The position numbers were made by a program, and so were the translations under genes. A model generated the notes under the pieces. That model searched no databases. It saw only the letters and a program-made list of their open reading frames with translations, and had not been told where the DNA came from. Source: a plasmid. Taken from it: 64,000 nucleotides of DNA. The stretch lies in assembly GCF_053078305.1 (NCBI RefSeq), contig NZ_CP166875.1. One strand, 5' to 3'. Within the stretch, counting starts at the first letter, position 1, and every line of letters begins with the position of its first letter. Of the stretch, positions 1 to 64,000 are shown one piece after another.

Positions 1-546
1 ATGCAGGCACATGATGTCTGCGTAACAACGATGACAACGTTACTGGCTCCCTGGAATATCCGTCCTGCCGTTTTCCGTGACCCGGACAAACTCGCAGATT
101 ATCTGACAGGAGAGATTCTGACGGCTCTGGCTGACTGGTTTTATCTCAACCCGGAATGGCTGAACGGCAGGGTACGTTATCCTTTAAGCCGTGCCGGTGA
201 GTGGCCAGCAACACAGGATGCGTTCTGCCAGCTTATTTCAGCCAGCGATAATGTGGATATTATTCTCTGGCACAGTTTTCCTTTTGCCGGTGTTCATTCA
301 CAGGAATATTGCGGTGTACTGTTCCGCAAGAAAAAAGAAATTAATAAAGCCATCATTTATCCTGTACTTTCTTTATCACCTGTAAGAATGAATAAGGAAA
401 AAGAAAACTGGTTTCACACTGCCCGCAATTTATATGCAAAGACATCCGTCCGGACCGTAACGCTTCGTCCGGCACAGGCAGAATATCTGATGACAGGAAA
501 AATATTACCTGCTGAGTTATTCAGTATACCGTTATTACCCTGGTAA
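1..546 (+). CDS. hypothetical protein, possibly 5'-partial at window edge, upstream of the tra lipoprotein genes
   Basis: Open frame from position 1 to stop at 546; same strand and tight spacing with downstream tra genes; no recognisable motif. Confidence 0.3.
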   Translation: MQAHDVCVTTMTTLLAPWNIRPAVFRDPDKLADYLTGEILTALADWFYLNPEWLNGRVRYPLSRAGEWPATQDAFCQLISASDNVDIILWHSFPFAGVHSQEYCGVLFRKKKEINKAIIYPVLSLSPVRMNKEKENWFHTARNLYAKTSVRTVTLRPAQAEYLMTGKILPAELFSIPLLPW

Positions 547-635
547 TAACGCAGAGAAAAAACCAATAAATTTTTAATGGCACAGTCGTGTCATACCGTT
601 GCTGTACCCAAAACACCTCAAACCAGGAAACTGAA

Positions 636-1838
636 ATGATGATGAATATGCACATTACCCGAACTCTCATCGCATCTGCTGTTTTATTTTCCTTTAATTC
701 AACAGCCGCAACTTCATATTTTGAAGCCCGCAATGATGCAATGGGGGGAACCGGGGTAGCCTCCTCTCACTACGGTGTGGCACCTCTGGCAAACCCGGCC
801 CTGCTGACAAAAGCCGGTCCGGAAGATGACTTCAGTCTTCTGCTTCCGTCCGTTGGTGGGCAATTGTCCGATCCGGGTAATATCAGTGACAACGCAGACA
901 AAATCAGTGATGACTGGAAAGCCTTTGATCGTGCCATCGACAGTCAGAGCAACGTGTCGCAGACTGCTGCACGTCTGAAGACGCGACTTCAGGACTTCCG
1001 TCACACACATGCTGACGCACAGGTGGGAACATCTGCTGTGGCGACTCTTCCCGGTGACACCCTCGCTGCCGCTCTGATGCTGAAAAGCTACGGTACGATC
1101 AGTGTCGACGGTAAAGTCAGTGATGCCGACCTGAACTATCTGGAAAGCATTGCAAACAGTAACGGTCAGGATGTGGATAAAGACAGACTGACCTCTCAGG
1201 CTTTTGCCCGTGCCGCACTGGTCACCGATGTGGGTATTGCTCTGGCTACTGAACTGGAAACGGCCGGACAAAAGTGGTCTCTGGGCTTCACACCAAAATT
1301 CCAGCGTGTTGACCTGTTTAACTACAACGTGCTGGTTAAAAATTACGACAGCAGCGCTTTCAAAGGCGACCGTTACCACAACACCAGAAACGGCATTAAC
1401 GCTGATATCGGGGCCAGCATGGACCTGGATGACAACTGGACACTGGGTCTGGTCGCACAGAACCTGCTCCCCCGCAGTATTGAGACAAAGGAAGTGAACG
1501 GTGTCACAGAAACTTTCAGGATCCGCCCGCAGGTGACTGCCGGTGTCTCCTGGCACAACGACATGTTCACTACAGCACTGGATGTTGACCTGACCCCGGC
1601 CAGTGGCTTCACATCAGACAGTAAACGTCAGTTTGCTGCCATTGGTGCTGAATTTAATGCCTGGAAATGGGCACAGTTACGTGCAGGCTACCGCCAGAAT
1701 CTGGCCAGCAATGATGGCAGTGCGTTCACCGCCGGGCTGGGTATCTCACCATTTGATGTCGTCCATATTGATGTGGCGGGTATAGCAGGCACAGACAACA
1801 ACTACGGTGCCGTTGCACAACTGCAGTTCACATTCTGA
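636..1838 (+). CDS. secreted/outer-membrane protein of the transfer operon (TraF-like by position)
   Basis: ATG at 636 after AGGAAA; N-terminal signal-peptide-like segment (MMMNMHITRTLIASAVLFSFNSTAA); C-terminus ends ...AQLQFTF, typical of a beta-barrel terminal signature. Confidence 0.45.
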   Translation: MMMNMHITRTLIASAVLFSFNSTAATSYFEARNDAMGGTGVASSHYGVAPLANPALLTKAGPEDDFSLLLPSVGGQLSDPGNISDNADKISDDWKAFDRAIDSQSNVSQTAARLKTRLQDFRHTHADAQVGTSAVATLPGDTLAAALMLKSYGTISVDGKVSDADLNYLESIANSNGQDVDKDRLTSQAFARAALVTDVGIALATELETAGQKWSLGFTPKFQRVDLFNYNVLVKNYDSSAFKGDRYHNTRNGINADIGASMDLDDNWTLGLVAQNLLPRSIETKEVNGVTETFRIRPQVTAGVSWHNDMFTTALDVDLTPASGFTSDSKRQFAAIGAEFNAWKWAQLRAGYRQNLASNDGSAFTAGLGISPFDVVHIDVAGIAGTDNNYGAVAQLQFTF

Positions 1839-2196
1839 TCATCTCTGCCCCGGTACTGACCGGGGTATCCAGACCTGCATCCTCGCGTTTTCCGACCATC
1901 AAACGACACAGCCAGACCTGTAGTGCTGCCTCTGATCTGGCTGTTATCTGACATATCATTTTCGCATGAGGAAATGCATGTTTAACAAAAATAAAACGCA
2001 TATCGAAAACAAAGCCTTTATGGTGGAACCGTTCCGGGATCCGACAGCTAACGAATGTAATGTCGTGATAGCAAACGATATTTGTATCCGGGTAGCACTG
2101 TCTCCCTCTGAGGTGCTCCAGCCATTCAGCAAAAACACGAACCAGTAAATCCTCCCCACAACGCTTTCTTCTTTCACTGCTCAGGAAAAATACACC

Positions 2197-2649
2197 ATGA
2201 ACCGTATGATACCTGCGGGATGTCTCGCCGTACTCTGCCTGAACGGCTGCCATCTCCCCCCGGATAATACAGCTCCGACCAGAAAGTATGGTGCTGCCTC
2301 TGATGTCGCCGTCGCCCGGCATGCGCAGTATCAGCTATGGGGGCAGGGAATTTACTCTGCAGCCCTTCCGGAGCGTCAGTCCGGCGGCAGTCTGAAGGCT
2401 CACAGCGACCGTGTTTCCTTTGACTGGGAAGGCGATGCCCTGGAATTGCTCAACGAACTGGCCCGTCTGCGCGGCCAGCAGTTCAGCTACAGCGGCGTCC
2501 GTCTCCCCTTACCCGTCTCACTGCACGTCCGCGACATGACCTTTGCTGATGTCCTTCGTATCACTGAAGCCCAGACTGCCTGGCGGGCAACACTCTCGCA
2601 GTCAGCCGGGCGTTTACATCTGTCTTTTATGACGCCGGAGAAAAAATGA
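2197..2649 (+). CDS. T4SS lipoprotein (TraH/DotD-like)
   Basis: Lipobox LNGC after signal peptide; stop overlaps next start (ATGA); size and order match IncI traH. Confidence 0.5.
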   Translation: MNRMIPAGCLAVLCLNGCHLPPDNTAPTRKYGAASDVAVARHAQYQLWGQGIYSAALPERQSGGSLKAHSDRVSFDWEGDALELLNELARLRGQQFSYSGVRLPLPVSLHVRDMTFADVLRITEAQTAWRATLSQSAGRLHLSFMTPEKK

Positions 2650-3482
2650 AAACACACCTGTGTCTCCTGCTGTCTGCTCTCCTGCTTACAGGCTGTGCCG
2701 GACAGCATCACCGTTCTTCTGCCGTCATGACAGAAAACGCACCGCCCCCGGATATCCGTGCATGGCTGACGCCCTCCGGAAACCAGGATGATGGTATTTC
2801 AGATACCCGTCGTCAGATGCTCACGGATGCCGGCAGAACGCTGGGATTCCGTGGTGGAAAAGCACAGCGCTCATGGGAACTGATTCAGGCACTGAATGCC
2901 CGGGAAAGTACCCTGAATGCCCTGTATGATTTCCGGCCTCTCATCAGCAAGGAAGGCTGGCTGCCTCCTGTTATCGATGAAGCGCAGGATGTTGCACACA
3001 TCAGACCGGACCAGATAAGAACAGCCTCCCGTGTCTGGACCATCCTCCGCCCGGAACGCTTTGTCAGTAATCCACCTGGATGGCGTGACTGGCTGCTGAA
3101 AGGACTCTCAACCACCGCCACACCAGGCACTGAAGGCCGGGTTGTGCCGGAAGACCGGGCACAACGCAGACTATGGGAAAACGCCTTACGTCAGGGATGG
3201 CAGGAAGGGCGCCTCAACGCAGATCTCACACTGGAAGCTAATCAGAAGCGCCTGACCCGTGATTACCGGGGCATGATGCTTTACGCCCTTCTGTGGCGTC
3301 AGGGCATGATCACACGTCCAGATGTCACAGAGCAGATGCAGACGGTTACCGGCAACGGGCAAAAACTCATCACTGGCGATCGCGTCCGCCGCCTGAAAAC
3401 ACATGCTGAATTTACGCTGCAGAAATCGCGCTGGCGCCCTCTTGTCAGCACCGAAGGAGAGAAAAATGATATCACCAGATGA
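2646..3482 (+). CDS. T4SS lipoprotein (TraI/DotC-like)
   Basis: Signal peptide with lipobox LTGC; ATGA coupling to the preceding gene; position immediately before the DotB-like ATPase. Confidence 0.5.
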   Translation: MKTHLCLLLSALLLTGCAGQHHRSSAVMTENAPPPDIRAWLTPSGNQDDGISDTRRQMLTDAGRTLGFRGGKAQRSWELIQALNARESTLNALYDFRPLISKEGWLPPVIDEAQDVAHIRPDQIRTASRVWTILRPERFVSNPPGWRDWLLKGLSTTATPGTEGRVVPEDRAQRRLWENALRQGWQEGRLNADLTLEANQKRLTRDYRGMMLYALLWRQGMITRPDVTEQMQTVTGNGQKLITGDRVRRLKTHAEFTLQKSRWRPLVSTEGEKNDITR

Positions 3483-4614
3483 CTTCGGTACCTTCCCCTT
3501 CTCCCGTTTTACGGCAGAAGAGTTTCGCCATTTTTTTGCCTGGTGTGCCCGCCACCGCGTCAGTGATATTGATCTGACCGGCGGTTCACCGGTATCCGTC
3601 AGTCGCTTTGGACGGCGGGTTCGCTCATCCGTAAATCCCCTTCCGTCTTCCATCATGATGGCACTGAGTGATGAGCTGTTTGGGCGGGAGGTTCTTCCCC
3701 GGGTTCTGTCAGGTCATCCCGTGGATCGTACCATTCAGGTCAGCGGAGATGCCTCCGGCCGCTATGGCCTGCAGCGAGGTCAGCGTGTTCGCCTGCGCTG
3801 CCACCTGATACAGGGAACATCGGCAACAGAAGAAAAAGCCATTTCCGTCACCATGCGGGTGATCCCGTCAGATATTCCGGACATCCTCACTATGAATATT
3901 GAACCGGATCTGCTGGATGCCATGCTCAGAAAAACCGGCCTGGGCTTCATCTGCGGAGAAACCGGCTCCGGGAAATCCACACTGGCGGCGGCACTGTATC
4001 GCCACATTCTGAAAAATTTCCCCGATCGCAAAATAGTGACCTATGAAGATCCGGTGGAATACATTCTGGGCGGAGAGAATGACCTTCTGCCTCCCCATCA
4101 GGCCGAAATCGGGCGCGATGTGGAAAGTTTTGCTGCAGGACTTCGCTCTGCCGTTCGCCGTAATCCGGACATCATTGGTATCGGTGAAATCAGGGATTAT
4201 GAAACAGCAGATGCCGCAGTCCAGGCGGGTAATACCGGACACTTTTGTATCGGCACCATGCACACAAAATCACCCGGAGAAACCTTTGCCCGCCTGCTGG
4301 GATTGTTTCCTCCTGAAATCAGGGATTCGATGGCTGCAGCCACGCTTTCCCTCGTACAGTTCATTCTGGTGCAGGTACTGGTCAGAACAAATGACGGCGG
4401 CAGGCAGGCTGTCCGGGAATACATCGTCATAACTGACGAACTGCGCAATACGCTCTCCGGACAATCCCATGCAACATGGGGACATTACATTGACGAAATC
4501 ATTCGTCAGGAAAAACGGCGGATAAGGGATCAGGTTCTGACCATGTATCAGAACGACCGCATTGAGAAATCAGAAGCAGCGCTCTTCATCCCGGCCGGAG
4601 AGTTCCCCCGATGA
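3466..4614 (+). CDS. traJ: type IVB secretion ATPase, DotB/PilT/VirB11 family (TraJ-like)
   Basis: Walker A GETGSGKST; strong SD AAGGAGAG before ATG 3466; 382 aa; ATGA overlap with next gene. Confidence 0.8.
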   Translation: MISPDDFGTFPFSRFTAEEFRHFFAWCARHRVSDIDLTGGSPVSVSRFGRRVRSSVNPLPSSIMMALSDELFGREVLPRVLSGHPVDRTIQVSGDASGRYGLQRGQRVRLRCHLIQGTSATEEKAISVTMRVIPSDIPDILTMNIEPDLLDAMLRKTGLGFICGETGSGKSTLAAALYRHILKNFPDRKIVTYEDPVEYILGGENDLLPPHQAEIGRDVESFAAGLRSAVRRNPDIIGIGEIRDYETADAAVQAGNTGHFCIGTMHTKSPGETFARLLGLFPPEIRDSMAAATLSLVQFILVQVLVRTNDGGRQAVREYIVITDELRNTLSGQSHATWGHYIDEIIRQEKRRIRDQVLTMYQNDRIEKSEAALFIPAGEFPR

Positions 4615-4901
4615 AACGCGAAGGCTTCTGGCGGGATGTAACACCACCGCTCAACATTTATGGTGTCCCCCTGCCGTTTACCATGATTTACCTGCTGTTG
4701 TTTCCGTATCCGTCAAAAACGACATTCTGGGTGTGCAGCGGCATTCTGCTGTTTTTTATGCTCCTGGGATATTCCGGCTGGACAGTCCGCACCCTCTGTA
4801 TACGTCTGTACAGCCTGCTTCAGGGTAAGCAGGCATCGGGACGTCCCTGGTGGTACCGACACCGCACAGAATTACCCCGTGAATGGCACGGACCAGAATA
4901 G
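4611..4901 (+). CDS. small hydrophobic T4SS inner-membrane protein (TraK/IcmT-like)
   Basis: 96 aa, two hydrophobic segments; translationally coupled to traJ. Confidence 0.5.
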   Translation: MKREGFWRDVTPPLNIYGVPLPFTMIYLLLFPYPSKTTFWVCSGILLFFMLLGYSGWTVRTLCIRLYSLLQGKQASGRPWWYRHRTELPREWHGPE

Positions 4902-4964
4902 CCCTCTTTTGTCCATCATCCCGGCGTATCACAACGCCCTCATATTTAATCCCCGGAGAACGAC

Positions 4965-7900
4965 ATGAAGTCCAGATATCGTACCTGGCTTGCTGTCCCG
5001 CCTGAGGAGACAGAAGCCGTAAAAAATGCAGTCCCCCCGTTAAATGGCCGCAAAGCTGTCGCATGGGATCCAGAAAAAAAACTCTGGTATGCCCGGGCGG
5101 GTACCGAACTTTCACTGCTGGAGCGCTGGTTACCCCGGCCGCAGGAACTGTCGATGGATGCCGGCGATCCGGTCACCGAATTTGCTCAGGTCCTGGAAAA
5201 CGCCGGACTGGTTATTCAGGGATTGCCACAGATGGATGGCGCCATACACAGAGTCGCCACCCGGGATGACAAAAAAGGGGCCAAAAGTGGCGCATACAAG
5301 GCCTATCTTGATGGGCGCCCCGCCGGCTGGTACCGCGACTACCGGAGCGCCGATGACAGTCCCACAAACTGGGTATTTTCCGGCGGAGAACAACACGATC
5401 CTCTGGCCAGACTGCATCTGCGGGCATTCGCTCAGCAACAGCGCGATGATAACGCACGTAAACTGCAGCAACAGTACAACAAACAGGCCCGGTATGCCCG
5501 CTCCTATATTAACCAGTTACCACAGGCAACAGAGCATGAATACCTGACCCGAAAAGGGATCCTTGCCGCACCGGGCGTCCGTCTGAATAACAAGAATGAA
5601 CTCGTCATCCCTTTCAGTAACAGCCGGGGAGAAATACGTTCATACCAGCGTATTCCTGTCACCGGCGGGAAGGATGCCCGCATTCTGAAAGACTCAGAGA
5701 AAACCGGTAACTGGTTCACCTTCGGAACCCCGGAAAATGGCCGTCCCCTGTTATTTGCGGAAGGTTACGCAACTGCAGCCTCCCTGCACGAAGCCACCGG
5801 CCTTCCGGTTCTGATGACAGTTGATGCCGGCAATATGATTGACGTGGCAGAAAATGCCCGCCAAATCTGGACTGACAGCCCCTTTGTCTTCTGTGCCGAC
5901 AACGACCATCAACGGAAAATTAACAAAGGTGTTTCAAGTGCCCAAAAAGCTGCCGCAAGCACGCATGGCGAAGTCATTATTCCGGCCTTTACGGAGGCGG
6001 AAAAAGCACAGGGACTGACCGATTTCAATGACCTGGACGCCAGCAGGGGACGAGACGCCTTTCAGCGAGCCATGAACGCACAGTTAGAATATATCGGTAT
6101 CCCCACGCCCAACAATGACACTACTGACCGCCGTGAAGCTATCGTGATCGGCAACCTGATATTCACACCGGTAAAAGATGAGAAGCCACAAGTGTACCCT
6201 GAAAACAGACAGAGCACAGCCCCTGAACCGGCAGTGTCGGAACAGAATCATCCTTATGACATCCCTGCAGAAGAGACAGACAATCAGGCATATGAAGATG
6301 ACTATGCAGCATATGCATCCCTGCAGTCGGTAACTGCAGGGACAGCCTCCCCGAATGAACCGCAGGTGAATGCTGTTTCTGCCATTGACAGCAACGCAAA
6401 GAATACCTCTGCCGCCACCACTGACGACCGAAATGTATTAGCACAAGAACCCAATGCTGACGCCACAGTTACGACCACGGCTCACGACACCGGCACAGCA
6501 GAAACAGATTCACCTTCTGAACCTGCAGAGATTCAGCCAGTGCAGCAGGCCAGTCCTGAACCATCGGCTAAAGATAAACCACAGGAGAACGTAGTGTCTG
6601 CTACTGATAATGACGCAGAGAACACCTCTTCCGCCACCACTGCCCTCCGGAGTTACGACACACCGGAAACATCCGTCTCCGACGCAACCGGGACACAGCA
6701 CACCGCCACAACGCAACCTGAAGAACCACAGCAGGTCTCCATGGGCAGCGCTGACGACTGGAGCGCATTTGCGGAAGACCTCAATGCTGATGCTCCGGGG
6801 AATGCCACTGTTCACAGCACCGACAACGCGGAGACAAAGACACTTTCTGAACCTGCCGGGATGCAGCCTGTTCAACAGGCAACCCCTGAACCAACGGAAG
6901 AAAATAAACCTCAGGAAGAGGGCGTTATGTCTGCCACTGATACAGGTGAAGAGAGTGCCGCTGCCGCTATCGATGACGACCTGGACACAGTTGCGGAAGA
7001 CCTCAATGCTGATGTTACTGTGATGACCACAGCTCACCACACCGATACAGCAGAAACAGCCTCACCTTCTGAACCTGCAGAAATTCAGCCCGTACAGCAG
7101 GCAACCCCTGAACCAACGGCAGAAGATAAACCGAAGGAAGAGCGTCCAGTGTCTGCCACTGAGACCAGCACAGCGAATGAAACAGCCCGCCCTGAAACAG
7201 CATCGCTTTTCAGCCGCCTGCGCCGTTTTCTGACCGGTGGAAAATCACGTACCGCCGAACCTCCCGTTATTCAGGAGAACAAGCTTACGGAGGCCGAAAC
7301 TGCGACAGAGGCCGCAGCACCACCGTCACCACCTGAAACCAGCCCGGAAGACACATCGTCAGCAGAACCGGACACGATTATCTTTGCGCCCCGCCGGCCC
7401 AACAGTCCGCAGCGGCACAACCTGGACGAGATTATTAAAAATCTTACATACGATGAGTTACCCGACAATACTGCGCTCTGCCGCGTCGACGGCGAACCGG
7501 CATTCCTGGATAAACTCAACCGTCTGGAAATGGTGGATGGTGCCAGCACTGATGACAAAAAGGTCCTGGCTGCCCTTGCTGTGGCCACCAACTTCTATGG
7601 CGGCGTTATCGAGCTGACCGGCAGTGATGCCTTTAAACAAAAAGCCATGCAGCTGATTGTCGAATATGACATCAAGGTTCGCATGAAACTCCCGGTCCAG
7701 AGGGCTGCGCTGGAAAAACTCCGCCAGGAGAAAGGGATGGCGCATGATGCCATCGTCACCCACAGACCCACGCCGGAACTCAACCGCCTGTCACCGGAAG
7801 AGACAACAATGGCACAACCGGCCCCCCCTGTGTCACCGAAAGCAGAAACAGAGCAAACTGCAGGCAGTACGGCTGAAACACCGCATCCGGAAGCGCCGGT

Positions 7901-8981
7901 CACGGCAAAAGCTGAAGCCCCCCGGGCCGGCACACCGGAACAACCAGCCGCCCCGTCATCGTCAGCAGGAAACGTCGCTGTCAGTGCACAGCCACAGCAA
8001 CCCGACACACCGGAGGAAGAGCCCCCCGGCAAACTCAGACCCGGTGAAAGTGTGACTGCCGTCCTGACAAACTACGGAGAAAAAGAGTATGCGCCCGGAA
8101 AAGGGCGCTGCTTTTTTGTGGAGCTCACCAACCGCAGTGGCAAACGGGAATACTGGGGAAACGGCCTGGAAGAACTGGTCAAAAACCACCAGAAAGGCAA
8201 CCCCGTCACACTGACGCTGCAGGCGAGAGAAACATTCCGGCTGTCCGGTGAAACACGGGATCGTATCCGTAATATCTGGGCCATGACTCCTGTCAGTAAC
8301 GGCATTACCGTCGATAATGACCATCCTCATGCTGGTCAGCATATCCTGGATTTTCCGATGGCAACATTCAGCCAGGTGATGTTACAGATGCAACAACACT
8401 GGCCACAGATAATGCAGGAAGTTCGCTCCCCCAAAAATCCTCCCAATAATCTGTACATTGGTGAAGACAGGCAACCTGCATCAGCACCTCAGGATCAATC
8501 AATGCGACTCCCCCTCGCTGGTAATGCCCCCAATGAACTGATACCAGCCATCGCCTCTGCCGATAAGGACAATCGTCAGTTGAATCTTCTGCTGGTCCAC
8601 AGCGCAGATGATCATCTGCAGGGCGTGGTCCGCCTGAACGGCACCCTTTACCCGGCACTGGCCACCCCGTCAGCTGACAACCGTCAGCTGGTCATCAATG
8701 CCCTGACGGATAACGGTCTGCAGTTTGCCGGTTACGGTGAAGCTGTTAACCATGATGAGAATAATCATCAGCGTCCGTCCCCACAAATAATGCAGTTTCA
8801 CCTGAAGCAACAGGACTCCCCGTTGTTTGCCGCCATCCACAAACCGGAAGAGCAACCGGACAAGCTTTTCCGCTCTCTGGGTTTTGAGCAGACCTGGAAA
8901 GAGTGGTCTGACAGCCAAAAGGCGGAGGACAGGCAGGAAAAAACTCTGCAACAGGCACAATCCCACAGCCCCGGCCGATGA
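4965..8981 (+). CDS. Sog-like conjugative DNA primase, multidomain (1338 aa)
   Basis: Toprim-like motifs (FAEGYATAAS ... FVFCADNDHQ) in the N-terminal third; SD GGAGA before ATG; central acidic repetitive region; located between traK-like and traL-like genes as sog is in IncI1. Confidence 0.65.
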   Translation: MKSRYRTWLAVPPEETEAVKNAVPPLNGRKAVAWDPEKKLWYARAGTELSLLERWLPRPQELSMDAGDPVTEFAQVLENAGLVIQGLPQMDGAIHRVATRDDKKGAKSGAYKAYLDGRPAGWYRDYRSADDSPTNWVFSGGEQHDPLARLHLRAFAQQQRDDNARKLQQQYNKQARYARSYINQLPQATEHEYLTRKGILAAPGVRLNNKNELVIPFSNSRGEIRSYQRIPVTGGKDARILKDSEKTGNWFTFGTPENGRPLLFAEGYATAASLHEATGLPVLMTVDAGNMIDVAENARQIWTDSPFVFCADNDHQRKINKGVSSAQKAAASTHGEVIIPAFTEAEKAQGLTDFNDLDASRGRDAFQRAMNAQLEYIGIPTPNNDTTDRREAIVIGNLIFTPVKDEKPQVYPENRQSTAPEPAVSEQNHPYDIPAEETDNQAYEDDYAAYASLQSVTAGTASPNEPQVNAVSAIDSNAKNTSAATTDDRNVLAQEPNADATVTTTAHDTGTAETDSPSEPAEIQPVQQASPEPSAKDKPQENVVSATDNDAENTSSATTALRSYDTPETSVSDATGTQHTATTQPEEPQQVSMGSADDWSAFAEDLNADAPGNATVHSTDNAETKTLSEPAGMQPVQQATPEPTEENKPQEEGVMSATDTGEESAAAAIDDDLDTVAEDLNADVTVMTTAHHTDTAETASPSEPAEIQPVQQATPEPTAEDKPKEERPVSATETSTANETARPETASLFSRLRRFLTGGKSRTAEPPVIQENKLTEAETATEAAAPPSPPETSPEDTSSAEPDTIIFAPRRPNSPQRHNLDEIIKNLTYDELPDNTALCRVDGEPAFLDKLNRLEMVDGASTDDKKVLAALAVATNFYGGVIELTGSDAFKQKAMQLIVEYDIKVRMKLPVQRAALEKLRQEKGMAHDAIVTHRPTPELNRLSPEETTMAQPAPPVSPKAETEQTAGSTAETPHPEAPVTAKAEAPRAGTPEQPAAPSSSAGNVAVSAQPQQPDTPEEEPPGKLRPGESVTAVLTNYGEKEYAPGKGRCFFVELTNRSGKREYWGNGLEELVKNHQKGNPVTLTLQARETFRLSGETRDRIRNIWAMTPVSNGITVDNDHPHAGQHILDFPMATFSQVMLQMQQHWPQIMQEVRSPKNPPNNLYIGEDRQPASAPQDQSMRLPLAGNAPNELIPAIASADKDNRQLNLLLVHSADDHLQGVVRLNGTLYPALATPSADNRQLVINALTDNGLQFAGYGEAVNHDENNHQRPSPQIMQFHLKQQDSPLFAAIHKPEEQPDKLFRSLGFEQTWKEWSDSQKAEDRQEKTLQQAQSHSPGR
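6440..7170 (+). repeat. three imperfect tandem coding repeats inside the primase gene
   Basis: Repeated blocks LNAD...AET..PSEPAEIQPVQQA(T/S)PEPT..(D/N)KPQEE..VSATD beginning near 6445, 6781 and 7002; nucleotide copies about 85-95% identical. Confidence 0.7.
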
Positions 8982-8997
8982 GCCGGTAAGGACGACC

Positions 8998-9348
8998 ATG
9001 AACATGAAAAAAACGCTGCTGGTCATACTGACCGGCATCACCCTGGCATCACCGGTGGCAGGTGCCGCCACCTGCCGGGCGGGGGCCGCTGCCGAAGCCG
9101 GCAGCAAAGCAGCCTGGGAGCGGGCGCGCACAGCCAGCCAGGCATGGTCACAGCGAGAAAACGACGTCGCCTCCTCCCTGCAGTCCTGCCTGTCCCGCAT
9201 TAAGGACGTCAGCATCACTCTTCCGCAATTCCCCAGTCTGGACAAAATCCTTCGCGATCTGGAAAACCAGGTCTGTGATGCCGTCGTGGATCGGGTGAAT
9301 GAACATCTGCCGGGGAATATCGACCCCTGGAAAGACTATAACCTCTGA
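8998..9348 (+). CDS. small secreted protein (TraL-like)
   Basis: ATG 8998 after AAGGA; signal peptide MNMKKTLLVILTGITLASPVAGAA; 116 aa. Confidence 0.4.
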   Translation: MNMKKTLLVILTGITLASPVAGAATCRAGAAAEAGSKAAWERARTASQAWSQRENDVASSLQSCLSRIKDVSITLPQFPSLDKILRDLENQVCDAVVDRVNEHLPGNIDPWKDYNL

Positions 9349-9359
9349 ACAGGAGCCCC

Positions 9360-10055
9360 ATGAGCGAAGCACACCCCACATCCCCTGTCTCTCCGGAAAC
9401 AGATAACAGCGGAGATATTTATAAACAAACGCTCAGTACCATTGCACAGTCAGAACAACGGGCCGCACTGGTTCCCGGACTTGTCAGGGCCTTGCTGTGT
9501 AGCAGCGCAGCTCTCGTCATCAGTCTGACCGGCAATATCATACAGTACTGGCATAACAGCAACGTAACGCGTGAATACTTTGCCACCGACAATGGCCGGC
9601 TGGTCCGCCTGGCCCCCACCAGTCAGCCAGCCTGGAGTCAGAGCGACGTCATGACGTTTGGCAGCATGACGCTGAGCGAAGCTTTTAATCTGGATTTTGT
9701 CCACTACAGGAAACAAATCACGACACTGGCCCCCCGCTTTTCCGAAGCCGGTTTTGCCGGCTATGTGAATGCTCTTCAGGCCTCCAACATTCTGGACACC
9801 ATTAAAAAGGAGAAATTTAACCTCACGGCCACCATCGGGGCCGGCACGCTGGTGAATCAGGGCCAGATGGAAAACGGCATCTGGTTCTGGAAATTCCAGT
9901 ATCCGGTCAGGATGCGTCTGGTCGGTCAGAGCAGCACCCGCCCCGAGCAGGCCTTCACCTTTGAAATCACTGTCCGGCGCGTTGACCCACGAATCAAACC
10001 CGGCGGCATGGAAATCAGCCAGATGGTTTCCCGTAACGCCGCATCAGGAACCTGA
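9360..10055 (+). CDS. T4SS inner-membrane protein, IcmL/DotI family (TraM-like)
   Basis: SD AGGAG before ATG; single N-terminal TM segment then periplasmic domain; size and order match. Confidence 0.5.
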   Translation: MSEAHPTSPVSPETDNSGDIYKQTLSTIAQSEQRAALVPGLVRALLCSSAALVISLTGNIIQYWHNSNVTREYFATDNGRLVRLAPTSQPAWSQSDVMTFGSMTLSEAFNLDFVHYRKQITTLAPRFSEAGFAGYVNALQASNILDTIKKEKFNLTATIGAGTLVNQGQMENGIWFWKFQYPVRMRLVGQSSTRPEQAFTFEITVRRVDPRIKPGGMEISQMVSRNAASGT

Positions 10056-10065
10056 GACTCATATC

Positions 10066-11040
10066 ATGCAAATACATCATCTTCTTGGCGCACTGCTTAT
10101 TGTGTGCGGCACTGTCACGGCTGCAGATAACCCGAGCTGGCAGAACGCACGAACCCCACAGGCTGGCGGAAAGACAGGACAGGCTCCCGGGAACGCCCCC
10201 GCAGGCGGCCCCCCGCCTGCCACACAACTCACAGGCCCCCTGCCGCCACCTGCCTCTCCCCTTGTTCAGGAAGCCGCATCACTGGATTCCCCCCTGAATG
10301 CAGGTGAAATTCGGGAACTGCGGGGACGAATGGCCGATAACGAACGGGCCATCAGCGCACCTGTCACCAGTGTGGTGCCCCGTATCAGCTCCCTCACAGT
10401 AAATCTGTCACCCGGGGCCAGTCTGCCGCTTGTCCGAACCGCACTGCATAACGTCAGCGTGGTAACGTTCACGGACATCAACGGCTCCCCGTGGCCTCAG
10501 TCGGATCCGCCTTATAACGCGGCACCCGGTCACTTTGATGTGCAGTTCAACGGCAATATGGTCTCCGTCACTCCCCTGCGCGCCTGGGCTGCAGGGAATG
10601 TAACGGTCTACCTCAAAGGACTGTCTGTACCGGTCATTCTGAATATCACCAGTGGTGAAACCGACACCAATACCCTGAGTCAGGAGATCGACAGCCGTCT
10701 GGATCTGCGCATTCCCCGTCAGGGACCTGTCAGTCCTGTGGTAGCCGTACCATCAGAGAAGATTGCCCTGCATGATGCCACCCTGCAGGCCTTTCTGGAC
10801 GGTGTTCCTCCCGATGATCCCACCGTGCGTCGGCTGAAATTCTCCGGAAATGTTCCGGACACCACCATCTGGCAGCACGGCGATGATCTGCTCGTGCGAT
10901 CGCGGGCCATGCTGCGGGATGAATTTGAACAGACGCTGGCATCTGCTGACGGTACGCGTCTGTGGAAACTGCCGGTGACTCCCTTACTCACCTTCTCCGT
11001 GAATGGTCAGTCCATTCACGTCACCCCTGAACTGGAGTAA
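10066..11040 (+). CDS. T4SS core protein with Pro-rich linker (TraN-like, DotH/IcmK-like)
   Basis: Signal peptide MQIHHLLGALLIVCGTVTA; proline-rich segment; follows the IcmL-like gene. Confidence 0.45.
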   Translation: MQIHHLLGALLIVCGTVTAADNPSWQNARTPQAGGKTGQAPGNAPAGGPPPATQLTGPLPPPASPLVQEAASLDSPLNAGEIRELRGRMADNERAISAPVTSVVPRISSLTVNLSPGASLPLVRTALHNVSVVTFTDINGSPWPQSDPPYNAAPGHFDVQFNGNMVSVTPLRAWAAGNVTVYLKGLSVPVILNITSGETDTNTLSQEIDSRLDLRIPRQGPVSPVVAVPSEKIALHDATLQAFLDGVPPDDPTVRRLKFSGNVPDTTIWQHGDDLLVRSRAMLRDEFEQTLASADGTRLWKLPVTPLLTFSVNGQSIHVTPELE

Positions 11041-11043
11041 ATC

Positions 11044-12375
11044 ATGAGCGCAGAACAGGACACAGCCGCAAAGTCCGGCAAAAAACTGTCAGCCCTGCTG
11101 GTTCTCGGGGGCGTGATTATCATCGGGGGCGGATACCTGCTGCTCACCTGGCTTTCCCCCGAAAACAGCGCATCGCTCTCGTCAGTCAATATCAACAGCA
11201 CGACAACAGGCAGCGGGCGGACCGTGGTGGAGTCACAGCACTACCGGGATTTACTGCGTGCTGACAATGAGCGCGGGGCCGCAGAAGCATTACGTAATAA
11301 CCAGACGTTCATCGCCAGTCTGCCCAGGGGACTGGATACTGATCACGGAAAGAATCAAAGTAGGGATACTCAGCCTGCTGACCAGGCCGAGGGTTCTGGT
11401 CAACCATCAACGCCCCCTCAGGCAGATCAAACAGCCCGGGAAAAACAGCGGGAAGCGTTACAAAAACTGCTTGCCCGCATCAACACACAGCATCCTGACG
11501 CCCGCCCCCCGGTAGTGGCGGCTGCAATGTGGGGTACCACTGGTGCTCCCGGGATAAGCTCACACGCCTCACCACCCGGTACCGGCACATCACCACAACC
11601 ACGTCTGCAGGAGGCCAGTCTGGCAACCCCGGCAGCTCGTACAGGGATACAGCTGATACCGGCACTGACCCGCGTACCTGCCTTCATTGATACGGAAGTG
11701 GACTCTGACAATGCTGTCTCCCGCGTGGTGGCCTCCGTACCTGCCGGCCCATGGGCCGGGGCAGTCCTCTACAGCCAGGACGCCAGACTCGCCGGCAAGG
11801 GAATGGATATCCACTTTGACCGGATGATGTGGCGGGGCATGTTTCTGAAAGTCAATGCATATGCCCTGAATGAACATACCGGCATGTCATCCGTGGCCAG
11901 CGACGTGAACCACCGCTGGTTTAAGCATATCGTTCTGCCGTCTGTGCTCGGTGGGGTGGGCAGTGTCGGAAGTCTTTACAAAGACGCCAACACACAGGTC
12001 ATTCAGGGAAACTACGGCAGCATTACCGGCAGGGTGGGAATGCCTGATGGCGAGGCGCTGGCTGGCGTCATTGCAGGCGGCATGGCCGAACGGGGCAGTC
12101 AGTTGCTGACCCGCCAGGCGGAGAGCGAACCTTACCGGCAGGTGACAGTGTCACGCGGAGAGGTTGTCTCCATTCTGTTTGTTGAGCCGGTCATGAGCAA
12201 CGATATCAGTCCCCCCTCCTCCGGCACTGCCCCTTCTGTGCCACCGCCCTCCGGACGCCCGCTCACCCAGGAAGAAGCAGAGCGTCAGGCGTCTGACAGG
12301 ATCCAGGCAGCTGTCATGCGTAAACAGAACGAAATGCGGCAACGTTACGGAATACAACAGGAAAGTCATCCATGA
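11044..12375 (+). CDS. T4SS core protein, DotG/IcmE/VirB10-like (TraO-like)
   Basis: N-terminal TM helix, Pro/Gln-rich spacer, C-terminal globular domain; 443 aa; stop overlaps next start. Confidence 0.5.
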   Translation: MSAEQDTAAKSGKKLSALLVLGGVIIIGGGYLLLTWLSPENSASLSSVNINSTTTGSGRTVVESQHYRDLLRADNERGAAEALRNNQTFIASLPRGLDTDHGKNQSRDTQPADQAEGSGQPSTPPQADQTAREKQREALQKLLARINTQHPDARPPVVAAAMWGTTGAPGISSHASPPGTGTSPQPRLQEASLATPAARTGIQLIPALTRVPAFIDTEVDSDNAVSRVVASVPAGPWAGAVLYSQDARLAGKGMDIHFDRMMWRGMFLKVNAYALNEHTGMSSVASDVNHRWFKHIVLPSVLGGVGSVGSLYKDANTQVIQGNYGSITGRVGMPDGEALAGVIAGGMAERGSQLLTRQAESEPYRQVTVSRGEVVSILFVEPVMSNDISPPSSGTAPSVPPPSGRPLTQEEAERQASDRIQAAVMRKQNEMRQRYGIQQESHP

Positions 12376-13085
12376 AAAACGAACATGAAGATCCCGGCAG
12401 TTTTGGCGAAACAACGACACCGGCATCCGGCAAATCCTTCCTGAAACGCCAGTATATGGGATACAGCCTGCCAGTCTGGGCCGGCTGTGTCCTCATCATC
12501 CTGGCCGCAGTCTGGTACAAGTTTCTGCGGACACCCTCAGAGCCCCCTGCAGATGCAGGCTTCGCTGTCACACCGCCCGCAGCCGAAAGCTGGGCAGAGC
12601 CCATGCCCATGACGGAGACCGGGAGCGGAAACACCATGTCCGCGCCTCCTGTCTCCCCACAGGCAGACATGCAGCAGCTTGCCCGTGACCTGAAAGCAGA
12701 GCTGGACAGGCGGGATGAGGAAATCCGACGTACCCTGACCATGCTGAAAGAGAGCATCACAACCCTTGGCGACACCATACGGAAAGATGAGGCCTGGGCA
12801 CAGGAAACCCGTCAGTTGCTTGATGAAACCCGTAAGCAGGTGCATGCCCTGCAGATGCAGGGACCACTGCAAATCCCGACCGGGAATAACGGCCAGTCAA
12901 CGAAAACCCCGCCTTCCCGCCTGCAGGGCATGCAAATCATGTCGGTGGAAAAAGGAATGGCCTGGATCCGCTGGCAGGGTAGCGCCTGGGCAGTACGGGA
13001 AGGTGACAGGCTGGGGAATATCACCATCACCCGGATTGAACCGTCCAGCCGCTCAGTCATCACCTCTGCCGGTACATTACGATGA
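12372..13085 (+). CDS. T4SS membrane protein (TraP-like)
   Basis: Single TM segment (LPVWAGCVLIILAAVWY), coiled-coil-like middle; translational coupling on both sides. Confidence 0.4.
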   Translation: MKNEHEDPGSFGETTTPASGKSFLKRQYMGYSLPVWAGCVLIILAAVWYKFLRTPSEPPADAGFAVTPPAAESWAEPMPMTETGSGNTMSAPPVSPQADMQQLARDLKAELDRRDEEIRRTLTMLKESITTLGDTIRKDEAWAQETRQLLDETRKQVHALQMQGPLQIPTGNNGQSTKTPPSRLQGMQIMSVEKGMAWIRWQGSAWAVREGDRLGNITITRIEPSSRSVITSAGTLR

Positions 13086-13612
13086 TGAGCATTGATGCCC
13101 TGACAGCCATAGAGAACTTTGCCAGCGGTATATTCAGTGCAGGCATGGAGTTTCTCTTCACCTGGGGAGAGCTGCTGGGGATTATCGGCCTGATTGGTCA
13201 TCTGATGCGTGCCCGGGCTGAAGGGCGTCACAGTATGGGACCGGGAAAATTTATCGCCGGTATCGTCATCTGCGGCATGCTGGTCGCCCTGCCATCCTTC
13301 ATCAATGCCGGGGGTACCCAGATGGGATTCAGGGCAGATTCCTTCGGCCCTATCGCTTATGTACAACCAACCACCTTTGGTGCCGCTGCCGGTGCCGCCA
13401 ATGCCATGCTCTCACTGGTAAAACTGGCCGGAGTGGGGTTTGCCATGAACGGCATTTCCATCTGGCGTAAATCCCTGCTGGACGGGCATACCGCCCTGAG
13501 CAGCAGTGAGTCCATCAGCAAAGGAAACGTCAAGTTTGTTGCCGGCGTTCTGCTGGTTTTTATCGATCGCGTCATCGATGCCTCTCTGGCGAGTCTTGGT
13601 CTCGCCTTCTGA
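13082..13612 (+). CDS. polytopic T4SS inner-membrane protein (TraQ-like)
   Basis: Multiple hydrophobic helices; coupled to the preceding gene. Confidence 0.4.
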   Translation: MMSIDALTAIENFASGIFSAGMEFLFTWGELLGIIGLIGHLMRARAEGRHSMGPGKFIAGIVICGMLVALPSFINAGGTQMGFRADSFGPIAYVQPTTFGAAAGAANAMLSLVKLAGVGFAMNGISIWRKSLLDGHTALSSSESISKGNVKFVAGVLLVFIDRVIDASLASLGLAF

Positions 13613-13658
13613 TCCACATCCTTTTTCAGTAATTCAGTCTGTTAGTTAAGGAGACTAT

Positions 13659-14057
13659 ATGTCACGATTCCGTGCCATGGCGGCGCGTCTGTGCGCTGCA
13701 TTTATTTATGTTCAGTTATGCCTGGTGGCCTGCCGTGATCGGCTGATACGCCTGTTACTTCTGCTTCCCGTGATACTGCTGCCCCACACAGCGATGGCAA
13801 ACACCCTATTCGATATGATCAAAACCGTTGGCGATGGTGCAAAAGGCTCCAGCAGTTCATTTGTGGCTATCGGTCAGGTTATTGGCCTGGTGCTCTTTAT
13901 CGGCGGCCTGCTTGGCCTCAAACAAATCGGTAAAAAACCCGGTGCCGGGCTGGCCTGCCTGCTGTCAATTCTGGTCGGCCTCTGCCTTGCCGTCGTACCG
14001 GAACTGATGGGTAGCGGACAGAAAACGCTCGGTCTTTCTCCGGTTTCAATCAGTTAA
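13659..14057 (+). CDS. small T4SS membrane protein (TraR-like); start uncertain
   Basis: Two hydrophobic helices (VIGLVLFIGGLLGL, LACLLSILVGLCLAVV); alternative internal start at MANTLFD. Confidence 0.4.
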   Translation: MSRFRAMAARLCAAFIYVQLCLVACRDRLIRLLLLLPVILLPHTAMANTLFDMIKTVGDGAKGSSSSFVAIGQVIGLVLFIGGLLGLKQIGKKPGAGLACLLSILVGLCLAVVPELMGSGQKTLGLSPVSIS

Positions 14058-14113
14058 TCCGCAAAGGCACCGGGAAACCGGTGCCGTCTTCACACAATGA
14101 GGAGGACCAGACC

Positions 14114-14365
14114 ATGTCCTGTGAGCTGCCCCCTTTCACCCTGCTCAGAACAGAGCACGGCAACGTGATTGCCCGCGACAACCGGGATAATCAGGAGTTT
14201 GTGTTTGCAGAATGTTATTCCACCGCCATCGCAGCACTGATTCTGGCTGCCGTCACCCTGTATACAGAGAGAAAAACGTATGAACAAAACACCGCCACTC
14301 ATCGCCCCGGTCCGGGAACGCTGGCTTTTCCCGCTCCCGCAACCGGACACGGTATTCAGCGGTGA
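14114..14365 (+). CDS. small ORF (TraS-position); overlaps next gene in another frame
   Basis: ATG 14114 preceded by GGAGGA; overlaps 14280-15098 by about 85 nt, so one of the two boundaries is probably wrong. Confidence 0.25.
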   Translation: MSCELPPFTLLRTEHGNVIARDNRDNQEFVFAECYSTAIAALILAAVTLYTERKTYEQNTATHRPGPGTLAFPAPATGHGIQR

Positions 14366-15098
14366 ATCCCTGCTGCCACCACCAGTGCTCTCAACACCCG
14401 GACGCTGTCCCTGCTGTCGCAGGACCGTCACTCACCGCTTCATTCTGGAGGATTCATGGCCATTACAGCAGATGGCTGACACCTGCCGGGATACGGTCGT
14501 CCTGCTGGAAAAAAACCTCACCCGGGTGATGCGCCTGAAAAAACATCCGGTACCGGAAAATGCTGACGAAAAAAAGAAACACACCCGAACCCTGCAGGAT
14601 GCGGAGCGGTCCCTGGCACAGGCCCGCCTGTCGGCCAGGCGACTGGCCCTGCGTCATGTGGAAAAGTCACAAATCGTCACAACAGATGCACTCAGCGAAA
14701 ATGAAAGTGAACTGCTGCAGCCGGAAGGCCCGCCCTTTCATCTCTGTGCCTTCTGCCACGCCTGGCACTGCCTGAACGGCTACGCTGCCGCACAGGGGGT
14801 GATGGTCTGGCTCCCTGATTTGCATCCGGCCTCGGTAGTTGCTCTCAATGCACGGGCACTGAAGGAAATTTTCAGCGATGAGCGTAAGCGAGTCAGACAG
14901 GGACGGGCCGTACTGAATGCCCTGGTACAGAACCGCCTGGCCGTTGAGGAGAAATTTCGCACCTGGCGTCCGGCGGATTTTGCTGATGCACTGCGCCGCT
15001 GGCCGCCGGCACAGCGTAAAACGTTGAGGGAGAAAATGGACGGGGTGGCGCTCATTCTGCTGCCGGATTCGTTTCCTGACAAAAAGTACGTCATGTGA
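14280..15098 (+). CDS. hypothetical transfer-operon protein (TraT-position)
   Basis: 272-aa ORF, Cys-containing (CPCCRR, CAFCHAWHC), basic; same strand as the tra operon. Confidence 0.35.
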   Translation: MNKTPPLIAPVRERWLFPLPQPDTVFSGESLLPPPVLSTPGRCPCCRRTVTHRFILEDSWPLQQMADTCRDTVVLLEKNLTRVMRLKKHPVPENADEKKKHTRTLQDAERSLAQARLSARRLALRHVEKSQIVTTDALSENESELLQPEGPPFHLCAFCHAWHCLNGYAAAQGVMVWLPDLHPASVVALNARALKEIFSDERKRVRQGRAVLNALVQNRLAVEEKFRTWRPADFADALRRWPPAQRKTLREKMDGVALILLPDSFPDKKYVM

Positions 15099-15156
15099 CA
15101 CACACCGGTACCGATGACATTCTGCCGGCACACATTCAACTTACAGAGGAACAAAA

Positions 15157-15516
15157 ATGGATACACACTCTGCCGGATATCAGTTCACTGCAGATTCATT
15201 CCGGCGTTTTATTATACGGACGCTGACTGACAATATTCCGCCTGACGGAGATGAAAAAGAAATTGCCCGGTTCATTCTCCGCCACCCGGCATTTAACGGC
15301 GGCTGGCTGCTCTTTCTGGCTGCAGAAATTCATGAAAGATCCCGTACCCATAAAAGCATCACCGTCACAGTGAGCGTCGATAACTATCTCTCATGGATGG
15401 ATATTGCCGTATCCGGTCTCCCGGAATTACCGGATATGCCCTTCTGTGATTTTTTCATTCGCCGCCAGCAGTTTATCTATCCGGGTGTGCCCCCGACAAA
15501 ATCAGGAGAAGAATGA
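15157..15516 (+). CDS. hypothetical protein
   Basis: 119-aa ORF; stop overlaps next ORF start. Confidence 0.3.
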   Translation: MDTHSAGYQFTADSFRRFIIRTLTDNIPPDGDEKEIARFILRHPAFNGGWLLFLAAEIHERSRTHKSITVTVSVDNYLSWMDIAVSGLPELPDMPFCDFFIRRQQFIYPGVPPTKSGEE

Positions 15517-15896
15517 TGAAAATTCACCGCATATCCCCGGAGATGCTTATAACACTCATCCACGCACACCTGGCCGGAAAAACTGACAGTACCGCCAAAG
15601 AAGAGCACCGGCTACTCCGTCGTTTCCTGCGGGATGATGACGGCAGGCTGGCCGGCGTACTGCTGAATATTGCCGGAATACTTCAGTTCAACAGGGAATT
15701 AAGTGCGCGGCATAATTATCCGGCCACACCCCTGACTGAATTTTCATTAAGGAAACGGGGAAAACAACTTCATCTCTGTCTCTGCAGTCTCCGTTTCTTT
15801 TATATTCCTCCGGTATTTATACAAAACAAAAGAAGAAAATCTATTGTTGTACATCTTAATAAGATCACTTATAAACAAACCCATTCAATACGCTGA
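15513..15896 (+). CDS. hypothetical protein
   Basis: 127-aa ORF coupled to the previous one; C-terminal part runs into an AT-rich segment. Confidence 0.3.
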   Translation: MMKIHRISPEMLITLIHAHLAGKTDSTAKEEHRLLRRFLRDDDGRLAGVLLNIAGILQFNRELSARHNYPATPLTEFSLRKRGKQLHLCLCSLRFFYIPPVFIQNKRRKSIVVHLNKITYKQTHSIR

Positions 15897-16414
15897 CGAA
15901 GTGATTCATACTGATTATACTCATCTTTGCCTATATGTTTTTTAAGCGTATTAACAATATCATATTGAGGATGTCCTGAATTGTCAGTATACAGTGTTGT
16001 TGCAGGAAGGACTGCATAATCTGATATTTCACAACCTGTATACAGTTCTTTGTCAGTTCGGCAGGAATGGCAAAGAGAAAGACATGTATACAGGTCTGTG
16101 TTTTCTGCCTCCTCAGGAGATAACCACGACACATATTGCAAATCATCTGTATCAGGATAACAATTTTCTTCCTGAACCTGAACTCTGAAAATATAGAAAA
16201 ATAATTCATCTTTTGAAAGGCATGCTATTTTATTCCCCCAATGCACCGCATTATCAAGTTGATCCGATAAATAAATCCATCCTGGTGTCGTCTCTAACGA
16301 CCAGCATATAACAGAAGGAGCATCAGTTCTTATTTTCCCATCTTTTATTATTTGCAGACCTCTGCTCATTGTTGTCGCATGAAAAAGATTTAATATTTTA
16401 TTTTCAGCCTTCAC
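15869..16414 (-). CDS. hypothetical protein encoded antisense to the tra operon, AT-rich (181 aa)
   Basis: Long minus-strand ORF in a markedly AT-rich block between GC-rich tra genes; N-terminal motif LFHATT...GLQIIKDGKI. Confidence 0.4.
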   Translation of the reverse strand: MKAENKILNLFHATTMSRGLQIIKDGKIRTDAPSVICWSLETTPGWIYLSDQLDNAVHWGNKIACLSKDELFFYIFRVQVQEENCYPDTDDLQYVSWLSPEEAENTDLYTCLSLCHSCRTDKELYTGCEISDYAVLPATTLYTDNSGHPQYDIVNTLKKHIGKDEYNQYESLRQRIEWVCL

Positions 16415-16483
16415 TCTATTTCCTCATTTCCCAAGAAACATATTAAAAACGGAAAACATTACACATAACCTGGAGGACAAATC

Positions 16484-16576
16484 ATGACTTTAAATTTCCC
16501 TGCCGGGGAAACTACACTATTCTCAGCAAAAAACATCCTGACAGCAATACTCACTCTGCACAACTTACACGCATAG
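16484..16576 (+). CDS. small ORF (30 aa) with strong ribosome-binding site
   Basis: GGAGG 7 nt before ATG 16484; encodes MTLNFPAGETTLFSAKNILTAILTLHNLHA; lies just upstream of traU. Confidence 0.25.
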   Translation: MTLNFPAGETTLFSAKNILTAILTLHNLHA

Positions 16577-16638
16577 CGTTCCCATTTGAATACAGTTGCA
16601 GCCCGCGATTTATTTTGTCTTCCGGAGCCACCTCTGCC

Positions 16639-19600
16639 ATGAATATCAACCGCATTATTTTTGCCATTGAAGACTGTATCAGTACCCTGTCACGGTATTC
16701 CGTTTCCGCATTCTTCCCCGATTACTGTGATCTGCACACCGTCATCGGTCTGGACCAGCAGGACCGCGAACGCCGCCCCTGGCTGAAAGCCCCCTACATT
16801 GCCACCACAAAACAGGGGTATTACCTTTCCGTCTTTGAAATCAGCGGTGCCCTGAAAGAAATGGATGAAAACCCGGACCTGACAGCCCCCGGCACACTGG
16901 AATCACTGATTACAGCGCTGGCAGAGCGAATGAACACTGCCTATAAAAACACCGGTCACAAAATCAGTTTTGTTTTCGAACGCGATCCGGAGCGTGGAAG
17001 GGATGAAATCGAAGCCATGCTCTTACCCCAGCGAAAATCCATCGCACGCACGGGGATCCTGCTTCAGGACGTTCTGGATGAAAAAGTCACCACGCTCACC
17101 CCCTGGCTTGTCCGGGAACGCTGCTGGCTGACCGTCTGGAGCTCTGAAGAACTGCTGAGCCGGACCGATCGCAAGGACCACCAGACCCGTATCAGGAAAC
17201 TCGCTGAACACGCTCCGCCAGCCCGATTTGCGCAGGATCCATGGCGCTGGACACTTTCCGCACTCAAAATACGGCATGACGCCTTTCTGGACACGCTGGA
17301 GCAGGCCCTGACACATGATTCTGATGGTCTGCTGGTTCGCCTGATGGATATTCATGAAGTGGGACGGGAAATCCGCCGTCAACTGGAGCGCAACAGCACA
17401 CCTGCAGTATGGCAGCCTCATCTGCCTGAAGATGCCCGTCCTGCCGGCTGGCGACAGGGCGAGGATACCTCTGTATTCCACGCACCGTCGCTGAATCTGC
17501 AGTTATTCACCACACAGCCTGAAACACACGGCAGCCTGATAAAGGCCGGTGACCTCTGGCACGGTATGGTCGCCATTACCCTGCCACCCCAGAATCTGCG
17601 GACATTCAACCAGCTGGTCAGGGATGTGCCCCGCGCAATCCCCTGGCGTATCCGGATGGATCTGATGCCCGGCGGCATGAAGGCGCTTGGGGTCAAGAAA
17701 ACCCTGCTGACCTACAGCAGCTTTATTTCCCCTCTCCGGCCCATGTATGACTCGGTGATGATGCTGAATGACATCAACAAACATGATCCGGTCTGTATCA
17801 TGACCATTGTTGCCACCACATGGGGAAACAGCCGGGAAGTCTGTACCCGCAACCAGGCTCTCCTGAAATCTGCGCTGGAAGGCTGGGGAGTATGCGGCAC
17901 CACCACCACCTTCGGTGATCCGAGACGTGCCTGGGTGAACACGGTTCTGGCGGCCTCCCACGGTTCCGGTCCAGTCCCCCTTTACCCGCCCCTTTCACAC
18001 GCCCTTTCCCTGTTTCCCCTGAACAGGGCCGGCTCTGTCTGGCGGGGACAGGGAAATCTGATGATGCACACCGAAGACGGCTCTGCATGGGAGGTCGCGC
18101 TGGCATCGTCACAACAGAACAAGCACACGGAACTGACGCCCGGCGCACCCGGTCTGGGCAAATCGGTACTCATCAACGCACTGTCGGAGATCCAGATAGC
18201 CTCAGCCCAGAAGAACCTGCCTTTCATTGCCTATATCGACAAGGGATTCAGTGCACAGGGACTGGTACAGCTTATCCGTGACAGCCTGCCGGAGCAGAGA
18301 AAGGACGAAGCCGTGGGGATCATTCTGAGCAATGATCCGGAACACACCCGTAACCTGTTTGATGTGATGTACGGTGCTAAAAAACCCGCCACCCCGGAAA
18401 AGAACTTCATGGTATCTGTACTCTGCGCACTGTGCGTGGATACCGGCACCGGTCAGCCCTGTAATCCCGGTGACACCCGGCAAATCATAAGCAACCTGGT
18501 GGATCTGGCCTTCAGGGAGTATGGCGAAAACAACCCCAGACTGTACCGTGCAGGAACAGAGCCCCTTGTGGATCTCGCCCTGGAAGAGAGTGGCATCGCA
18601 GAACAACATGACGCTGGATGGTGGAATGCTGCCACCTGGTTTGAAATCAGGGACATGCTGCATATGGCTGGCAATATCCCCGCAGCCCAGCGGGCACACT
18701 ACCAGGCCATGCCCCTGCTGGCTGAAATGTCCGCCCTGCTGGGACAGCCATCCATCCGGGATGTGTTCGGCACAGTTCAGCGCGATAACTCAGCAGAATT
18801 GTTACTGGACTACATCCGCCGTGCCCTCGATCAGGGACACAGTGACTACCCGATGATGTCCGGCTGTACCCAGTTTATGCTCAGCCCCGACACCCGCGTC
18901 GTGGCCGTTGATCTGAACAATGTGGCCGGTGACAAGACACCTGCCGGGCGTCTGCGCACCGGCATCATGTACCTGCTGGCAGGACAAATCGCCGGAGGGG
19001 ATTTTGTCCTGCCGCAGTATCAGGAGGAAATACGGAAAAATCTCGACCCACGCTACCATGAGGTGATTTTCCGCCGCATTGAACAGCTTGATCAGGAGGT
19101 CAAGACCAAAGTCTATGACGAACTGCACAATGCAAAAGGGATCAATTTCATCTGGGAAGCCCTGGACACCCAGGAGCTGGAGCAGCGTAAGTTCGGGATA
19201 CGCACAGTGCTGAGCACCCAGCTATTGCAGGACTATCCACCGGCAGTTCTCAAATCCGCCAACACCCTCTGGTTGCTGCGTTACCGCCCTGACGAAATTC
19301 CGTTTCTGCGGGATAATTTTGGTGTCCCTGAAGTCACCCTGCGGCGCTTCCTGAAAATGCCGGAAGGGGCTGCACCGGATGGCAGCGGTGTCCCGGTACT
19401 GGCGGTGTTCCGTGTAAAAAACGGTACGCTGGCCCGGATCCTGAAATTCACTCTCGGTCCACTGGAGCTGTGGGCACTGAATTCCTCACCCAAAGACAGC
19501 GCCCTGAGACGTGCGCTGACGCAGGAGCTCGGGTCACTGCGGGCACGCCAGATCCTGGCAGAAAACTTTCCCCGTGGTTCAGCCACCTCACTGATAGAAC

Positions 19601-19683
19601 ACCGCGCCCGTACACATGACAGTGAAAACGTCATCCATGATCTGGCTGCGGAACTCATCCGTAAGCAGGGATATCACCTCTGA
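16639..19683 (+). CDS. traU: T4SS ATPase, DotO/IcmB (VirB4-like) family (TraU-like)
   Basis: Walker A PGAPGLGKS; 1014 aa from ATG 16639; stop overlaps next start. Confidence 0.75.
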   Translation: MNINRIIFAIEDCISTLSRYSVSAFFPDYCDLHTVIGLDQQDRERRPWLKAPYIATTKQGYYLSVFEISGALKEMDENPDLTAPGTLESLITALAERMNTAYKNTGHKISFVFERDPERGRDEIEAMLLPQRKSIARTGILLQDVLDEKVTTLTPWLVRERCWLTVWSSEELLSRTDRKDHQTRIRKLAEHAPPARFAQDPWRWTLSALKIRHDAFLDTLEQALTHDSDGLLVRLMDIHEVGREIRRQLERNSTPAVWQPHLPEDARPAGWRQGEDTSVFHAPSLNLQLFTTQPETHGSLIKAGDLWHGMVAITLPPQNLRTFNQLVRDVPRAIPWRIRMDLMPGGMKALGVKKTLLTYSSFISPLRPMYDSVMMLNDINKHDPVCIMTIVATTWGNSREVCTRNQALLKSALEGWGVCGTTTTFGDPRRAWVNTVLAASHGSGPVPLYPPLSHALSLFPLNRAGSVWRGQGNLMMHTEDGSAWEVALASSQQNKHTELTPGAPGLGKSVLINALSEIQIASAQKNLPFIAYIDKGFSAQGLVQLIRDSLPEQRKDEAVGIILSNDPEHTRNLFDVMYGAKKPATPEKNFMVSVLCALCVDTGTGQPCNPGDTRQIISNLVDLAFREYGENNPRLYRAGTEPLVDLALEESGIAEQHDAGWWNAATWFEIRDMLHMAGNIPAAQRAHYQAMPLLAEMSALLGQPSIRDVFGTVQRDNSAELLLDYIRRALDQGHSDYPMMSGCTQFMLSPDTRVVAVDLNNVAGDKTPAGRLRTGIMYLLAGQIAGGDFVLPQYQEEIRKNLDPRYHEVIFRRIEQLDQEVKTKVYDELHNAKGINFIWEALDTQELEQRKFGIRTVLSTQLLQDYPPAVLKSANTLWLLRYRPDEIPFLRDNFGVPEVTLRRFLKMPEGAAPDGSGVPVLAVFRVKNGTLARILKFTLGPLELWALNSSPKDSALRRALTQELGSLRARQILAENFPRGSATSLIEHRARTHDSENVIHDLAAELIRKQGYHL

Positions 19684-20300
19684 TGTACAGCATACACATC
19701 ACTCCCCGCTGCCGGCGTCCTGCACGGGGACAGGTCTTCCTGAAAACGCTGCGCGTGGACGGTGACAGTTTCAGCTTCACCCTGCCGTCCGCCTGCTTCA
19801 CGCTGCGTCCCTCCCCCAATCCCCGGGTCATTTTCGCCAGTGACAGACGGGCTGACGGGGAAATGAGTGGCGTTCGCCTGGCTCTGCCCGGAGAGACAGG
19901 CACGCTGATAACAACGGCCACCTGGCAGGTCAACGTGCCGGAGCGGCCTCCTTTTGATATACAGCATGTCATTCACTGGCTCCTGCCCTCGCCTCTCACG
20001 GCGCTGATGTCCGACAACACCTGGCTGTGGCCGGATAGCCCCGGCACACCGGCACTGACGGCGGGAGACTGGCCGGTAATGGAAACCGATACCCCGACGC
20101 TGAAACGCGTGAAGCGTCGTACCTTCACGCTCATCGATAACCGCAACCGTCAGGGATGGATCACCCGTCGCTTCCAGTGCTTCCCGCTGGCTCCGCTGCC
20201 GGAATCACACAGTCACCGCGTACCAGACATCCTGTATCCCCTGAAAACGGAGAAAAAAGAATGCAAAGACAACCAGCAACCACACTGCTTGCACTCCTGA
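19683..20300 (+). CDS. hypothetical transfer protein (TraV-position)
   Basis: ATG overlapping the traU stop (TGATG); 205 aa. Confidence 0.4.
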   Translation: MYSIHITPRCRRPARGQVFLKTLRVDGDSFSFTLPSACFTLRPSPNPRVIFASDRRADGEMSGVRLALPGETGTLITTATWQVNVPERPPFDIQHVIHWLLPSPLTALMSDNTWLWPDSPGTPALTAGDWPVMETDTPTLKRVKRRTFTLIDNRNRQGWITRRFQCFPLAPLPESHSHRVPDILYPLKTEKKECKDNQQPHCLHS

Positions 20301-21466
20301 TAGGCTGTACGGTTATCCCGTCCACCCACGCCTATCCTGTGACCGTAGTGGCCAGCCAGCCTGTCACCACACAAATCATGCCGGAGCTGGCCGCCATTCA
20401 GGGCGTGATGGCAGAGATGGTCCGTATGCAGACAGCCACCGGCACAGCCATCAACCAGAGTTCAGAGAAGCTGGCCTCTGTCATCGCACAGGATGGGCAG
20501 GCCACCCGTCAGCAGATGATATTCAGTAATGAAACCCGCCGGCTTGAGGAAGCCCGGAAGAGCTTCAGCGTGCCGGACTCCATCTGCAGTGAATCCGCCT
20601 CCGGAGTTGCAGCTGAAAGTCGCCGTGCAGCAGCGTCTGCGGCTGCACGTCTGAGTCAGGGAGGAGGCGTCAGCAGTAAACCCATCCGTGAACGTCTCTC
20701 CCGGGCAGCAGACTCACCAACCCGCGAGGCATATGACAGTGCAGGCATTCATGCCGGTTACTGCACGGAAGCTGAATATGCCCGCTTTGGCGGAACCGAT
20801 GTCTGCCCTGCCGTGGGCGAGCTGCCGGGCGGAGACAGCCAGGTGCGATCGCTCTATCAGGGTGCAGGCACAGCAGATAGCCCTGCCGCCCTCACCTGGG
20901 ATCAGAAACAGATTGATGCTGCCACGGCTTACATGAAAAACACCGCCAGACCGTCAGCGGGTCGTGCCCCGGGGAAAGGTGAAGTGGGAACACAGACCGG
21001 GCGCACGTATGTGGGCCTGCAGAATGAATACAACGGCATCATCGATGCCGCTTCTCATCCGCAACTGTCACTGATAGCTGACAGCACCCCTAATGAGGCC
21101 ACCCGTGGAGCGCTGACTGAAGCCCTGCAGTCACCATCCGCTGCGGCATATTTTGACCGGACCGCATCATCAGAGGCCCGCACCCGTGGTCACATGAGCC
21201 AGCGGGAGTTTGAGGCCTTTGAAGCCGGCAGACGCTATGCAAACACCGACTGGCAGCAGGATCTGCAGGGCATGGAAGGCGATAACCTTCTCCGTGAACT
21301 GCTGCGCACTACCGCCCTGCTGAACTGGCAGATGAACGACCTGAAAGAGCAGATACGCCAGGGTAATGTTATCGCCGGGCAGCAGCTGGCACTGGCGGCA
21401 CGACAGTATTACGGACAGCGTCTCGGTGAACTGTCACAGGCCATGAGCCAGGGGAGCGTAAGATGA
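20261..21466 (+). CDS. T4SS lipoprotein (TraW-like)
   Basis: SD GGAG before ATG 20261; lipobox LLIGC after signal peptide; 401 aa. Confidence 0.5.
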   Translation: MQRQPATTLLALLIGCTVIPSTHAYPVTVVASQPVTTQIMPELAAIQGVMAEMVRMQTATGTAINQSSEKLASVIAQDGQATRQQMIFSNETRRLEEARKSFSVPDSICSESASGVAAESRRAAASAAARLSQGGGVSSKPIRERLSRAADSPTREAYDSAGIHAGYCTEAEYARFGGTDVCPAVGELPGGDSQVRSLYQGAGTADSPAALTWDQKQIDAATAYMKNTARPSAGRAPGKGEVGTQTGRTYVGLQNEYNGIIDAASHPQLSLIADSTPNEATRGALTEALQSPSAAAYFDRTASSEARTRGHMSQREFEAFEAGRRYANTDWQQDLQGMEGDNLLRELLRTTALLNWQMNDLKEQIRQGNVIAGQQLALAARQYYGQRLGELSQAMSQGSVR

Positions 21467-22032
21467 AAGACGACAACAGCACCGACAAAAAAAAACCGGC
21501 CCCCCGTCTCCGCCGCATCGGTGACATCGGGATAAACCTGTTCGCACCACTGGCAGAAACCCGGTGGATGCTGCGCAGCTGCCACCATATGCTGGGCCAG
21601 CATAAAACGCGCCTGAAGCGCCTCATGCCCGACCGGCAACCGGAGAGTCCGGTCTGTATGACCTGGGAAGAAGCCGTCAGGGCCAGCGGCCTTACGGTCA
21701 ACGAACTGGATCGGCGTCTGCGACGTCGCAGGATGTTCTGGCGGACAGGATTCTGGCTGATGATGATACCGGTACTTCTGCTGTGCGGCATGGCCCTTGC
21801 TGCCACAGCGCTTCCGGCCATCACCCTGATACGTATACTGGCCTGCCTGTTACTGATGAGTGCCATTGCAGCACTGTGTGCCTCAAAAACCCTGATTGTG
21901 TCATACCGCCTCTGGCAACTGAATGAACGGCGGGTCAGCGAGGACGAACAGGGCACCTTCCCCGATTACCTGCAGGCCCGGCACGGCTGGAAACAGGCCA
22001 CATGGCTGGCCATTACCCACCGGCAGTACTGA
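21463..22032 (+). CDS. membrane protein (TraX-position)
   Basis: Coupled start (ATGA); two long hydrophobic segments. Confidence 0.4.
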   Translation: MKDDNSTDKKKPAPRLRRIGDIGINLFAPLAETRWMLRSCHHMLGQHKTRLKRLMPDRQPESPVCMTWEEAVRASGLTVNELDRRLRRRRMFWRTGFWLMMIPVLLLCGMALAATALPAITLIRILACLLLMSAIAALCASKTLIVSYRLWQLNERRVSEDEQGTFPDYLQARHGWKQATWLAITHRQY

Positions 22033-22104
22033 CCGTCCGGTCTGCAATTCCTTTTCCTCATTCCGGAGGCTGATGCCCTGCATCCCTTCGGTTCCGGAGT
22101 TATC

Positions 22105-24270
22105 GTGAAAATCATACCCAGAGCACTGAGTGCGGGTCTGGCGCTGGCTGCCGTACCTGCACAGGCATTCGTCACCTATCAGGACATTGTGAGCGCCGCC
22201 ACCAATCCGGATGACCTGTCGCGCCAGGCACTGGTCACCATTTTTGGCGACGTGGTCACAAATCCCCTGACAGCCAGCAGCAACACCATTATCGGCAACC
22301 TGTTCATGGTGTTTAACGCAATTATCGCCATTATGGGGATAGTCTGGTTCCTGTTTATTGGAATCCGCCATGTTGTCCGCACCGGCCACCAGGGCAATGT
22401 CTTTAACAACGGGCGGGACGTCGTCGGAATGCTCAGTATTGTGAGCGGTTTTATGATGATTGTGCCCACCGCTTCCGGCTGGAGCCTGGCACAACTGGTC
22501 ATGCTCTGGGGCGCATCCATCATGGGCATTGGTTCCGCCAATATCATGGTTCAGACGGCTGCAGAAAACATCGCTGAAGGCTATTCAATGACCGTACAGC
22601 CAGTTCATGTCTCCACCCGCACGGCAGCACGGGGAATACTGGAGATGGCGCTGTGCAAACACGCCATGAATGCAGGCCTCGATGACTTTAACCGTACTGC
22701 CCGTTCATCAACGCCCCCCATGAGCGAATCCTCACGGACAGAGAACGGCAGGTATACCATCACCGTTTCAAATGGCAGTGCCACCTGCGGTAGTGTGAGT
22801 CTCTCCGTAAAAGGGAATGGCAGCAACAACCAGTCCGCACTGGACTATTTTTTCAATCCCTTCATTGAAACGGAGTATCAGGGTGTCCTGACGGCACAAC
22901 GCTCCGCCATGGATACCATGCTCCGTGACCTGGACAGCGCAGCACAGGAATTTGTGTCAGCGTACCGGACCCGACGCGACACGGGTAACGGCAACCTGCC
23001 GGATATTGAAAGCCGTATTCAGAAGGCTGCCAACAGGTATGAAGAAACGGTGCAGAAGGCGTTGCCAACAGATAACGCAGAAACTGAGCGCAGGGAGCAG
23101 CTGAAATCCTACCTGACCACCTACGGCTGGGTTGCCCTGGGGGCCTGGTACCAGACCTTTGCCACTGCCAACCAGCGACTGGCAGAACTGGCCGACCGTG
23201 CCCCCACTGTGAGTGGAGTTTCATCGCAGGGCGAAGCAGGGGATACTGAATTCCTGAAGGAAGTAAAAGGAGCTTACCAGGCACAGTTGCAAAACTCACC
23301 ATATACACCTGCACTGGGAACAGCCACCTCCGCCAGTGAATACCAGGCATCTAATACACAGAATCCTCAATCAGCCCTGTTAGAGTTCATAGGGCCAGGG
23401 TTAACTCGATTTTCAAATAAAGTAGCAACCATACATTCAGGAACAGGAACAACGAGTCAGCAGGCAAATCCTCTGCTGAAAATGAAGGACATTGGTGATT
23501 ACACCATGGTCACAACCGAAACCATCTGGGCGGGTTATACCACTGTCAGGGTGCTTTCAACTGCCGGCAGCAACTCCGTTTTTGGCCGACTGGTCAATGC
23601 CGTCAGCGGCTTATCTGATGCCGCAAAGGCTTTTCTGGAAGCCTCCGCACCACCACTCTACTTCCTGCTGTTTTTGCTGTTCTGTGCCGGTTTTTCGTTG
23701 TCCATTTACCTGCCGTTTATCCCGTTTATCTTCTGGATGACCGGCATCGGCAACTGGATAGTCAGCGTACTGATTGGATGCGCCGCCGGCCCCCTGTGGG
23801 CCGCAACCCACCTGGGAACAAGTCAGGACAGAGGAAGTCGGGCCGCTTACGGTTACATCTACCTGATAGACAGCATGATCAGGCCTCTGTTGATGGTGTT
23901 CGGGTTCTTTTTTGCATCGGTCGCCATCGTGGCTGGCGGCACCATACTGAATGCTCTGTACGCTGCAGCACTAATGAATGTCCAGATAAATTCTGTGACG
24001 GGCGTGTTCAGCATGGCGGGATTTTTGATGATTTATGCCCGCGCCTGTACCACACTGGTTGCGGGCGTTTTTGCACTTCAGGCTTATCTGCCAGACCATG
24101 TGATTAATTTTCTGGGCGGACGTGATGGCGTTAATATGCTGGGGAATATGGTTTCTTCCGTCAAAGATATTATTGCCGGCGGAAACACCAATATACGCAG
24201 AACACCTGGCGTTCGTGAAGATAAACTGAAAAATATTAATAGAGATGATAAGGACGGAATAAAACAATAG
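22105..24270 (+). CDS. traY: large polytopic membrane protein, DotA-like (TraY-like)
   Basis: GTG start after GGAG; signal peptide; multiple TM clusters at both ends; 721 aa at the distal end of the tra operon. Confidence 0.6.
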   Translation: MKIIPRALSAGLALAAVPAQAFVTYQDIVSAATNPDDLSRQALVTIFGDVVTNPLTASSNTIIGNLFMVFNAIIAIMGIVWFLFIGIRHVVRTGHQGNVFNNGRDVVGMLSIVSGFMMIVPTASGWSLAQLVMLWGASIMGIGSANIMVQTAAENIAEGYSMTVQPVHVSTRTAARGILEMALCKHAMNAGLDDFNRTARSSTPPMSESSRTENGRYTITVSNGSATCGSVSLSVKGNGSNNQSALDYFFNPFIETEYQGVLTAQRSAMDTMLRDLDSAAQEFVSAYRTRRDTGNGNLPDIESRIQKAANRYEETVQKALPTDNAETERREQLKSYLTTYGWVALGAWYQTFATANQRLAELADRAPTVSGVSSQGEAGDTEFLKEVKGAYQAQLQNSPYTPALGTATSASEYQASNTQNPQSALLEFIGPGLTRFSNKVATIHSGTGTTSQQANPLLKMKDIGDYTMVTTETIWAGYTTVRVLSTAGSNSVFGRLVNAVSGLSDAAKAFLEASAPPLYFLLFLLFCAGFSLSIYLPFIPFIFWMTGIGNWIVSVLIGCAAGPLWAATHLGTSQDRGSRAAYGYIYLIDSMIRPLLMVFGFFFASVAIVAGGTILNALYAAALMNVQINSVTGVFSMAGFLMIYARACTTLVAGVFALQAYLPDHVINFLGGRDGVNMLGNMVSSVKDIIAGGNTNIRRTPGVREDKLKNINRDDKDGIKQ

Positions 24271-24340
24271 AGTACAAAACAGTATTGCCATATTCACCTG
24301 AAGAGTTTAAAATATATTCAGGTGAATATGGAGGTTTATT

Positions 24341-24991
24341 ATGAACAAAACGAAAAGCAGATATCCTTCCTGGTGGGCATATTACCACTTGGCCCGCAAC
24401 GCTTATTTCTTATTAGGAATACCGTGTTTACTTTTATACTCAGCCGCTTATACATCAGATTTATTAGATGATAATCTAAGACATTCAACAAGCCTTTTTA
24501 TTTTGGCATATGGATGTTATTTTCTTCTTTTTATTCCCCCACTCTGGCTATATCTGAGAACTAAGGCAAAGAAAAAGAAAATCCTACAGGTTGTTAAGAA
24601 GATAAAAGAAAGCAGTCCCTTTGCGCCGACCAGCGATTACGAGCAACTGTCATTCTCGAAGAGTTGCTATTTCGGGATCGACATTAAAAACGGCACCATG
24701 CTGTATGTGCGCATTTACCCAAACAATGTCATGGATGTGATTGGTCTGGATATTCACAACTTCACCCGAACAGTTGCTGAAGACGGCAAGCTGGAAATCC
24801 ACACCACCTATGTGAGTCTGCCGATGATCCCTCTTGAAATCTCCGGCATCTCAGCAAGGACGCTGGCCAACACCATGCACACCATGGCTGCACGTGGATA
24901 TGAGTACAAGGAACGTTTCCCACAGATGATCCGGTATCGGGTTAAAGAGTGGGAAAAAGTTGCCGGTGTTCCTGTTGCAGAAGTATTTTGA
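24341..24991 (+). CDS. inner-membrane protein, candidate entry-exclusion protein (ExcA-like by position)
   Basis: GGAGG before ATG; AT-rich; two N-terminal TM helices; immediately follows the traY-like gene. Confidence 0.4.
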   Translation: MNKTKSRYPSWWAYYHLARNAYFLLGIPCLLLYSAAYTSDLLDDNLRHSTSLFILAYGCYFLLFIPPLWLYLRTKAKKKKILQVVKKIKESSPFAPTSDYEQLSFSKSCYFGIDIKNGTMLYVRIYPNNVMDVIGLDIHNFTRTVAEDGKLEIHTTYVSLPMIPLEISGISARTLANTMHTMAARGYEYKERFPQMIRYRVKEWEKVAGVPVAEVF

Positions 24992-25023
24992 GGTAGCTAT
25001 CAACTGTTAGACGATAATCCGTC

Positions 25024-25055
25024 AGCCGGTTTTCTCTGAACCGGCTTTTTCTTTT
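25024..25055 (+). terminator. intrinsic terminator after the tra/exc operon
   Basis: Inverted repeat AGCCGGTT / AACCGGCT followed by a T-run. Confidence 0.5.
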
Positions 25056-25264
25056 CAGGCAGAATGCCTGTCTGCCGTCTATCTCAGGACGCCGCATGGA
25101 GTCTCTATGTTTTCCCCACAAATTCTTAGCACTGTCTTGCCCACTGTAGACAAAATCAATACAATTCTGCATATCAGTTATCTATAAAAGATAACAATAT
25201 CATTATAAATAATTATCATATCCACACACTCAAGGCAGTACCTAGAAAACATAAAGATAAAATC

Positions 25265-26848
25265 ATGTCTACCCGCAGCAATTTTCCAGCACGACATGGT
25301 ACTCCATGGAATACTGAAGAGTTACAGCGTCTTCTCGTATCCATAGCGGAGGGCGTCTCGCTAAAAAAACTTACTCAAACACATCAACGATCGTCCGGGG
25401 GAATACGTGGAGCAATCAAACGCCTGCTTCCTTCTGAGTTTCTTGAGTTCAACGATATAAACACGGTGAATGATCTCAGCAATTACTTCAACAAGATTCC
25501 TCGCCAAGAACACAATAGTATCATCAATAATTTAATATCATTGAGCACTGCAAAAACAATTGCTCATGATAAAGTTGAAATACAAAAGAATAGTTTTAAA
25601 CAAAATACCCCACTCCCCCTCTGCCAACCCAATACAGATTTTAAAGATTATATAGCCGATGAACATGATGTCATTATGCTAATTCATTCTGCTATCGAAA
25701 GTTTATCTAATAAACGACATCAATATATTCTTCTAATGCGACTCGGCACAGATGATTCACCTCATTCTCTGGCAGATATTGCCGTCAAATTAGGAATTTC
25801 CCGTGAAAGGGTAAGACAACTTCAGGAACGAGCCCTTGGCTTACTAGCTGCTAAATCTCGCTATGAAGGGACACCTGGAGCTTGCCTTAAAGCCCTTATT
25901 AACTCAATAGGTAATTCACCATATGATATAGCAGTATGGATTTATCGTATTGTTCATCGGGATTTCGTTACATCCTCTGACTTAGCCGCCAAATTCATTA
26001 TTTTTACCGCAGGCATTCCTAAAGCAAGACGAGATGAAATAAAAAGTTCGCTCTCATTAATATCACAATTACAAAAGCAGAGGTTACGTGAACGAAGAGC
26101 AGAATTAGCACACGCTCGCGCTCAGGAAAGAGCCCGAATCAAGAAAGAAAGAGTTGAGTTCATATTCAGTAAATGGCTAGACAATACACATTGGCCAAAA
26201 TATATCGCACCTCCTCCCCCCGTAGAACAGCTATGTTCACAGAGAGCGGTTAATGATACTGACATATCTGGATTCTTTTACTCTCAAAAATTAGGTCGTA
26301 CAGTCCAGTACGAATCAGGGCTTGAGTTTAAAATAATGAATCTATTAGAATGTTGCGATCAGGTTCTTTTCTATCAAGAACAACCATTTTCTATTCCATA
26401 TTGTTTTAAAAACAAATCAAAAAAATACTATCCAGATTTACTCATTGCGACAGTTGATGGTCGGTGCCTACTTATGGAAGTGAAGCCAACAGACCGAATG
26501 ACCTTGAGTCTCACGAGAATAAAAAGTAATGCAGGTCGCAAATGGGCACATACTCGAGGATGGGGATGGTTGGTCATTAGTGATAGGTTCTCGTTACGTC
26601 AGCTGGAAGAACATGCCATCTCAACAAACACATGGAAACTTATAGAGGCTGAACTGAAAACATCAAGGATTTTAGCATGGCGTGAAATGATGGAGTTACG
26701 TACACGATACGAGATTCATCGTTTAGATCTTATTGCATATATCATTCAGTCTGGTGCTGAAGTGGATAACTTTTATCGAATTACCCCGAAAATATCTAAT
26801 AATACATCTAACCAGAGACAACTAAATGAGAGCGACTGTCATAATTGA
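25265..26848 (+). CDS. fusion protein: sigma-70 region-4-like HTH and C-terminal TnsA-like PD-(D/E)xK endonuclease domain
   Basis: Strongly AT-rich 527-aa ORF; HTH segment SLADIAVKLGISRERVRQLQERALGLL; C-terminal YESGLEF...YYPDLLIATVDGRCLLMEVK resembles the TnsA/restriction-endonuclease fold. Confidence 0.5.
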   Translation: MSTRSNFPARHGTPWNTEELQRLLVSIAEGVSLKKLTQTHQRSSGGIRGAIKRLLPSEFLEFNDINTVNDLSNYFNKIPRQEHNSIINNLISLSTAKTIAHDKVEIQKNSFKQNTPLPLCQPNTDFKDYIADEHDVIMLIHSAIESLSNKRHQYILLMRLGTDDSPHSLADIAVKLGISRERVRQLQERALGLLAAKSRYEGTPGACLKALINSIGNSPYDIAVWIYRIVHRDFVTSSDLAAKFIIFTAGIPKARRDEIKSSLSLISQLQKQRLRERRAELAHARAQERARIKKERVEFIFSKWLDNTHWPKYIAPPPPVEQLCSQRAVNDTDISGFFYSQKLGRTVQYESGLEFKIMNLLECCDQVLFYQEQPFSIPYCFKNKSKKYYPDLLIATVDGRCLLMEVKPTDRMTLSLTRIKSNAGRKWAHTRGWGWLVISDRFSLRQLEEHAISTNTWKLIEAELKTSRILAWREMMELRTRYEIHRLDLIAYIIQSGAEVDNFYRITPKISNNTSNQRQLNESDCHN

Positions 26849-27467
26849 TGACGCACAGGACGGAAAAAATAATAGCTGCCGGACAGCAGCAACCAGCAGT
26901 CGTCCGGTAAAAAAGACAAACAAGGCGCATTGAGGTCAGCCTTCGCAACAATCCGGCGGCAGATTCTCTACCGCCGTGTTGCCCGTTAACGTTTAACTTC
27001 GTAGGCTAACGTTGCCACAAGCACCGTATTTCCCTGCTCGATACGAAATCCGCAAAGCGAATCCCTCACCATCCAGACAAAACACAGTATCGTCACACAG
27101 ACGACGATTAACATCATTAAAAACGTTCGTTGTGGCATCGCAGCCCCTCCATTGCCTTTCGGCCGTCATCGGGCTACTATAATGTTGTTGAGGCATTACA
27201 GTGGGCCCTGGGTTGATTGATAAAAAAATCGCCTGGGGCTTTCTGCTACATGCCGTCCACAAAACGCTTTCGGCATACAGCCTCAAGCGCCCGCCGCTAT
27301 TCTAATCGTTTTCCAGTCCGCCACAATCCTTTTCATGCCACCACGTATTTTGTGTCAGGGACAGAAATAAAGCCGGAAAGTGACTACGTGTGCACACATC
27401 TGTTTTCCGGGCTGCAGGCATCGTGTTATTTTCTGAAATGCAAAATAATAAAAAACAAGGACACATC

Positions 27468-27710
27468 ATGAAGGATGAAATACACAGTACCAGCATTAAC
27501 CCGGATGTTGTTGAGCAGTTTCTGGCCCTTATGAACACACATTGTAAATCCTCAGAAGAGGCACTCGCCATGCTGAGTACGCTTTGTTACAACCTGATGA
27601 TGACATGCGGTATCCATTCCATGGACAGCCAGATGCTCAATGGGCATGGGATATCCATGCAACTTCAGGGGATTGATATTGCCGAAAGGCCAGGCAAGAA
27701 TATTCACTAA
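27468..27710 (+). CDS. hypothetical small protein
   Basis: ATG 27468 preceded by AAGGA; 80 aa. Confidence 0.3.
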   Translation: MKDEIHSTSINPDVVEQFLALMNTHCKSSEEALAMLSTLCYNLMMTCGIHSMDSQMLNGHGISMQLQGIDIAERPGKNIH

Positions 27711-27994
27711 CCTGAACAGGGTCTGAAAACGCTGATTTTTCAGCGTCTCTGCAGGCTAAAACTGATGATGTAATGACAACAAAATTTCTGCGTTTGTACC
27801 CCACCGATGAAAAAGACAAAAACTCACACCGGGCTTCTCATCATTAAAGATAAAACCCGACGTGTCAGCCTCTACGAAACGCCAACGGCATGGTGTATCA
27901 GGGGGCAGGAGTGCTACAGCAAAAGTACAGGACGCCGCTGTGGCAGCCACGACAGTCTGAGCAGACTGCGCCTGGACAGCATTAAGCCTGTTGA

Positions 27995-28378
27995 ATGAGT
28001 GGTGGCACCATGAAAGATAACAACACAACCTCCACCCCAGAAGCCTGGAAAATGCGTTTTCTGGCCAACGGGACATCCGGCACATGGTTTTACACTGACG
28101 ACATTGCAGTCACTGACGCGTGGCTTCGCGCGCACCCGGATGATGTGGAGGTTATCCCTCTCTGCCGGATACAGCCCCGCCAGCATTCCCATGAACAACA
28201 TATTGAAGAACTCCGCGCAGCCCTGGCCCGGATGCTCCATATGCATCATATGATGCTGGAAACCACACATTACCGGGAAAATATCACCGATGCCCGTTGT
28301 ATCCGTGAAATGCATGAAGCGCCATTACAGGCGCTCAATATTCTGTCCAGATACCCGCATAAAAAGGACGAGGTGTGA
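27995..28378 (+). CDS. hypothetical protein (His-rich)
   Basis: 127-aa ORF, first of three tightly linked small ORFs. Confidence 0.3.
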   Translation: MSGGTMKDNNTTSTPEAWKMRFLANGTSGTWFYTDDIAVTDAWLRAHPDDVEVIPLCRIQPRQHSHEQHIEELRAALARMLHMHHMMLETTHYRENITDARCIREMHEAPLQALNILSRYPHKKDEV

Positions 28379-28381
28379 CGC

Positions 28382-28597
28382 ATGTGGCTACTGATTTTCT
28401 GGCTTTCATCGCCCTTTAATGTCTCTTCCGGTGATGCCCGTCAGCCCACACTGGCGGTGCACAGCCAGGCCTTTCATACCGAACGGGCCTGCCGCGATGC
28501 ATTGCGCGCCATTAAAAAGGAGAATGTTGGCGAATTTTCTCTGCGGGGCGTTTGTGTTTCTGACGGAAATACGAAGGAGGAGGCTGAGAGCTCATGA
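28382..28597 (+). CDS. hypothetical small protein
   Basis: 71-aa ORF starting 4 nt after the previous stop; N-terminal hydrophobic segment. Confidence 0.25.
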   Translation: MWLLIFWLSSPFNVSSGDARQPTLAVHSQAFHTERACRDALRAIKKENVGEFSLRGVCVSDGNTKEEAESS

Positions 28598-28845
28598 CGG
28601 ATATTACTGACAGACATACACTTCGCCGTATGTCCTGGTCGGAACTCATCACGGCAGGACAGGAAGCAGAATTTCAGCATGATTACGAGCGTGCCAGAAT
28701 AGTGTGGTCATTCGCCTTACATGTTGCAACAACCACGATTAACAAAAATCTGGCCATAGCTCATATTCGACGCTGCGATACTTTGTTGCATAAATCAAAG
28801 GCTGTACCCGGAAACAACCCGTGTGGTTCCGGTCAGCGAGTCTGA
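28594..28845 (+). CDS. hypothetical small helical protein
   Basis: 83-aa ORF overlapping the previous stop; predicted helical. Confidence 0.3.
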   Translation: MTDITDRHTLRRMSWSELITAGQEAEFQHDYERARIVWSFALHVATTTINKNLAIAHIRRCDTLLHKSKAVPGNNPCGSGQRV

Positions 28846-29475
28846 GACCTCAACATCCCGGGTGATGATTGTCATTCCGGACTGACGCAGCCGCTGCACA
28901 TCTGCGGCAATACGTTGAATACCAAGCCAGAACAGACCATCCAGCGCGGTGACAATTAACCCGCTTTCCAGCGCCAGTTTCAGCCGTGCTGTCGGGGCTT
29001 TAACCTGCCCGGCTATATCAGTGAAACAACGCGTCGTCATGCCATAGCTGTCCGCCCGCCGTATTCGCGTCGCAAGACTGTAACTGAAGCTATCCGGCAC
29101 GCCGGATAAGTCATTCTGCAGACTGTATACACATCCCCGCTGCCGCTCATTGAATACAACTTTTTTCTGGCTGAGCTGCCATTCCCGCCGCACGCTGTCA
29201 ATCATCTGCGGTGTCCGGGTTAACAGCAGACGAAACGGCAGTTCAAAACTGGTCACATAATCAACATTAAGTAAGGCAATCCGCAGCCGCTCCCTGGCTC
29301 CTGCTCCGGTATCACGGCATTCACGCATGACATCTTCCCACTGGCGCATCAGTCGCGGTGACTCATTCCTGGCCCTGAACTGATATTTCTCAATCTGATA
29401 ATCAATATGTTCCTGCATACCGTCACCGGATATCTGTTGCCGTATCATCACGGATATCAGCGTACTGGAATTCAT
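28795..29475 (-). CDS. hypothetical protein with putative C-terminal DNA-binding region
   Basis: 226-aa minus-strand ORF convergent with the small-ORF cluster; C-terminus LDGLFWLGIQRIAADVQRLRQSGMTIITRD looks HTH-like. Confidence 0.35.
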   Translation of the reverse strand: MNSSTLISVMIRQQISGDGMQEHIDYQIEKYQFRARNESPRLMRQWEDVMRECRDTGAGARERLRIALLNVDYVTSFELPFRLLLTRTPQMIDSVRREWQLSQKKVVFNERQRGCVYSLQNDLSGVPDSFSYSLATRIRRADSYGMTTRCFTDIAGQVKAPTARLKLALESGLIVTALDGLFWLGIQRIAADVQRLRQSGMTIITRDVEVSDSLTGTTRVVSGYSL

Positions 29476-29577
29476 GCCCTGCGTGAAGTATCACACTGCC
29501 AAAAAAAACACACCTGAACGTTATTATTTCGCAATATTAATTGCACCTGTTTTCATAAATAAAAAGGAGACGATGAA

Positions 29578-30045
29578 ATGATAAAATATATCTTTTCACT
29601 CACCATTATTTTTTCCGCTTCTCTCTGTGCTGCACAGATTCAGGGGCACGTCATCCGCGTTCTTGATGGTGATACGCTGGAAATATTACAGGACAAAAAG
29701 CCTGTCAGGGTCCGTCTGGCTAATATTGATGCACCGGAAAAGAAACAGCCCTTTGGACGCTGGTCAGCCACTCAGCTGAAGGACCTGGTGGCCGGAAAGC
29801 CCGTAACCGTGCAATACGCGCAGACAGACAGGTATGGCCGTATTCTCGGCCGGGTCTATACCGCTGACGGCACAGAAGCAAATCGCTGGCAGGTCCGTAA
29901 CGGCGCTGCCTGGGTGTACCCGGACTACAATAATGACTATACTCTCCCGCCGCTCCAGCGTGATGCCCGCGCCCTGAAGCGGGGATTATGGGCAGATAAA
30001 AATCCGGTACCACCATGGACCTGGAGAAAACAGAATAAGAAATAA
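29578..30045 (+). CDS. nuc: secreted thermonuclease (staphylococcal nuclease/SNase family)
   Basis: SD AAGGAGA; signal peptide; SNase motifs VIRVLDGDT, RVRLANIDAPE, DRYGRILGRVY. Confidence 0.75.
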   Translation: MIKYIFSLTIIFSASLCAAQIQGHVIRVLDGDTLEILQDKKPVRVRLANIDAPEKKQPFGRWSATQLKDLVAGKPVTVQYAQTDRYGRILGRVYTADGTEANRWQVRNGAAWVYPDYNNDYTLPPLQRDARALKRGLWADKNPVPPWTWRKQNKK

Positions 30046-30385
30046 TTATTTGCTGATATGAAGAAAAAAACCATTTCAAAGAAAATAAATGGCAAAAATA
30101 CAGCATGGAAAAAAATTGCCATTTTTACCGCCGCGTTATTTTTAATATTTGCTGTCTGCTGGTCGTAATAAGCAGAATAACAGAAAGGTGTAAAAATGAA
30201 CCTGGTTGATGCATTTGTCACTAAAGTGATATCCGGACCGTATGAAGAATACGGAAAATGGTGGGTGGATGTAGAATATATTTCCTGGGGAGTTCCGGGT
30301 AAAAGCCGGCTCATGTTTGACTCACGGGAACAGGCACAGGAAGTGCAGGAAGGTTTTCGATTTTTAACCTGAGCATATTTTGTTA

Positions 30386-30415
30386 AAGGGCAGAAGGCGG
30401 TGACCCTCTGCCCTT
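30386..30415. terminator. hairpin after toxin copy 1 (bidirectional)
   Basis: Perfect 9-bp inverted repeat AAGGGCAGA ... TCTGCCCTT. Confidence 0.4.
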
Positions 30416-30434
30416 AAGTACGTTTCCGGGATTA

Positions 30435-30530
30435 TCAGTCAACCAGTTCCCGGATCAGTTCCAGGAGAGCTATCACTGCGTTAGCCACAGCAACAACCGC
30501 CCTGAGAACGATGATTAACAGGTTAATCAT
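30435..30530 (-). CDS. DinQ/TisB-like small hydrophobic toxin peptide, copy 1 (31 aa)
   Basis: Encodes MINLLIIVLRAVVAVANAVIALLELIRELVD; GGAG 8 nt before ATG; the IALLELIR core matches DinQ as I recall it. Confidence 0.4.
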   Translation of the reverse strand: MINLLIIVLRAVVAVANAVIALLELIRELVD

Positions 30531-30845
30531 CCGCTTCTCCATCAATGGAGAAAGAACACCGTGGTTTGCCCTTACATTGCCTGTCGCCACGTTTTCTATA
30601 GTGTCAGTTATAGACAGTTCTTCTCCGGCCAGAGCACCAAAACCAGCACCACCTGATGTTTTGGCCAGGACTTGCAACCTGTTCATCCCGGTGAACGATA
30701 TGCCGGAAAGAACGTGCCTCAAAGCTGACACACCGAGTATATACTTATACTGTGCTTGCAGAAATATTATTTCAGCCGTATTATTTCATAGTCAGTTATA
30801 GGCAGTTATCTTCCGGTCAGGGCTACCAACTTCGATCCGGAATCG

Positions 30846-30876
30846 CAAAAAAACCGGCCTCACCAGTCGGTTTTTT
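30846..30876 (+). terminator. A-tract / hairpin / T-tract terminator, possible 3' end of an antisense sRNA
   Basis: AAAAAAACCG-loop-CGGTTTTTTT; sits at the far end of the toxin leader. Confidence 0.4.
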
Positions 30877-31077
30877 TGCGTCTGTACCTCCTCCCCGGAC
30901 AGCAGTTCTCTCACTCCCGTTGAATATTTCCTGTTGAATTTTACGAAAATACGGCAAATGGGAGATATCGAATATATTTCCTTGGGTGTAGTCGGTAAAA
31001 ACCAGCTCATGTTTGACTCACAGAAACAGGCTCTGGAAGTACAGAAAGTAATCTGTCCGTAGATTATTAAAGGGCAG

Positions 31078-31107
31078 AGGGCGGTGACCCTCTGCCCTTA
31101 AGTACGT
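31078..31107. terminator. hairpin after toxin copy 2
   Basis: Same 9-bp inverted repeat as at 30386. Confidence 0.4.
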
Positions 31108-31118
31108 TTCCGGGATTA

Positions 31119-31214
31119 TCAGTCAACCAGTTCCCGGATCAGTTCCAGGAGAGCTATCACTGCGTTAGCCACAGCAACAACCGCCCTGAGAACGATGATT
31201 AACAGGTTAATCAT
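31119..31214 (-). CDS. DinQ/TisB-like small hydrophobic toxin peptide, copy 2
   Basis: Identical 31-aa peptide and GGAG site to copy 1. Confidence 0.4.
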   Translation of the reverse strand: MINLLIIVLRAVVAVANAVIALLELIRELVD

Positions 31215-31575
31215 CCGTTTCTCCATCAATGGAGGAAATCACTGTTGTTTACTCTTACATTGCCTGTCACAACAGCTCTTTCATTGTTAGCTGAAAAGAG
31301 ACTTCCTCCGGCCAGAGCACCAGACGCAGCACCACCTGTTTGTCCGGCCAGGTCTTTGAATAGCACAGATCCATAGTCCCGATGGATTGATGCGAAGGTA
31401 AGTCTCCAGACAAGGCTAACTTGCTGATTATACTTGTTTCAGGCGATATCGCTACTCCCGGAACAATAGACTGTAACGAACAGATTGCGATCAGGTGAAT
31501 ATAACGATATTCTGGTAACGTTAGTTGAAAAGAGACTTCCCCCGGGCCAGAGCCACCCACTCTCCCTGGGATCGC

Positions 31576-31606
31576 AAAAAAGCCGGCCTCACCAGTCGGC
31601 TTTTTT
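31576..31606 (+). terminator. A-tract / hairpin / T-tract terminator (second copy)
   Basis: AAAAAAGCCG-loop-CGGCTTTTTT; same loop sequence as at 30846. Confidence 0.4.
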
Positions 31607-31750
31607 GTGCCTGTCTCTCACCACCTTCTGCTGTTCCTGTGAAAATGCCCTGCTGAATTCAGCCCTGCCCGGTCATTACCGGCGATTGTTCGCATTAATT
31701 CCACTCAGCCTCATCCCGAAATTTATCTATTTATCGATGGAGGAATCCTC

Positions 31751-33067
31751 GTGTCTTACCAACACTCCCCCACAACAGAAGACCCGATGAACATATGGTA
31801 TATCGTTGGCACCATATGTCTGCTCTTTGCGCTTCTCATCTGGCTCTTTTTACCCGACATCGTCTTTGCCACCTGCCTGATCCTGCACACAATGTGGGGG
31901 ATGACTGACTGGGGGCCTTTTCACCATTTTGCCGCCCCCCGTTACAACCTGCTGGCCATCACTGCTAACAACGCGGCAACCATCACTTTCGGCCAGTGGC
32001 TGGATGTTATGTCCCGGACAGTGGGGATCCTCTGGTTGATTCTGCTTCCCATGACATTCGGCTTTCTGTGGATGTGGTTTCACCATCCGGCCCAGCCCCG
32101 TTTTACCCGCAGGCCACTGAATATCCACACACTGCCCCATATTTTTTCAGCTCTGTCACCGGCGATCGCCCCCGTTCTGGCTGATGGAGACAACAACAGA
32201 CTCTTCCACGGACAAAAACGTCCCGAGCGCCGTGTCGCACTAACCCCCGAAGTCTTTGTGGAGCAGAACAACCTTATCCGCAACATGCAGCTCGATGTTG
32301 CGTCCACACGCCAGTGCTTCATGGCGCAACTGGGGCAACCACTGACCAGCTGGAAAGACATGGCCCCACATGAAAAAGCGCTCTTTGCCATCTTTGGCCT
32401 GCAGTTCTTCCTCGGTGACCGGAAAGCAGCGGTAGCCCTGATGAACAACCTCAATCTCTCCTGCAGGCTCAAAAGTAAACGGGACCAGGGGCGTTTCAGC
32501 ACGCCGGTGTATTCACTGGCCAGAAACGCCTTTATCCGGGTCATCAAAACAGAAGGCGCACAACAGTGGCTCAGGCAGCACCGTTACGTTCGCAGCGGTC
32601 TGGTCTGGCTTTACGCACATGATTTGCGCCTGACGCCTCCGAACTGGCTGTGGCTCAAGGGCGTTGACCGGACGCTCTTCTATGCCCTTCACCGGGCAAA
32701 CACCACAAAAGGCTTCATCGAAGGGGCCGGCGTGGTGGCCGTTGCCCGGGCAGAAAATGAAGCCAGCCGTCTCGGCCTCCCCTGCCCGGAACCCTGTGTG
32801 GAAGAGGCCATTGAAGGGCTTCGACGGGACATGCTGGGGCTGGGCCTGATATGGGACGAACCTCAGCCAGATCGCGATCGTAAACGTCAGATCAGGACCC
32901 GCTGGTCACTCACGGATGACGTGATACCCCGCCGCCATGATAACGACGAAGACACTGACACTGGTGAAACCACCGAAACCACCGAAACCACCGAAACCAC
33001 CGAAACCACCGAAACCACCGAAACCACCGAAAAACAGCATCCCGCCGACAAGGAAAAAGAACAATGA
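31751..33067 (+). CDS. T4SS inner-membrane protein, DotM/IcmP-like (TrbA-like)
   Basis: GTG start after GGAGG; N-terminal TM helices; C-terminal ETT tandem repeat; precedes the trbB/trbC-like genes. Confidence 0.5.
   Translation: MSYQHSPTTEDPMNIWYIVGTICLLFALLIWLFLPDIVFATCLILHTMWGMTDWGPFHHFAAPRYNLLAITANNAATITFGQWLDVMSRTVGILWLILLPMTFGFLWMWFHHPAQPRFTRRPLNIHTLPHIFSALSPAIAPVLADGDNNRLFHGQKRPERRVALTPEVFVEQNNLIRNMQLDVASTRQCFMAQLGQPLTSWKDMAPHEKALFAIFGLQFFLGDRKAAVALMNNLNLSCRLKSKRDQGRFSTPVYSLARNAFIRVIKTEGAQQWLRQHRYVRSGLVWLYAHDLRLTPPNWLWLKGVDRTLFYALHRANTTKGFIEGAGVVAVARAENEASRLGLPCPEPCVEEAIEGLRRDMLGLGLIWDEPQPDRDRKRQIRTRWSLTDDVIPRRHDNDEDTDTGETTETTETTETTETTETTETTEKQHPADKEKEQ
32966..33028 (+). repeat. in-frame tandem 9-bp repeat (gaaaccacc, 6-7 copies)
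   Basis: Perfect tandem units encoding (ETT)n at the TrbA-like C-terminus. Confidence 0.85.
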
Positions 33068-34188
33068 CCATCCACTACACTGCAACACTGAATAATAAAC
33101 ACCTGTCCCTGACCGCCCTGTACCCTGACGGTAATCGGGAGGTGATTGCCATCCTGCCGGTAACAGAACTGGGCGCACTGATTAACCGTAATAACAGGCT
33201 GATGCACCTGTCCTTCAGTTCCCCTTTTCGCGAAATAACCGAAACGGTGCTTGTTGATACCGTTGATGCAGAACGTCCCGGACATCACATCGGCAGAATG
33301 CTCTCAGCGATTGATGCCTGCCTGGATGCCGAATATGCCGGAAAAGGAAAACATCCCTCCCGGAAATATGGCTTCTGGCGGACACTGATGTGTGGCTTTA
33401 TCGCCGGAATTGCTCTGCCGGCGACAGTTGCAGGTTACCACTGGATGAAGGCAGAGCCCCCTTCCACGCTGGCTTACCCTAAATCTCAGGAATGGAGAGC
33501 TGAACCAGTAACCGACACAGAGACACCACGCCCACATACGGAACATCATGTTAACAGCATCCCGGCCCGCCCGGCTCCCACACAGCAGGAACCTTCTTCT
33601 GCCCCCGCCCCGACGGCAGTGACGGAAGAACAACACGTTCAGGCCGCTGAGGCCCGCCGTAATCTGGCCACAGTACTTAAACGCAACGCAGACCGGGGGA
33701 TGTTCACCATTAACCTGTCCACTGGTCATGAACGCACGCTGTACGCCTTCCTTGACCCCGCATGCATCAACTGCCGTCTGCTGGAACCCGCGCTTAAGCA
33801 ACTGGCCCGGGAATTCAGCGTGGTGATTTATCCGGTCTCCGTGATTGGCGGGGAGTCCAGTACAAAGCGGACTGCTCCGCTGCTGTGTGAACCGGACTCA
33901 CAAAAACGGGCGACCGGATGGCATCAGCTGTATTCCGCTGACAGTGGTATGGCCCCCACCGGCGATGCACCGGCCGCACAGGATGGACAGTGTCTGACCG
34001 CCGCACGTGCTGCCATCGATGTCAATAACCAGGCTTTCCGCCAGTTCGGTTTTGGCGGAACCCCCTGGGTGTTATCAGATACCGGCTGGCACCTGCCGTC
34101 CGGCATCCTGAAAGACGCCACTTCCGTTCGCCTCTTCCTGAAAGCAACAGATAGCGAGGAGTATCACAATGAGCCAGCACCACGTTAA
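33064..34188 (+). CDS. thioredoxin-fold protein with CxxC motif (TrbB-like)
   Basis: ATGA coupling; CINC motif in LDPACINCRLL; hydrophobic N-terminal segment. Confidence 0.45.
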   Translation: MTIHYTATLNNKHLSLTALYPDGNREVIAILPVTELGALINRNNRLMHLSFSSPFREITETVLVDTVDAERPGHHIGRMLSAIDACLDAEYAGKGKHPSRKYGFWRTLMCGFIAGIALPATVAGYHWMKAEPPSTLAYPKSQEWRAEPVTDTETPRPHTEHHVNSIPARPAPTQQEPSSAPAPTAVTEEQHVQAAEARRNLATVLKRNADRGMFTINLSTGHERTLYAFLDPACINCRLLEPALKQLAREFSVVIYPVSVIGGESSTKRTAPLLCEPDSQKRATGWHQLYSADSGMAPTGDAPAAQDGQCLTAARAAIDVNNQAFRQFGFGGTPWVLSDTGWHLPSGILKDATSVRLFLKATDSEEYHNEPAPR

Positions 34189-36469
34189 TCCTGACCTCAT
34201 ACACCGCACGGCCTGGGGAAACCCGCTGTGGAATGCACTGCATAACCTGAACATCATTGGTCTGTGTCTGGCCGGCAGTATCATTACGGCCCTGATATGG
34301 CCACTGGCCCTTCCTGTCTGTCTGCTGTTCACCCTGGTCACCTCCGTGATATTCACGCTGCAACGCTGGCGATGCCCCCTGCGTATGCCCATGACGCTCA
34401 GCCTTGATGACCCCTCCCAGGACAGAAAGGTCAGGCGAAGCCTCTTCAGCTTCTGGCCCACCCTGTTTCAGTATGAAGCAGATGAAACATCCCCCGCACG
34501 GGGGATTTTTTATGTCGGTTACCGCCGTATCAATGATATCGGTCGTGAGCTCTGGCTGAGCATGGATGACCTCACCCGGCATGTCATGTTTTTTGCCACC
34601 ACCGGTGGCGGTAAAACAGAAACCACCTTTGCCTGGCTGCTCAACCCGCTCTGCTGGGGAAGAGGCTTTACCTTTGTTGACGGAAAGGCACAGAACGATA
34701 CCACGAGGACAATCTGGTATCTCTCCCGACGTTTTGGCAGGGAGGATGATATCGAGGTCATCAACTTCATGAACGGCGGAAAATCCCGCAGCGAAATCAT
34801 TCAGAGTGGCGATAAATCCCGCCCACAGTCAAACACCTGGAACCCGTTCGCATTCAGCACCGAAGCCTTCACCGCCGAAACCATGCAGTCCATGCTGCCC
34901 CAGAACGTTCAGGGCGGTGAATGGCAGTCACGGGCGATAGCCATGAACAAGGCACTGGTCTTTGGCACAAAATTCTGGTGCGTCCGGGAAGGTAAAACCA
35001 TGTCCCTGCAGATGTTACGGGAACATATGACGCTGGAAGGGATGGCAAAACTCTATTGCCGTGGCCTTGATGACCAGTGGCCGGAAGAAGCCATCGCACC
35101 ACTGCGAAACTACCTGCAGGATGTCCCGGGATTCGATATGTCACTGGTGAGAACGCCGTCAGCCTGGACTGAGGAGCCCCGTAAACAGCATGCTTATCTC
35201 TCCGGTCAGTTCTCGGAAACGTTCACAACCTTTGCCGAAACCTTCGGGGACGTCTTTGCGGCAGATGCCGGCGACATCGATATTCGCGACAGTATTCACA
35301 GCGACCGCATTCTGATTGTGATGATCCCTGCACTGGACACATCGGCCCATACCACGTCGGCACTCGGTCGTATGTTCGTCACCCAGCAGAGCATGATCCT
35401 CGCCCGTGACCTGGGCTACCGCCTGGAAGGCACAGATGCACAGACCCTGGAAGTCAAAAAATACAAAGGCAGCTTCCCCTATATCTGTATCCTTGACGAA
35501 GTCGGTGCCTACTACACAGACCGCATTGCTGTGGAGGCCACCCAGGTACGTTCACTGGAGTTTTCCCTGATAATGATGGCGCAGGATCAGGAGCGAATTG
35601 AAGGGCAGACCTCCGCCACCAACACCGCCACACTGATGCAGAACGCCGGCACCAAATTCGCCGGACGCATTGTCAGTGACGACAAAACGGCAAGAACGGT
35701 GAAAAATGCCGCCGGTGAAGAGGCACGGGCCAGAATGGGCAGCCTGCAGCGCCACGATGGTGTGATGGGTGAGTCCTGGGTGGACGGTAACCAGATCACC
35801 ATCCAGATGGAAAGCAAAATCGACGTGCAGGATTTGATCAGACTGAATGCCGGTGAGTTCTTTACCGTTTTCCAGGGGGATGTGGTGCCGTCAGCCTCTG
35901 TGTATATTCCGGACAGCGAGAAAAGTTGCGACAGTGATCCGGTGGTCATCAACCGCTATATTTCCGTTGAAGCCCCCCGGCTGGAGCGTCTCCGCCGTCT
36001 CGTCCCCAGGACAGTGCAGCGCAGGCTCCCCACACCGGAGCATGTCAGCAGCATCATCGGTGTACTGACAGCAAAACCATCCCGTAAACGTCGTAAAAAC
36101 CGTACAGAGCCTTACCGTATCATTGATACATTCCAGCGCCGGTTGGCAACAGCGCAGACATCACTGGATCTGCTTCCGCAATATGATACAGATATCGAAT
36201 CCCGGGCAAACGAACTGTGGAAAAAGGCTGTGCACACTATCAATAACACAACCTGGGAAGAACGCCGGGTATGTTATATCACACTGAATCGTCCGGAAGA
36301 GGAACACTCCGGTCCTGAAGATATACCTTCAGTAAAGGCGATTCTGAATACCCTGCTCCCCCTGGAGATACTGTTACCGGTCGCTGAAAATAATAAATCG
36401 CAGACAATAAATAATGATCATCCCCAGAAATCATGTGGAGCACAACCAACAACTGACGAAAAATACTGA
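34169..36469 (+). CDS. trbC: type IV coupling protein, DotL/IcmO (VirD4-like) family (TrbC-like)
   Basis: N-terminal TM helices; Walker A FFATTGGGKTET; 766 aa; SD GAGGAG. Confidence 0.7.
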   Translation: MSQHHVNPDLIHRTAWGNPLWNALHNLNIIGLCLAGSIITALIWPLALPVCLLFTLVTSVIFTLQRWRCPLRMPMTLSLDDPSQDRKVRRSLFSFWPTLFQYEADETSPARGIFYVGYRRINDIGRELWLSMDDLTRHVMFFATTGGGKTETTFAWLLNPLCWGRGFTFVDGKAQNDTTRTIWYLSRRFGREDDIEVINFMNGGKSRSEIIQSGDKSRPQSNTWNPFAFSTEAFTAETMQSMLPQNVQGGEWQSRAIAMNKALVFGTKFWCVREGKTMSLQMLREHMTLEGMAKLYCRGLDDQWPEEAIAPLRNYLQDVPGFDMSLVRTPSAWTEEPRKQHAYLSGQFSETFTTFAETFGDVFAADAGDIDIRDSIHSDRILIVMIPALDTSAHTTSALGRMFVTQQSMILARDLGYRLEGTDAQTLEVKKYKGSFPYICILDEVGAYYTDRIAVEATQVRSLEFSLIMMAQDQERIEGQTSATNTATLMQNAGTKFAGRIVSDDKTARTVKNAAGEEARARMGSLQRHDGVMGESWVDGNQITIQMESKIDVQDLIRLNAGEFFTVFQGDVVPSASVYIPDSEKSCDSDPVVINRYISVEAPRLERLRRLVPRTVQRRLPTPEHVSSIIGVLTAKPSRKRRKNRTEPYRIIDTFQRRLATAQTSLDLLPQYDTDIESRANELWKKAVHTINNTTWEERRVCYITLNRPEEEHSGPEDIPSVKAILNTLLPLEILLPVAENNKSQTINNDHPQKSCGAQPTTDEKY

Positions 36470-36558
36470 AGGAATACAAATATTTTCTGGTGACCATATC
36501 TGTCAATCCGACTGTAAAACCCTGTTCACTAAGTCCGGGGTTTTACGGCACACTGGAT

Positions 36559-36580
36559 AAGGGCCGCAGACACGGCCCTT
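36559..36580. terminator. bidirectional hairpin between convergent trbC and nikB
   Basis: AAGGGCCG-cagaca-CGGCCCTT. Confidence 0.45.
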
Positions 36581-36689
36581 AATTCAGAGTTAACCGGGTA
36601 TAAACTCAATTCAGTGACTACTCCCGCCCTTATTGACGAAGGTTCCTGCCGTTTTGGGGCTGAATCTTTGCACCATCACTTATCCGGGC

Positions 36690-39410
36690 TTACATTCCAG
36701 GTGATGGTGGCTCCCATGTTTTCTCCTGCCGTAACGTATAATTATCATCATGGCTCTCCGATAAACGGGTCTGCTGTCTGATATATTCCCGGTAATACTG
36801 CTCACTGCGTTGACGGTGCAAATCCACGTCCGGACGAGTAATGGTGAAGTGTCCGTTTCCGGTTATTCCCGCTGCATTGTGCCAGGCCACCATTTCTGCA
36901 AACACATCATTAAACTGCTGGTATGAACCTTCCGGCTCAAAACCAAGCTTTCCGTTGCGGCTGAACAGAACTGGCGCAATTAAATCAAGCTTCTCTGCCA
37001 GTTCATTTCGGTCCGTGTGATGGTAGAACACAACCCGATCTCCGTAATCCGTACAGACATTTTTTCCTGTCCGCGTATCCCTGAAATGAACACTTCCATT
37101 TTTCTGAAGACGAGCTTCAAGTTTTGCAACATTATTAAAAAGTGGCGTTCCTCCGGGTTCGCAGAGTACGACACAACGATCAGCATTAGTTGTGCGTCTT
37201 TTATCCTTATTACGCGAGCGACGATCACGATAATCCCAGCCACGTAACTGCGATACTGCAGCCCTGTCTCCCTGAGCCGCCTGTTGTTCCACCCACTGCC
37301 GGTAGGACAAAGGATACCACTTACCCTCCGCAATCAGTGACAACCGCTCTTCCTTCACACTCTCCTTCAGCCTGATCAGCGCCTGCATACGCTGCACTTC
37401 CGCAATATGGTAATGCAGCTTACGCAATTGTGGATCCCGGAACTGCACACGGATATACGCCTTGCGCCGACGGCAGGCAGCATGAATTTCCCGTAACCGT
37501 TCTCCGTAACGTAAGTCGGGTTTACGCCAGTGCTCCTTCCATGCAAGATAACGCGCACGCAAATCTTCCCGCGCAGCTGCACGGGCTTCACGGCGCTCAC
37601 GACGAATCTCAGGATCGCGCCGGAAGCCTGGTTCCACTTCATCACTGGCAGCAAGTTCCGGATTGTAACGACATTCAGGCTTCACCCGTTCGAAAATATC
37701 TGCAGCCGCAATTTCAAATGGCCCGGCCTGAGGCTCGGCACGGGATAACGTCAAATCCGGGTGGATACTGCTGGCCTTCACCGGTGTCAGCTCATGATTA
37801 AACGCATCCACAATCACAAGACCATGATGCTGTTTCTGCAGCATAAGCCCTTTACGCGCAAACATCTCATGACATGCCTGCCAGCTGAAATCCCCGCCAG
37901 CTATCATCTCTTCAATCTGGCTCCTGCACTGAATAAGAGCGTATCCCCACAGACTTTCCTTATCGGAAAACAGTTCACGCTTTATAGCCCCCTGCGGACC
38001 TGTGCCCATCCTCATGCGATACCATTCGTAATCACTGACAGGCTGAGAGCCAATACTGTGTCCCCGGAATCGTTCTCCGGGAACGACCTGAGTAAAAATA
38101 TCCTTCGGTACAGGCTGCCATCCACCATCCAGATCCTGCATATAATCCAGCGTCATTAACGGCCACACACTGTCTGCACGTACTGGTGTCTGTTGTTTAT
38201 CAAATCCATCATGCAGTACCAGATGCCCGTGCTGAATCCCCATCCATAATCCCGCCTCTGCCAGAGTACGGTGTACAGCCAGGCAGCTTTTCAGTTCACC
38301 ATTGCGCGCCATTGCCGGTAAGCGTTCGGCAAAATGACGGCAGGCGTACTGTTTCAGACTCTCCGTTTCTGCCACTTTTTCCGGCCGGATATCAACGTTT
38401 ATGGCTTCCGGATCATAACGACCGGGTGTCCCCACCTGACTGAAAATATCTGTCGGTACAGGCTGATATTCCCCCAGTTTCCGCCCCAGTTTTTCAGCCG
38501 TCCATGACGGTCCGAACGAACTGAGTGCAACACCTTCCCGCGCTCTGTCCCAGCCATCCTTCACCACCAGTTCCCCTTCCTGCATCGTGATATACAGACC
38601 ATCGCTGGCCAGCCGTTTATGCAAAGATAACCAGTCCTGTGCAGGCTCTTCACGCAGCCCGGCAATCGACATCTGAGCAATATATTCCCTGAACGTCTGC
38701 TTTTTCCCGCGTCGCCAGGCATTACGGCGCTCACGTACCAGCGCTGTTTTGCGCACAATACGGTTGCCGGGTGCATGCACAAAGCAGCCATTATCCGGCG
38801 CGAATCCGTGCTTAAGTTCAAGTTCACGACATGCACGGCTGAGTTTTTCCTGGCTCCACGGAAGGCAATTGATATAGCCGGTTTCAGGGTGGACACGATT
38901 CACTGCAACATGTACATGCAGGTTATCCGTGTCTGTATGAACGGCTGCCACATACTGATGTTTTGACAGCTCAAGGGATTTCAGGGTGTGACGCACACAG
39001 TCAAAAAGCTGCTCAGAACGCGGACTTTCGTGCGCAGGCCAGGAGAGAATATAGTGAAAAACAGGATCTGTATCATCTTTGGAAAAATGAGCAAGGTCTG
39101 CTGCTTTCTGCATTTCTTCAGCCGCAGATTCAAGAGACAAACAGTTATGAAAGCAGGTCACACCATAGAAATTCACCCACTGACTGCCGTCTTTCATCAC
39201 ATCAATCAGGGAAACAAATTTTTCATTACGCAGACGTGTTGCATAATCAACAAGACGTCTGAAGCGATTCCGGTGCGGAACCTCACCTTTCACTTCCGTG
39301 TCTGGTCTGAGTTCATCTTCCGGCACATCATCCCGCACTGAGGTGTACGCAATCAGGTCTTCAAAAGAAGACTTTCCGTCGCGTCTTTTTTTCGGAATGA
39401 TGGCATTCAT
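36690..39410 (-). CDS. nikB: conjugative relaxase (NikB-like)
   Basis: 906 aa; N-terminal relaxase domain with histidine motif HVHVAVNRVH; adjacent to nikA-like gene and oriT-like site. Confidence 0.8.
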   Translation of the reverse strand: MNAIIPKKRRDGKSSFEDLIAYTSVRDDVPEDELRPDTEVKGEVPHRNRFRRLVDYATRLRNEKFVSLIDVMKDGSQWVNFYGVTCFHNCLSLESAAEEMQKAADLAHFSKDDTDPVFHYILSWPAHESPRSEQLFDCVRHTLKSLELSKHQYVAAVHTDTDNLHVHVAVNRVHPETGYINCLPWSQEKLSRACRELELKHGFAPDNGCFVHAPGNRIVRKTALVRERRNAWRRGKKQTFREYIAQMSIAGLREEPAQDWLSLHKRLASDGLYITMQEGELVVKDGWDRAREGVALSSFGPSWTAEKLGRKLGEYQPVPTDIFSQVGTPGRYDPEAINVDIRPEKVAETESLKQYACRHFAERLPAMARNGELKSCLAVHRTLAEAGLWMGIQHGHLVLHDGFDKQQTPVRADSVWPLMTLDYMQDLDGGWQPVPKDIFTQVVPGERFRGHSIGSQPVSDYEWYRMRMGTGPQGAIKRELFSDKESLWGYALIQCRSQIEEMIAGGDFSWQACHEMFARKGLMLQKQHHGLVIVDAFNHELTPVKASSIHPDLTLSRAEPQAGPFEIAAADIFERVKPECRYNPELAASDEVEPGFRRDPEIRRERREARAAAREDLRARYLAWKEHWRKPDLRYGERLREIHAACRRRKAYIRVQFRDPQLRKLHYHIAEVQRMQALIRLKESVKEERLSLIAEGKWYPLSYRQWVEQQAAQGDRAAVSQLRGWDYRDRRSRNKDKRRTTNADRCVVLCEPGGTPLFNNVAKLEARLQKNGSVHFRDTRTGKNVCTDYGDRVVFYHHTDRNELAEKLDLIAPVLFSRNGKLGFEPEGSYQQFNDVFAEMVAWHNAAGITGNGHFTITRPDVDLHRQRSEQYYREYIRQQTRLSESHDDNYTLRQEKTWEPPSPGM

Positions 39411-39421
39411 CAGCGATTATC

Positions 39422-39754
39422 TCAGCGTCCCATTAAATCTCTTCGCAGAGTATTAGCGAGTTCTGTAATAGCAACGAGAACCTCTGCATACTCTTTATCT
39501 CCCGTGCGTTTTCCTTCCACAAACAGATGCTTCTGCAGGCGACCAAGACGCATCAGCTCTTTCAAAAACTCTTCGTCAATGCGGGCATTTATCTGTTTTC
39601 CCAGCACAGTTTTTCTTATCAGAGTTGAAACTGTCAGTCCGTTTTTTTCTGCCTTTTCTCTAACAATCTCAGCCTCTTCTGGTGAAAAACGAACAGCAAT
39701 GAGGACATTCTTTTGCCGTTTCTCACTGCCACTTCGGGTTTTCTTCTCACTCAT
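39422..39754 (-). CDS. nikA: relaxosome accessory DNA-binding protein (NikA-like)
   Basis: 110 aa, basic; sits directly between relaxase gene and oriT-like inverted repeat. Confidence 0.65.
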   Translation of the reverse strand: MSEKKTRSGSEKRQKNVLIAVRFSPEEAEIVREKAEKNGLTVSTLIRKTVLGKQINARIDEEFLKELMRLGRLQKHLFVEGKRTGDKEYAEVLVAITELANTLRRDLMGR

Positions 39755-39794
39755 GGTCTGCTCCTTACCGGGGTGTCGGGGCTAAGCCCTGACC

Positions 39795-39855
39795 AGGTGG
39801 TAATCGTATAGCCGTGCGTGCGCGGTTATACGATTACACATCCTGTCCCGTTTTT
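39795..39855 (+). other. predicted origin of transfer (oriT): inverted repeat plus nick-region-like motif
   Basis: Inverted repeat GGTAATCGTATA (39799-39810) / TATACGATTAC (39827-39837) followed by ACATCCTGTCCCG, which resembles IncP/IncI-type nick regions. Confidence 0.5.
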
Positions 39856-39986
39856 CGGTCCATTATAGCCTGTTATTTTTGTGCATCATAGTCTTATGCA
39901 GACGGCAGAGGCAGGGCGCAGCCCTGCCAGGAGTCAGTTTTTGATGATAAAATCAGACTTCAACATGAAACGGAGAGAAAGTGCCA

Positions 39987-40322
39987 ATGGCTTCTAAAAA
40001 ATTTTACTCAGATGATGACATCCAGCTGGCAAAAGCTGCTTTATCAGAATTGCCGGACCTCACCGCTCAACGGAAAACATTGCGTGATTTTCTTGATGCC
40101 ATTCGTGATGACATTATTGTCCTGGTAAGGACAAAGGGTTATGCACTGGCAGATGTTCGTGACACGCTCAAAAATGCAGGGTATGAAGTAGGAGAGAAGG
40201 CACTTCGTGACATTATTCGGGAAGCAGAATCGAAAAAACCATCCCGCCGTTCTTCCTCTAAAACAGCACCTAAAAAGACAGATTCAGGCAGGAAAGATGG
40301 CATCGATATGAACAACAATTGA
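39987..40322 (+). CDS. hypothetical basic protein adjacent to oriT
   Basis: SD GGAGAG before ATG 39987; 111 aa; Lys/Arg/Ser-rich C-terminus. Confidence 0.4.
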   Translation: MASKKFYSDDDIQLAKAALSELPDLTAQRKTLRDFLDAIRDDIIVLVRTKGYALADVRDTLKNAGYEVGEKALRDIIREAESKKPSRRSSSKTAPKKTDSGRKDGIDMNNN

Positions 40323-40407
40323 TGTGACAATGTCACATCGTGTTCTGAGATTATGATGATTACAGAAAAAAAAGCCCCGGCATAAATACCAGGGCTTTTC
40401 TGTTTAA

Positions 40408-41259
40408 TCAGACTCGTGGCGGCAATGCACCAGGATAATGCCGTGCAATAATATCATTCAGTTTTTCAACAAGGTCAGAACGCTTAAAGACAATGTGTAC
40501 GGTCCCTTTCTGGTAGCCACGCACCGTAAAATATTCCCCTTCTAACAGCTTACCGACATTGTCGCCGTTCCCGAGAAATTCACCGTACTGCGCCCCGATG
40601 CTGCTCCGGAAGTCAGGAACGTTGCGCCCCTCCAGCAGATAAAACGGACGTACCAGGTCATCCAGTGCCTCCCGTCCGCTGCAGTCCAGCGTCACACGCC
40701 CGTTACTCCAGCGGTACAGCAGGTTTTCAATAATGATTTTCTTACCCAGACGGCAGGGATTATTGGTTCTGTAATCCCATGACAATTTCCGGTAGACATC
40801 AATCAGTCCCTGTTCAAATGTTTGCATCTTACTGGCATTCAGATAGCGAAAAGTTGCCAGTACATTGTCCAGGGTGATTTCAGGACAGGTGTCGCTCATC
40901 AGCTGGCTGTTCCACTCATCACGCTGGCATGAACTCATGAAGGTGTACATGCCAGTATCCGTCATCAGGCGATCCCAGATTTTCCGGTCGGCAAGACGGG
41001 TGATATTCTTTTTTGCTTCTTCCGGTTTATCCATGCATCGAACGGAGTCAGTCACGCAGTCTTCAAACCCGTAGAGAAAAATGTCACCGGAAGCATCGAG
41101 CAGAATCCTGCGCGCTGTCGCCAGGCATTCCATCGCCTGCATGAACAGTGCAATACCTTCGTTACGCTGCGCGATAATGCGGTCGATGGCCACAGACGGA
41201 ATAATATCTGTCGTGCCGGCAGTATTCAGGTCAGCAGTGGGTAAAGTCTGATTCATCAC
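40408..41259 (-). CDS. hypothetical leading-region protein (283 aa)
   Basis: First minus-strand ORF downstream of hairpin element A1. Confidence 0.5.
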   Translation of the reverse strand: MMNQTLPTADLNTAGTTDIIPSVAIDRIIAQRNEGIALFMQAMECLATARRILLDASGDIFLYGFEDCVTDSVRCMDKPEEAKKNITRLADRKIWDRLMTDTGMYTFMSSCQRDEWNSQLMSDTCPEITLDNVLATFRYLNASKMQTFEQGLIDVYRKLSWDYRTNNPCRLGKKIIIENLLYRWSNGRVTLDCSGREALDDLVRPFYLLEGRNVPDFRSSIGAQYGEFLGNGDNVGKLLEGEYFTVRGYQKGTVHIVFKRSDLVEKLNDIIARHYPGALPPRV

Positions 41260-41269
41260 ATTGTCTCCT

Positions 41270-41660
41270 CATCGTCACGACTGCCGGGTCAGCCAGGTCA
41301 TTTCCCGGAGGAGCGAAGCTCCTTCTGCCGTCCGGGTCTTCGGGGATTTCCCCGCAGTGGACCTTTCCGATGGGGGCCCGTTTACCGCCTCACGGGACAG
41401 CTGTCCGGGGGCGGACGCAAAATTTTTAGCCGGGTTCATGGCTAAAAATTTTGTGGCCGGTGCATCTCACCCTGGACAGATGGAACGGGAGGGGGTTACG
41501 TCTGCCCCCTGGAAAGTCCACAGCGGGAAACAGGCCGCAGGGGTGGCGGCAGGAGGGAAGACTGCTGCGCCATCAGGCGCAGTTTCCTCACACACCGTCA
41601 GGTGTGCAGGGAGCGCAGGTCACGGCGCGACTGAAGAAAAACGACGGCACAACAATGGCA
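41270..41660 (-). promoter_or_regulatory. repeated hairpin element, family A copy 1 (Frpo/ssi-like ssDNA promoter candidate)
   Basis: Shares blocks with 44690-45070 and 60050-60420; contains perfect hairpin AAAATTTTTAGCC / GGCTAAAAATTTT. Confidence 0.4.
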
Positions 41661-41734
41661 TGTGGTGGTCACTGGCACACCACTCCCGCACAGGTGAAAA
41701 CAGAGAAAACCGCACGACATTTACAACCAAAAAA

Positions 41735-41820
41735 AAGTGAAATTTCTTCACTTTTTCACGCTTATTTTTCGCGTTGATTTGGTGATTATGATGATAAAAT
41801 AAAGTGAAATTTTTTCACTT
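41735..41820 (+). promoter_or_regulatory. two identical palindromes (AAGTGAA-N5-TTCACTT) flanking a putative promoter
   Basis: Palindromes at 41735-41753 and 41802-41820, AT-rich spacer with TTGATT; just upstream of the HTH gene. Confidence 0.4.
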
Positions 41821-41835
41821 TTTCAAAGGTGTTTT

Positions 41836-42087
41836 ATGACCGGCTGGGAACTGCGAATCTGGCGAAAAAGCATGCTCTGGTCACGCGAAAAAGCGGCCAG
41901 AGAATTTGGCGTGACGCAGAGAACATGGCACGCCTGGGAAAATGCGGAACAGGTGGATGTCACCGTCTGGAGGACCACCCAGGCACTTTCAGTCCGTGAC
42001 CTGCTGCCTCACATGCAGGGGATGCGTAAGGCAGATATCATCAGGCGTCTGGAAAATGAACTGGGGGAAACGGCAGGGAATGTGTGA
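41836..42087 (+). CDS. small HTH DNA-binding regulator (Cro/XRE-like)
   Basis: 83 aa; segment AAREFGVTQRTWHAWEN typical of an HTH; preceded by twin palindromes. Confidence 0.5.
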   Translation: MTGWELRIWRKSMLWSREKAAREFGVTQRTWHAWENAEQVDVTVWRTTQALSVRDLLPHMQGMRKADIIRRLENELGETAGNV

Positions 42088-42117
42088 GCGTGATTCACAG
42101 CCTGGCTGAATGCCAGG

Positions 42118-42324
42118 CTACTGCTCATCAGGAAACAGCTTTTTCAGTTCTTCACCGGAAAGTCCCGTGACCTCCTGAATCCGTTCCGGCGGCCAGCCTA
42201 TATCCCGCAGCCGGCAGGCTATTTCCCGCGCCACTTCAAGAACCCCTTGTTTAAAACCTTCTTTAAAACCTTCTTTAAAACCCTCGTCGAAACCTTTCTG
42301 TATAAGACGTTCTGCAATCGTCAT
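42118..42324 (-). CDS. stand-alone small protein resembling an Rpn C-terminal domain (RpnS-like)
   Basis: SD AGGAG before ATG; resembles the C-terminus of the adjacent Rpn (TIAERL..KG...TGLS.EEL.K); contains KEGF x3 tandem repeat. Confidence 0.45.
   Translation of the reverse strand: MTIAERLIQKGFDEGFKEGFKEGFKQGVLEVAREIACRLRDIGWPPERIQEVTGLSGEELKKLFPDEQ
42249..42287 (-). repeat. 12-bp tandem repeat x3 encoding (GFKE)n
   Basis: ttctttaaaacc repeated three times on the + strand. Confidence 0.8.
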
Positions 42325-42386
42325 GCTGTTTGCTCTGCTCCTGCTGGCAAAAAAGCCCGGGATTTTGCCGGGCTTTGTGGTTCTCA

Positions 42387-43301
42387 TCAGTGAGTGATTT
42401 TCTTCAGTTCGTCATCGGAAAGTCCGGTAGCCTGCTTAATCTGCTCCGGCGTCATCCCCATTTTCTGAAGCTGGCACGCAATAGCCAGGGCTTTTTCAAG
42501 CGCTCCTTCCATGCGTCCTTCCATCCTGCCTTCCTGGCGACCTTTTTGCTCAAGACGTTCTGCGATAGTCATCAGTTTATCCTCATGCTGCGGCAGACGC
42601 TCAGCCAGCGCCCGCATAAATTCCGGTGATACAGAGTCCCCTGCGTTAACGATGTAATGAATCAGAACACGCACCTGTTCATCTGAAATTTCCACCATGA
42701 CCTGCGGGAGTTTGTCCAGCAGCTCCATCATGTCACGATGGCGGATATGCTTCATCAGCAGCGTCAGTGCGGCCATCCGGCGATGGTTCATGATTTCATT
42801 GTCATCAACGACAGTGATATCAACCAGCGGAAACGGCTTTGTGTATATTTTAGCCGCAAGAGCCGGATTCTCAAAACAGCCCAGCCAGTTCATGCTGTAC
42901 GGGTACGGGCTGCGCTCACCGTGATAGAACAGCACCGGAATCACCAGTGGCAACGTTTTGTGCTGCTCCAGATGTCTCTGCATCGCCGCCACACTGTAAC
43001 GTAACATGCGAAAAGGCATGTACAGATTTTCGGTGCTCTGGTGCTCGATGAGCGTATAAACATAGCCGTCTTCACCCCCGGTGGTTTTCACGCTCCAGAG
43101 GATATCGCTGGCGTACTGATGCAGGTCCGGCTCTACAAAGGTGGCGGGTTCCAGCTTCAGCGTGGACAGGTCGCACAACTGCCGGTACTCCGCAGGAAGA
43201 TGCAGTTCCAGAAAATCTCTGGCGACGTCGGGATTCGCCAGGAACGACCGGAACGCGGCATCATGCGGCGTGGGCGTTGTGGTGTTTTTCTTCTTACTCA
43301 C
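42387..43301 (-). CDS. Rpn-family recombination-promoting nuclease (YhgA-like PD-(D/E)xK)
   Basis: 304 aa; N-terminal region typical of YhgA/Rpn proteins; C-terminal repeat domain QEGRMEGRMEG ... TGLSDDELKK. Confidence 0.65.
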   Translation of the reverse strand: MSKKKNTTTPTPHDAAFRSFLANPDVARDFLELHLPAEYRQLCDLSTLKLEPATFVEPDLHQYASDILWSVKTTGGEDGYVYTLIEHQSTENLYMPFRMLRYSVAAMQRHLEQHKTLPLVIPVLFYHGERSPYPYSMNWLGCFENPALAAKIYTKPFPLVDITVVDDNEIMNHRRMAALTLLMKHIRHRDMMELLDKLPQVMVEISDEQVRVLIHYIVNAGDSVSPEFMRALAERLPQHEDKLMTIAERLEQKGRQEGRMEGRMEGALEKALAIACQLQKMGMTPEQIKQATGLSDDELKKITH

Positions 43302-43687
43302 GGTTCCTCCATCAAATCAGCAGCATCGCAGCAATCATCGCCCAAATCCCCACAACCGAGAGGACAGCAATTGCGTTCAAAGCCATGACAACAATAGCCG
43401 CGTTCTGAGTCACGGCGTATTTCTTCAGCAATCTCTTCTGCGGAAAGGTAATCAAACTCCTCACGGGCCAGTTCCAGGACCAGTAGATGTTGTTCTGTCG
43501 GCAATGTGGCCACAAAATTATCAATAGCAGCACTCAAACGTCGCTGATATAGCTCATAAACAAGACCACAACGGGGCATTAGTTCTTCGGATAATAGTTC
43601 CAGTTTTGAGCGAATTCTGTCAGCGTTGAAAGTGACTTCATCAAAAGACATATGAAAAGCTTTGTCAGTATCAAAACAAGACTTCAT
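43298..43687 (-). CDS. hypothetical acidic protein with Cys-rich C-terminus
   Basis: SD GGAGG before ATG 43687; C-terminus CCHGFERNCCPLGCGDLGDDCCD. Confidence 0.4.
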   Translation of the reverse strand: MKSCFDTDKAFHMSFDEVTFNADRIRSKLELLSEELMPRCGLVYELYQRRLSAAIDNFVATLPTEQHLLVLELAREEFDYLSAEEIAEEIRRDSERGYCCHGFERNCCPLGCGDLGDDCCDAADLMEEP

Positions 43688-43863
43688 TGTTATCTCCAGC
43701 CCTCCCGGGCCCTGAATGAAAGAGAATCTGTTTCCCTTTTCTGTTTTTTGTGGAGACACCATGCAACACAGACGTCGTGATGTTTTTCATCTTGCTCACG
43801 GTTCCTCCTGGTAAAGTACCTGAACACATCCTGCCACCTGCACAGGCAGACGGCAGGGGTTAA

Positions 43864-44130
43864 TCAGTGACAGACCCGTTCAATTTCAAGCGCGCGGAGC
43901 AGGTGGCCCCATTCGCTGACTTTCATGGCGGGGATACGTACCCGCTTCTGCTCACTGCAGCGTCTGGCGATATGACCGCCCATCGCCAGGACGTCCGGGT
44001 TAATCTCATCCGGTGCCAGTTCCTGGCGTCTGAAGCGGGTATGGCGGTGCAGGGGTTTATTCTCCCGCAGGCACTCTTCACGCAGACGCTTTACATACTC
44101 GGCGGTTGCGAAGATAATTGATGGTCTCAT
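43864..44130 (-). CDS. hypothetical basic protein (88 aa)
   Basis: SD GGAG before ATG 44130. Confidence 0.4.
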   Translation of the reverse strand: MRPSIIFATAEYVKRLREECLRENKPLHRHTRFRRQELAPDEINPDVLAMGGHIARRCSEQKRVRIPAMKVSEWGHLLRALEIERVCH

Positions 44131-44222
44131 GGCATAATCTCCATAGTTAGTGAATGAGATGCCGGACTTCCGTACGGGGAAGCGCCGGCGGAGAGAGGCA
44201 GGGTTTATCGCCCTGCTTTTTT

Positions 44223-44657
44223 TCATTCCGGACAGCGACGCAGTGCCAGCGCGAGCGCTTTCATCTTCCAGCCTTCCGGCGTGCGGTACATCACCTTCCA
44301 GTAGCCGTCGATGAACACATAATGGAAGCGCACCTCTTCAGTGCTTTCCGTGGCGATGGCCTCCCTGAAAGAACGGTACTCACGCGCCTCACTGTCCATC
44401 CGGAAACCACTGTCACGTCCGTAATAAGCCGTCACACCGTCCACCGGGTTCTGAAGCGTATGCCCGGCGGGTTTGTCGCAACGGGGACCGAGGCAACGGA
44501 TATCACCGTGTTCAACCAGGGCTTCGGCCTGCTGACCGGTGGCATAGTGGGTATGCAGGATGCGACCGTTCCAGGTCGGCTCACCGTGCAGGTGGCAGTA
44601 AACGGTACGGAACACCCCGTCGCGGCAAAAAACGGAAATCGTGCTGCTGACTGTCAT
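44223..44657 (-). CDS. hypothetical leading-region protein (144 aa)
   Basis: SD AAGGAGA before ATG 44657; directly downstream of hairpin element A2. Confidence 0.45.
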   Translation of the reverse strand: MTVSSTISVFCRDGVFRTVYCHLHGEPTWNGRILHTHYATGQQAEALVEHGDIRCLGPRCDKPAGHTLQNPVDGVTAYYGRDSGFRMDSEAREYRSFREAIATESTEEVRFHYVFIDGYWKVMYRTPEGWKMKALALALRRCPE

Positions 44658-44689
44658 GAAAACGTCTCCTTCTGCTGAATCAGGTCGCC

Positions 44690-45070
44690 GGGCCGACCGA
44701 TTGCTCCCCCGGAGGGGCGAAAGCCCCTTCTGCCGTCCACTTCTTCGGGGTTTCTCCCCGCAGTGGACCTTTCCGATGGGGCAGCGACAGCCACGGCACG
44801 GGGCAGTTGTCCGGGGGCAGACGCAAAAGTTTTTGACGCTTGCGGCAAAAAGTTTTGTGGCTGGTACATCTCCCCCCTGGACGGCTGACACGTGTTGTGG
44901 CCGCTTCAGCCCCCGGAAAGTCCACAGCGGGAAACAGGCCGCAGGGGTGGCGGCGGAAGGGCAGACAACTGCGCCATCAGGCGCAGTTTCCTTACACACC
45001 GTCAGGTGTGCAGGGAGCGCAGGTCACGGCGCGACAGAGGCGGCGCGACCGGAACGGTCGCTGCAAGCCT
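44690..45070 (-). promoter_or_regulatory. repeated hairpin element, family A copy 2
   Basis: Same ordered blocks as copy 1; hairpin CAAAAGTTTTTG / CAAAAAGTTTTG with TTGACG in the stem. Confidence 0.4.
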
Positions 45071-45388
45071 GGTTTTTCAGACATCGGACCGTAGCGGCAG
45101 CCCGAAACCGCGCCAGCGGGTTCGGCGGAGACTGGCGGGTGCGCCAGCAGCTGCCTGTCGGAGTCGGGCCTGACGACCGGATGCCGCCAGGCAGCCGGGA
45201 GCCGAAGGTGTCCCCGCCTCCGGAAATCAGAACAACAGAAACGACATAACAGAAAAATGCCTCACACCATGACGGGCAGGAAGGGCAGCGCCGCAGGCGC
45301 GGCCCTCCTGCATTTCAGGCAGGCGTAAGCCTGCCAGGGTTTTCCGGCGGCCTGGCAGGCCATACCCCCGCCGGAGCGGGGGAGTAAA

Positions 45389-45889
45389 TCACCGACGGAA
45401 CACATGACCGTCAATAAAGGTGAAGGAGTCCAGGAATAAATCCCGCGCATACGCCTCATAGTCAAAATAGAGCGCCACCGTCTCCGGCACGTCAGCCAGC
45501 AGGCCGGTATCACTGGCGAACTCAACCGCAAAAGCCTCCTCACTGTCAGCCTCGCCCCACCAGGCATCGCGGAAGCTGTCAAAATCCGTCTCACCGGTAT
45601 CATCCACCCAGAGACGATAAGCCTCTTCGCAGCCTTCATCCCGTGCCCGGCGGAAGCCTTCAACCCAGGCCCAGTTGATATGACATTCAGAGGCCATATT
45701 CCCCGGGAATCCCTCATAATCCTGAAACATCAGTTCAGGATCGGCTTCATCCTGGTGAAGAGCACGGCAGGCGGCGAAAAAGTCGCGCTCATCATCAAAC
45801 GTGGTCAGGTCAAACCAGCGTCCGGCGATGCTTCCACAGTTGTATTTGTGCCAGGTTCCAACGTATACAGCAGGTGCAACAACAGACAT
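45389..45889 (-). CDS. ardA: antirestriction protein ArdA (DNA mimic)
   Basis: 166-aa highly acidic protein starting MSVVAPAVYVGTWHKYNCGSIAGRWFDLTTFDDE, recognised as ArdA; SD GGAGGA. Confidence 0.85.
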   Translation of the reverse strand: MSVVAPAVYVGTWHKYNCGSIAGRWFDLTTFDDERDFFAACRALHQDEADPELMFQDYEGFPGNMASECHINWAWVEGFRRARDEGCEEAYRLWVDDTGETDFDSFRDAWWGEADSEEAFAVEFASDTGLLADVPETVALYFDYEAYARDLFLDSFTFIDGHVFRR

Positions 45890-46302
45890 TCCCGAATCCT
45901 CCATAGTCACATGTTCTGCGACACCGGGCGGTGCCGTGCCTCCATCTTTGCCGGGCCTGCAGGGATGCAAGGGCGCAAGGAAAGCCGCAGCCCGACGCGC
46001 ACGGCTGACGGGAGTTGGAGGGTGAGACCGCGAAATCTGAGCGGGTGAACGACCGGAAAATCACGGCAGACGGGAAGGAGGGACCGGGTGACCGCAGCGG
46101 TTCATCTTACCTTGCAACCCGCCCGCAGAAGCCCGGCTACGATGGAGGCACGGCACAGCCCGCACACGACGCTGAGGCCACATAACTGAAAACCCACAAG
46201 GCCATGCCCCGCATGGCCGGGTAAAGCGGAGCCTGCGGCGACATCCTTTTGCTCTTTCCGGGGACCGGCTGGAAAAGGCGGAGATTTTCCCCGCCAGCGT
46301 CA

Positions 46303-47073
46303 TCATTTCCGGATTTTCGCCAGTGCATCCGCCATGCTGCGGATTTCAGTCCGGGCTTCCAGGACCACCTCCCGCAGAATATCCCGGTCAAACCAGCGAC
46401 GGGACGGTTCATCAGGTATACGCAGCACATCGCAGGCCAGCCCACTGGACAGGATATGCTCCACACACTCACTGACCAGATACATTTCCACCGACGAAAA
46501 ACGAGCGCCCCGGTTCAGGATGGCATCGAGCACCACGGGCAGGTTTTCGTCGTCTTCATCGAGCCAGCAGGGGTGATCGCTTTCCTTCACAACCAGACGA
46601 AAGCGGCGCGTCTGGCGGGTCAGCAACGTCTGACCGGTGGTAGTCAACGCCGCACGGATACGCCGCGCATCTTCTGCCACCCGGCAACTGACACTGCATA
46701 CTGCATCGCGCACCGCATCAAGAACTGCCCTGATTTCGTCTTCGGTCAGCCATTCTCCGGCATACGGGAAAGACACCTGCGTTCCGTCTGCCGGAAGTAC
46801 CGGCAGCGACTGCCACTGACTGCCGGACAGAACAAGTTCCGCCCCGGTTCCGGTCAGTTTCTGAATGGCAGAGGCCAGGAGCGGCGGCAGTACGCCGCCG
46901 TGACGGTTGATAAGTAACGTCGCCAGCCGGGGCGCATCCAGCCGCACGTAAATGCTGATCCAGCCCGGATACTTCGGGTTCCGCTGGTCAACATCCGTTT
47001 CTTCCGGCCAGCCCTGCGCCAGCAACAGGTTGCTGGCGTGGCGATAAATCAGTGCATTCAGCGTTTCATTCAT
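46303..47073 (-). CDS. hypothetical leading-region protein (256 aa)
   Basis: SD GGGAG before ATG; same strand as ardA. Confidence 0.5.
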
Positions 47074-47117
47074 AATTCATGAACTCCCTGTATCGCCGCC
47101 CGAAGGCGGCGATAACA

Positions 47118-47552
47118 TCAGTCGTTTTCGTGTGTGTTGTTTTTCAGCAGGGTGCGGGCCTGATTAACCACCTCCTGACGGCGGGTGACGCATTCCGGGA
47201 CGGCGAGGCCATGATCCCGGGCGGCCCATTCACGTTTCCACAATGCCTGCTCAGCGGTCTGAATCAGGGACGCCAGCAGTTCAGCAGGGACGGTCACCTG
47301 GCGGTTTTCGCTCACGTTATTGATGATCTCCATCACCGCAGCGGAAGAAATACCGGACTCAATCCGCTGTTCTTCCGGGATGTCCTCCAGGCGTGCCAGG
47401 ACGGTCCTGATTTCATGACCGGTCAGAGAAATTTCCATACCGTCAGCCAGTGCCTGAATCTCTTCCGGGGACCAGACAACCAGCATCAGCGGCGTGTTCT
47501 CCGTATACTGCGCTGCCAGCTCACGGCAGAGCGTTTCGCATGTTCCGTACAT
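47118..47552 (-). CDS. hypothetical leading-region protein (144 aa)
   Basis: SD AAGGAGA before ATG 47552. Confidence 0.45.
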   Translation of the reverse strand: MYGTCETLCRELAAQYTENTPLMLVVWSPEEIQALADGMEISLTGHEIRTVLARLEDIPEEQRIESGISSAAVMEIINNVSENRQVTVPAELLASLIQTAEQALWKREWAARDHGLAVPECVTRRQEVVNQARTLLKNNTHEND

Positions 47553-47565
47553 TCTCGTCTCCTTC

Positions 47566-47787
47566 TCAATCTTTAAAGCACGCATCCAGTTCCAGAATTT
47601 CGGTATATGCCTCCATCAGGAGGCGGTTTGCGCGAAACAACGTCTGACGCACCAGACGTTCCGGCAGGGTGTCAGCATTAAAGCTGTACCGCCGCTCCAT
47701 CTCATTCATGGTTGTACGCAGGTCGCACATGGCATTGGCCACATCCGCCACTTCGGCGCGAAGTTTTTCGTGTCCGGCATAGTTCAT
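47566..47787 (-). CDS. hypothetical small protein (73 aa)
   Basis: SD GGAGG before ATG; start overlaps the methyltransferase stop. Confidence 0.4.
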   Translation of the reverse strand: MNYAGHEKLRAEVADVANAMCDLRTTMNEMERRYSFNADTLPERLVRQTLFRANRLLMEAYTEILELDACFKD

Positions 47788-48471
47788 TTACGCAGCCTCC
47801 GGCATAAACCAGTCATCATTCGCGGCCCCCTGCTGCATGGCCCGTTGTACGGCGGCAAGGCGTTGCTGCCCGGCACGGTGATACTGCTCAAGCAGCTCGA
47901 TACCGATATACCGGCGTCCGGACTGGAAGGCGGCCACGCAGGTTGAGCCGCTGCCTGCAAACGGGTCCAGCACAATTGCGTTCGGGTGTGTGAAGCTCTC
48001 AATCAGCGGTTGCAGGCTGGTAACGGGCTTTTCCGTCGGGTGATGACGATTGCCTGAATATTTCCAGCCCAGCACGTCCGGCAGCGGGTTTTGTGGCAGA
48101 CGTGGACGGCCTTTTGCCAGGATGTAGGCACATTCGTGGCGATAGCCCACATATGCGGCCTTCGATGTGTAGTTTTTGGTGAAGACCAGGTGACCAACAA
48201 CGCTGAATCCCGCATTTTTCCAGGCAGACATAAAACGATCGACGCGATTCCAGCCATAGAAGCTCACCATTAACGCGTCTTTTTTGAGTACGCGGTACAT
48301 CTCATTACAGGCCGGTTGCAGCCATTCATCGGTTTTATCGCCGGCAATGGTACGCCCCTGACGGTCACGAAAACCGACGAGGTACGGCGGGTCGGTGAGG
48401 ATGAAATCAATGGCGTTATCAGGGATACGGGCCATAACATCGATGCAGTTACCGAGGACAAAACGGGACAT
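47788..48471 (-). CDS. orphan DNA methyltransferase (N6-adenine/N4-cytosine class, DPPY motif)
   Basis: Motif IV FILTDPPYL; C-terminal AdoMet-binding segment VLDPFAGSGSTCVAA; SD GAAGGAG; no adjacent restriction enzyme gene. Confidence 0.7.
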   Translation of the reverse strand: MSRFVLGNCIDVMARIPDNAIDFILTDPPYLVGFRDRQGRTIAGDKTDEWLQPACNEMYRVLKKDALMVSFYGWNRVDRFMSAWKNAGFSVVGHLVFTKNYTSKAAYVGYRHECAYILAKGRPRLPQNPLPDVLGWKYSGNRHHPTEKPVTSLQPLIESFTHPNAIVLDPFAGSGSTCVAAFQSGRRYIGIELLEQYHRAGQQRLAAVQRAMQQGAANDDWFMPEAA

Positions 48472-48485
48472 ACCAAACTCCTTCT

Positions 48486-48830
48486 CTTACAGAGGGCACC
48501 GGGAGGGCCCCCCTGTGGTGCCCGTTCCCCGCTGCCTGTGGGCTGTTCACCGCGTCCGGTAACGGGTCAGGCCGACCGTGGAATACCGCAGCCGTCGTCT
48601 TTTTGACGGCAAGGTTATGCCGCGAAAGCGGCTTGAAGGGCGTTCATCAGAAAAGGGCGACGGGCTGGCGTACACTGTCACCGGTGCCAGCCGGGAGCGG
48701 TAAAAGCGCCCGTCCCGTGCCCGGCCGGACGCGGGACACTGACCACAGGCAGCGTTTATGCCGCGCCGCGTCAGCCGGCGCAGTAAAAAGAGGAGCACGG
48801 CGACATCCTTTGTCGGAAAAGAAACGGGCG
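48486..48830 (-). promoter_or_regulatory. long imperfect-hairpin element, family B copy 1 (Frpo/ssi-like ssDNA promoter candidate)
   Basis: Near-identical to 49800-50115; distal arms complementary (CGCTGCCTGTGG ... CCACAGGCAGCG); contains TTGACGG. Confidence 0.45.
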
Positions 48831-48855
48831 GTTGCCCGCCCGTCTCCGTCATACT

Positions 48856-49782
48856 TCATCCGCCATAATGCGCCACCTTGTCGACTATCCACGCAGGTCC
48901 GGTGACTTCCGGCAGCTCATCGTCATCTGTCGGGGAAGACCATTCCAGTTCCCCCCACAGCACATCAACGAGCTCTCCGCGCTCATACAACTGCCAGCCA
49001 CAGAAATTGCAGCCCTGTTCGGCGTACCAGTGCTCCAGCGTGCAGCCGAAACGGCGGCTTAATTCTGCAACAACGTCGCTTTCCGGCTGACACCACGGCG
49101 TGTCGAAATCTACCTGAATGAAGTTTTCCCCCTGACTGCTGATATTCAGGTCATACCCACAAGGCCACTTCACGCCATACCGTTCTGTATACCAGTGATA
49201 TGCAGAAGGAACACCGTTCAGAACACCGCCGTTAAAGCCATTCACTTCAATATCCAGGCGGGTCGGCAAAACCGTCAGCAGGTCAAACGGCATGGTTTTT
49301 TCCGGCAGTACGTTGTCACACAGACGGTTCCACCACACCGATACATCCTCGTTACCCCAGATGTCACACCAGTCACCTCTTTTTGCGGTGAAATGCACAG
49401 TGATAGTTTCCCTGACATCATCCGGTAACTCTTCCCAGCGACGCTGTCCAGTACCGCTCTGCAGCCAGAGTTCATGCAGCATCAGGCAGTTTTGCTCATC
49501 CAGCAGTACACCGTTCTGCAGGTGTGTCAGCCAGCGGGTGAACGCGATATTTTCCGGTGATACAGCACCACGTCCGGCAGCCGTCACTCCGGGGCACTGC
49601 TCAGAGCGGATATTTTCAGTGATCTGCAGAAGTCCGGCACTTCCGGCCAGAAACAGCTGAATACCTTCATTTGTGGCGCGGCGATAAAACGGTGTGACTG
49701 CACCGCTGGCCAGTCGTTTAATCTCAGCAATCTGTGCCGGTTCACCAGAAAAATACATACGATTCGAGCACCAGTTTGGCAT
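48856..49782 (-). CDS. hypothetical leading-region protein (308 aa), Trp/Cys-rich
   Basis: SD GAGGAG before ATG 49782; directly downstream of element B2. Confidence 0.5.
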   Translation of the reverse strand: MPNWCSNRMYFSGEPAQIAEIKRLASGAVTPFYRRATNEGIQLFLAGSAGLLQITENIRSEQCPGVTAAGRGAVSPENIAFTRWLTHLQNGVLLDEQNCLMLHELWLQSGTGQRRWEELPDDVRETITVHFTAKRGDWCDIWGNEDVSVWWNRLCDNVLPEKTMPFDLLTVLPTRLDIEVNGFNGGVLNGVPSAYHWYTERYGVKWPCGYDLNISSQGENFIQVDFDTPWCQPESDVVAELSRRFGCTLEHWYAEQGCNFCGWQLYERGELVDVLWGELEWSSPTDDDELPEVTGPAWIVDKVAHYGG

Positions 49783-49799
49783 GGGAATTCTCCTCACAG

Positions 49800-50115
49800 G
49801 AGCACCGGGAGGGAGCCCCTGTGGCGCCCGTTCCCCGCTGCCTGTGGGCTGTTCACCGCGTCCGGTAACGGGTCAGGCCGACCGTGGAATACCGCAGCCG
49901 TCGTCTGTTTGACGGCAAGGTTATGCCGCGAAAGCGGCTTGAAGGGCGTTCATCAGAAAAGGGCGACGGGCTGGCGTACACTATCACCGACGCCAGCCGG
50001 GAGCGGTAAAAGCGCCCGTCCCGTGCCCGCCGGACGCGGGACACTGACCACAGGCAGCGTTTATGCCGCGCCGCGTCAGCCGGCGCAGTAAAAAGAGGAG
50101 CACGGCGACATCCTT
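49800..50115 (-). promoter_or_regulatory. long imperfect-hairpin element, family B copy 2
   Basis: About 97% identical by eye to copy 1 over roughly 310 bp. Confidence 0.45.
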
Positions 50116-50159
50116 TTCCCCTGAACATCCGTCAGCCTTTCTCTGCGGCAAGATCAATC

Positions 50160-50385
50160 CTTAACAGAAAAAAAACCAACAAGCACCCACATAAAAAACA
50201 AAAAACCCAAGCAACACCCACACAAACAAAAAAAACACCCAGAAAACACCCAAAGACAAACAACAATAAAGTAATGAAACCCATAAAACACCCAAAAAAA
50301 GACAAAAAAGATTAAATAGCACTTGAACGCCACCAAAAAAATACTATTATGGGTATAGACACCCAAACGACACCCAAAAGAGGAT
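50160..50385 (+). repeat. parC-like centromere: A/C-rich iterons (ACACCCA and variants)
   Basis: At least 8 direct copies of (A)ACACCCA in a C/A-rich tract directly upstream of the ParM-like gene. Confidence 0.45.
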
Positions 50386-50388
50386 TTT

Positions 50389-51360
50389 ATGATTAAGATA
50401 TTCTGTGATGATGGTTCTACAGCGGTTAAGCTGGCATGGTTTGAAAACGGGGAACTAAAAACCCTCATTAGTCACAATTCTTTCAAGGAAGGCTGGAACA
50501 CATCAGGATTTGGCAGTGAGAAAACTTATAATTACTTAGTCGATGGAGAGAAATATGCGTTTGATACACATAACCCATCAGCAATAGTCACAACCAATAT
50601 TGAGTTTCAATATAGTGTAGAAAATCGTCTCGCTGTACATCACGCACTACTACAAACAGGAATGGAGCCTGGGGATGTAGAGCTTTGGGTTACATTACCT
50701 GTATCTGAATATTTCACTACAGATATGCAAGAGAATTCGGATAACATAAGAAAAAAAATAGAAAACCTGAAAAAAGAAATTACACTGAATAAAGGCAGCG
50801 TATTTTCAATCAAGAAAGTTCATGTATTACCCGAGTCTCTACCTGCAGCGTTGACCTCTCTCGAAGAGGATAAAGTCAGTGATCTTGAAACGTCCCTTGT
50901 CGTCGATCTTGGTGGAACAACTCTTGATTGTGGCGCTATAGCTGGCAGATATAAAAATGTAACACAAGTATCCGGAGAACCTGGTCTTGGCGTAACTCTG
51001 GTAACAACGGCGACAATGAATGCCCTGAAACAGGCAGGAACGCATACCAGCTACTATATTGCAGATCAACTGGTTAGAAACAGAAATGCTGATGATTTAT
51101 TCGAAATTGTTGTTAATGACAGCAGTAAAATAGATGATGTGAAATCAGTAATTGAAAACAGTATTACAAGACTTTCAGACAGAGTTATAAATCATTTACA
51201 CTCGTACAAAGGGATAAATCGTATATACATGACTGGTGGTGGTGCGGAACTAATCTACCCTGCAATAAAAAAAGCATTCCCCTTATTAAAGGATAAAGTA
51301 AAAATTTTACCAGATGCGCAATTAGCCCTTGTTATTTCTATTGCTGAAATAAATCGATAA
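50389..51360 (+). CDS. parM: actin-like plasmid segregation ATPase (ParM/StbA family)
   Basis: N-terminal IFCDDGSTAVKLAW and phosphate-2 motif VVDLGGTTLD; overall resemblance to R1 ParM; 323 aa. Confidence 0.75.
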   Translation: MIKIFCDDGSTAVKLAWFENGELKTLISHNSFKEGWNTSGFGSEKTYNYLVDGEKYAFDTHNPSAIVTTNIEFQYSVENRLAVHHALLQTGMEPGDVELWVTLPVSEYFTTDMQENSDNIRKKIENLKKEITLNKGSVFSIKKVHVLPESLPAALTSLEEDKVSDLETSLVVDLGGTTLDCGAIAGRYKNVTQVSGEPGLGVTLVTTATMNALKQAGTHTSYYIADQLVRNRNADDLFEIVVNDSSKIDDVKSVIENSITRLSDRVINHLHSYKGINRIYMTGGGAELIYPAIKKAFPLLKDKVKILPDAQLALVISIAEINR

Positions 51361-51371
51361 TGAGGTACAGG

Positions 51372-51923
51372 ATGAGTGATGAACGTCGTAAATTATGGCT
51401 ATACTTATATCCTGATGAGCCACAGCAAAAATCCGCAATAGAAACCATTGAAGAAATACCTCAAAGACAACGTTCTGATTTCTTCAGAGATAGTATTGTT
51501 GCAGGTATTGCATTATCAAAACTCGATAAACGATTACCTGCACTTGTATCTATGTTACTACAGCAAGATAGTAATATAGATACTCTTGTACGTATTTTAA
51601 AAATACTATTCCCCAAGCTTGATATTGACTCAACGGAAGATAAATCTACACTCTGTGCCGTTGCTTGGCAAAAAAGATGTCGGGATGAATTACAACAAGG
51701 CACACCATGGTCTGCCTGGTTTGCGATTAGTGAGGATGAATATAATCATCATCTTAATCATCCAGAATCAAACAGTCAGGTACGTGCATTATGGGCTTAT
51801 GATGAAAACGAGCAGAAAAAGGATATACAGGATAAAGAGAGAACGCCCTTTCCGGAGGCCAACACCAATACAAGTTCAGAAACATTGAGTAATGCTAAAA
51901 AATTATTTGGTAATTCAAATTAA
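51372..51923 (+). CDS. putative partition adaptor (ParR/StbB-position)
   Basis: Immediately follows the ParM-like gene; no motif recognised, assignment by position only. Confidence 0.35.
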   Translation: MSDERRKLWLYLYPDEPQQKSAIETIEEIPQRQRSDFFRDSIVAGIALSKLDKRLPALVSMLLQQDSNIDTLVRILKILFPKLDIDSTEDKSTLCAVAWQKRCRDELQQGTPWSAWFAISEDEYNHHLNHPESNSQVRALWAYDENEQKKDIQDKERTPFPEANTNTSSETLSNAKKLFGNSN

Positions 51924-51936
51924 TTATTCAAAGAAA

Positions 51937-51958
51937 ATCCCGGTCGAAGGGCCGGGAT
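51937..51958. terminator. bidirectional hairpin between convergent parR-like gene and helicase
   Basis: ATCCCGG-tcgaaggg-CCGGGAT. Confidence 0.45.
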
Positions 51959-52033
51959 GTTTACACGTTAACCACCCTGCAATTCTGCCACTCCTGATGC
52001 GGAATAACAGGACAGGACCGGGAACAGTCAGGC

Positions 52034-53560
52034 TCACTTTTTTCTCCGTCGTCTGCCACGCGCTCTGCTGCCTGTATTTTTTTCCCGGGATGCCGGCTCA
52101 CTCTGCAATGCCGGGGGAGGTACCTGTTTCAGGAGCTGGCGCAGCACACTGTTGAGGATCAGCGTCCGCCGAGCCCGTGTGGCAGCCACATAGAGCAGGT
52201 TGAGTTCATCCCGCAGTTTCTCTTCAAATTCCTGCACATTGTCCGTTCCCGGCTGCTCAAGCTCCTGAAAATCCTCATGCAGCCTCACTGTGTCCCATTC
52301 CAGGCCTTTGGCCCTGTGCACCGTGGTGACAGTCACGGCAGCAGCCTTTTCGTCACGGACCTCATATTTTCGCAGCGTGGCCACATGTTCCGGCAGCGGC
52401 GAAAACTTCTGAATGATAGCCACTGACTGCAGCATTTCCGCGTCCCGGCTTGCCTTTGCCGTCGCCTCATAGTCAGAGAACGACTCCCACGCAGCAAAGC
52501 GAGCCGGCTCCCGGATTTTTTCCGTCATTCCCACAGAAAACCACCACAGATCCAGCAGGCGGGCAACCGGCCAGGCATTCATACCGTTGATCCAGTATGT
52601 TTTCTGCTTCCTCCGGGCCGCGTGAAGCGCAGCACCAATCACGCCCATCACTGTCCGGCACAGCACCGCACAGTGAGGCATATTCCTCTCGGGTTTCAGC
52701 AACAGACGGTCATCACCGCCAAGCCCACAGACTTTTTTCGTCTCCCCGTCCAGAGCCAGCACAGCATTTGCCACATCTGCCACACAGGGACCGAAACGGA
52801 AACTGCCGGTAAGCCACAGCCTGTCTGCCGTGGCCAGAGAGGGGGTATTCAGCGCATCCACGGCACCCCGGAAGCGATAAATCTGCTGATGTGGATCACC
52901 CACCATCACCAGCGTTCCACGGTGGCGCAGGACCAGGTCGGAGATCACCGGACTGGCGTCCTGGGCTTCATCAAACAGGATTTCATCGTACTTTGCGGAC
53001 AGATCCGGCTGCGAAAGCTGGTACAGCTTCAGATACAGATCATGAACGACCGGAAAGTCATCACTGCGGTCGCACATTCTTTGCCAGAGACGCACGGCCA
53101 GCGGCAGCACCTCTGCTGCGCGCAGTGGCGGCCTGGCACGGACATGCACCTCAGACAACGTCGTGTCCGCACTGTTCATGAAAGCCTGTAGGGTTTCCCT
53201 GACGGCCGCAGCCAACGGCCACTGGCGCAGTGAAAGCGCCCCGGCGATATCAGTAATGCCCAGGGAAGGCACGAGACGGTGGGAGTAATGTCGTCCAAAT
53301 TCCGGCCACGCCAGCTGATGTGCAGTCCGGCAACAGACATTCACCGGGAAGCGTGCCTGAGCCTCCTCCCGGACAGACCGGTTGAATGCGATATAGAGCA
53401 TACGGCGTTCAGGCCGGGCCTGCGCATAAGCCACCAGTGTGGCTGTTTTGCCGGTGCCGGCAAAAGCCCTGACAACCAGTCGCTGTCCCTGCCAGTTAAT
53501 GACAGCCTGTTGTTCAGCGGTCGGAGCGTGACGGATTTTCCTGACCGGGTGCTGAGTCAT
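52034..53560 (-). CDS. UvrD/Rep-like superfamily-1 DNA helicase (about 508 aa)
   Basis: Walker A AGTGKTAT, motif II FDEAQD, C-terminal VTTVHRAKGLEWDTV; ATG overlaps the upstream stop (ATGA). Confidence 0.7.
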   Translation of the reverse strand: MTQHPVRKIRHAPTAEQQAVINWQGQRLVVRAFAGTGKTATLVAYAQARPERRMLYIAFNRSVREEAQARFPVNVCCRTAHQLAWPEFGRHYSHRLVPSLGITDIAGALSLRQWPLAAAVRETLQAFMNSADTTLSEVHVRARPPLRAAEVLPLAVRLWQRMCDRSDDFPVVHDLYLKLYQLSQPDLSAKYDEILFDEAQDASPVISDLVLRHRGTLVMVGDPHQQIYRFRGAVDALNTPSLATADRLWLTGSFRFGPCVADVANAVLALDGETKKVCGLGGDDRLLLKPERNMPHCAVLCRTVMGVIGAALHAARRKQKTYWINGMNAWPVARLLDLWWFSVGMTEKIREPARFAAWESFSDYEATAKASRDAEMLQSVAIIQKFSPLPEHVATLRKYEVRDEKAAAVTVTTVHRAKGLEWDTVRLHEDFQELEQPGTDNVQEFEEKLRDELNLLYVAATRARRTLILNSVLRQLLKQVPPPALQSEPASREKNTGSRARGRRRRKK

Positions 53561-54183
53561 TTTGCCGTTGCGTCCTCCCCGTCCGTCATCCCGGCCAGAG
53601 CGACCTGTTTTTTCTCCCACCGTCGGTCCCGGATGGCCAGCCAGCGTTGAGCATTTTTTGCCTCATCCTCAGAAACCAGCCCGGCAGGCTTACCGTCGAG
53701 GTCATAGCGGGTGGCACCGGTGACAGCGGTACGCAACAGATAGACACGGCGGGAGGTGATACAGGATACGGCACAGTCCCATTCATCCCGGGTGAGTCCG
53801 GCTTCAGGGTGCTCAGCCAGCCAGGCAGGAATATCGCGGGAGATACCGACCCTGAGAGGCAGAAAACCGCCGCCTTCAGCGCGAAGATGCGGGAAAATCG
53901 CCTTGACCTTTTCCATGCACTGGTCGGTGAACTCCCGTGTCCAGTGCTCTCTGAGGGGTCTGCGTGGTGGTCTTCCTTTCCTTTTTTTTCCGACGGCAGC
54001 AGGCGCAGGAGACGCATCCTGGATGGGGGCTGGCAGCTGCTCATCAGCAGCAGCCGGTGGTGCCCCCACTTCCGGTACAGGCGAAATGACAGTCTCTGTT
54101 TTATCGACGACAGGTGGTGGTGAAATAACGCGACGTTTTTTCACCACAATGACGGGCGTTTTCTTTTCCTGATTCCTGGCCAT
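53557..54183 (-). CDS. ProQ/FinO-domain RNA-binding protein (FinO-like)
   Basis: Basic/Pro-rich N-terminus; C-terminal domain aligns by eye with FinO (PLRVGISRDI ... GATRYDLDGKP ... EDEAKNAQRWL). Confidence 0.55.
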   Translation of the reverse strand: MARNQEKKTPVIVVKKRRVISPPPVVDKTETVISPVPEVGAPPAAADEQLPAPIQDASPAPAAVGKKRKGRPPRRPLREHWTREFTDQCMEKVKAIFPHLRAEGGGFLPLRVGISRDIPAWLAEHPEAGLTRDEWDCAVSCITSRRVYLLRTAVTGATRYDLDGKPAGLVSEDEAKNAQRWLAIRDRRWEKKQVALAGMTDGEDATAK

Positions 54184-54635
54184 TAATACCCCGACAAGAT
54201 TAAATTCTGGTTAACGATATCATTATACAGCGAATAATATAATTATGGTTCACGTATTATTATCCGTGACTCTTTCCTGGTAACTCCCGCATAATAACTT
54301 CACTTTTCCAGTATTCCAGAAGATGATGTTTTTTCCTCGATAATAAAAATGTGCCAATATGGAAATAAGAAATCGGATTTTTTATCAGCATACGCAAATT
54401 TTCAGATAACAATGAATACAGATGTATTTTATATACACAGATAAAACCGCGCAACAGACATAAATATGACAGTAGCATGAAAAAGCAGAGAGAGACAGGG
54501 TGATACAGAAAAGTAACTATTTTTTTAGCTATAGTATTATTGGTTTTACCTATTTTCGTGATTGTGTTTCTGTATATTGGGGGTTCGCGCCCATTTCCTC
54601 TAAAAGTCTCACCTTGCTTAGGTAATTAATTGAAT

Positions 54636-55217
54636 TTATTTATAAAACGTTGCAATTTTAGCATCATTTTTTATTGTTCTTTTTAACCTGAAGTACGTCG
54701 ATCGAGAGATACCTGTTTTTTCTGTCACACTGCCCAGAGATTCTCCCTGTGATATAAGCTCCAACGCTGTAGGCGTTCGTGGATGCTTCTTCCTGCCAAA
54801 TTTTACGCCTGCGGCAAGTGCCGCTATTCTTCCGTCGTTTGTCCGCTCCAGAATACGCTCACGTTCCGCTTCAGCTACAGCAGCAAGGATTTGGATAACC
54901 ATTTTGCCCATTGTCCCTTCTGTACTGAGACCGTTCTCCAGGAACCGGATGGCGATCCCCTTTTTGTAACAGCTATCAACCACACGAATCATGTCAGCAG
55001 TGTTACGCCCCAGTCGGTCCATTTTTGTACAGATGATTACGTCGTCTTTCTCTGCACGGGCCAACAACCGCTGTAGTCCTTCCCGTTCATCAGTTGCGCC
55101 AGTCATCATATCCGTAAAAATACGATCTTCCCGTACCCCGGCATTTTTTAGCTCCGAGATTTGATGTGTTAGCTTCTGATGACTGGTTGATACCCGTGCA
55201 TACCCCAATAACGCCAT
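54636..55217 (-). CDS. tnpR: serine recombinase (resolvase TnpR)
   Basis: N-terminal LLGYARVSTSHQ catalytic motif; C-terminal HTH. Confidence 0.8.
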   Translation of the reverse strand: MALLGYARVSTSHQKLTHQISELKNAGVREDRIFTDMMTGATDEREGLQRLLARAEKDDVIICTKMDRLGRNTADMIRVVDSCYKKGIAIRFLENGLSTEGTMGKMVIQILAAVAEAERERILERTNDGRIAALAAGVKFGRKKHPRTPTALELISQGESLGSVTEKTGISRSTYFRLKRTIKNDAKIATFYK

Positions 55218-55373
55218 TTTTAGTCTCACTTATCGTTTTTGACACTGCATGGTATCATAATGTACAAAATACGATTTTTGAAACCTGCTTTTATGCTGTT
55301 TTAGACAGGTATCAGATATCTTAATATTTGATACTAGCCATATTTAACAAATATTTAGCATTTTGGTAAATGT
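55218..55373. promoter_or_regulatory. res site region between divergent tnpR and tnpA
   Basis: AT-rich 156-bp divergent intergenic region; subsites not resolved. Confidence 0.4.
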
Positions 55374-58300
55374 ATGCAGAAGTACAAGAAAAGAATTAGT
55401 ATATTAACAAAAAGTGAAATAAATGAATTATATCAAGTCCCCTCTTTTAATCCTGTTGAAAGGGATGAGTTTTTTTCGCTGGATATCAGCCTTAAAAGAG
55501 AAATTGATAAAATAATAAATATAGAAAGCAGGGTGTATCTGATATTAATAACAGGGTATTTCAGATATAAACCTGTGATTCCTGAATTTACATTAAAAGA
55601 CGTAAAAAGGGATGTGAAATATATTATCCAGACATATTATAAAAACGAAAGTACTAATCTCAATTTAAACATACCTAAAAGTACAAAGTACCGCCTTGTT
55701 AAACGAATGCTTTCTACTCTAGGATTTGAACAACTCACCCCATCTATAAAAAATGAGTTAAGTGAACGTCTGAATGATGTTGCTACTATATGTATGGAAC
55801 CAAAATATATTTTTGATGAATTACTTGCTTTTTTAGGACAGCGGCGTATAGCTCTTCCTGGATACAGTACTGTCCAGAACCTCGTTTCAGATGCTTTAAA
55901 CTTTGAAAGGAAAAGGACAATTAATATTTTGTCAAAGAGAATTTATCCTGCCACTGCACAAAAGATTACATCCATCATCCATGATGATGGAATATTAAAT
56001 TCCATCAGGGGATATAATTATAGCACGAGAGACTTCTCAGCATCAGAAATAGAAAATGAATTAAGAACTCACAATGTGATAAGTAGTATTTACTATGAAA
56101 TAAAAGATATAATTAATTCATTAGGTATATCCCAGGGAAACATGGAGTACTATGCAACTATCGTAAAACACAGTACAACATTCAGACTTAAGCGACACCC
56201 TAAATGGCAAGGAATACTTTATTTGTGCTGCTACTTGTACTTCAGATACAGAGAGATAAATGATAAAATAATCACAGCCTTCAGATATTTAGTAAAAAAA
56301 CATAAAGACGCTTCAGTTTTGTTTGCAAAAGCTCGGGCAACAGAGGAAATAGATCTAATAAATAAAAAGCTTAAGTTTGCGAGTAAAATATTTAACTTCT
56401 TCGTTGATAGTAACATTGAAGACAGCATCCCTTTTGGATATGTTCGTGAAAAGGTTTTTTCACTTATATCGAAAGATGATATGCATCTTGTGAGTGAATT
56501 TTTTGACAAAAATAAAATCGATGTAATTGAATATCAATGGCAGTATATTGACAGCCATCACCTTAAGATCGCCAATTCAATCCGAAAGCTTTTTCTGGCT
56601 ATAGATATAGTATATGACAACGAGAAGTCTGTTATTGGCCAGCAAATTACTGCTGCCAAGGATGATCTCAGAGGAAAAGGAAAGCTGGATGCTAAGGATC
56701 TGAGGGTAATTCATCCATCCGAGAAAAATTACATTGTAAAAGAAGGAGAAATTAACACTCAACGATTCGAATTTCATATGTACAGCAGGGTATCTAACCA
56801 TCTGGAAAACGGTGTCTTTTATGCTGCGGAGAGTGAACAAAACAAGAGACTGGAAGATGATCTCATAGAACGAAGTTACTGGCATAAGAATAAATCGATT
56901 TTGATAGAGAAAACAGGCCTTGAACGACTTATCACACCAATAACGCAGACTCTTAATGAGCTGGAGAATACCTTTAGCGATAAACTGGCTCGTATAACCA
57001 TTGGAATAAACTCAGATGCTAATGAGTTTGTGAAAAAACAACCACACTCCAACAGATTACAGTGGAGTCTGGCCAGTAAAAAATGGAAGACCAGCATCGA
57101 TAATCCGATTTACAATCAGATAAAAAATATCGGAATAGTTGACGTAATGAAGTATGTAAACAATGAGACGAATTTTTTGTCTGTGTTTAATGCCATATCA
57201 TCCAGGAAAAATAATCTTGAAGCTGACTATAATGACCTTCTTGCCTGTATATTTGGTAATGGCGCAAATTATGGTGTTCACAGAATGGCATCTGCATCAG
57301 ACCGTAGTATTGGAATACTACGTGATGTGAATGACAAATTCATTCGTCCAGAAACAACAGGAATGGCCAACACAGTAATATCTGATGCAATTGCAAATCT
57401 TTCTGTATATAAATACTGGACGATAAATGAAGATTCTCCATTTGGAAGTGTTGATGGGCAGAAGCACACTTGCAGAATAAATACATTTAAAGCCCGTTAT
57501 TCTGCCAAGTATTTCAGAAAGGGGAAAGGGGTTTCTGCGATGACACTGGTATCTAATCATGTGCCATTATCAACTGTGGTAATTTCTCCAAATGAATATG
57601 AAGGTCATTTTGCATTTGACTTGTTATATAACAACACCAGTGAAATACAACCAAAGTCATTAGCGACTGACAATCATGGTATAAACAACGTTAATTTTGC
57701 GATTCTTGACATTTTTGGCTATCAGTTTTCACCACGTTATGCAAAATTCAAGAAAATATTTAATGAATTATTTGATGTTATACTGGAGAGTGATAAACTC
57801 ATTATAAAACTTAAAAAACAATTTAACTTTAAGCTCATTGAACATGAATGGGAAAACATCCAACATATTATTTGTTCTTTAAGCAGAAAAACAACCATTC
57901 AAAGTACGGTTGTTAAGAAGTTATCTAATACAAAGCGTAGCAACAAGACATTAGCAGCACTTCGGGAGTATGACCGAGTTATAAAATGCATATATGTCCT
58001 GGATTATGCTGACAATAAAACCTTAAGGCAATTTGTGCAACAAGCACTGAACAGAGGTGAAGCTTATCATCAACTAAGAAGAGCAATAGCATCAGTAAAT
58101 GGAAATCAATTTCGCGGTGGTAATGACTACCAAATAGATCAATGGAACGACTGTGCGAGGTTAATAGCTAATTGTGTAATCTATTATAATTCAGCAATAT
58201 TATCCAGGCTGGTCGAGAAATTTGAAAAAGAAAATAATAAAAAAGCGATAGATGTTCTGGCTAACTTATCCCCAGTAGCATGGAGACACATTCTCCTTGG

Positions 58301-58412
58301 AGGGAATTATTCTTTTGAAGATCAAGTTGCGATCACAAATTTGGACAGTCTTTTGGAGGGAGTAGACCCACTAAGTGATATCGGAGATATTGAGTCCGAA
58401 TATGACGGTTAA
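55374..58412 (+). CDS. tnpA: Tn3-family transposase TnpA (1012 aa)
   Basis: Size, N-terminal region and position inside the IR-bounded element. Confidence 0.8.
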   Translation: MQKYKKRISILTKSEINELYQVPSFNPVERDEFFSLDISLKREIDKIINIESRVYLILITGYFRYKPVIPEFTLKDVKRDVKYIIQTYYKNESTNLNLNIPKSTKYRLVKRMLSTLGFEQLTPSIKNELSERLNDVATICMEPKYIFDELLAFLGQRRIALPGYSTVQNLVSDALNFERKRTINILSKRIYPATAQKITSIIHDDGILNSIRGYNYSTRDFSASEIENELRTHNVISSIYYEIKDIINSLGISQGNMEYYATIVKHSTTFRLKRHPKWQGILYLCCYLYFRYREINDKIITAFRYLVKKHKDASVLFAKARATEEIDLINKKLKFASKIFNFFVDSNIEDSIPFGYVREKVFSLISKDDMHLVSEFFDKNKIDVIEYQWQYIDSHHLKIANSIRKLFLAIDIVYDNEKSVIGQQITAAKDDLRGKGKLDAKDLRVIHPSEKNYIVKEGEINTQRFEFHMYSRVSNHLENGVFYAAESEQNKRLEDDLIERSYWHKNKSILIEKTGLERLITPITQTLNELENTFSDKLARITIGINSDANEFVKKQPHSNRLQWSLASKKWKTSIDNPIYNQIKNIGIVDVMKYVNNETNFLSVFNAISSRKNNLEADYNDLLACIFGNGANYGVHRMASASDRSIGILRDVNDKFIRPETTGMANTVISDAIANLSVYKYWTINEDSPFGSVDGQKHTCRINTFKARYSAKYFRKGKGVSAMTLVSNHVPLSTVVISPNEYEGHFAFDLLYNNTSEIQPKSLATDNHGINNVNFAILDIFGYQFSPRYAKFKKIFNELFDVILESDKLIIKLKKQFNFKLIEHEWENIQHIICSLSRKTTIQSTVVKKLSNTKRSNKTLAALREYDRVIKCIYVLDYADNKTLRQFVQQALNRGEAYHQLRRAIASVNGNQFRGGNDYQIDQWNDCARLIANCVIYYNSAILSRLVEKFEKENNKKAIDVLANLSPVAWRHILLGGNYSFEDQVAITNLDSLLEGVDPLSDIGDIESEYDG

Positions 58413-58478
58413 CAACATGATAAATAATGGTTTTTATGCTAAGAGTGAGACTTTTGGAGGAAATGGGCGCAGAACCCC

Positions 58479-58702
58479 TGTATCTGCCGTTCGGTTTTTG
58501 CACGAAGTTTTTCTGAGCTTTTACCGAACTGCATACGTTGCAGTTTCGCAACCAGCGCCTTCAGCCGGTTGATTTCGGAAGCATAAGCCGCCACCCGCTG
58601 TGAGAGCAGGCGGTTGTATTCAGCCATCTGGCGGATGGTGTCCTGTTGCGTCTGCAACAGTGCCCGCAGGCGGGCGTTCTCATGAGCAAGTGAGGTGTCC
58701 AT
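58479..58702 (-). pseudogene. IS66 tnpC 5' fragment
   Basis: Leucine-zipper-like N-terminus (ENARLRALLQ...) ending inside the Tn3-family IR. Confidence 0.5.
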
Positions 58703-58721
58703 ATCCTCACTTTACAACGGG

Positions 58722-59069
58722 TTATATGCGGATTCCAGCGCGTTCCGTTCGTTTCGGGTGCTTCCAGTTGATACCTTCAAGAAGCATGGATAACTGAGCC
58801 GGAGTAAGGTGCACCTTGCCGTCACGGGTGACTGGCCAGACGAAGCGGCCCCGCTCCAGGCGTTTGGTGAAGAGGCACAGTCCGTCACTGTCAGCCCACA
58901 ACACTTTTATCTGGTCACCCCGGCGTCCGCGGAAGATGAACAGGTGTCCGGAGAACGGGTCATCCTTCAGGACGTTCTGAACTTTTGATGCCAGGCCGTT
59001 AAAGCCATTTCGCATATCGGTGATACCTGCAACCAGCCAGATACGCGAACCTGCAGGGAGAGATATCAT
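58722..59069 (-). CDS. IS66-family accessory protein TnpB (orf2)
   Basis: 115 aa with RIWLVAGITDMRNGFNGL motif. Confidence 0.65.
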   Translation of the reverse strand: MISLPAGSRIWLVAGITDMRNGFNGLASKVQNVLKDDPFSGHLFIFRGRRGDQIKVLWADSDGLCLFTKRLERGRFVWPVTRDGKVHLTPAQLSMLLEGINWKHPKRTERAGIRI

Positions 59070-59746
59070 CAGTGGCTGCTCCCTTTTATTTCGCGGATAA
59101 GTGTCTGTAATAACGCCGGCGTCAGTTTACCTTTAAGCCTGAGAGTTCCGGCCGGCAGAACCAGCTCACAACACAGACTGTCGGACGGTGTATTTATCTG
59201 CTCTGGTTCCTGTGCGGGGGCCGGGATTTTATTATCCGGCTCCGGCGTTAACGTCACGGGAAGCAGTGCCGGCATATTTTTTCCGGAAGGCAGCAGGCCA
59301 CCTTTCCGGTATTGATGGCGCCAGTTGAAGAGCAGGTTATCGTTGATTCCGTTTTCCCGGGCGATCTGCGCCACACAGGCTCCGGGCTGCAGTGACTGCT
59401 CCACTAAGGCGATTTTAAACTCATAAGGGAAGTTGGGCCGCCGGGGACGTTTTTTTACCACGGGGGCTTCGGATATAACGGTGCTTTCAGGACGTACGAC
59501 TGGTACCGTGGAAAATTGTCCGTAAAGGCAGGCATCAAGTTCCTGCTCCGACATGCCTGCGGGCAAAGGCCACGAAAGGCCAGCTCTCCGAAAGCGCACG
59601 AACATACTACAAACTGTTGATTTTGGTACACCCAGGCGACGCCCGGCCACAACCCGGGGTAAATGTTCTTCAAAGTGAAGACGTAAAGCTTCAGTGATCC
59701 AGGTCCGGTGTTTCATACGATAGTGTCCATTAAAAATGATGGACAT
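59069..59746 (-). CDS. IS66-family orf1 (HTH transposase accessory protein); true start may be 59716
   Basis: C-terminal half FPYEFKIALVEQSLQPGACVAQIARENGINDNLLFNWRHQYR typical of IS66 orf1; stop overlaps tnpB start. Confidence 0.6.
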   Translation of the reverse strand: MSIIFNGHYRMKHRTWITEALRLHFEEHLPRVVAGRRLGVPKSTVCSMFVRFRRAGLSWPLPAGMSEQELDACLYGQFSTVPVVRPESTVISEAPVVKKRPRRPNFPYEFKIALVEQSLQPGACVAQIARENGINDNLLFNWRHQYRKGGLLPSGKNMPALLPVTLTPEPDNKIPAPAQEPEQINTPSDSLCCELVLPAGTLRLKGKLTPALLQTLIREIKGSSH

Positions 59747-59798
59747 TATTTTTGTAGAGCCGGAGGAAACAGACCAGACGGTTTAAATGAGCCGGTTA

Positions 59799-59964
59799 CA
59801 AACAAATTCGCTTCATAAATTTCATAGTGCAGACCACATCCCCAATGAGCCTGCTTTTCCAGCCTGCTGATCACCACATCAGCCCGGATAACATCAAAGG
59901 GATTGCGGGAATGAATATTACGAATAAAGCCATCGGTACGTGCTGCTGACATATTTCTGCCCAT
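59799..59964 (-). pseudogene. 3'-truncated ORF interrupted by the IS66-family element
   Basis: SD AGAGGTG before ATG 59964; reading frame runs into the IS terminus; directly downstream of hairpin element A3. Confidence 0.3.
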
Positions 59965-60049
59965 CTTTAATACACCTCTGTTTTTTGCCCCCATCATCTG
60001 TTGAGTTTCGGGAGCCGCGGTTTTGACGTTTTGCGGGGACCTGCCTTTT

Positions 60050-60420
60050 GTTCCCTCCGGTATTCACCATCACCTGTTTGAGAACCTTCGCCGCAAGGGG
60101 CATCACTGCCACGGCCGGAAACGACTGTCCGGGGGCAGACCGCAAAAGTTTTTGCCTGCTTTTGGGCAAAAAGTTTTGCGGGATGTGCATTTCACCCCTG
60201 GACTGGCGGAGACGGTTGTGGCTGTCTTTGCCCCCGGCGACAGGGGCTTAAACAGGTGTATGGCACCGGACACAACAACGGGCAGGGACCCGCCGCAACG
60301 ACGAAGAGCGCGTGCGCGAAACGGCGTTGCCCCTTACATCCCGGCGGCCTTTTGCCGGGATGCCAGGAGCGCAGGCCACGGCGCGACAGAGGCGGCGCGA
60401 CCGGAACGGTCGCTGCAAGC
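60050..60420 (-). promoter_or_regulatory. repeated hairpin element, family A copy 3
   Basis: Shares the CAAAAGTTTTTG hairpin and the 60-bp block CGCAGG(T/C)CACGGCGCGACAGAGGCGGCGCGACCGGAACGGTCGCTGCAAGCC with copy 2. Confidence 0.4.
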
Positions 60421-60856
60421 CCGGGGTTTCGCGTCAGGGATGGAAGCCCGCCAGGGCGGAGACAGCTTCGCTGGCTCCGTTCACGACAGCCCGCCCCGCC
60501 TGGGGGACGCCCGGAAAAGGCATAAGCAGGAGAACAACAAAACAGACAATAATCAGGGCAGCAGTAATCAGAGTCAGAACAGGAGGAAAAAGAGAATAAT
60601 CAAAGGGAAGGTGATGTGATTTCCGACAGGTCATAAACAGAGAAGGCGGGGGAAAAGAACGGGCGCCGCAGGCGCGCGTTCATCCCCGTTCCCGGAGGGA
60701 ATCGGCCTTCCTGGCAGTCTGGTTGTTCATGCTGCTGCAATGTCAGCAAGGAGAAAGGGGCCACCGGCGAACCAGCAGCCCCTTTATAAAGGCGCTTCAG
60801 TGCAGTCAGACCAGCATCAGCCCTGAAAAGGCGGGCCTGCGCCCGCCTCCAGGTTG

Positions 60857-61015
60857 CTACTTACCGGATTCGTAAGCCATGAAAGCCGCCACCTCCCTGT
60901 ATCCGTCTCTGTAACGAATCTCGCACAGCGATTTTCGTGTCAGATAAGTAAATATCAACAGTGTGAGACACACAATCAACACACACCAGACAAGAGAGCT
61001 GCGTGGTAGTTTCAT
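60857..61015 (-). CDS. hok: Hok/Gef-family type I toxin
   Basis: Encodes [52 protein letters not shown]. Confidence 0.8.
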
Positions 61016-61072
61016 GGCCTTCTTCTCCTTGCGCAAAGCGCGGTAAGAGGCTATCCTGATGTTGTCAGACAT
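60857..61072 (-). CDS. mok-like overlapping leader frame
   Basis: In-frame upstream extension ([19 protein letters not shown]-) of hok, as in hok/mok/sok loci. Confidence 0.4.
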
Positions 61073-61289
61073 ATGGGATGCCTCGTGGGTTAATGAAAAA
61101 TTAACTACGGGGCTATCTTCTTTCTGCCACACAACACGGTAACAAACCACCTTCACGTCATGAGGCAGAAAGCCTCAAGCGCCGGGCACATCATAGCCCA
61201 TATACCTGCACGCTGACCACACTCACTTTTCCTGAAAATAACCCGCTCATTCAGGCTGTTTACGGGTAATCTGTGTGATTGTTGCCGCA

Positions 61290-62009
61290 TCACGCCGCCT
61301 CCCGGAGTTTGTTCGGCACCATCCACCGCTCCATCTCACGGACAGCGTGACCCGCCTCCCTTGCTGCCATACCTGCCTCTGCGATGACCTGCCAGAATGG
61401 CATATCCTGCCACTGCCAGCGTTCCATCCCGGCCAGTGACGGAAAACGCTCACCCCACTGCCAGAACAGGGTTTCCAGGTCATGCTCTGCCACCCGGTCA
61501 CTCCAGCGTGCATACCAGCTTCCGACTGTTTCCGGTGAATGGAACGCCAGTTCGATTTCAGCCTGAGCGACCAGCGTCTGGTACGCACGGGCTTTCTGCT
61601 CTGCCTCCCGTGCCTGCTGGCGGCTGTACTTCTGCATGACCAGCACGGATTTATGGCGACTGCGTTCCCTGACACGGAACCGCACCGACGGGAACAACCG
61701 CTCTGCTGCATCACCGGGAAGGGGAAGGAGGCAGACCTCGCCCTGTGTTTCAATCAGCACATCGACGGCATACAGCCACTGAGAACGGTTGCCGCGCAGT
61801 TCTTCTGCGGTCAGGGACGGCATGAAAAATCGCAGGTCAGACAGCGAAATCCTGCGGCTTCCGTTCAGACAGCGGAAAAACGCCCCCGCATACGGATATT
61901 CCGCCAGCGTGTTACCCTGGTGGCGGCGTTTTTCTGTCTCCGCCACCGCCCGCCATGCGGCCTGTTGCTCTGTGCTGAGAGGAACCAGTGCCTGTGAACG
62001 TGCGCTCAT
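61290..62009 (-). CDS. psiA: plasmid SOS-inhibition protein PsiA
   Basis: 239 aa starting [22 protein letters not shown]; coupled downstream of psiB. Confidence 0.8.
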
Positions 62010-62440
62010 GCCTGACCTCCTTCCGCCATCAGGATATGGATGATGTCACTGACGCTGTATCCCTGTTCATCCAGTGATGCCGCCAGTGCCAGTGAATGGC
62101 TGACAGCTTCCGGTGCAAACCGCCGCTGCACCTGAACCACCGCAAACGGCTCACCACCGGCATTCACCAGAACCAGCACCCAGACCTGAGAGACATCGCC
62201 CGGTGAACATAACGCCAGGTGAAAACGTTCGTGGGCAGGCGTGAAACGGACCTGGACGGGGAAAAAGCCGCCGAACTCGCTGCCGTACTCGCCATTCATC
62301 GTCCAGTTGTCCGGCGCATCCAGTTCCCGCATCACGGCGTGTGTCAGCTCACGGCGTTCATCACTTCCGGCAGCCCGGATATCTTCATATTCCTGTGCGC
62401 TCATGGTCTGTAATACATTCAGGGTCAGTTCAGTTTTCAT
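62006..62440 (-). CDS. psiB: plasmid SOS-inhibition protein PsiB
   Basis: [41 protein letters not shown]... recognised as PsiB. Confidence 0.9.
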
Positions 62441-62494
62441 CACGGTATCTCCCTTGCTGCCGCCCCGTCTCCGGCGGGGCGGTGTGGTTGTTCA

Positions 62495-64000
62495 TCAGGC
62501 GGCATCAGCCAGGTTATCGGCGCGTTCAGTGGCATCCGTCTGTGGACGTGGTGAACCCATCCAGCCAGGCACCCAGCGGTTGTCTTTCATGTGGAACTCT
62601 GCATGTTCAGCGGCATCGCCTTTCTTCATCTTCTCCGCGTCCCGTGCGGCACCGGACAGTCCGGCATCATTCAGGGCATCGATAATCTGCGGCTTTTTCA
62701 GGTGACCGAAGAAGTTTGCTTTTGTCGGCTGCCACCAGTCACGCATGTGAAAGCCGATGGCGCTCTCCAGCGAGTCCAGCGGACTGCGTGACGTGTGACC
62801 ATACTCGCGGGTCTGAACGCCGTGGATGCTGCACGCGGTGCAGAAACTGAGCAGTGATAACAGCACGTCCTGGCTGAGTGACAGGAACGTCGTCATGTCC
62901 CGTGCCCATCCCTCCGGTAACAGGGCAGCAAGACGGGCTTTTTCTGCCATCATCGCCATGAATGCGGCACCGTCCTTCCCCGATGGCGCATCGCTGGTCA
63001 GCGAATAATGTTTACATTCCAGGCTGATTTGTGCTGGTTTACTGTACGCTCCGCTGCCAAACACATTCAGGCAGAGCGTCCATGCCAGCAGTGCCAGAGA
63101 TTTGTCCGGTTGCTGCATGAGTGCCGCCTGGACTGCCAGCGTGCGTTCGGAAGACATTTTCGTCAGCAGTGGCAGACTGATTTCCTCCACTGACGCTTTC
63201 TCCTGCACCTGTTCCGTGCGGTCAGCGTCGTCAGTCACGTCATCTTCACTGCGCAACTGCACACCACGCTGGACACACACATTACCGTAACGCCAGGACA
63301 CCACCACGCCACTTCCGGCACGCATCTCCGGCGTCCACGCCCTGACCTTCGCCATGCAGTCAATCAGCTTCATTTCTGCTGCCAGCAGGTCAGATTCCTC
63401 ACACTGGTTTTCCAGCGCGTCGTAACGCATCATCAGTTCGTTCAGGCGTTCTTCTTCTGCCTCCGTCAGCACCGCTTCCGGCTCCGGCAGGTTGCGGTAT
63501 GCCCGGGAATCTTCACGGCACTCACCGACAGGCTCCATGCGTCCGGCGCACCATTCCCAGCCTTCGGCTTCCCGAAGGTGTTCAGCGACAGCCTGGAGTT
63601 TTTCCAGCAGGGCGGCATCGAGCGCCACGCAGTCCACATAGCCACCCTCGTCATCGCTGAACAAATCAGTACGCAGTTCGTCAGGTGAGAAAGCATCAGC
63701 CCCCACGAAGCGGAATTTAGTGTTGTCCTTCACCGCCACTTCACTTTCCGTAATCAGATTGCGGATAACCCGCACATCCGGTTTACCGCCCCATCCTGAC
63801 TGGCAGGCCGCTTCAAACACCTGCACCTGACGCGCGGTGTCGTTCTCCAGCGCCAGCGCCTGACAGTGCTCGGTGGTGATGCGGTCTTCTGCCAGCGCAT
63901 CGAGGATGACAGGCGCAAGGTCTGCCAGTTTCAGCATTCGCTGAACGTGGCGGGGCGAATAACCCAGCAAATCACCGATTTGTGCAGGTGTTTTGCCTTC
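62495..64000 (-). CDS. ParB-like nuclease-domain protein of the leading region, 5'-truncated by window end
   Basis: Frame stays open to the window edge; N-terminal visible part has ParB-type HTH (IGDLLGYSPRHVQRMLKL). Confidence 0.55.
   Translation of the reverse strand, partial: EGKTPAQIGDLLGYSPRHVQRMLKLADLAPVILDALAEDRITTEHCQALALENDTARQVQVFEAACQSGWGGKPDVRVIRNLITESEVAVKDNTKFRFVGADAFSPDELRTDLFSDDEGGYVDCVALDAALLEKLQAVAEHLREAEGWEWCAGRMEPVGECREDSRAYRNLPEPEAVLTEAEEERLNELMMRYDALENQCEESDLLAAEMKLIDCMAKVRAWTPEMRAGSGVVVSWRYGNVCVQRGVQLRSEDDVTDDADRTEQVQEKASVEEISLPLLTKMSSERTLAVQAALMQQPDKSLALLAWTLCLNVFGSGAYSKPAQISLECKHYSLTSDAPSGKDGAAFMAMMAEKARLAALLPEGWARDMTTFLSLSQDVLLSLLSFCTACSIHGVQTREYGHTSRSPLDSLESAIGFHMRDWWQPTKANFFGHLKKPQIIDALNDAGLSGAARDAEKMKKGDAAEHAEFHMKDNRWVPGWMGSPRPQTDATERADNLADAA

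Follow-up and report, generated by a model that had tools for sequence, protein, structure and literature searches.

A probable R64-type origin of transfer, with its predicted nick site and transfer polarity, in an IncK2-type plasmid

The DNA around position 39845 of the window, by which we mean the whole 64,000-nucleotide stretch of plasmid DNA that was analyzed, very probably contains the oriT (origin of transfer) of a conjugative plasmid of the IncI complex, IncK2 type; this oriT would be an orthologue of the one characterized in R64. At the level of sequence, all of the features that mark an R64-type (IncI-complex, MOBP) oriT were found at this site. An oriT had been predicted at positions 39795-39855, and this was borne out by alignment, which identified the site as a homologue of the R64 oriT with the same nick region, the same spacing, and the same 8-bp repeat. 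R64-type oriTs, the NikA/NikB relaxosome, and the logic by which genes and Frpo promoters are oriented in the leading region are already established, and the exact sequence is already present in deposited IncK2 plasmids. For annotation, the value of the site is that the nick is placed at one predicted phosphodiester bond, that the transfer polarity is set for the plasmid, and that the genes exposed first in the recipient are identified. In addition, the recognition arm is unlike that of R64, which bears on the question of which small plasmids an IncK2 helper can mobilize.

On the plus strand, the element begins with a distal 8-bp inverted repeat, GTCGGGGC-TAA-GCCCTGAC, at 39775-39793 (arms at 39775-39782 and 39786-39793). 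It is followed by a large inverted repeat, recognized by direct reading and by a repeat search, whose distal (left) arm, GTAATCGTATAGCCGTGC, lies at 39800-39817 and whose nick-proximal (right) arm, GCGCGGTTATACGATTAC, lies at 39820-39837; the latter is the predicted NikA binding site ("repeat A"). According to the repeat search, the arms are 18 nt each, are 89% complementary (16/18), and are separated by a spacer of 2 nt. The original prediction had described an 11/12-bp inverted repeat; the repeat is indeed present, and its length had to be corrected to 16 of 18 pairs, with 11 perfect outer pairs followed by a G/T mismatch. The interval given at that time took in the large repeat and the nick region and missed the 8-bp repeat, which belongs to the same element. 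The nick region, ACATCCTGTCCCG (that is, ACATCCTG|TCCCG), was located at 39838-39850 of the plus strand by homology to R64 and by the MOBP consensus, and the distance between the end of the proximal arm and the predicted nick is exactly 8 nt (ACATCCTG). The nick consensus of MOBP relaxases is 5'-(C/T)ATCCTG(C/T)-3' with a 5'-proximal inverted repeat (PMC3772185), and CATCCTGT at 39839-39846 fits this consensus on the plus strand and has the repeat 5' of it. The nic site is thus predicted to lie between G39845 and T39846 of the plus strand, the exact phosphodiester bond being assigned by homology. In R64, the nicked strand and a cut after G, 8 nt from the repeat, were reportedly determined by Furuya and Komano in 1991, and in 2000 the same authors are said to have implicated the 8-bp repeat in the termination of transfer.

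The distinctness of the site was evaluated within the window. The ACATCCTGTCCCG 13-mer occurs there as a single exact copy. When the 21 YATCCTGY sites on both strands were compared, a strong inverted repeat directly on the 5' side was observed at the oriT site only; its repeat score was 12, while the scores of the other 20 sites were 4 or lower, and a score of 12 was reached by 2 of 3000 random positions. Folded as single-stranded DNA, positions 39770-39860 gave a free energy of -25.2 kcal/mol (z = -5.9), which was equalled by none of 200 shuffled sequences. The unique 13-mer, the repeat score, and the single-strand fold together indicate that the oriT feature is real and not a chance match.

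In order to place the site among known systems, the region upstream of nikA of R64 (IncI1; NC_005014) was aligned to the window. The nick region of R64, CACATCCTGTCCCGTTTTTCGG, and its 8-bp inverted repeat are identical to those of the window, and a large inverted repeat in the same place likewise ends 8 nt from the nick. The R64 oriT is located upstream of nikA-nikB, as in the window, and past the nick, the first approximately 150 bp of the leading side (39846-39990) contain only 2 differences between the two sequences. Published work places the R64 oriT directly in front of nikA and gives two sets of repeats, of 17 bp and 8 bp, as its hallmarks (PMC3817090). In contrast to the nick region, the large repeat has numerous differences in its arms between the window (GTAATCGTATAGCCG/CGGTTATACGATTAC) and R64 (GCAATTGTAATAGCGTC/GACGGTATTACAATTGC), and the differences are compensating. 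The same unevenness was seen in NikA, whose N-terminal DNA-binding half is identical to that of R64 at 29 of 60 positions, as opposed to 44 of 48 in the C-terminal part. The repeat arms (39800-39837) and codons 1-60 of nikA appear as a small island of diversified specificity in an otherwise conserved region. At a wider scale, positions 39400-40400 are 100% identical to the Escherichia coli plasmid pL2-87 (NC_025145), which is typed as IncK2/Z, MOBP, MPF_I, and conjugative, and show 98-99% identity to hundreds of other plasmids. The resemblance of the nick region to those of IncP and IncI plasmids, which had been part of the original prediction, also held: the region is identical to that of R64 and fits the MOBP consensus, and the oriT of RP4 (IncP) shares with the window the hexamer ATCCTG followed by a pyrimidine and CCG, an inverted repeat on the 5' side of the nick, and a ribbon-helix-helix (RHH) accessory gene and a MOBP relaxase gene transcribed away from oriT. 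However, the RP4 repeat has no sequence similarity to that of the window, the accessory proteins and the type of the type IV secretion system differ (MPF_I in the window), and a TraK-type leader-operon protein, present in RP4, is absent from the window.

The genes flanking the site were identified as follows. nikA, on the minus strand at 39422-39754, encodes an RHH relaxosome accessory protein of 110 aa according to NCBIfam, R64, and PDB comparisons. Its product matched the NCBIfam model MobA NF041264 with 111.9 bits (cut-off, 80), showed 68% identity to R64 NikA, and matched PDB 2BA3, the solved N-terminal domain of NikA, with an E value of 1.6e-8. nikB, on the minus strand at 36690-39410, encodes a MOBP relaxase of 906 aa; its product matched NF041893 (TraI_MobP_relax) with 414.9 bits (cut-off, 250) and showed 73% identity to R64 NikB. 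Alignment with R64 NikB revealed that Tyr22 and the H158-x-D160-x4-H165-x-H167 motif are present; from knowledge of RP4 TraI, we take Y22 and H158/D160/H165/H167 to be the catalytic and metal-site residues. These comparisons identify the products of the two flanking genes as genuine orthologues of NikA and NikB. The claim that the oriT lies immediately upstream of nikA-nikB was confirmed: the nikA reading frame, on the minus strand, opens at 39754, its start codon lying at a distance of 92 nt from the predicted nick, and the Shine-Dalgarno sequence of nikA is directly adjacent to the 8-bp repeat. Because the arms, NikA (68%), and NikB (73%) have diverged, cross-recognition with R64 NikA is uncertain.

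By homology to R64, initiation of transfer would proceed through the binding of the RHH protein NikA to the nick-proximal arm (39820-39837), by which the MOBP relaxase NikB would be positioned on the adjacent single-stranded nick region. Tyr22 of NikB would then cleave the plus strand after ACATCCTG (39845/39846) and remain covalently attached to the 5' end at T39846, and the plus strand would be unwound and exported in the 5' to 3' direction by way of the type IV secretion system (MPF_I). Entry into the recipient would start with the coordinates above 39846 and finish with nikAB. By analogy with ColIb-P9 and F, the Frpo/ssi elements of the leading region may permit genes for establishment and anti-defence (ardA, the methylase gene, and psiB) to be transcribed ahead of complementary-strand synthesis. 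The large repeat and the N-terminal domain of NikA would constitute a lineage-specific recognition pair, and the nick region would be universal within the family.

Since the predicted nick is on the plus strand at 39845/39846 and the 5' end leads, the DNA to the right of 39846 is predicted to enter the recipient first. This assignment, already made in the original prediction, is supported by the orientation of the MOBP motif, by the leading-region genes, and by the Frpo/ssi elements and their folding. The antirestriction gene ardA, a leading-region marker, was mapped from the pL2-87 annotation (99.9% identity) to 45389-45889 on the minus strand, and a DNA methylase gene is located on the leading side at 47788-48471, also on the minus strand. 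The SOS-inhibition genes psiA (61290-62009) and psiB (62006-62443), which are leading-region markers as well, lie on the minus strand, psiAB being assigned by matches to NF010258 (419 bits) and NF010255 (277 bits). hok/sok and a parB-like gene are likewise on the right-hand side and on the minus strand. Gene order and orientation in the leading regions of R64 and ColIb-P9 are as in the window.

Single-strand promoter elements were searched with ColIb-P9 Frpo1-3 and F ssiD as queries (Supplementary file 4 of PMC11541004). A ColIb-P9 Frpo/ssi-type element was found on the plus strand at 41306-41633 (96% identity to ColIb-P9 Frpo3), approximately 50 nt upstream, in the minus sense, of a DUF4942 gene (40408-41256), and a second one at 44710-45037 (plus strand; 87% identity to ColIb-P9 Frpo2), approximately 50 nt upstream, in the minus sense, of a gene at 44223-44657. 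Compared with ColIb-P9 Frpo1-3, these two elements show 84-96% identity. An F-plasmid ssiD-type single-strand initiation/promoter element was found on the plus strand at 59988-60336 (95% identity to D90178). All three matches are in the published listed orientation. The calculated folding energies of the plus and minus strands were -100.5 and -84.7 kcal/mol for the first element, -108.7 and -92.4 kcal/mol for the second, and -100.8 and -89.4 kcal/mol for the ssiD-type element. The plus strand is thus more stable by 11-16 kcal/mol in the three elements and contains 6-8 G-T pairs, as opposed to 1-2 on the minus strand (6 versus 1 in the first element, 8 versus 2 in the second). Selection on the plus strand in its single-stranded form would be expected to leave such an advantage, which is supportive and not decisive, because a hairpin can form on either strand. 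Matches to -35 and -10 sequences inside the Frpo hairpins were poor by eye, so the argument from Frpo orientation is drawn from homology and folding asymmetry. The Rfam search gave no match at the oriT or at the Frpo elements; its only hits were sok, twice, and AgrB. It has been reported that the anti-defence genes of leading regions are oriented for transcription from the transferred strand and use Frpo promoters, and that in F the orientation and position of Frpo promoters matter experimentally (PMC11541004).

Of the genes on the right-hand side of the nick that are annotated or supported by a family match, the minus strand carries approximately 24 of 30, and 16 of 19 within the first 10 kb (one-sided binomial, ~0.002). 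Because most of the leading-side genes are on the minus strand, the incoming strand would be their template. The original prediction had called this orientation uniform. The strong bias was confirmed, but "uniform" is an overstatement, because 6 of the approximately 30 genes, including the very first one, are on the plus strand. These exceptions are the genes at 39987-40322, 41604-41777, and 41836-42087, parM (50389-51360), stb (51372-51923), and a Tn3-family tnpA (55374-58412); the three that are proximal to oriT are also present in R64, and the agreement in gene order and orientation with R64/ColIb-P9 includes them. The first leading-side gene (39987-40322, plus strand) encodes a yggA-like product of 111 aa according to the annotations of pL2-87 and R64. 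R64 has the gene at the same position and likewise on the plus strand, and the promoter scan found a promoter-like plus-strand site at 39924-39953 in front of it. In many RefSeq records the gene is named [quoted passage not shown]. Searches of Pfam and NCBIfam with its product gave no significant match; the name therefore looks like an annotation artefact, and it was rejected.

The right-hand part of the window is mosaic. The identification of the whole window with pL2-87 was tried and rejected, since a mapped parM conflicted with the ssiD and sok matches and direct comparison was collinear only over 19394-46248; genes of the right-hand part were assigned anew from its ORFs and from NCBIfam. 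At the join, which falls in an approximately 350-bp repeat (45897-46248), the psiA-psiB-parB-ssb-ardB block of pL2-87 is deleted, and to the right of it other segments of pL2-87 continue up to 54580. Next in order are the resolvase and transposase of the Tn3 family (54636-58412) and remnants of IS66 (58722-59746). Beyond the IS66 remnants lies an F-like ssiD/hok-sok/psiA/psiB/parB block, in which psiAB is approximately 21 kb from oriT, and this block may have its source in another plasmid lineage. An F-type nic sequence, as a possible owner of the F-like psiAB block, was searched for and none was found. For the arrangement of 44000-64000, no single matching record was found in PLSDB or among complete E. 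coli genomes.

To examine how the elements vary, 18 R64-like oriTs (16 from diverse plasmids, R64, and the window) were aligned. CACATCCTGTCC was invariant in all 18, and the stretch from the proximal arm to CATCCTG was free of gaps in every one of them. The 8-bp repeat was nearly invariant, with 97% of cells paired. In the large repeat, changes on both sides were observed in 8 of 15 pairs; 91.7% of cells were paired, compared with 33-48% when the partners were slid, and the covariation score was reached by none of 500 shuffles. It has been described that the 17-bp repeat of I-complex plasmids varies in step with NikA (PMC3817090). When the 5' part of nikA was translated where present, the beta-strand sequence of NikA was found to change with the proximal arm: the window and pO145 have QKNVLIAVRFSP, R64-type plasmids QKTVVRTLRFSP, pHN7DS11 RKRIVKFTARFTE, and the small plasmids RRAISRPVRLTA. 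In pSTEC719_2 (IncI-gamma/K1; positions 154-261), the distal arm is degenerate (GCAAACGGAATATCGTC) and the proximal arm and NikA are identical to those of R64. Full symmetry of the hairpin is therefore not required, and the arms of pSTEC719_2 fit a model in which NikA would recognize one arm. The alignment, the translated nikA sequences, and the small plasmids described below together show a cis-acting module, composed of a universal nick site and a lineage-specific address.

A sensitive search found the oriT region in 3626 plasmid records. Many of the matches are Col-type plasmids of 1.5-5 kb in which only approximately 85 bp (window positions 39769-39854) are shared, with no annotated gene under the match. 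Small plasmids that carry this stand-alone 85-bp core, of the Col(MG828) type and others, have no relaxase and often no nikA; in the 1.5-kb, relaxase-less pSTEC2018_553-m, the proximal arm is the same as that of the window. The orphan oriTs of small Col-type plasmids have the same ~85-bp core architecture as the window. They differ from it in that nikB, and often nikA too, is absent and transfer depends on a helper, whereas the oriT of the window resides in a native conjugative backbone. As cited in a passage of PMC9282650, orphan R64-like oriTs on small Col-type plasmids are of the pCERC7/NTP16/pBuzz type of Moran and Hall. The covariation of the NikA beta strand with the proximal arm, taken with the orphan oriTs of tiny plasmids that have the K-type arm, suggests helper-specific address codes, an idea that has already been discussed for related small plasmids (PMC9282650). 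It is tentatively suggested, in a reading to which we give a little less than half of our confidence, that the large repeat and the N-terminal domain of NikA of the IncK2 lineage form a recognition pair orthogonal to that of R64, that tiny plasmids of the Col(MG828) type in which only the 85-bp core is present and the proximal arm is that of the window (e.g., pSTEC2018_553-m) are dedicated hitch-hikers of K-type helpers and not of IncI1 generally, and that the I-complex has split into a set of private oriT "address codes", all built on a universal nick site. The 85-bp core is also present in pCMC432P_P4, although MOB-suite types this plasmid as non-mobilizable.

Other explanations of the site were weighed against these data. 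A perfect TATAAT, read by eye on the minus strand at 39862-39867, is a possible -10 sequence of a nikAB promoter; it is located 17-22 nt to the right of the nick and is conserved in the large I-complex plasmids of the alignment. A consensus promoter scan found neither a minus-strand nikA promoter nor a terminator, did not call this TATAAT, and located no good -35 sequence. Transcription of nikAB from the TATAAT could cross the nick region and the NikA site. The large repeat, lying between this possible -10 and the RHH gene nikA, could then be mainly an operator for autoregulation by NikA, with transfer starting elsewhere; RHH proteins commonly autoregulate, and the NikA product gave weak NCBIfam matches to TraJ-type regulators and RelB antitoxins. 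However, the 85-bp core is carried by tiny plasmids without nikA or a relaxase, in which an operator role would be senseless, CATCCTGT is kept invariant at a fixed distance of 8 nt, and no other candidate oriT site was found in the window, so that a mainly regulatory function is very improbable. A dual role as oriT and operator is possible and does not conflict with the identification as an R64-type oriT; it is plausible because a minus-strand TATAAT would send nikAB transcription through the site.

Apart from its function, the polarity and the activity of the site were considered. That the oriT is real and the minus strand is nicked, or that transfer runs leftward with nikAB and the tra genes entering first, is conceivable insofar as an inverted repeat is symmetric in itself. 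This is extremely improbable, however, given that the MOBP consensus is read only on the plus strand, 3' of the repeat, that on the reverse complement the other flank of the repeat lacks such a motif, and that ardA, psiA, psiB, and the Frpo elements, which fold better on the plus strand, are to the right, in a gene order like that of R64/ColIb-P9, where the right side is the documented leading region. It is somewhat less improbable, and still quite unlikely, that the oriT is intact and yet a non-functional relic in a mosaic plasmid through a transfer defect elsewhere. The right-hand 20 kb are matched as one piece by no record of PLSDB or of complete E. coli genomes, and the leading region contains the deletion, the Tn3-family element, and the IS66 remnants described above. 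Against this, nikA, nikB, and oriT are identical or nearly so to those of a plasmid typed as conjugative, many conjugative plasmids of the I-complex have tra regions with 99.9% identity to positions 1-19400, and an oriT acts in cis and would stay mobilizable in trans.

Several other features were observed outside the oriT. A direct repeat of approximately 320 bp, with 97-99% identity between its copies (48496-48811 and 49802-50116), flanks a DUF1281 gene (48856-49797); the repeat showed no homology to the Frpo queries. The two sok antitoxin RNAs (Rfam RF01794) are located at 27136-27292 and 61013-61184, each with a hok gene nearby. In addition, a tandemly duplicated type I toxin-antitoxin region of the dqlB/AgrB type is present at 30241-31338.

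Follow-up and report, generated by a model that had tools for sequence, protein, structure and literature searches.

Organization of an IncI-type leading region with ORFs of unassigned role behind predicted single-stranded DNA promoters

Which functions are encoded by the run of co-oriented genes beside the predicted transfer origin of this plasmid, and are any of them new? An earlier note on the window (the whole 64,000-nucleotide stretch analysed) had described here an island of uncharacterised ORFs, several behind hairpins resembling single-stranded DNA (ssDNA) promoters, and had proposed it as the place for an undescribed anti-defence function. Judging from plasmid type and gene order, the stretch is very probably the leading region of an IncI-complex (IncI1/K/Z-type, MOBP, NikAB) conjugative plasmid, and the same high confidence covers the whole picture drawn below, of its architecture, entry order, transcription from hairpins and orthology to pESBL genes.

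The transfer origin and the strand of entry

A motif search and reading of the sequence placed the nick-region motif ACATCCTG|T on the + strand, preceded by an inverted repeat (Table 1). The motif (CATCCTGT) abuts this repeat, and the site lies between nikA and the island, so that oriT separates the island from the relaxase genes nikA and nikB. We take YATCCTG|Y to be the IncI1/IncP-type nick region, following the R64 and RP4 oriT literature, and the nick is predicted between 39845 and 39846. Since the motif is on the + strand, this strand is expected to enter the recipient first and to serve as template, as had been claimed; the genes that flank oriT and the orientation of the island, in which all eight named ORFs lie on the minus strand, also support this claim. 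By homology, NikB would nick the + strand at about 39845/39846 and the nicked strand would enter the recipient with its 5' end first, so that the DNA from 39.8 to 50.1 kb would arrive earliest.

Genes, hairpins and transcription units

All eight ORFs listed in the earlier note are present at the stated coordinates, ATG-initiated and free of internal stops, and Pfam and NCBIfam identified ardA, the methyltransferase and rpn interleaved with them on the minus strand. The start coordinate given for the island, 39981, is that of a + strand ORF, and the island also encloses another + strand gene, which encodes an HTH regulator. With the Shine-Dalgarno (SD) core defined as at least 4 nt of AGGAGG at a spacing of 3-12 nt, 11 of the 12 minus-strand genes carry one, compared with 12% of all ATG/GTG codons in the region; cores of at least 5 nt precede 8 of the 12 (background 3%). 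The eight named ORFs all have SD sites, in agreement with the strong ribosome binding sites reported for them.

The ssDNA-promoter-like hairpins noticed before several ORFs were also recovered. There are five, of ~330-350 nt, each 4-53 nt upstream of a start codon and each heading one transcription unit: two of class 1 (ssi/Frpo), one of class 2 (ardA type) and two of class 3 (M.EcoGIX type). Folded as ssDNA of the + strand, they score far better than shuffled sequences (z = -10.8, -10.5, -3.1, -4.5 and -4.9), the class 2 element giving the weakest score. In pESBL, transcription start sites have been mapped to the hairpins by 5'RACE, and six leading-region operons are induced early (PMC12672017, which also defines the hairpin classes). 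The match of our hairpins to the experimentally characterised ssDNA promoters of ColIb-P9 and pESBL supports their predicted role as promoters here. A scan for duplex sigma-70 promoters returned 7 sites, with 5.8 expected, and none directly upstream of the units; inspection of the hairpins by eye assigned no convincing -35/-10 boxes. In the incoming single strand, the five inverted-repeat elements would fold into long hairpins mimicking duplex promoters, from which the host RNA polymerase could transcribe leftward on the + strand, ahead of complementary-strand synthesis.

Table 1. Features of the oriT-proximal island (positions in the window)
Feature	Position	Strand	Properties
oriT core	39800..39846	+	inverted repeat 39800-39837, then nick-region motif CATCCTG|T 39839-39846
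Basic ORF, 113 aa	39981..40322	+	99% identical to pESBL gene labelled 'MobC' by RefSeq; outside the minus-strand set
YdiA (DUF4942), 283 aa	40408..41259	-	first T-strand-templated gene to enter (predicted)
Class 1 hairpin (ssi/Frpo)	41306..41633	+	unit 1: ydiA; 96% to ColIb-P9 Frpo3; DNA fold -102.7 kcal/mol, z -10.8
HTH_31 (XRE-type) regulator, 83 aa	41836..42087	+	pESBL Hp21; strand opposite to the minus-strand set
Hp20, free-standing second rpnS copy, 68 aa	42118..42324	-	56% to Rpn residues 244-302
Rpn (RpnL) PD-(D/E)XK nuclease, 304 aa	42387..43301	-	Pfam Transposase_31 E=1.2e-77
Hp18, 129 aa	43298..43687	-	acidic, pI 4.4, net -16; Cys-rich C-terminus
Hp17, 88 aa	43864..44130	-	basic
Hp16, 144 aa	44223..44657	-	first gene after second class 1 hairpin; phrog_1987 E=5e-21
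Class 1 hairpin (ssi/Frpo)	44710..45037	+	unit 2: Hp16-Hp17-Hp18-rpn-Hp20; 87% to ColIb-P9 Frpo2; DNA fold -114.1 kcal/mol, z -10.5
ArdA anti-restriction protein, 166 aa	45389..45889	-	Pfam ArdA E=2.2e-29; 98% to pESBL ArdA; net charge -24
Class 2 hairpin	45909..46248	+	unit 3: ardA; 88% to pESBL ardA hairpin; z -3.1
YchA (pESBL Hp11), 256 aa	46303..47073	-	confident predicted fold (AF2)
Hp10, DUF1380, 144 aa	47118..47552	-	Pfam E=3.4e-52; acidic, net -11
Hp9, 73 aa	47566..47787	-	directly after methyltransferase in class 3 unit
M.EcoGIX-type orphan adenine methyltransferase, 227 aa	47788..48471	-	NCBIfam NF010253, 500.6 bits (cutoff 244); 94% to pESBL M.EcoGIX
Class 3 hairpin	48480..48830	+	unit 4: M.EcoGIX-Hp9-Hp10 (DUF1380)-ychA; 96.9% to pESBL M.EcoGIX-upstream element; z -4.5
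Hp8, DUF1281, 308 aa	48856..49782	-	Pfam DUF1281 E=1.6e-46 and DUF1281_C; 94% to pESBL; net charge -22
Class 3 hairpin, second copy	49786..50135	+	unit 5: directly upstream of Hp8 (DUF1281); 97-99% to first copy; z -4.9

Possible roles of the encoded proteins

Among the known products of the island, ArdA is a DNA mimic and blocks Type I restriction. M.EcoGIX is an adenine methyltransferase active on single-stranded DNA that methylates the entering strand non-specifically and guards pESBL against recipient restriction (PMC4288162). The Rpn toxin comes with two copies of the RpnS antitoxin. One starts within rpn, at Met244 (42572), with GAGGA before it; the other is the free-standing Hp20, which could alternatively start at an ATG at 42387 to give 89 aa, but lacks an SD site there. 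Hp20 contains the 4-aa repeat EGFK in three copies, and its alleles span 60-76 aa, differing by 1-5 repeat units. The Rpn family consists of toxin-antitoxin systems with phage-defence activity, and separate downstream rpnS genes have been reported (PMC10327210); the arrangement is already described, not new.

The ORFs lacking an assigned role had been called uncharacterised, which needs qualifying for three of the eight, since these have Pfam DUF domains (DUF4942, DUF1380 and DUF1281). Apart from these DUFs, nothing was found in PADLOC, NCBIfam or the PDB, and none of the ORFs matched an anti-defence or defence profile. YdiA is a non-catalytic module that is otherwise fused to phage N6-adenine methyltransferases, and lacks the catalytic domain. 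The C-terminal domain of Hp8 is of the ferredoxin-like Api92 type (PDB 2IJR, E=1e-46). Hp18 gave no match in Pfam, NCBIfam, PHROG or the PDB. YchA, whose family members came almost exclusively from Enterobacterales, has no informative structural relative, and the fold searches were likewise uninformative for the set; most attempts at assigning functions failed. Hp16 carries the database label 'PndC', but no hok/sok locus adjoins it and the island contains no sok RNA.

Are all eight ORFs genes? That some are chance frames in GC-rich DNA is very improbable. Such an origin fits two frames that had not been listed, 48547-48852 and 49853-50128, which fall within the class 3 hairpins, show a pI of about 12 and lack SD sites, and are nonetheless annotated in RefSeq relatives; Hp17 has a dN/dS of 0.9, but this rests on 4 differences only. 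The SD sites of the eight, their dN/dS of 0.06-0.46 wherever differences suffice to judge, their Pfam or PHROG families and the confident YchA fold argue against it, and the ORFs are real genes under purifying selection. Most likely, at least some of them would serve a transient function early after entry, in anti-defence or in establishment. Leading regions are enriched in anti-defence genes, which show T-strand orientation (PMC11541004). That the ORFs include an undescribed anti-defence function is a hypothesis. One caveat is that the interleaved Rpn belongs to a family active in phage defence, not anti-defence (PMC10327210); the pESBL TnSeq pattern given below is another.

It is possible, if somewhat doubtful, that the ORFs are establishment factors with no role in immunity, acting in host reprogramming, single-stranded DNA handling or relief of the acquisition cost, as does the leading-region ParB-like protein YfjB/HerB, which is induced on entry and rewires host transcription instead of blocking defence (PMC13370423). 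The lack of anti-defence or defence profile matches is consistent with this, as are the pESBL TnSeq data, in which the counterparts of the ORFs score 1.00/0.00/0.00, as does M.EcoGIX, which transfer to E. coli K-12 does not require according to the authors (PMC4288162); by this analogy they resemble in score the genes described as dispensable both for maintenance and for transfer into K-12 recipients. Conversely, proven anti-restriction genes (M.EcoGIX, ArdA) stand in the same transcription units as the ORFs, YdiA has a relative in a module of phage methyltransferases, and the DUF1281, Hp18 and DUF1380 proteins are strongly acidic (-22, -16 and -11), like DNA-mimic inhibitors. We consider it improbable that some ORFs belong to selfish or cargo modules (toxin-antitoxin, addiction, defence) serving the established plasmid or host, their place in the leading region being historical, not functional. 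Rpn with its two RpnS copies is such a toxin-antitoxin system with phage-defence activity, toxin-antitoxin genes are frequent in leading regions, and the 6.6-kb deletion and swapped hairpins described below indicate recombinational plasticity. Yet the strict co-orientation on the T-strand template, with a dedicated ssDNA promoter per unit, points to selection on early expression, and the gene order is conserved across IncI, IncK/Z and IncF plasmids.

Comparison with known leading regions

The closest relative is pESBL-EA11 (IncI1, NC_018659.1, E. coli O104:H4). Every ORF is 87-100% identical to its counterpart there (Hp8-Hp11, Hp16-Hp20, YdiA), the genes follow oriT in the same order (ydiA, HTH, Hp20, rpn, Hp18, Hp17, Hp16, ardA ... 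ychA, Hp10, Hp9, M.EcoGIX, Hp8), and class 1, 2 and 3 hairpins occupy equivalent positions. The local variants are a 6.6-kb deletion and the extra class 3 hairpin before DUF1281. The window lacks the pESBL-EA11 block Hp15-psiA-psiB-parB/herB-DUF905-ssb-(class 1 hairpin)-Hp13-Hp12-klcA and, unlike pESBL-EA11, has a single class 2 hairpin, a hybrid of its relatives' ardA-upstream and klcA-upstream copies with the crossover near 46105-46117; the ssb-psiB-psiA-klcA deletion was made by recombination between two class 2 hairpins. Upstream of Hp8, pESBL has a different hairpin, and in the part of pESBL that was examined, the second class 3 copy of the window has its sole match in the element upstream of M.EcoGIX. 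Beyond Hp8, the window continues into parM/stbB and pESBL into impCAB.

Two ssi/Frpo elements of the island, at distances of about 1.5 kb and 4.9 kb from the nick, have counterparts in ColIb-P9/R64 (87-96% identity); the third ssi element, together with the ssb-psiB operon behind it, is missing from this segment. Work quoted in PMC11541004 (Bates 1999; Althorpe 1999) places the expression of ardA in these plasmids on the transferred strand. The F plasmid (Frpo1/Frpo2, also ssp) works on the same principle and shares many gene families, among them YfeA (M.EcoGIX), YchA/YubG, DUF1281/YubB and DUF1380/YcgB, and conservation of hairpins of classes 2 and 3 in it is reported by Wen et al., but its relaxase and oriT are of the MOBF type, as opposed to MOBP here. 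A separate F-type fragment, with ssiD, sok, psiA, psiB and parB, occupies 59988-64000 of the window.

The anti-defence islands of Samuel et al. (Nature 2024) share the T-strand-templated genes, Frpo-like promoters, ArdA with an orphan methyltransferase and abundant uncharacterised families; in contrast, the shortened island here contains no recognisable anti-CRISPR or SOS inhibitor. The Rpn module resembles the RpnL/RpnS of rpnE-ypaA type (Zhong et al. 2023) in its PD-(D/E)XK Rpn, internal RpnS start, 4-aa repeat helix and separate downstream rpnS paralogue with variable repeat number, and differs in its location, a leading-region operon headed by an ssDNA promoter, and in the identity of the downstream to the intragenic copy, which is only 56%. 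DUF4942, DUF1380, DUF1281, YchA, 'PndC' and RpnB are among the largest leading-region families, enriched and uncharacterised (PMC11541004), and the genes also occur in pESBL, R64, ColIb-P9 and thousands of plasmids. The island is not new, because its ORFs match pESBL genes with published data, both TnSeq (PMC4288162) and early-conjugation RNA-seq with 5'RACE (PMC12672017), and belong to families already catalogued as leading-region-enriched. The earlier description was correct but, judged by sequence, a rediscovery: the island is nearly the same as the published leading regions of pESBL and ColIb-P9.

Position of the island beside oriT

The + strand carries an inverted repeat at 39800-39837 that is directly followed, at 39839-39846, by ACATCCTG|T, and the CATCCTGT motif lies within 39800-39846, between nikA and the island. 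We take this combination of repeat and nick motif to be the IncI1/IncP nick-region architecture of the R64 and RP4 oriT literature. A nick at the 39839-39846 motif would create a 5' end leading rightward, so that 39.8-50.1 kb would be the first DNA to enter the recipient and nikAB the last. The window contains 21 copies of the nick-core octamer YATCCTGY, compared with 8.5 +/- 2.4 in shuffled sequences (maximum 16), and the oriT inverted repeat adjoins just one of them, at 39839-39846. The window holds an IncI-complex conjugative plasmid, and the closest database plasmids are typed as IncK2/Z or IncI-gamma/K1, MOBP and MPF_I.

The island starts at 39981 and adjoins oriT on the side opposite to the relaxase genes, the position of a leading region. 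An earlier note on this DNA had proposed, from the nick-region motif on the + strand and the co-orientation of the genes, that the strand entering first is their template, and this geometry held: 12 of the 14 island genes are on the minus strand, with the transferred strand as template. The eight uncharacterised ORFs it had listed (Hp8, Hp9, Hp10, YchA, Hp16, Hp17, Hp18 and YdiA) are all intact, and between them on the same strand lie ardA, the methyltransferase gene and rpn. A properly spaced Shine-Dalgarno core of 4 nt or more precedes 11 of the 12 minus-strand genes, against 12% of background ATG/GTG codons, and one of 5 nt or more precedes 8 of the 12, against 3%. The same genes are found, in the same order but in mirror image, in the IncI1 plasmid pESBL-EA11 (pESBL; NC_018659.1), whose ORF names, taken from the TnSeq table of PMC4288162, are used here; identity between each window ORF and its counterpart is 87-100%. 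The dN/dS against the pESBL orthologues was 0.06-0.46 wherever differences suffice, indicating that the island ORFs are real genes under constraint. Two other minus-strand ORFs, at 48547-48852 and 49853-50128, lie wholly inside class 3 promoter hairpins, have a pI of ~12 and lack a Shine-Dalgarno site; RefSeq relatives list them as hypothetical proteins, probably through erroneous annotation.

Features of the island and its surroundings
Feature	Coordinates	Strand	Likeness
NikB-type relaxase, 906 aa	36690-39410	minus	
NikA	39422-39754	minus	
Gene within the interval	39981-40322	+	
YdiA (DUF4942)	40408-41259	minus	pESBL counterpart
Class 1 hairpin	41306-41633	+	96% identity to ColIb-P9 Frpo3; ssDNA fold z = -10.8
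Hp21 (HTH)	41836-42087	+	pESBL counterpart
Hp20	42118-42324	minus	pESBL counterpart
Hp19 (Rpn)	42387-43301	minus	pESBL counterpart
Hp18	43298-43687	minus	pESBL counterpart
Hp17	43864-44130	minus	pESBL counterpart
Hp16	44223-44657	minus	pESBL counterpart
Class 1 hairpin	44710-45037	+	87% identity to ColIb-P9 Frpo2; ssDNA fold z = -10.5
ArdA	45389-45889	minus	pESBL counterpart
Class 2 hairpin	45909-46248		78% identity to published Frpo' candidate, 88% to pESBL ardA-upstream element; fold z -3.1
Hp11/YchA	46303-47073	minus	pESBL counterpart
Hp10 (DUF1380)	47118-47552	minus	pESBL counterpart
Hp9	47566-47787	minus	pESBL counterpart
M.EcoGIX	47788-48471	minus	pESBL counterpart
Class 3 hairpin	48480-48830		96.9% identity over 351 nt to pESBL M.EcoGIX-upstream element; z -4.5
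Hp8 (DUF1281)	48856-49782	minus	pESBL counterpart
Second class 3 copy	49786-50135		95.8% identity to pESBL element; z -4.9
Tn3-family resolvase and transposase	54636-58412		
IS66 TnpA/TnpB remnants	58722-59746		
ssiD/Frpo	59988-60336		95% identical
sok	61013-61184		
F-type psiA	61290-62009		
F-type psiB	62006-62443		
ParB-like gene	62495-63970		

Promoter hairpins and the shortened leading region

Repeat analysis of the island yielded three repeat sets. These match the three types of ssDNA promoter hairpin defined by Wen et al. (PMC12672017), namely class 1 (ssi/Frpo), class 2 (ardA and klcA) and class 3 (M.EcoGIX), bearing out the idea that several ORFs lie behind ssDNA-promoter-like hairpins. 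Both class 1 elements combine Frpo/ssi homology, measured against the ColIb-P9 Frpo sequences in the supplement of PMC11541004, with a long imperfect hairpin on the transferred strand. The first class 3 hairpin ends 9 nt upstream of the methyltransferase start, the same position as in pESBL, and its second copy lies 4 nt upstream of the DUF1281 gene. The duplex promoter scan revealed no excess of sigma-70 sites in the island and no -35/-10 boxes in the class 1 hairpin stems, where none was convincing by eye either. In pESBL, strong induction was observed 15 min post-mating and transcription starts were mapped by 5'RACE in all six hairpins (PMC12672017); transient (zygotic) induction in the recipient has been demonstrated, in that work, for the orthologous regions of pESBL and ColIb-P9 alone. 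By analogy with these near-identical orthologues, for which the mechanism is established, hairpin promoters on the transferred strand would have ArdA, M.EcoGIX and their neighbours expressed early and transiently.

Ahead of the DUF1281 gene, where the window has the class 3 duplicate, pESBL has a different, unrelated long hairpin (z -5.8; positions 278-671 of pESBL locus L005), which suggests that the promoter hairpins are exchangeable modules. The class 2 and both class 3 hairpins, otherwise unrelated in sequence, share at their promoter-distal (right) end the 14-mer CGGCGACATCCTTT (46236-46249, 48798-48811 and 50103-50116), which recurs among the Frpo' candidates published from an insect-gut element.

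The leading-region genes ssb, psiB and psiA are absent from 39981-50135. In relatives, ~6.6 kb missing in the window separates ardA from ychA, and this block contains Hp15, psiA, psiB, parB/herB, DUF905, ssb, a class 1 hairpin, Hp13, Hp12 and klcA. A three-way alignment showed that the single class 2 hairpin of the window has the variants of the ardA copy on its left and those of the klcA copy on its right, with the switch near 46105-46117. This hybrid structure argues that homologous recombination between the two class 2 repeats removed the block. Among the 5000 PLSDB records with the best scores, at least 26 plasmids, from E. coli, Shigella and Salmonella, share this ardA-ychA junction. One lead from this window is that the repeated ssDNA-promoter hairpins serve as sites of recombination, by which modules of the leading region are deleted or reshuffled. 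Beyond a Tn3-family transposon and IS66 remnants, an F-type leading-region fragment (59988-64000) is oriented like the IncI island. The psiAB genes missing from the IncI leading region are thus found at another place on that strand.

Between the island and this fragment, A-rich direct repeats (ACCCA...ACACCCA; at least 7 copies with ~10-42-nt spacing) occupy 50166-50384, immediately upstream of parM (50389-51360), and in sequence look like a candidate parC-type centromere. A UvrD-family helicase gene on the minus strand (52034-53620), adjoined by a ProQ/FinO gene, matches PADLOC GajB profiles with E down to 3e-24; host UvrD has been reported to resolve the ssDNA-promoter roadblock in complementary-strand synthesis (bioRxiv 10.64898/2026.01.09.698686).

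Known and uncharacterised proteins of the island

ArdA matches PF07275 (E=2.2e-29) and has the acidity of a DNA mimic (net charge -24, pI 4.1). The methyltransferase, which scores 500.6 bits against NF010253 (cutoff 244) and carries TDPPY at residues 26-30, is 94% identical to M.EcoGIX and belongs to the M.EcoGIX/PRK13699 family. Rpn matches PF04754 (Transposase_31; E=1.2e-77), contains EGRM repeats and has the RpnL/RpnS architecture; its internal Met244, with GAGGA before the start, is placed as expected for the intragenic antitoxin RpnS, predicted at 42387-42572. Downstream of rpn, Hp20 is 56% identical to the Rpn C-terminal domain and constitutes a free-standing second rpnS copy, whose database alleles (60-76 aa) are distinguished only by how many times (1-5) a 4-aa repeat (EGFK/ESFK/QGFK) occurs. 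Hp20 could have been a decoy antitoxin directed against host Rpn toxins. Its closest relatives, all small stand-alone proteins and not the C-termini of other Rpn nucleases, speak against this, and rpnS duplicates that stand apart downstream, each derived from the gene upstream of it, have been described (rpnE-ypaA; PMC10327210); from these sequence relationships Hp20 is treated as a second copy of a cognate-type antitoxin. The arrangement of rpn and Hp20 is already known. Zhong et al. (PMC10327210) established that RpnL/RpnS is a toxin-antitoxin system, in which RpnS neutralises RpnL for RpnA, RpnB and RpnP2, and that a plasmid rpn copy defends against T-even phages, suggesting that rpn and Hp20 form a module for defence or addiction and not for anti-defence.

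The profile searches called for in the earlier note returned from Pfam only domains of unknown function, for three ORFs (DUF4942, DUF1380 and DUF1281), and no Pfam match for Hp9, Hp16, Hp17, Hp18 or YchA. For these ORFs without a Pfam family, sequence searches of NCBIfam, PADLOC and PDB were likewise negative, weak PADLOC matches (E ~1e-3) being dismissed as chance; the DUF1281 protein matches PDB 2IJR, the structural-genomics protein Api92. Word-indexed homologue searches recovered only near-identical plasmid copies, of no use for alignments. Hp16 is widely named 'post-segregation killing protein PndC' in databases. We rejected this Hok/Sok-type label, since no sok RNA or hok gene lies near 44223-44657; the only Rfam sok matches in the window are at 27136-27292, the plasmid's own sok/pnd-type locus, and at 61013-61184. 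YchA, whose family was recovered almost only from Enterobacterales, forms one transcription unit with M.EcoGIX behind a class 3 ssDNA promoter. Its fold was predicted confidently and had no structural relative, so in the model it appears to be an orphan fold.

YdiA was found at one locus in the scan of genome contigs, and its model (pLDDT 77) gave no informative match in the fold search. By tblastn it has 65 relatives in phages, most of them annotated as DNA methylases. In these, the whole of YdiA aligns with a module fused, before or after it, to a gamma-class adenine methyltransferase domain (FYPTP...EPSAGxG...NPPF/Y), and the Pfam architectures DUF4942+MTS and Dam/MTS+DUF4942 were both seen. 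The database label 'methyltransferase' for YdiA fails, because the catalytic part is absent: the FYPTP...EPSAGxG...NPPF/Y block lies entirely outside the aligned part, DUF4942 is the only Pfam domain, and SAM-binding and (D/N)PP(Y/F) motifs are lacking. From the alignments, YdiA is most likely an accessory or DNA-recognition module. Its gene enters first, and on the incoming strand the protein could act by recruiting or mimicking a methyltransferase or a restriction subunit. This methyltransferase-associated module without an enzyme domain is a further lead.

Comparison with published leading regions

Neither the present analysis nor the literature searched assigned a function to the eight ORFs. 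In the rows of the pESBL TnSeq table (PMC4288162) that cover them, the island ORFs score 1.00/0.00/0.00, as does M.EcoGIX, and the meaning of the score columns is taken from comparison with the M.EcoGIX row. M.EcoGIX is dispensable for transfer to a K-12 recipient and protects against restriction in other recipients (PMC4288162). It is a tentative possibility, rated below an even chance, that the conserved uncharacterised ORFs include at least one gene for an anti-defence or establishment protein with a new mechanism; the strongest candidates are YchA and YdiA. Whether a resistance plasmid gets through the first minutes in a new host is decided by its leading region, and the uncharacterised genes of the island are among the most widespread plasmid genes of Enterobacterales, so finding their functions would matter.

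The observation of a leading-region island is thus confirmed and its interpretation supported, for a feature that is already known. DUF4942/YdiA, DUF1380/YcgB, DUF1281/YubB, YchA/YffA, 'PndC' and RpnB are among the largest leading-region-enriched families in the supplementary table of Samuel et al. (PMC11541004), where most of them are marked as uncharacterised, so that the idea put forward for these genes is both correct and already published. The concrete leads from the window are the YchA fold, the enzyme-less YdiA module and the hairpin recombination that removed ssb, psiB, psiA and klcA; since the same genes and promoters have already been published and are under study, the plasmid adds no new kind of element to the leading regions described so far.

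Follow-up and report, generated by a model that had tools for sequence, protein, structure and literature searches.

The three related elements A1, A2 and A3 were identified, with high confidence, as class-1 single-stranded DNA (ssDNA) promoters (ssi1-3/Frpo/ssp1), which would fold and be transcribed early in the recipient cell. This identification was made because the elements were 87-96% identical to the ssi repeats of ColIb-P9 and to ssiD/Frpo of F. The window, i.e. the whole 64-kb stretch of DNA analysed, represents the oriT/leading region of an IncK2/Z (I-complex) conjugative plasmid, and positions 41200-45300 were 100% identical to pL2-87. The original prediction described a repeated non-coding hairpin of the leading region, located before minus-strand genes and possibly acting as an ssDNA promoter. 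This reading was supported at the sequence level. The three elements were found where they had been placed, with a similarity far beyond chance, and the corrections given below touch anatomy only. The finding is real, but the element is already known and well studied. Promoter activity, single-strand specificity and priming are properties that the present copies would share with the reference elements, for which the literature describes them.

Location of the elements relative to oriT

The oriT core adjoined nikA/mobA (39422-39754, minus strand) and the relaxase gene nikB (36690-39410, minus strand). It contained an ATCCTG|T motif near position 39857, which we take to be the nick site according to the MOBP/R64 consensus YATCCTG|Y. 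Because of this motif, the plus strand is probably the one that is transferred (T-strand), and the leading region would extend toward higher coordinates. A1, A2 and A3 lay about 1.45 kb, 4.85 kb and 20.1 kb beyond the presumed nick, respectively, and the nick motif together with the positions of the relaxase genes thus places all three in the leading region. As predicted, each element was directly followed by a minus-strand gene: a DUF4942 gene after A1, a gene encoding 144 aa after A2 and an 83-aa ORF after A3. The coordinates of all features, including three other long hairpins, are listed in Table 1.

Table 1. Features of the oriT/leading region and of elements A1-A3 (promoter boxes and zones are candidates)
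Feature	Position	Strand	Description
oriT core	39800-39857	+	Inverted repeat, then nick-region motif CACATCCTG|T; read from sequence
Gene downstream of A1	40408-41256	-	Pfam DUF4942
A1	41306-41633	+	Probable ssi/Frpo-type class-1 ssDNA promoter, ColIb subtype; homology, fold
A1 main hairpin	41347-41530	+	184 nt, 69 pairs, loop 41432-41439
A1 bulge	around 41460-41468		Conserved, single-stranded
A1 candidate -35-like TGGACA	41473-41478	+	3' arm, paired with GTCC of the 5' arm; read from sequence
A1 candidate -10 zone TTACGT	41496-41501		17 nt past TGGACA, mismatched; TCT 41501-41503 unpaired
Further A2 operon genes	42118-42387, 42387-43301, 43298-43687, 43864-44130	-	42387-43301, Rpn-family nuclease
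First gene downstream of A2	44223-44657	-	144 aa
A2	44710-45037	+	Probable class-1 ssDNA promoter, ColIb subtype; homology, fold
A2 main hairpin	44725-44961	+	237 nt, 96 pairs, loop 44839-44842
A2 bulge GTACATCTC	44864-44872	+	
A2 candidate -35-like TGGACG	44878-44883	+	Tentative assignment
A2 candidate -10 zone	about 44901-44908	+	3-nt bulges in both arms (ACA 44787-44789, TCA 44906-44908); tentative
Distal conserved block	45009-45078 (A2), 60361-60430 (A3)	+	Common to A2 and A3; small hairpins GCGCAGGYCACGGCGCG, GCGACCGGAACGGTCGC
Other long T-strand hairpins	45909-46248, 48496-48811, 49802-50116		Class 2/class 3 kind
Truncated native gene after A3	59746-59997	-	83-aa ORF; N-terminus of a gene of 107 aa in pF95-3
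A3	59988-60336	+	Probable class-1 ssDNA promoter, F subtype (ssiD/Frpo1-like); homology, fold
A3 main hairpin	60040-60286	+	247 nt, 91 pairs; 60006-60321 (316 nt) in larger context
A3 loop and bulge	60157-60164; around 60185-60193	+	
A3 candidate -35-like TGGACT	60199-60204	+	Tentative
A3 candidate -10 zone CTGTCT	60222-60227	+	CTT 60226-60228 unpaired; tentative
sok	61013-61184		

Sequence relationships and anatomy

The five reference elements listed in Samuel et al. (2024) were compared with the whole window by BLAST, and matches were obtained at the A1, A2 and A3 loci only (E = 1e-111 to 1e-157). A1 showed 96.0% identity over 326 nt to the ColIb-P9 ssi repeat AJ238399:11381-11711, A2 showed 87.3% identity over 331 nt to ColIb-P9 4353-4678 and 84.9% to 1459-1787, and A3 was 95.2% identical over 352 nt to F ssiD (D90178) and 86.7% identical to F Frpo2. 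A1 was a mosaic in which approximately 70 nt at the start corresponded to the ColIb 1459 copy and the remainder to the 11381 copy; the apex of A2 matched the 1459 copy at 37 of 38 positions. A1 and A2 were 83% identical along approximately 330 nt and agreed in block order, while A3 shared 76-77% with both over about 110 nt at the hairpin apex and 91% with A2 in the 70-nt distal block. This distal block was also present upstream of Salmonella Frpo-like candidates.

The ordered series of conserved blocks originally described for all three copies held for A1 and A2. It did not hold for A3, which carried two of the five, namely the AT-rich hairpin and CGCAGGYCACGGCGCGA; the remaining three were specific to the ColIb-type copies. 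Blocks 1 and 3 were not independent of each other, since they pair with each other as opposite arms of a single long stem (CCCGCAGTGGACCTTTCCG / CGGAAAGTCCACAGCGGG). Therefore, the short hairpin with 12-nt arms had to be replaced by one comprising the whole element, with a length of 184 nt in A1, 237 nt in A2 and 247-316 nt in A3. Likewise, A3 starts at about 59988 instead of 60050. The TTGAC-like hexamer reported in the hairpin arms was present in A2 (TTGACG) and absent from A1 (TTTAGC) and A3 (TTTGCC); it has the wrong orientation and is not the conserved promoter element.

Conservation of a strand-specific fold

Both ssDNA folding and alignment with covariation analysis had been proposed as checks of the hairpins, and both came out in their favour. 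Compared with dinucleotide shuffles, the plus strands of A1, A2 and A3 folded as ssDNA with z scores of -10.7, -9.6 and -9.7, respectively, and none of the 100 shuffles equalled any of them. Homologues from F, ColIb-P9, Serratia, Salmonella and an insect metagenome formed the same long hairpin with differing outer-stem sequences. Among 14 diverse sequences, 82% of the cells were paired versus 42-52% when the partners were slid, and two-sided, compensatory changes were found in 29 of the 73 pairs versus 11-15 with slid partners; these values were reached by no shuffle (0/500).

The T-strand was more stable than its complement in all 17 sequences compared (mean difference -11 kcal/mol) and contained more G-T wobbles. 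The complement is less stable because these wobbles turn into A-C mismatches there. The surplus in stability and the wobbles therefore point to selection on this DNA strand and not on the complement or a transcript. No Rfam match was found inside A1, A2 or A3 at E <= 1.

Proposed placement of the promoter boxes

The motif TGGAC was nearly invariant among the 14 homologues. Our best guess from the sequences is that the duplex TGGAC/GTCC serves as the -35 region and is followed by a 17-bp distance, TGTGG/CCAC (extended -10-like) and a mismatched -10 zone, so that transcription would start about 7 bp further toward the base of the hairpin. This placement is not secure, and the assignment of both boxes in A1 is likewise provisional. 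The -10 candidates were poorly conserved in sequence, while the mismatch zone itself and the TGTGG before it were conserved. F Frpo2 has a spacer of 20 nt on the non-template arm, which amounts to 17 bp only when a 3-nt bulge is left out of the count. The F-type copies also allow a second reading on the 5' arm, with TTGAGA-17-CATACT in the D90178 record and TTGAGA (60078-60083), 17 nt and CATCAC (60101-60106) in A3. A consensus scan detected no canonical sigma-70 promoter on either strand in A1 or A3.

Genes downstream of the elements

Judging from position and orientation, A1 would drive the DUF4942 gene and A2 the minus-strand operon from 44223-44657 to 42118-42387. A3 was preceded by hok/sok-psiA-psiB and followed by a truncated native gene and ISCro1. 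The ORF after A3 had correctly been described as disrupted by an IS: ISCro1, whose end lies at 59799, cut the native gene, and positions 58477-59799 were 100% identical to ISCro1 of pF95-3. ISCro1 was itself interrupted by a Tn3-family transposon (54574-58483). The native cargo of A3 is destroyed, and because ISCro1 truncates this gene, transcription from A3 would now reach the IS66-family tnpA and tnpB.

Alternative explanations

It is very unlikely that the elements are only priming signals for complementary-strand synthesis and do not express downstream genes. The original isolation of ssiD was indeed as a priming signal, Frpo RNA can serve as a primer for DNA synthesis in vitro, and early conversion near ssp1/Frpo sites is rifampicin-sensitive in vivo. 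However, every copy, here and in relatives, was directly followed by genes of the same orientation that have Shine-Dalgarno sequences. Induction of the ssi1-3 operons reaches ~500-fold, and element-dependent early output from downstream genes has already been shown for F and pESBL. ssp1/Frpo transcripts are published to prime conversion in vivo. Priming is an additional role and not an alternative to the promoter role. Similarly improbable is a structure that acts in RNA or double-stranded DNA, as a 5'-leader fold, terminator or insulator, with the DNA hairpin being incidental. Small hairpins do occur at the distal end of the elements, just past the preceding operon (45040-45078 and 60361-60430), and a read-through transcript of any inverted repeat would fold too. 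Against this role stand the greater stability of the T-strand over the transcript-sense strand in 17/17 homologues, the lack of T-run terminators on the minus strand of the elements and the lack of Rfam family matches. The only terminator-like matches were one on the plus strand of A1 and one on the minus strand of A3, the latter within chance expectation.

The repeats could in principle be mobile or recombinational (MITE-like or an IS remnant) with no promoter role, which we regard as extremely unlikely. They are dispersed and mosaic with respect to one another, and a cluster of IS and transposon insertions lies close by. In another plasmid, a 9.7-kb block of the leading region was lost through recombination between such repeats. 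But with respect to oriT and the genes downstream, orientation and position were fixed, 98.8% of the places were on plasmids and not scattered over chromosomes, and the strand-specific fold was maintained by compensatory changes. Neither a transposase-family match nor coding capacity was found, in contrast to the fragments of a known IS or of a protein-coding gene that the original prediction had named as evidence against itself. As a candidate IS or MITE, the family was rejected on the grounds that no internal ORF had a family match and that context and orientation were fixed. The probability that the region is protein-coding is close to nil. This explanation concerns the plus-strand ORFs 41261-41740, 44641-45249 and 60023-60619, or minus-strand ORFs of 68-90 aa, which RefSeq sometimes annotates inside F-type copies. 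Several frames contain long stop-free stretches, and PGAP annotates 68-aa hypothetical proteins inside the Frpo hairpins of some plasmids. Nevertheless, the internal ORFs matched no NCBIfam family and showed no coding signal, both strands were open at once, as expected at ~60% G+C, and no reading frame was conserved between copies because the indels were almost all of 1-2 nt, in agreement with the view that these ORFs are non-coding. A1 contained no counterpart of the minus-strand ORFs. Furthermore, the annotated 68-aa ORFs begin past the loop, in the 3' arm, and thus upstream of the transcription start under the preferred promoter reading, an argument that does not apply if the 5'-arm reading holds.

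Comparison with known systems

A1 and A2 resembled ssi1-ssi3 of the IncI1 plasmids ColIb-P9, R64 and pESBL over the whole ~328-nt repeat (83-96% identity) and shared the hairpin and gene orientation with the ColIb-P9 repeats. These repeats were named class 1 by Wen et al. (2025) and ssp1 by Fraikin et al. (2026). The distances of A1 and A2 from oriT were close to the AJ238399 reference coordinates 1459 and 4353. Unlike in ColIb-P9, the copies here were mosaic: A1 combined an oriT-proximal base with an ssb-proximal body, and the apex of A2 was that of the oriT-proximal ColIb copy. The plasmid studied here belongs to IncK2/Z and not to IncI1, and an ssb-proximal copy, if present, would lie beyond the window. 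A3 was like Frpo of F (= ssiD = Frpo1; 95% identity, versus 87% to Frpo2), also in its neighbourhood, with psiB-psiA-hok/sok upstream and small leading genes downstream. Unlike in F, it resides in an I-complex plasmid beside ColIb-type copies, with its native downstream gene truncated by ISCro1.

The class 2/3 ssDNA promoters (Frpo3, ssp2, ssp3), located upstream of ardA/klcA and M.EcoGIX, follow the same principle, with leading-region genes preceded by a long hairpin of the T-strand, but have no sequence similarity to A1-A3; ssp2 is published to be a replication roadblock in addition. The sso of rolling-circle plasmids likewise combines a folded single strand, host RNA polymerase and primer RNA. 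At the minus-strand origin of filamentous phages, host RNA polymerase also makes a primer RNA on a folded single strand. Both kinds of origin differ from the present elements in having no sequence homology and in serving replication only, with no expression of downstream genes. The functional comparison with sso has been made in published work.

Distribution and proposed role in early gene expression

The element was present in 3067 of 5426 complete E. coli genomes (57%), where 7535 of its 7626 places (98.8%) were on plasmids, and in at least 5000 PLSDB records, mostly of conjugative plasmids. ssDNA promoter activity of the reference elements is reported as experimentally established (Masai & Arai 1997; Nasim 2004). 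Deletion of Frpo1 and Frpo2 in F abolishes early expression (Couturier 2023), and transcription starts of the pESBL ssi1-3 operons have been mapped by 5' RACE (Wen 2025). According to published work, an anti-CRISPR driven by Frpo is effective only if it lies in the leading region and on the T-strand.

During conjugation, the plus strand of the window would enter the recipient with its 5' end first, starting from the nick near 39857. Before synthesis of the complementary strand, each element would form a long imperfect hairpin by self-pairing, with a stem that resembles duplex promoter DNA. This stem would be bound by the sigma-70 RNA polymerase of the host, which would transcribe the T-strand toward lower coordinates; the transcript may additionally prime synthesis of the complementary strand. 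In this way, the downstream establishment or anti-defence genes would be expressed in a brief burst. With the conversion of the region to double-stranded DNA, the hairpin would be lost and the promoter switched off.

Identity of the family A elements

All three family A sites (A1, A2 and A3) were present in the window where they had been predicted. A1 and A2 were 83% identical across approximately 330 nt with the same order of blocks, and A3 had approximately 110 nt around the hairpin apex in common with A1 and A2 (76-77% identity) and a distal 70-nt block, beyond the hairpin, in common with A2 (91%). Five ordered blocks had been expected at every site; this held for A1 and A2, and three of the five listed blocks were missing from A3.

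When the five Frpo/ssi sequences in Supplementary Table 2 of Samuel et al. 2024 were compared with the whole window by BLAST, matches were found at A1, A2 and A3 only. A1 (41308-41631) was 96.0% identical to ColIb-P9 (AJ238399:11381-11711), A2 (44710-45037) was 87.3% identical to ColIb-P9 4353-4678, and A3 (59988-60336) was 95.2% identical to F ssiD (D90178) and 86.7% to F Frpo2. The ssi1-3 elements and the Frpos together are class-1 ssDNA promoters (Wen et al. 2025), and the same elements are named ssp1 by Fraikin et al. 2026. Since the reference elements matched by A1-A3 are the founding members of class 1/ssp1, family A is, judged by sequence, this known element, with A1 and A2 of the ColIb subtype and A3 of the F subtype. 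Homology, a strand-specific hairpin, and position and orientation in the leading region were all as in class-1 ssDNA promoters. The original prediction, a repeated hairpin family ahead of minus-strand genes, was a correct interpretation that had not named the elements. Descriptions of the family date from 1997-1999, with renewed study in 2023-2026, and A1-A3 are already known members; mildly new are only the presence of both the ColIb and the F subtype on a single I-complex plasmid, the mosaic copies and the IS behind A3.

Features of the window discussed in the text
Feature	Position	Strand	Remark
Relaxase gene	36690-39410	-
nikA/mobA	39422-39754	-
oriT inverted repeat	39800-39845		R64-like
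oriT nick region	39848-39866		CACATCCTG/TCCCGTTTTT
A1 element	41306-41633	+	main hairpin 41347-41530
A2 element	44710-45037	+	main hairpin 44725-44961
A3 element	59988-60336	+	main hairpin 60040-60286 (to 60006-60321 in larger context)
Candidate -35, A1/A2/A3	41473-41478/44878-44883/60199-60204
Candidate -10, A1/A2/A3	41496-41503/44901-44908/60222-60228
Distal block, A2/A3	45009-45078/60361-60430
AAAGTGAAATTTnTTCACTTT palindromes	41729-41758, 41796-41825
Helix-turn-helix gene	41836-42087	+
ardA	45389-45889	-
Hairpin upstream of ardA	45909-46248	+	arms 45925-45956, 46131-46162
PRK13699 DNA methyltransferase gene	47788-48471	-
~315-nt repeats	48496-48811, 49802-50116	+
313-aa ORF	48856-49797	-
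A/C-rich repeats	50174-50308
Divergent ORFs	50154-50468/50389-51360	-/+
Tn3-family transposon	54574-58483		39-nt inverted repeats 54574-54612/58445-58483
Resolvase gene	54636-55229
Transposase gene	55374-58412
ISCro1	58477-59799		IS66 family
tnpB of ISCro1	58722-59069
tnpA of ISCro1	59069-59746
sok RNA	61013-61184	-	Rfam RF01794, 87 bits

Transferred strand

The region 41200-45300 was 100% identical to the E. coli plasmids pL2-87 (NC_025145.1) and NZ_CP038793.1, and pL2-87 is typed in PLSDB as IncK2/Z, MOBP, MPF_I and conjugative. An R64-like oriT lies directly after the relaxase and nikA/mobA genes. The nick-region consensus of MOBP plasmids is YATCCTG/Y (the slash marking the nick), and on the transferred strand (T-strand) the repeat sits 5' of the nick. 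From this consensus, which we take to be established, the nick was placed in the window oriT. Because of the consensus and the repeat 5' of the nick, we infer that the plus strand is the T-strand and that the recipient receives the higher-coordinate DNA first. The genes on that side of oriT fit this polarity: they are on the minus strand nearly throughout and include ardA, a DNA methyltransferase gene, hok/sok, psiA and psiB.

Hairpin structure and covariation

Folding of the plus strand as DNA gave a single long imperfect hairpin at each site, with z values of -10.7 (A1), -9.6 (A2) and -9.7 (A3) against dinucleotide shuffles. The 12-nt AT-rich hairpin that had been proposed as the structure is merely the tip of this long one, and blocks 1 and 3 are arms of its lower stem. 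The same long hairpin was found in all 17 sequences compared (three from the window, three from ColIb-P9, two from F, four from further plasmids, and the others Serratia, insect-metagenome and Salmonella candidates from the list of Samuel et al.), even though the subtypes have outer stems of unrelated sequence. No Rfam family covers the elements.

For covariation, each sequence's own fold was projected onto the alignment columns and the pairs were counted. In a 14-sequence alignment, 82% of cells were paired compared to 42-52% with the partners slid by 1-3 columns, a percentage that is favoured in a partly circular way since the structure was derived from the same sequences. The fairer measure, pairs changed on both sides against slid controls, gave 29 of 73 versus 11-15, and the observed values were reached by none of 500 shuffles. 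RNAalifold on a plain MAFFT alignment gave 27 pairs only, because the outer stems of the subtypes cannot be aligned by sequence. In all 17 sequences the T-strand was the more stable one, by a mean of 11 kcal/mol relative to its complement, and it carried more G-T wobbles. This favours selection acting on the folded T-strand DNA over selection on a transcript or the other strand.

Candidate promoter boxes

A linear scan with the sigma-70 consensus detected no canonical promoter in A1 or A3. Two readings of the promoter boxes on the folded strand were weighed, and the one we consider the more probable places the -35 on the stem, with the 5' arm as template. Its candidate -35 would be the nearly invariant duplex TGGAC(N)/GTCC, followed by 17 bp of stem, then by a conserved TGTGG/CCAC resembling an extended -10, and then by a zone of bulges and mismatches in which the -10 would lie; transcription would run from the loop side to the hairpin base. 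The starts predicted by this reading are on the 5' arm, near 41370-41376 (A1), 44775-44781 (A2) and 60092-60098 (A3). Its -35, TGTGG/CCAC and mismatch zone are conserved in all subtypes. Characteristically, promoters of this kind leave bases of the -10 region unpaired, and the mismatch zone fits this. Moreover, the Frpo2 construct of Samuel et al., which is functional, stops just below that zone. Counting against the reading are the weak and variable -10 candidates and the negative consensus scan.

The same construct bears on the other reading, in which boxes on the 5' arm of F-type copies (TTGAGA-17-CAT(A/C)AC, 60078-60106 in A3) would direct transcription upward and round the loop, with predicted starts on the 3' arm and the entire apical inverted repeat in the transcript. 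These boxes (TTGAGA-17-CATACT in F ssiD) are closer to consensus in the D90178 record. However, their -35 is not conserved in ColIb-type copies and its partner strand is absent from the functional Frpo2 construct, so this reading is placed second to the TGGAC(N)/GTCC boxes.

Two further candidates were rejected. The TTGAC-like hexamer, predicted for the hairpin arms in general, was found in A2 only and as a -35 would read towards the loop. If the conserved bulge T(A/G/T)(C/T)AT(C/T) were taken for a -10 that is already melted, the matching -35 would lie in the loop, and that -35 is not conserved.

Mosaic copies, coding status and distribution

A1 and A2 were mosaic combinations of the three ColIb-P9 ssi copies; the breakpoints fell near the hairpin base and around the apex. 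The first ~70 nt of A1 corresponded to the oriT-proximal ColIb copy and the remainder to the ssb-proximal copy (at least 97%), and A2 combined the base of its positional counterpart with the apex of the oriT-proximal copy (37/38). From sequence comparison, this mosaic structure indicates recombination or gene conversion among dispersed copies. There is a precedent for such exchange in pO111-CRL115, which has lost 9.7 kb of its leading region and carries a hybrid repeat at the site of the loss. The distal block, with small hairpins GCGCAGGYCACGGCGCG and GCGACCGGAACGGTCGC, was present in A2, A3 and Salmonella Frpo-like candidates and falls outside the published 328-nt repeat.

The plus-strand ORFs called inside the elements, which had been doubted, are non-coding: no NCBIfam match was obtained and the frames were not conserved. 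No NCBIfam family matched the minus-strand ORFs inside the elements either. Stop-free stretches occurred in several frames on both strands simultaneously, and indels between copies were of 1 or 2 nt in nearly all cases. A1-A3 are neither coding nor mobile, and not fragments of a protein gene or an IS. RefSeq 68-aa 'hypothetical protein' CDSs lie within F-type Frpo hairpins of the IncF plasmids pKL8-NDM (L123:1388-1594) and pLAO105 (L124:1390-1596); since the members of the family share no conserved frame, these CDSs are probably artefacts of annotation.

The element was found in 3067 of 5426 complete E. coli genomes (median 2 copies), with 7535 of its 7626 places there on plasmids, and in at least 5000 PLSDB records, chiefly conjugative Enterobacteriaceae plasmids. 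A search of genome contigs with the pattern TGTCCGGGGN{40,70}CCCTGGAC gave at least 120 matches in G+C-rich genomes, none homologous to the element among the matches listed; these matches were due to chance, the pattern fixing 17 bases and allowing 31 gap lengths.

Insertions downstream of A3

Homology to most plasmids downstream of A3 ended at ~59976. Positions 58477-59799 are ISCro1 at 100% identity. The end of this IS, at 59799, interrupts the native gene behind A3, of which an 83-aa ORF remains as the N-terminal part (107 aa in pF95-3). A Tn3-family transposon has in turn inserted into ISCro1, which has thereby lost its transposase gene; in pF95-3, an intact ISCro1 lies downstream of a homologous Frpo. 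A3 and psiA are separated by the sok antitoxin RNA and its hok gene region, an arrangement resembling that in F, where flmAB is located between Frpo1 and Frpo2.

Transcription from A3 would now run into tnpA and tnpB. A joint reading, which we regard as quite improbable, holds that ISCro1 as A3 cargo couples transposition to transfer and that part of the hairpin is a docking module. In this reading, A3 is an intact F-type ssDNA promoter whose cargo was replaced by ISCro1 in the same orientation; if true, Frpo read-through would give a burst of TnpA and TnpB (and TnpC where intact) at plasmid entry, tying transposition to conjugative transfer. The conserved 9-10-nt bulge of the 3' arm (GTRCATYTC) together with the AT-rich apical stem might form the separate, undescribed docking module, possibly for SSB, the RNA polymerase alpha subunit or a helicase.

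Other hairpins and repeats in the window

The long hairpin upstream of ardA is a different one: it folds as ssDNA with a z of -3.5, is 78% identical to Frpo'4, one of the Samuel et al. candidates, and corresponds to the 'class 2/ssp2/Frpo3' ssDNA promoter described upstream of ardA/klcA. The two ~315-nt repeats, 97-99% identical and folding into a long hairpin (z = -6.1), lie upstream of the PRK13699 DNA methyltransferase gene and of the 313-aa ORF, respectively. BLAST gave no match between these repeats and the Samuel candidates; they may be a class-3 (M.EcoGIX-type) promoter or a relative. They share with the ardA hairpin a common ending, CGGCGACATCCTTT, at 46236, 48798 and 50103.

The palindrome AAAGTGAAATTTnTTCACTTT occurs twice just upstream of the helix-turn-helix gene, in the interval that separates A1 from the end of the A2 operon, and the two copies look like candidate operator sites for this regulator. 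Four tandem-like ~30-nt A/C-rich repeats (ACCCAnnAAACACCCAnA...) are located between divergent ORFs.

Predicted function and implications

In the reference elements, the folded single strand is recognised by RNA polymerase, and the RNA product can prime DNA synthesis. Expression occurs from the T-strand in the leading region only and is switched off upon conversion to double-stranded DNA. The operons of pESBL ssi1-3, with starts mapped by 5' RACE, showed induction of as much as ~500-fold at 15 min after mating (Wen et al. 2025). By homology, A1-A3 would act likewise: A1 would drive expression of the DUF4942 gene, A2 that of a five-gene operon including an Rpn-family nuclease homologue, and A3 that of the remaining part of its own cargo. 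Comparison with NCBIfam and Pfam assigned no function to the 144-aa gene that follows A2.

For the window, the results point to the plus strand as the transferred one and indicate how far the leading region extends, explain spurious six-frame ORF calls and some RefSeq 'hypothetical proteins' inside the elements, and show that the copies exchange segments and draw IS-mediated rearrangements. Current understanding is unchanged by them. The elements also help initiate complementary-strand synthesis and therefore bear on how resistance plasmids evade host defences.

Follow-up and report, generated by a model that had tools for sequence, protein, structure and literature searches.

The window analysed here is a 64-kb stretch of DNA (64,000 nt) from an IncK2/Z plasmid of the I-complex; this segment is 100% identical to pL2-87, and copies at more than 90% identity occur in about 2,000 I-complex plasmids. 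In the leading region, 2 kb from oriT, we found a plus-strand gene for an 83-aa helix-turn-helix (HTH) protein, two palindromes upstream of it (O1 and O2), and minus-strand genes that include ardA, psiA, a Rpn nuclease gene and a DUF4942 gene. The features, with their positions in the window, are as follows.

39422-39754, minus strand: nikA, left of oriT, as is the relaxase gene
39800-39837, no strand: 18-bp inverted repeat of oriT, read from the sequence
39839-39846, plus strand: oriT nick-region motif CATCCTG|T (MOBP), found in the sequence
40408-41259, minus strand: DUF4942 gene
41305-41640, minus strand: ssi/Frpo-like single-strand promoter element that drives the DUF4942 gene; context, outside the module
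41735-41753, no strand: putative distal operator O1, AAGTGAAATTTCTTCACTT, with arms AAGTGAA and TTCACTT around the loop ATTTC; conserved in R64 and pESI
41774-41779, plus strand: weak candidate -35 TTGATT, with a spacing of only 15 nt to the -10
41792-41800, plus strand: predicted extended -10 of the HTH promoter, TGATAAAAT (TG-A-TAAAAT), read from the sequence; TAAAAT recurs in homologues
41802-41820, no strand: putative proximal operator O2, AAGTGAAATTTTTTCACTT, with the same arms around the loop ATTTT
41825-41829, plus strand: Shine-Dalgarno sequence AAAGG, read from the sequence, 4 nt after O2
41836-42087, plus strand: HTH regulator gene, 83 aa; ygeA in R64-type annotations, Hp21 in pESBL

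The original prediction had placed AAGTGAA-N5-TTCACTT twice upstream of the gene, 67 bp apart, and both copies are present as O1 and O2, 67 nt from start to start. Allowing up to two mismatches, we detected three such palindromes in the window where 0.16 were expected, a number reached in none of 100 shuffles; the third, at 43720, has two mismatches, does not carry the conserved GTG/CAC core, and is regarded as a chance match. The two copies had also been described as identical, which is true of just the 7-bp arms, since a single loop position differs (C in O1, T in O2). Perfect arms extend to 10 bp in O1 (41732-41756) and 9 bp in O2 (41801-41821), and around the two sites runs a 30-nt direct repeat (41729-41758 and 41796-41825) with 93% identity. 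The spacer proved to be AT-rich and promoter-like, as had been proposed: it is 71% A+T (71-75% for the region, against 48% for the window) and holds the extended -10. A small ORF that RefSeq annotates across O1 (41604-41777) is conserved only in close relatives and was treated as spurious, and a search against Rfam matched no family between 38 and 50 kb, with two sub-threshold matches elsewhere.

The extended -10 ends one nucleotide before O2, so placed that transcription would start near 41807, inside O2, with the centre of O1 about 63 bp upstream of this predicted start. The assignment of TTGATT as a -35 is tentative, and with an extended -10 this element is probably not needed. Some homologues have neither a good -35 nor the TG extension, and the promoter assignment therefore rests mainly on the conserved TAAAAT. 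The ATG lies at 41836, 15 nt after the end of O2. Genes 3' of the HTH stop codon are convergent, and the operon holds no second ORF.

A small family of XRE-like proteins

The description of the product as an 83-aa Cro/XRE-like HTH protein was upheld by both profile and structure comparisons. Against Pfam, the window protein fell below the model cutoffs, with 23.7 bits for HTH_31 (cutoff 27, E 6e-5) and 16.5 for HTH_3 (cutoff 23), and all 37 aligned family members matched HTH_31 at E ≤ 1, the best at 1.2e-7. The family profile matched solved structures of XRE proteins, most closely Aca2 (E 3e-6, in a match confined to the first 52 residues), with HipB, MqsA and further XRE repressors ranking next, and the NCBIfam models for RstR, MqsA and HipB gave weak matches to many members of the family. 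An exhaustive HMMER search of 1.84 billion representative proteins returned just 79 relatives at E ≤ 0.001, which suggests a small, distinct family; its signature in the 37-sequence alignment is MTG(Y/F/W)EL(R/K)LWR...W(S/T)QE(R/K)AAEELGVSLRTY..YE. Sources that name the protein call it YgeA or an XRE-family regulator. The F-plasmid YgeA of Couturier et al. is expressed from Frpo1 (PMC9849209); we considered whether it is the same protein and rejected this, as tblastn gave no match in F coordinates 52-68 kb.

AlphaFold2 produced a five-helix model (pLDDT 90.8) with helices at residues 3-12, 17-24, 28-35, 42-60 and 65-76, followed by a disordered tail. Helices 2 and 3 (17-24 and 28-35) form the HTH of a compact helical fold, an XRE feature present in the model, with 28-35 (QRTWHAWE) as the predicted recognition helix, and the two further helices could mediate dimerisation. 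A Foldseek search of the PDB ranked Aca2 first, and the top 30 matches were almost all XRE-type repressors with probabilities of 0.8-1.0 and E-values (0.26-1) that are weak, as is usual for so small a domain. Aca2, HipB, MqsA and SinR, the best matches in sequence and fold, are dimeric repressors that bind inverted repeats. Comparison with the 85%-identical pESI homologue gave a dN/dS of 0.08, which indicates strong purifying selection on the HTH gene.

Palindromes at homologous loci

We compared 14 loci from plasmid records and assemblies, whose proteins share 30-100% identity, and in all of them (14/14) the gene or its operon is directly preceded by a palindrome that is perfect or nearly so. 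Perfect palindromes of such size have a background of 1.16 per kb in the window, so their recurrence upstream of HTH genes is not due to chance. The palindromes, by locus, are given below.

Window and R64: AAGTGAA-N5-TTCACTT, 2 copies, 67 bp apart
pESI: AAGTG(A/T)A-type, 2 copies, 67 bp apart
L004, L011 and L014: AAGTGCA-N5-TGCACTT, 2 copies, 57 bp apart
L013: AAGTGCA-type, 2 copies, 54 bp apart
L015: AAGTGCA-type, 3 copies, 56 and 55 bp apart
L012: AAGTGCA-type, 1 copy
L003: TGCAGA-W-TCTGCA, 2 copies, 37 bp apart
L007, L017 and IncL/M: half-sites GTGTCA, TGGGTA and ATGTTCA, respectively, 1 copy each

Copies are alike within a locus and different between lineages, and they change with the protein. 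The proximal site lies 14-16 nt from the start codon in nine loci, with TAAAAT or TTAAAT directly 5' of it; besides the window, TAAAAT is found beside the proximal operator in R64, pESI, L004, L012, L013 and L014, and TTAAAT in L015. In an alignment of the window, R64 and pESI, conservation is seen at O1, the -10, O2 and the Shine-Dalgarno sequence, whereas the inter-operator spacer is scrambled. The recognition helix begins with Q28 in loci of the AAGTGAA group and with L in those of the AAGTGCA group; pESI combines L with AAGTG(A/T)A, so the correlation between residue 28 and the operator is tentative.

The fixed geometry and the covariation of palindrome and protein support autorepression, in line with the autoregulation that the original prediction had read from this single locus. 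Judged from these sequences, O1 and O2 are almost certainly the binding sites of the protein itself, which is probably an XRE-type self-repressor acting through them on its own promoter. From the established sequence anatomy, conservation, covariation and fold, we infer DNA binding, dimerisation and the negative sign of regulation: most likely, one dimer would occupy each 19-bp palindrome and shut off the gene's own sigma-70 promoter. Because O2 covers the predicted transcription start, right after TAAAAT, bound protein would exclude RNA polymerase there, and O1, 67 bp upstream, may add affinity or cooperativity.

The palindromes could in principle be sites for another protein, perhaps NikA, the YggA-like product or a host factor, and lie beside the HTH gene by coincidence; a yggA-like gene does co-occur in several of the plasmids. 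Palindromes nevertheless accompany the HTH gene where neither NikA nor YggA is nearby, in the phage-like plasmid L007, in L017 and in pESI beside an IS, and their sequence tracks the divergence of the HTH protein, which makes a different binder very unlikely. Sites for CRP also differ from these, having a 6-nt gap between GTGA and TCAC as opposed to 7 nt in O1 and O2.

A second alternative is that the palindromes are mainly bidirectional terminators or insulators between two minus-strand leading operons, and not (or not only) operators. As such they would block Rpn-operon read-through and HTH antisense into the ssi element, DUF4942, oriT and nikAB. Each palindrome lies between an A-run and a T-run and folds as an RNA hairpin of -7 to -12 kcal/mol; as minus-strand RNA, O1 reaches -10.6 kcal/mol and is followed by Us, and the GC-richer versions of L014 reach -11 to -12 kcal/mol (z -4 to -5). 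In addition, a terminator scan found no canonical terminator between the convergent HTH and RpnS-like genes. Termination would, however, need neither matching copies within each locus nor an AAGTG...CACTT core that persists across lineages with unrelated flanks, and a functional terminator at O2, which falls between the -10 and the start codon, would cut the HTH mRNA short. Moreover, an mRNA beginning at the predicted start inside O2 would not contain the hairpin (fold -3.2 kcal/mol, z = 0), and the stems in the window contain just two G-C pairs and escaped the terminator scan. The location of O2, the identity of the copies and the persistence of the core thus argue that termination is not the primary role of the palindromes, though they may act as terminators as well; as their main role, we consider termination improbable next to self-repression.

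Strand logic, timing and targets

Since the nick motif lies on the plus strand, this strand is the one transferred, and the leading region extends to the right of the motif; the nick position within CATCCTG|T is presumably that of R64/MOBP oriT sequences. Together with nikA on the minus strand, this confirms the leading-region setting that had been proposed. Leading-region genes have been shown to be expressed from single-stranded DNA (PMC9849209, PMC11541004, PMC12672017). In agreement with this setting, ardA, psiA, the Rpn nuclease gene and the DUF4942 gene are all found on the minus strand, the orientation in which such genes are read from the incoming strand, starting at ssi/Frpo hairpin promoters (PMC12672017, PMC10104558, PMC11541004). 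The ssi/Frpo-like element at 41305-41640 has a z of -10.2 when folded as single-stranded DNA, ends about 95 nt before O1, and matches a second copy at 44708-45038 with 83% identity. The sense strand of the HTH gene is the transferred strand, so its mRNA could be made only after complementary-strand synthesis. We also considered whether O1 and O2 could pair with each other on the single strand during entry, so as to rebuild a duplex operator, and rejected this, as folding gives two separate local hairpins.

From this strand logic we infer the timing of expression. On single-strand entry, the ssi/Frpo promoters of the neighbouring genes would fire and the duplex-dependent HTH promoter would be silent; once the complementary strand is made, the HTH promoter would turn on in a repressor-free recipient and produce a burst. 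Because only 2 kb separate the HTH gene from the 5' end, complementary-strand synthesis probably reaches it early. The accumulating protein would then fill O2 (and O1), leaving low, self-limited expression. The original prediction had called the module a switch, a term we do not retain, having found nothing that points to bistability.

A lone HTH gene in opposed orientation was detected in 10 loci (the window, R64, pESI, L003, L004, L012, L013, L014, L015 and L017), and the gene order relaxase, NikA, YggA-like, minus-strand leading genes, HTH is visible in L004, L012, L015 and window/R64. In this opposed layout, a long, strongly structured non-coding element always lies immediately 5' of the operators. 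The element is of the ssi/Frpo type in I-complex plasmids; in five other loci it is unrelated to ssi/Frpo, with 75-94% mutual identity and a z of -9.8 as single-stranded DNA. This layout is partly trivial, given that an opposed gene is put between two operons, though its constancy is still notable. Across the loci we found no conserved neighbour or partner gene, and the genes on both sides vary.

We detected no further operators in the 64-kb window or the remaining 23 kb of pL2-87 at up to three mismatches with half-sites counted, and on an Enterobacter plasmid with a 48%-identical homologue, 50 kb containing the complete leading region hold no sites other than the two of that homologue. The suggestion that the regulator may also control neighbouring leading-region genes is thus unsupported here, and the two sites at its own promoter are apparently its only recognisable targets on the window plasmid. 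Operators at several leading or establishment promoters, a feature of establishment repressors of the Reg576, ArdK and KorA type, are absent from the window plasmid and were present only in pOXA-48, whose homologue is distant. In pOXA-48 and other IncL/M plasmids, the HTH gene lies inside a long operon, co-oriented with leading genes, and in pOXA-48 a second copy of the palindrome (1 mismatch, at 37203-37220 of pOXA-48) is found about 45 bp upstream of a near-consensus promoter, TTGATA-17-TATAAT, ahead of the ssb operon.

This pOXA-48 operator, upstream of the promoter of another operon, is one reason to ask whether the main job of the module lies at a divergent minus-strand promoter that would express the DUF4942 operon in the duplex state and, as in zygotic induction, be repressed when the HTH protein builds up. 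Many regulators control divergent genes, and a sigma-70-like GTGAAA-16-TATCAT on the minus strand (41818 to 41791) overlaps O2. This match, the one to the consensus in the window, nevertheless scores 9/12, which is about the level of shuffled sequence (0.7 expected), and it is conserved neither in R64, which has TATCAC, nor in distant loci, being absent from those of the AAGTGCA type; we rejected it as a promoter candidate. DUF4942 already has its own ssi promoter, and the upstream neighbours vary (DUF4942, DUF5983, topoisomerase, unknowns), so there is no conserved divergent partner. We therefore regard control of a divergent promoter as unlikely, and self-repression remains the preferred reading.

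In pESBL, TnSeq classed the orthologue Hp21 (68116-68367) as non-essential with a probability of 1.00, and transposon insertions in it had no effect on maintenance or on E. coli-to-E. coli transfer (PMC4288162). A link to the Hft regulatory region of pESBL was considered and rejected, since Hft lies between traA and repY and is unrelated. A regulator that targets only itself has no evident selective value, so our account of self-repression is incomplete, and the protein may have a further role, either at host targets or in blocking transcription across the operon boundary. There is a small chance that the module acts as a gate on the duplex state, in which the burst and the hairpin-forming operators would insulate the boundary toward oriT/nikAB, or the protein would signal 'double-stranded' to host genes in trans. 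This idea draws on the opposed orientation in at least 10 lineages, always directly behind a large hairpin resembling a single-stranded DNA promoter and belonging to one of two unrelated classes. The HTH promoter would also be among the first conventional promoters active after complementary-strand synthesis.

Homologues were detected in 3,696 of 72,556 PLSDB plasmids, including IncI1/K/B/O/Z resistance plasmids, Salmonella pESI-like plasmids and IncL pOXA-48. We found no publication describing the HTH protein or its palindrome sites, and the text of PMC12672017 makes no mention of an orthologue of the gene. Work on single-strand expression leaves the few conserved opposed genes unexplained, and the predicted operator, promoter and timing make this question directly testable. 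The homologous loci would also provide a natural set of orthogonal operator-repressor pairs. If it regulates only itself, the protein would be an ordinary small repressor of obscure purpose; what makes it noteworthy is its wide spread in clinically important plasmids and its conserved opposed orientation amid a region expressed from single strands.

Comparison with known systems

Aca2 of Pectobacterium phage ZF40 (PDB 7vjo, 7ezy, 7b5j) is the best sequence and fold match to the protein, and the two have in common an N-terminal MTxxELxxxR...AAxxxGVSxRxxxxxExG. Aca2 represses its own gene as a dimeric HTH protein; of the two inverted repeats in its promoter region, one overlaps the promoter and the other follows directly downstream (PMC6765145). 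The HTH module likewise has two inverted repeats at its own promoter, and both systems belong to mobile elements and to loci that are expressed, or in our case would be expressed, on entry. Aca2, however, is about 120 aa long and dimerises through a distinct C-terminal alpha/beta domain (PMC8434428), whereas the 83-aa protein has two C-terminal helices and no such domain, and the TM-score normalised to the Aca2 target is 0.39-0.42. The repeats also differ in their core (TTCG-N6/8-CGAA in Aca2, AAGTGAA-N5-TTCACTT here), and the second repeat of Aca2 forms an RNA hairpin in the 5' UTR, whereas the predicted HTH start inside O2 would leave no such hairpin transcribed. Aca2 usually lies downstream of an acr or other anti-defence gene in an operon, whereas the HTH gene is single and has no co-transcribed gene. 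Pfam PF08965 (Aca2_YdiL / DUF1870) did not match the window protein and matched 2 of 37 family members at E 0.016. With the Aca2_YdiL model unmatched and the alpha/beta domain absent, the protein resembles the DNA-binding domain of Aca2 and is not an Aca2.

These resemblances raise the alternative that the gene is the orphan of a two-gene system, either an Aca-like repressor that has no anti-defence partner or a HipB/MqsA/HigA-like antitoxin whose toxin lies elsewhere. The best PDB matches, Aca2 and then HipB, MqsA and HigA, fit this idea, as do the weak NCBIfam matches to MqsA and HipB, the wealth of anti-defence genes in leading regions (PMC11541004), and the adjoining Rpn nuclease and RpnS-like genes. 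Against it stand the lack of any operon partner, with O2 beside the start codon, convergent genes downstream and a single-gene layout in 10 loci, as well as the failure of Aca2_YdiL to match. The tolerance of pESBL to insertions (PMC4288162) argues against an antitoxin of an active toxin, and strong purifying selection argues against a decaying remnant. We consider an orphan origin highly improbable and keep to a self-repressor that works alone.

Among XRE proteins more broadly, the module appears to share with HipB, MqsA, SinR and RstR a five-helix fold, dimers on palindromes, tandem operators and negative autoregulation. It differs from Cro/CI-type and antitoxin-type members in having no toxin, antirepressor, lysogeny module or co-transcribed gene. 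The adjacent co-transcribed toxin gene that is a feature of type II antitoxins is absent here, as the flanking genes lie on the other strand and change from locus to locus.

ArdK of IncW and IncN plasmids is an autorepressor encoded in the first-entering region, whose promoter fires in the repressor-free recipient and then shuts. Reg576 of the Bacillus plasmid p576 is likewise an autorepressor of the first-entering region that fires in a repressor-free recipient and is then shut down (PMC6294495). Reg576, which has a ribbon-helix-helix fold, finds its operators at four establishment promoters, whereas the window protein is an HTH protein whose operators lie at its own promoter only, and, unlike in Reg576 and ArdK, the neighbours of the HTH gene use single-stranded DNA promoters.

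YggA/Orf35 (39981-40322), encoded next to oriT in I-complex and IncM plasmids, likewise has its sense strand on the transferred strand and lies no more than 2.5 kb into the leading region, and its homologue in pCTX-M3 behaves as a repressor of nikA and tra genes (PMC6112013). It has no sequence relationship to the HTH protein, however, and neither a recognisable DNA-binding motif nor palindromes like O1 and O2. The HTH module seems to function like Aca2 and like Reg576 and ArdK, yet lacks the defining features of both, and the protein is best placed, as a previously uncharacterised addition, among the familiar small autorepressors of the XRE class.

Operator spacing and the reading frame over O1

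Across loci, the centre-to-centre distances between the two predicted operators of the HTH regulator were 67, 57, 56, 55, 54, and 37 bp. Steps of 10 or 20 bp separate the main spacings (37, 57, and 67 bp), a hint, drawn from only a few independent lineages, that the two operators may keep the same helical phasing. One annotated reading frame covers both the upstream operator, O1, and the end of the ssi element, the Frpo-like single-strand promoter element:

41604-41777 (+), RefSeq 57-aa hypothetical protein, WP_179943601.1 (65 aa in R64)

Neither pESI nor the more distant loci conserve this frame, and it is probably not a gene.

Genes around the regulator

We detected the following features on either side of the HTH gene:

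39981-40322 (+), YggA-like gene, 113 aa, the leading region's first gene
42118-42387 (-), 89-aa RpnS-like ORF, diverged duplicate of the C-terminal part of Rpn
42387-43301 (-), Rpn-family (YhgA-like, PF04754) nuclease gene
43259-43310 and 43757-43808, also 39739-39757, repeat at start codons of minus-strand genes

The sense strand of the YggA-like gene, like that of the HTH gene, is the transferred strand, and therefore two opposed-strand genes lie within 2.5 kb of oriT. Orf35, the pCTX-M3 homologue of the YggA-like protein, has been reported to repress nikA and tra genes (PMC6112013).

On the other side, the HTH gene converges with the Rpn and RpnS-like pair, and no canonical terminator was found between them. 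A perfect 8-bp hairpin, AGCCTGGC-TGAAT-GCCAGGCT, is present at 42099-42119, where the HTH and RpnS-like genes converge, in the gap separating their stop codons, and has no T-run on either strand. The start codon of the 89-aa ORF overlaps the stop codon of the preceding Rpn gene, and two stretches of the ORF are repeated within that gene (42140-42248 vs 42400-42508, 71%; 42281-42324 vs 42529-42572, 75%); the ORF appears to encode, as a gene of its own, an RpnS-type partner of the nuclease.

The start-codon surroundings of three minus-strand genes (Rpn, a 154-aa ORF, and nikA) are repeated at 79-89% identity, and on the plus strand this repeat, TTTTCTTCTTACTCACGGTTCCTCC, comprises a Shine-Dalgarno sequence, the start codon, and MSKKK-like codons.

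Upstream elements in related plasmids

Five plasmids carrying homologues of the regulator share a non-coding element, 75-94% identical among them, directly 5' of the operators:

L014, 601-1100
L012, 3101-3586
L015, 4276-4780
L004, 4630-4830
L013, 3070-3290

The element is unrelated to ssi/Frpo, and its L014 copy has a very stable fold as single-stranded DNA (-148.6 kcal/mol, z = -9.8). The element may represent a further type of ssDNA promoter.

In pOXA-48 (IncL), we found a second copy of the palindrome associated with the regulator's homologue:

NZ_OW970532.1, 37203-37220, ATGTTCATATTTGAACAA, one mismatch

A TTGATA-17-TATAAT promoter lies ~45 bp downstream of it, before the ssb operon, and is itself framed by the arms of a further inverted repeat, ACGTCTGATGAG...CTCATTAGACGT. 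This arrangement suggests that IncL leading genes are expressed from duplex promoters under repressor control.
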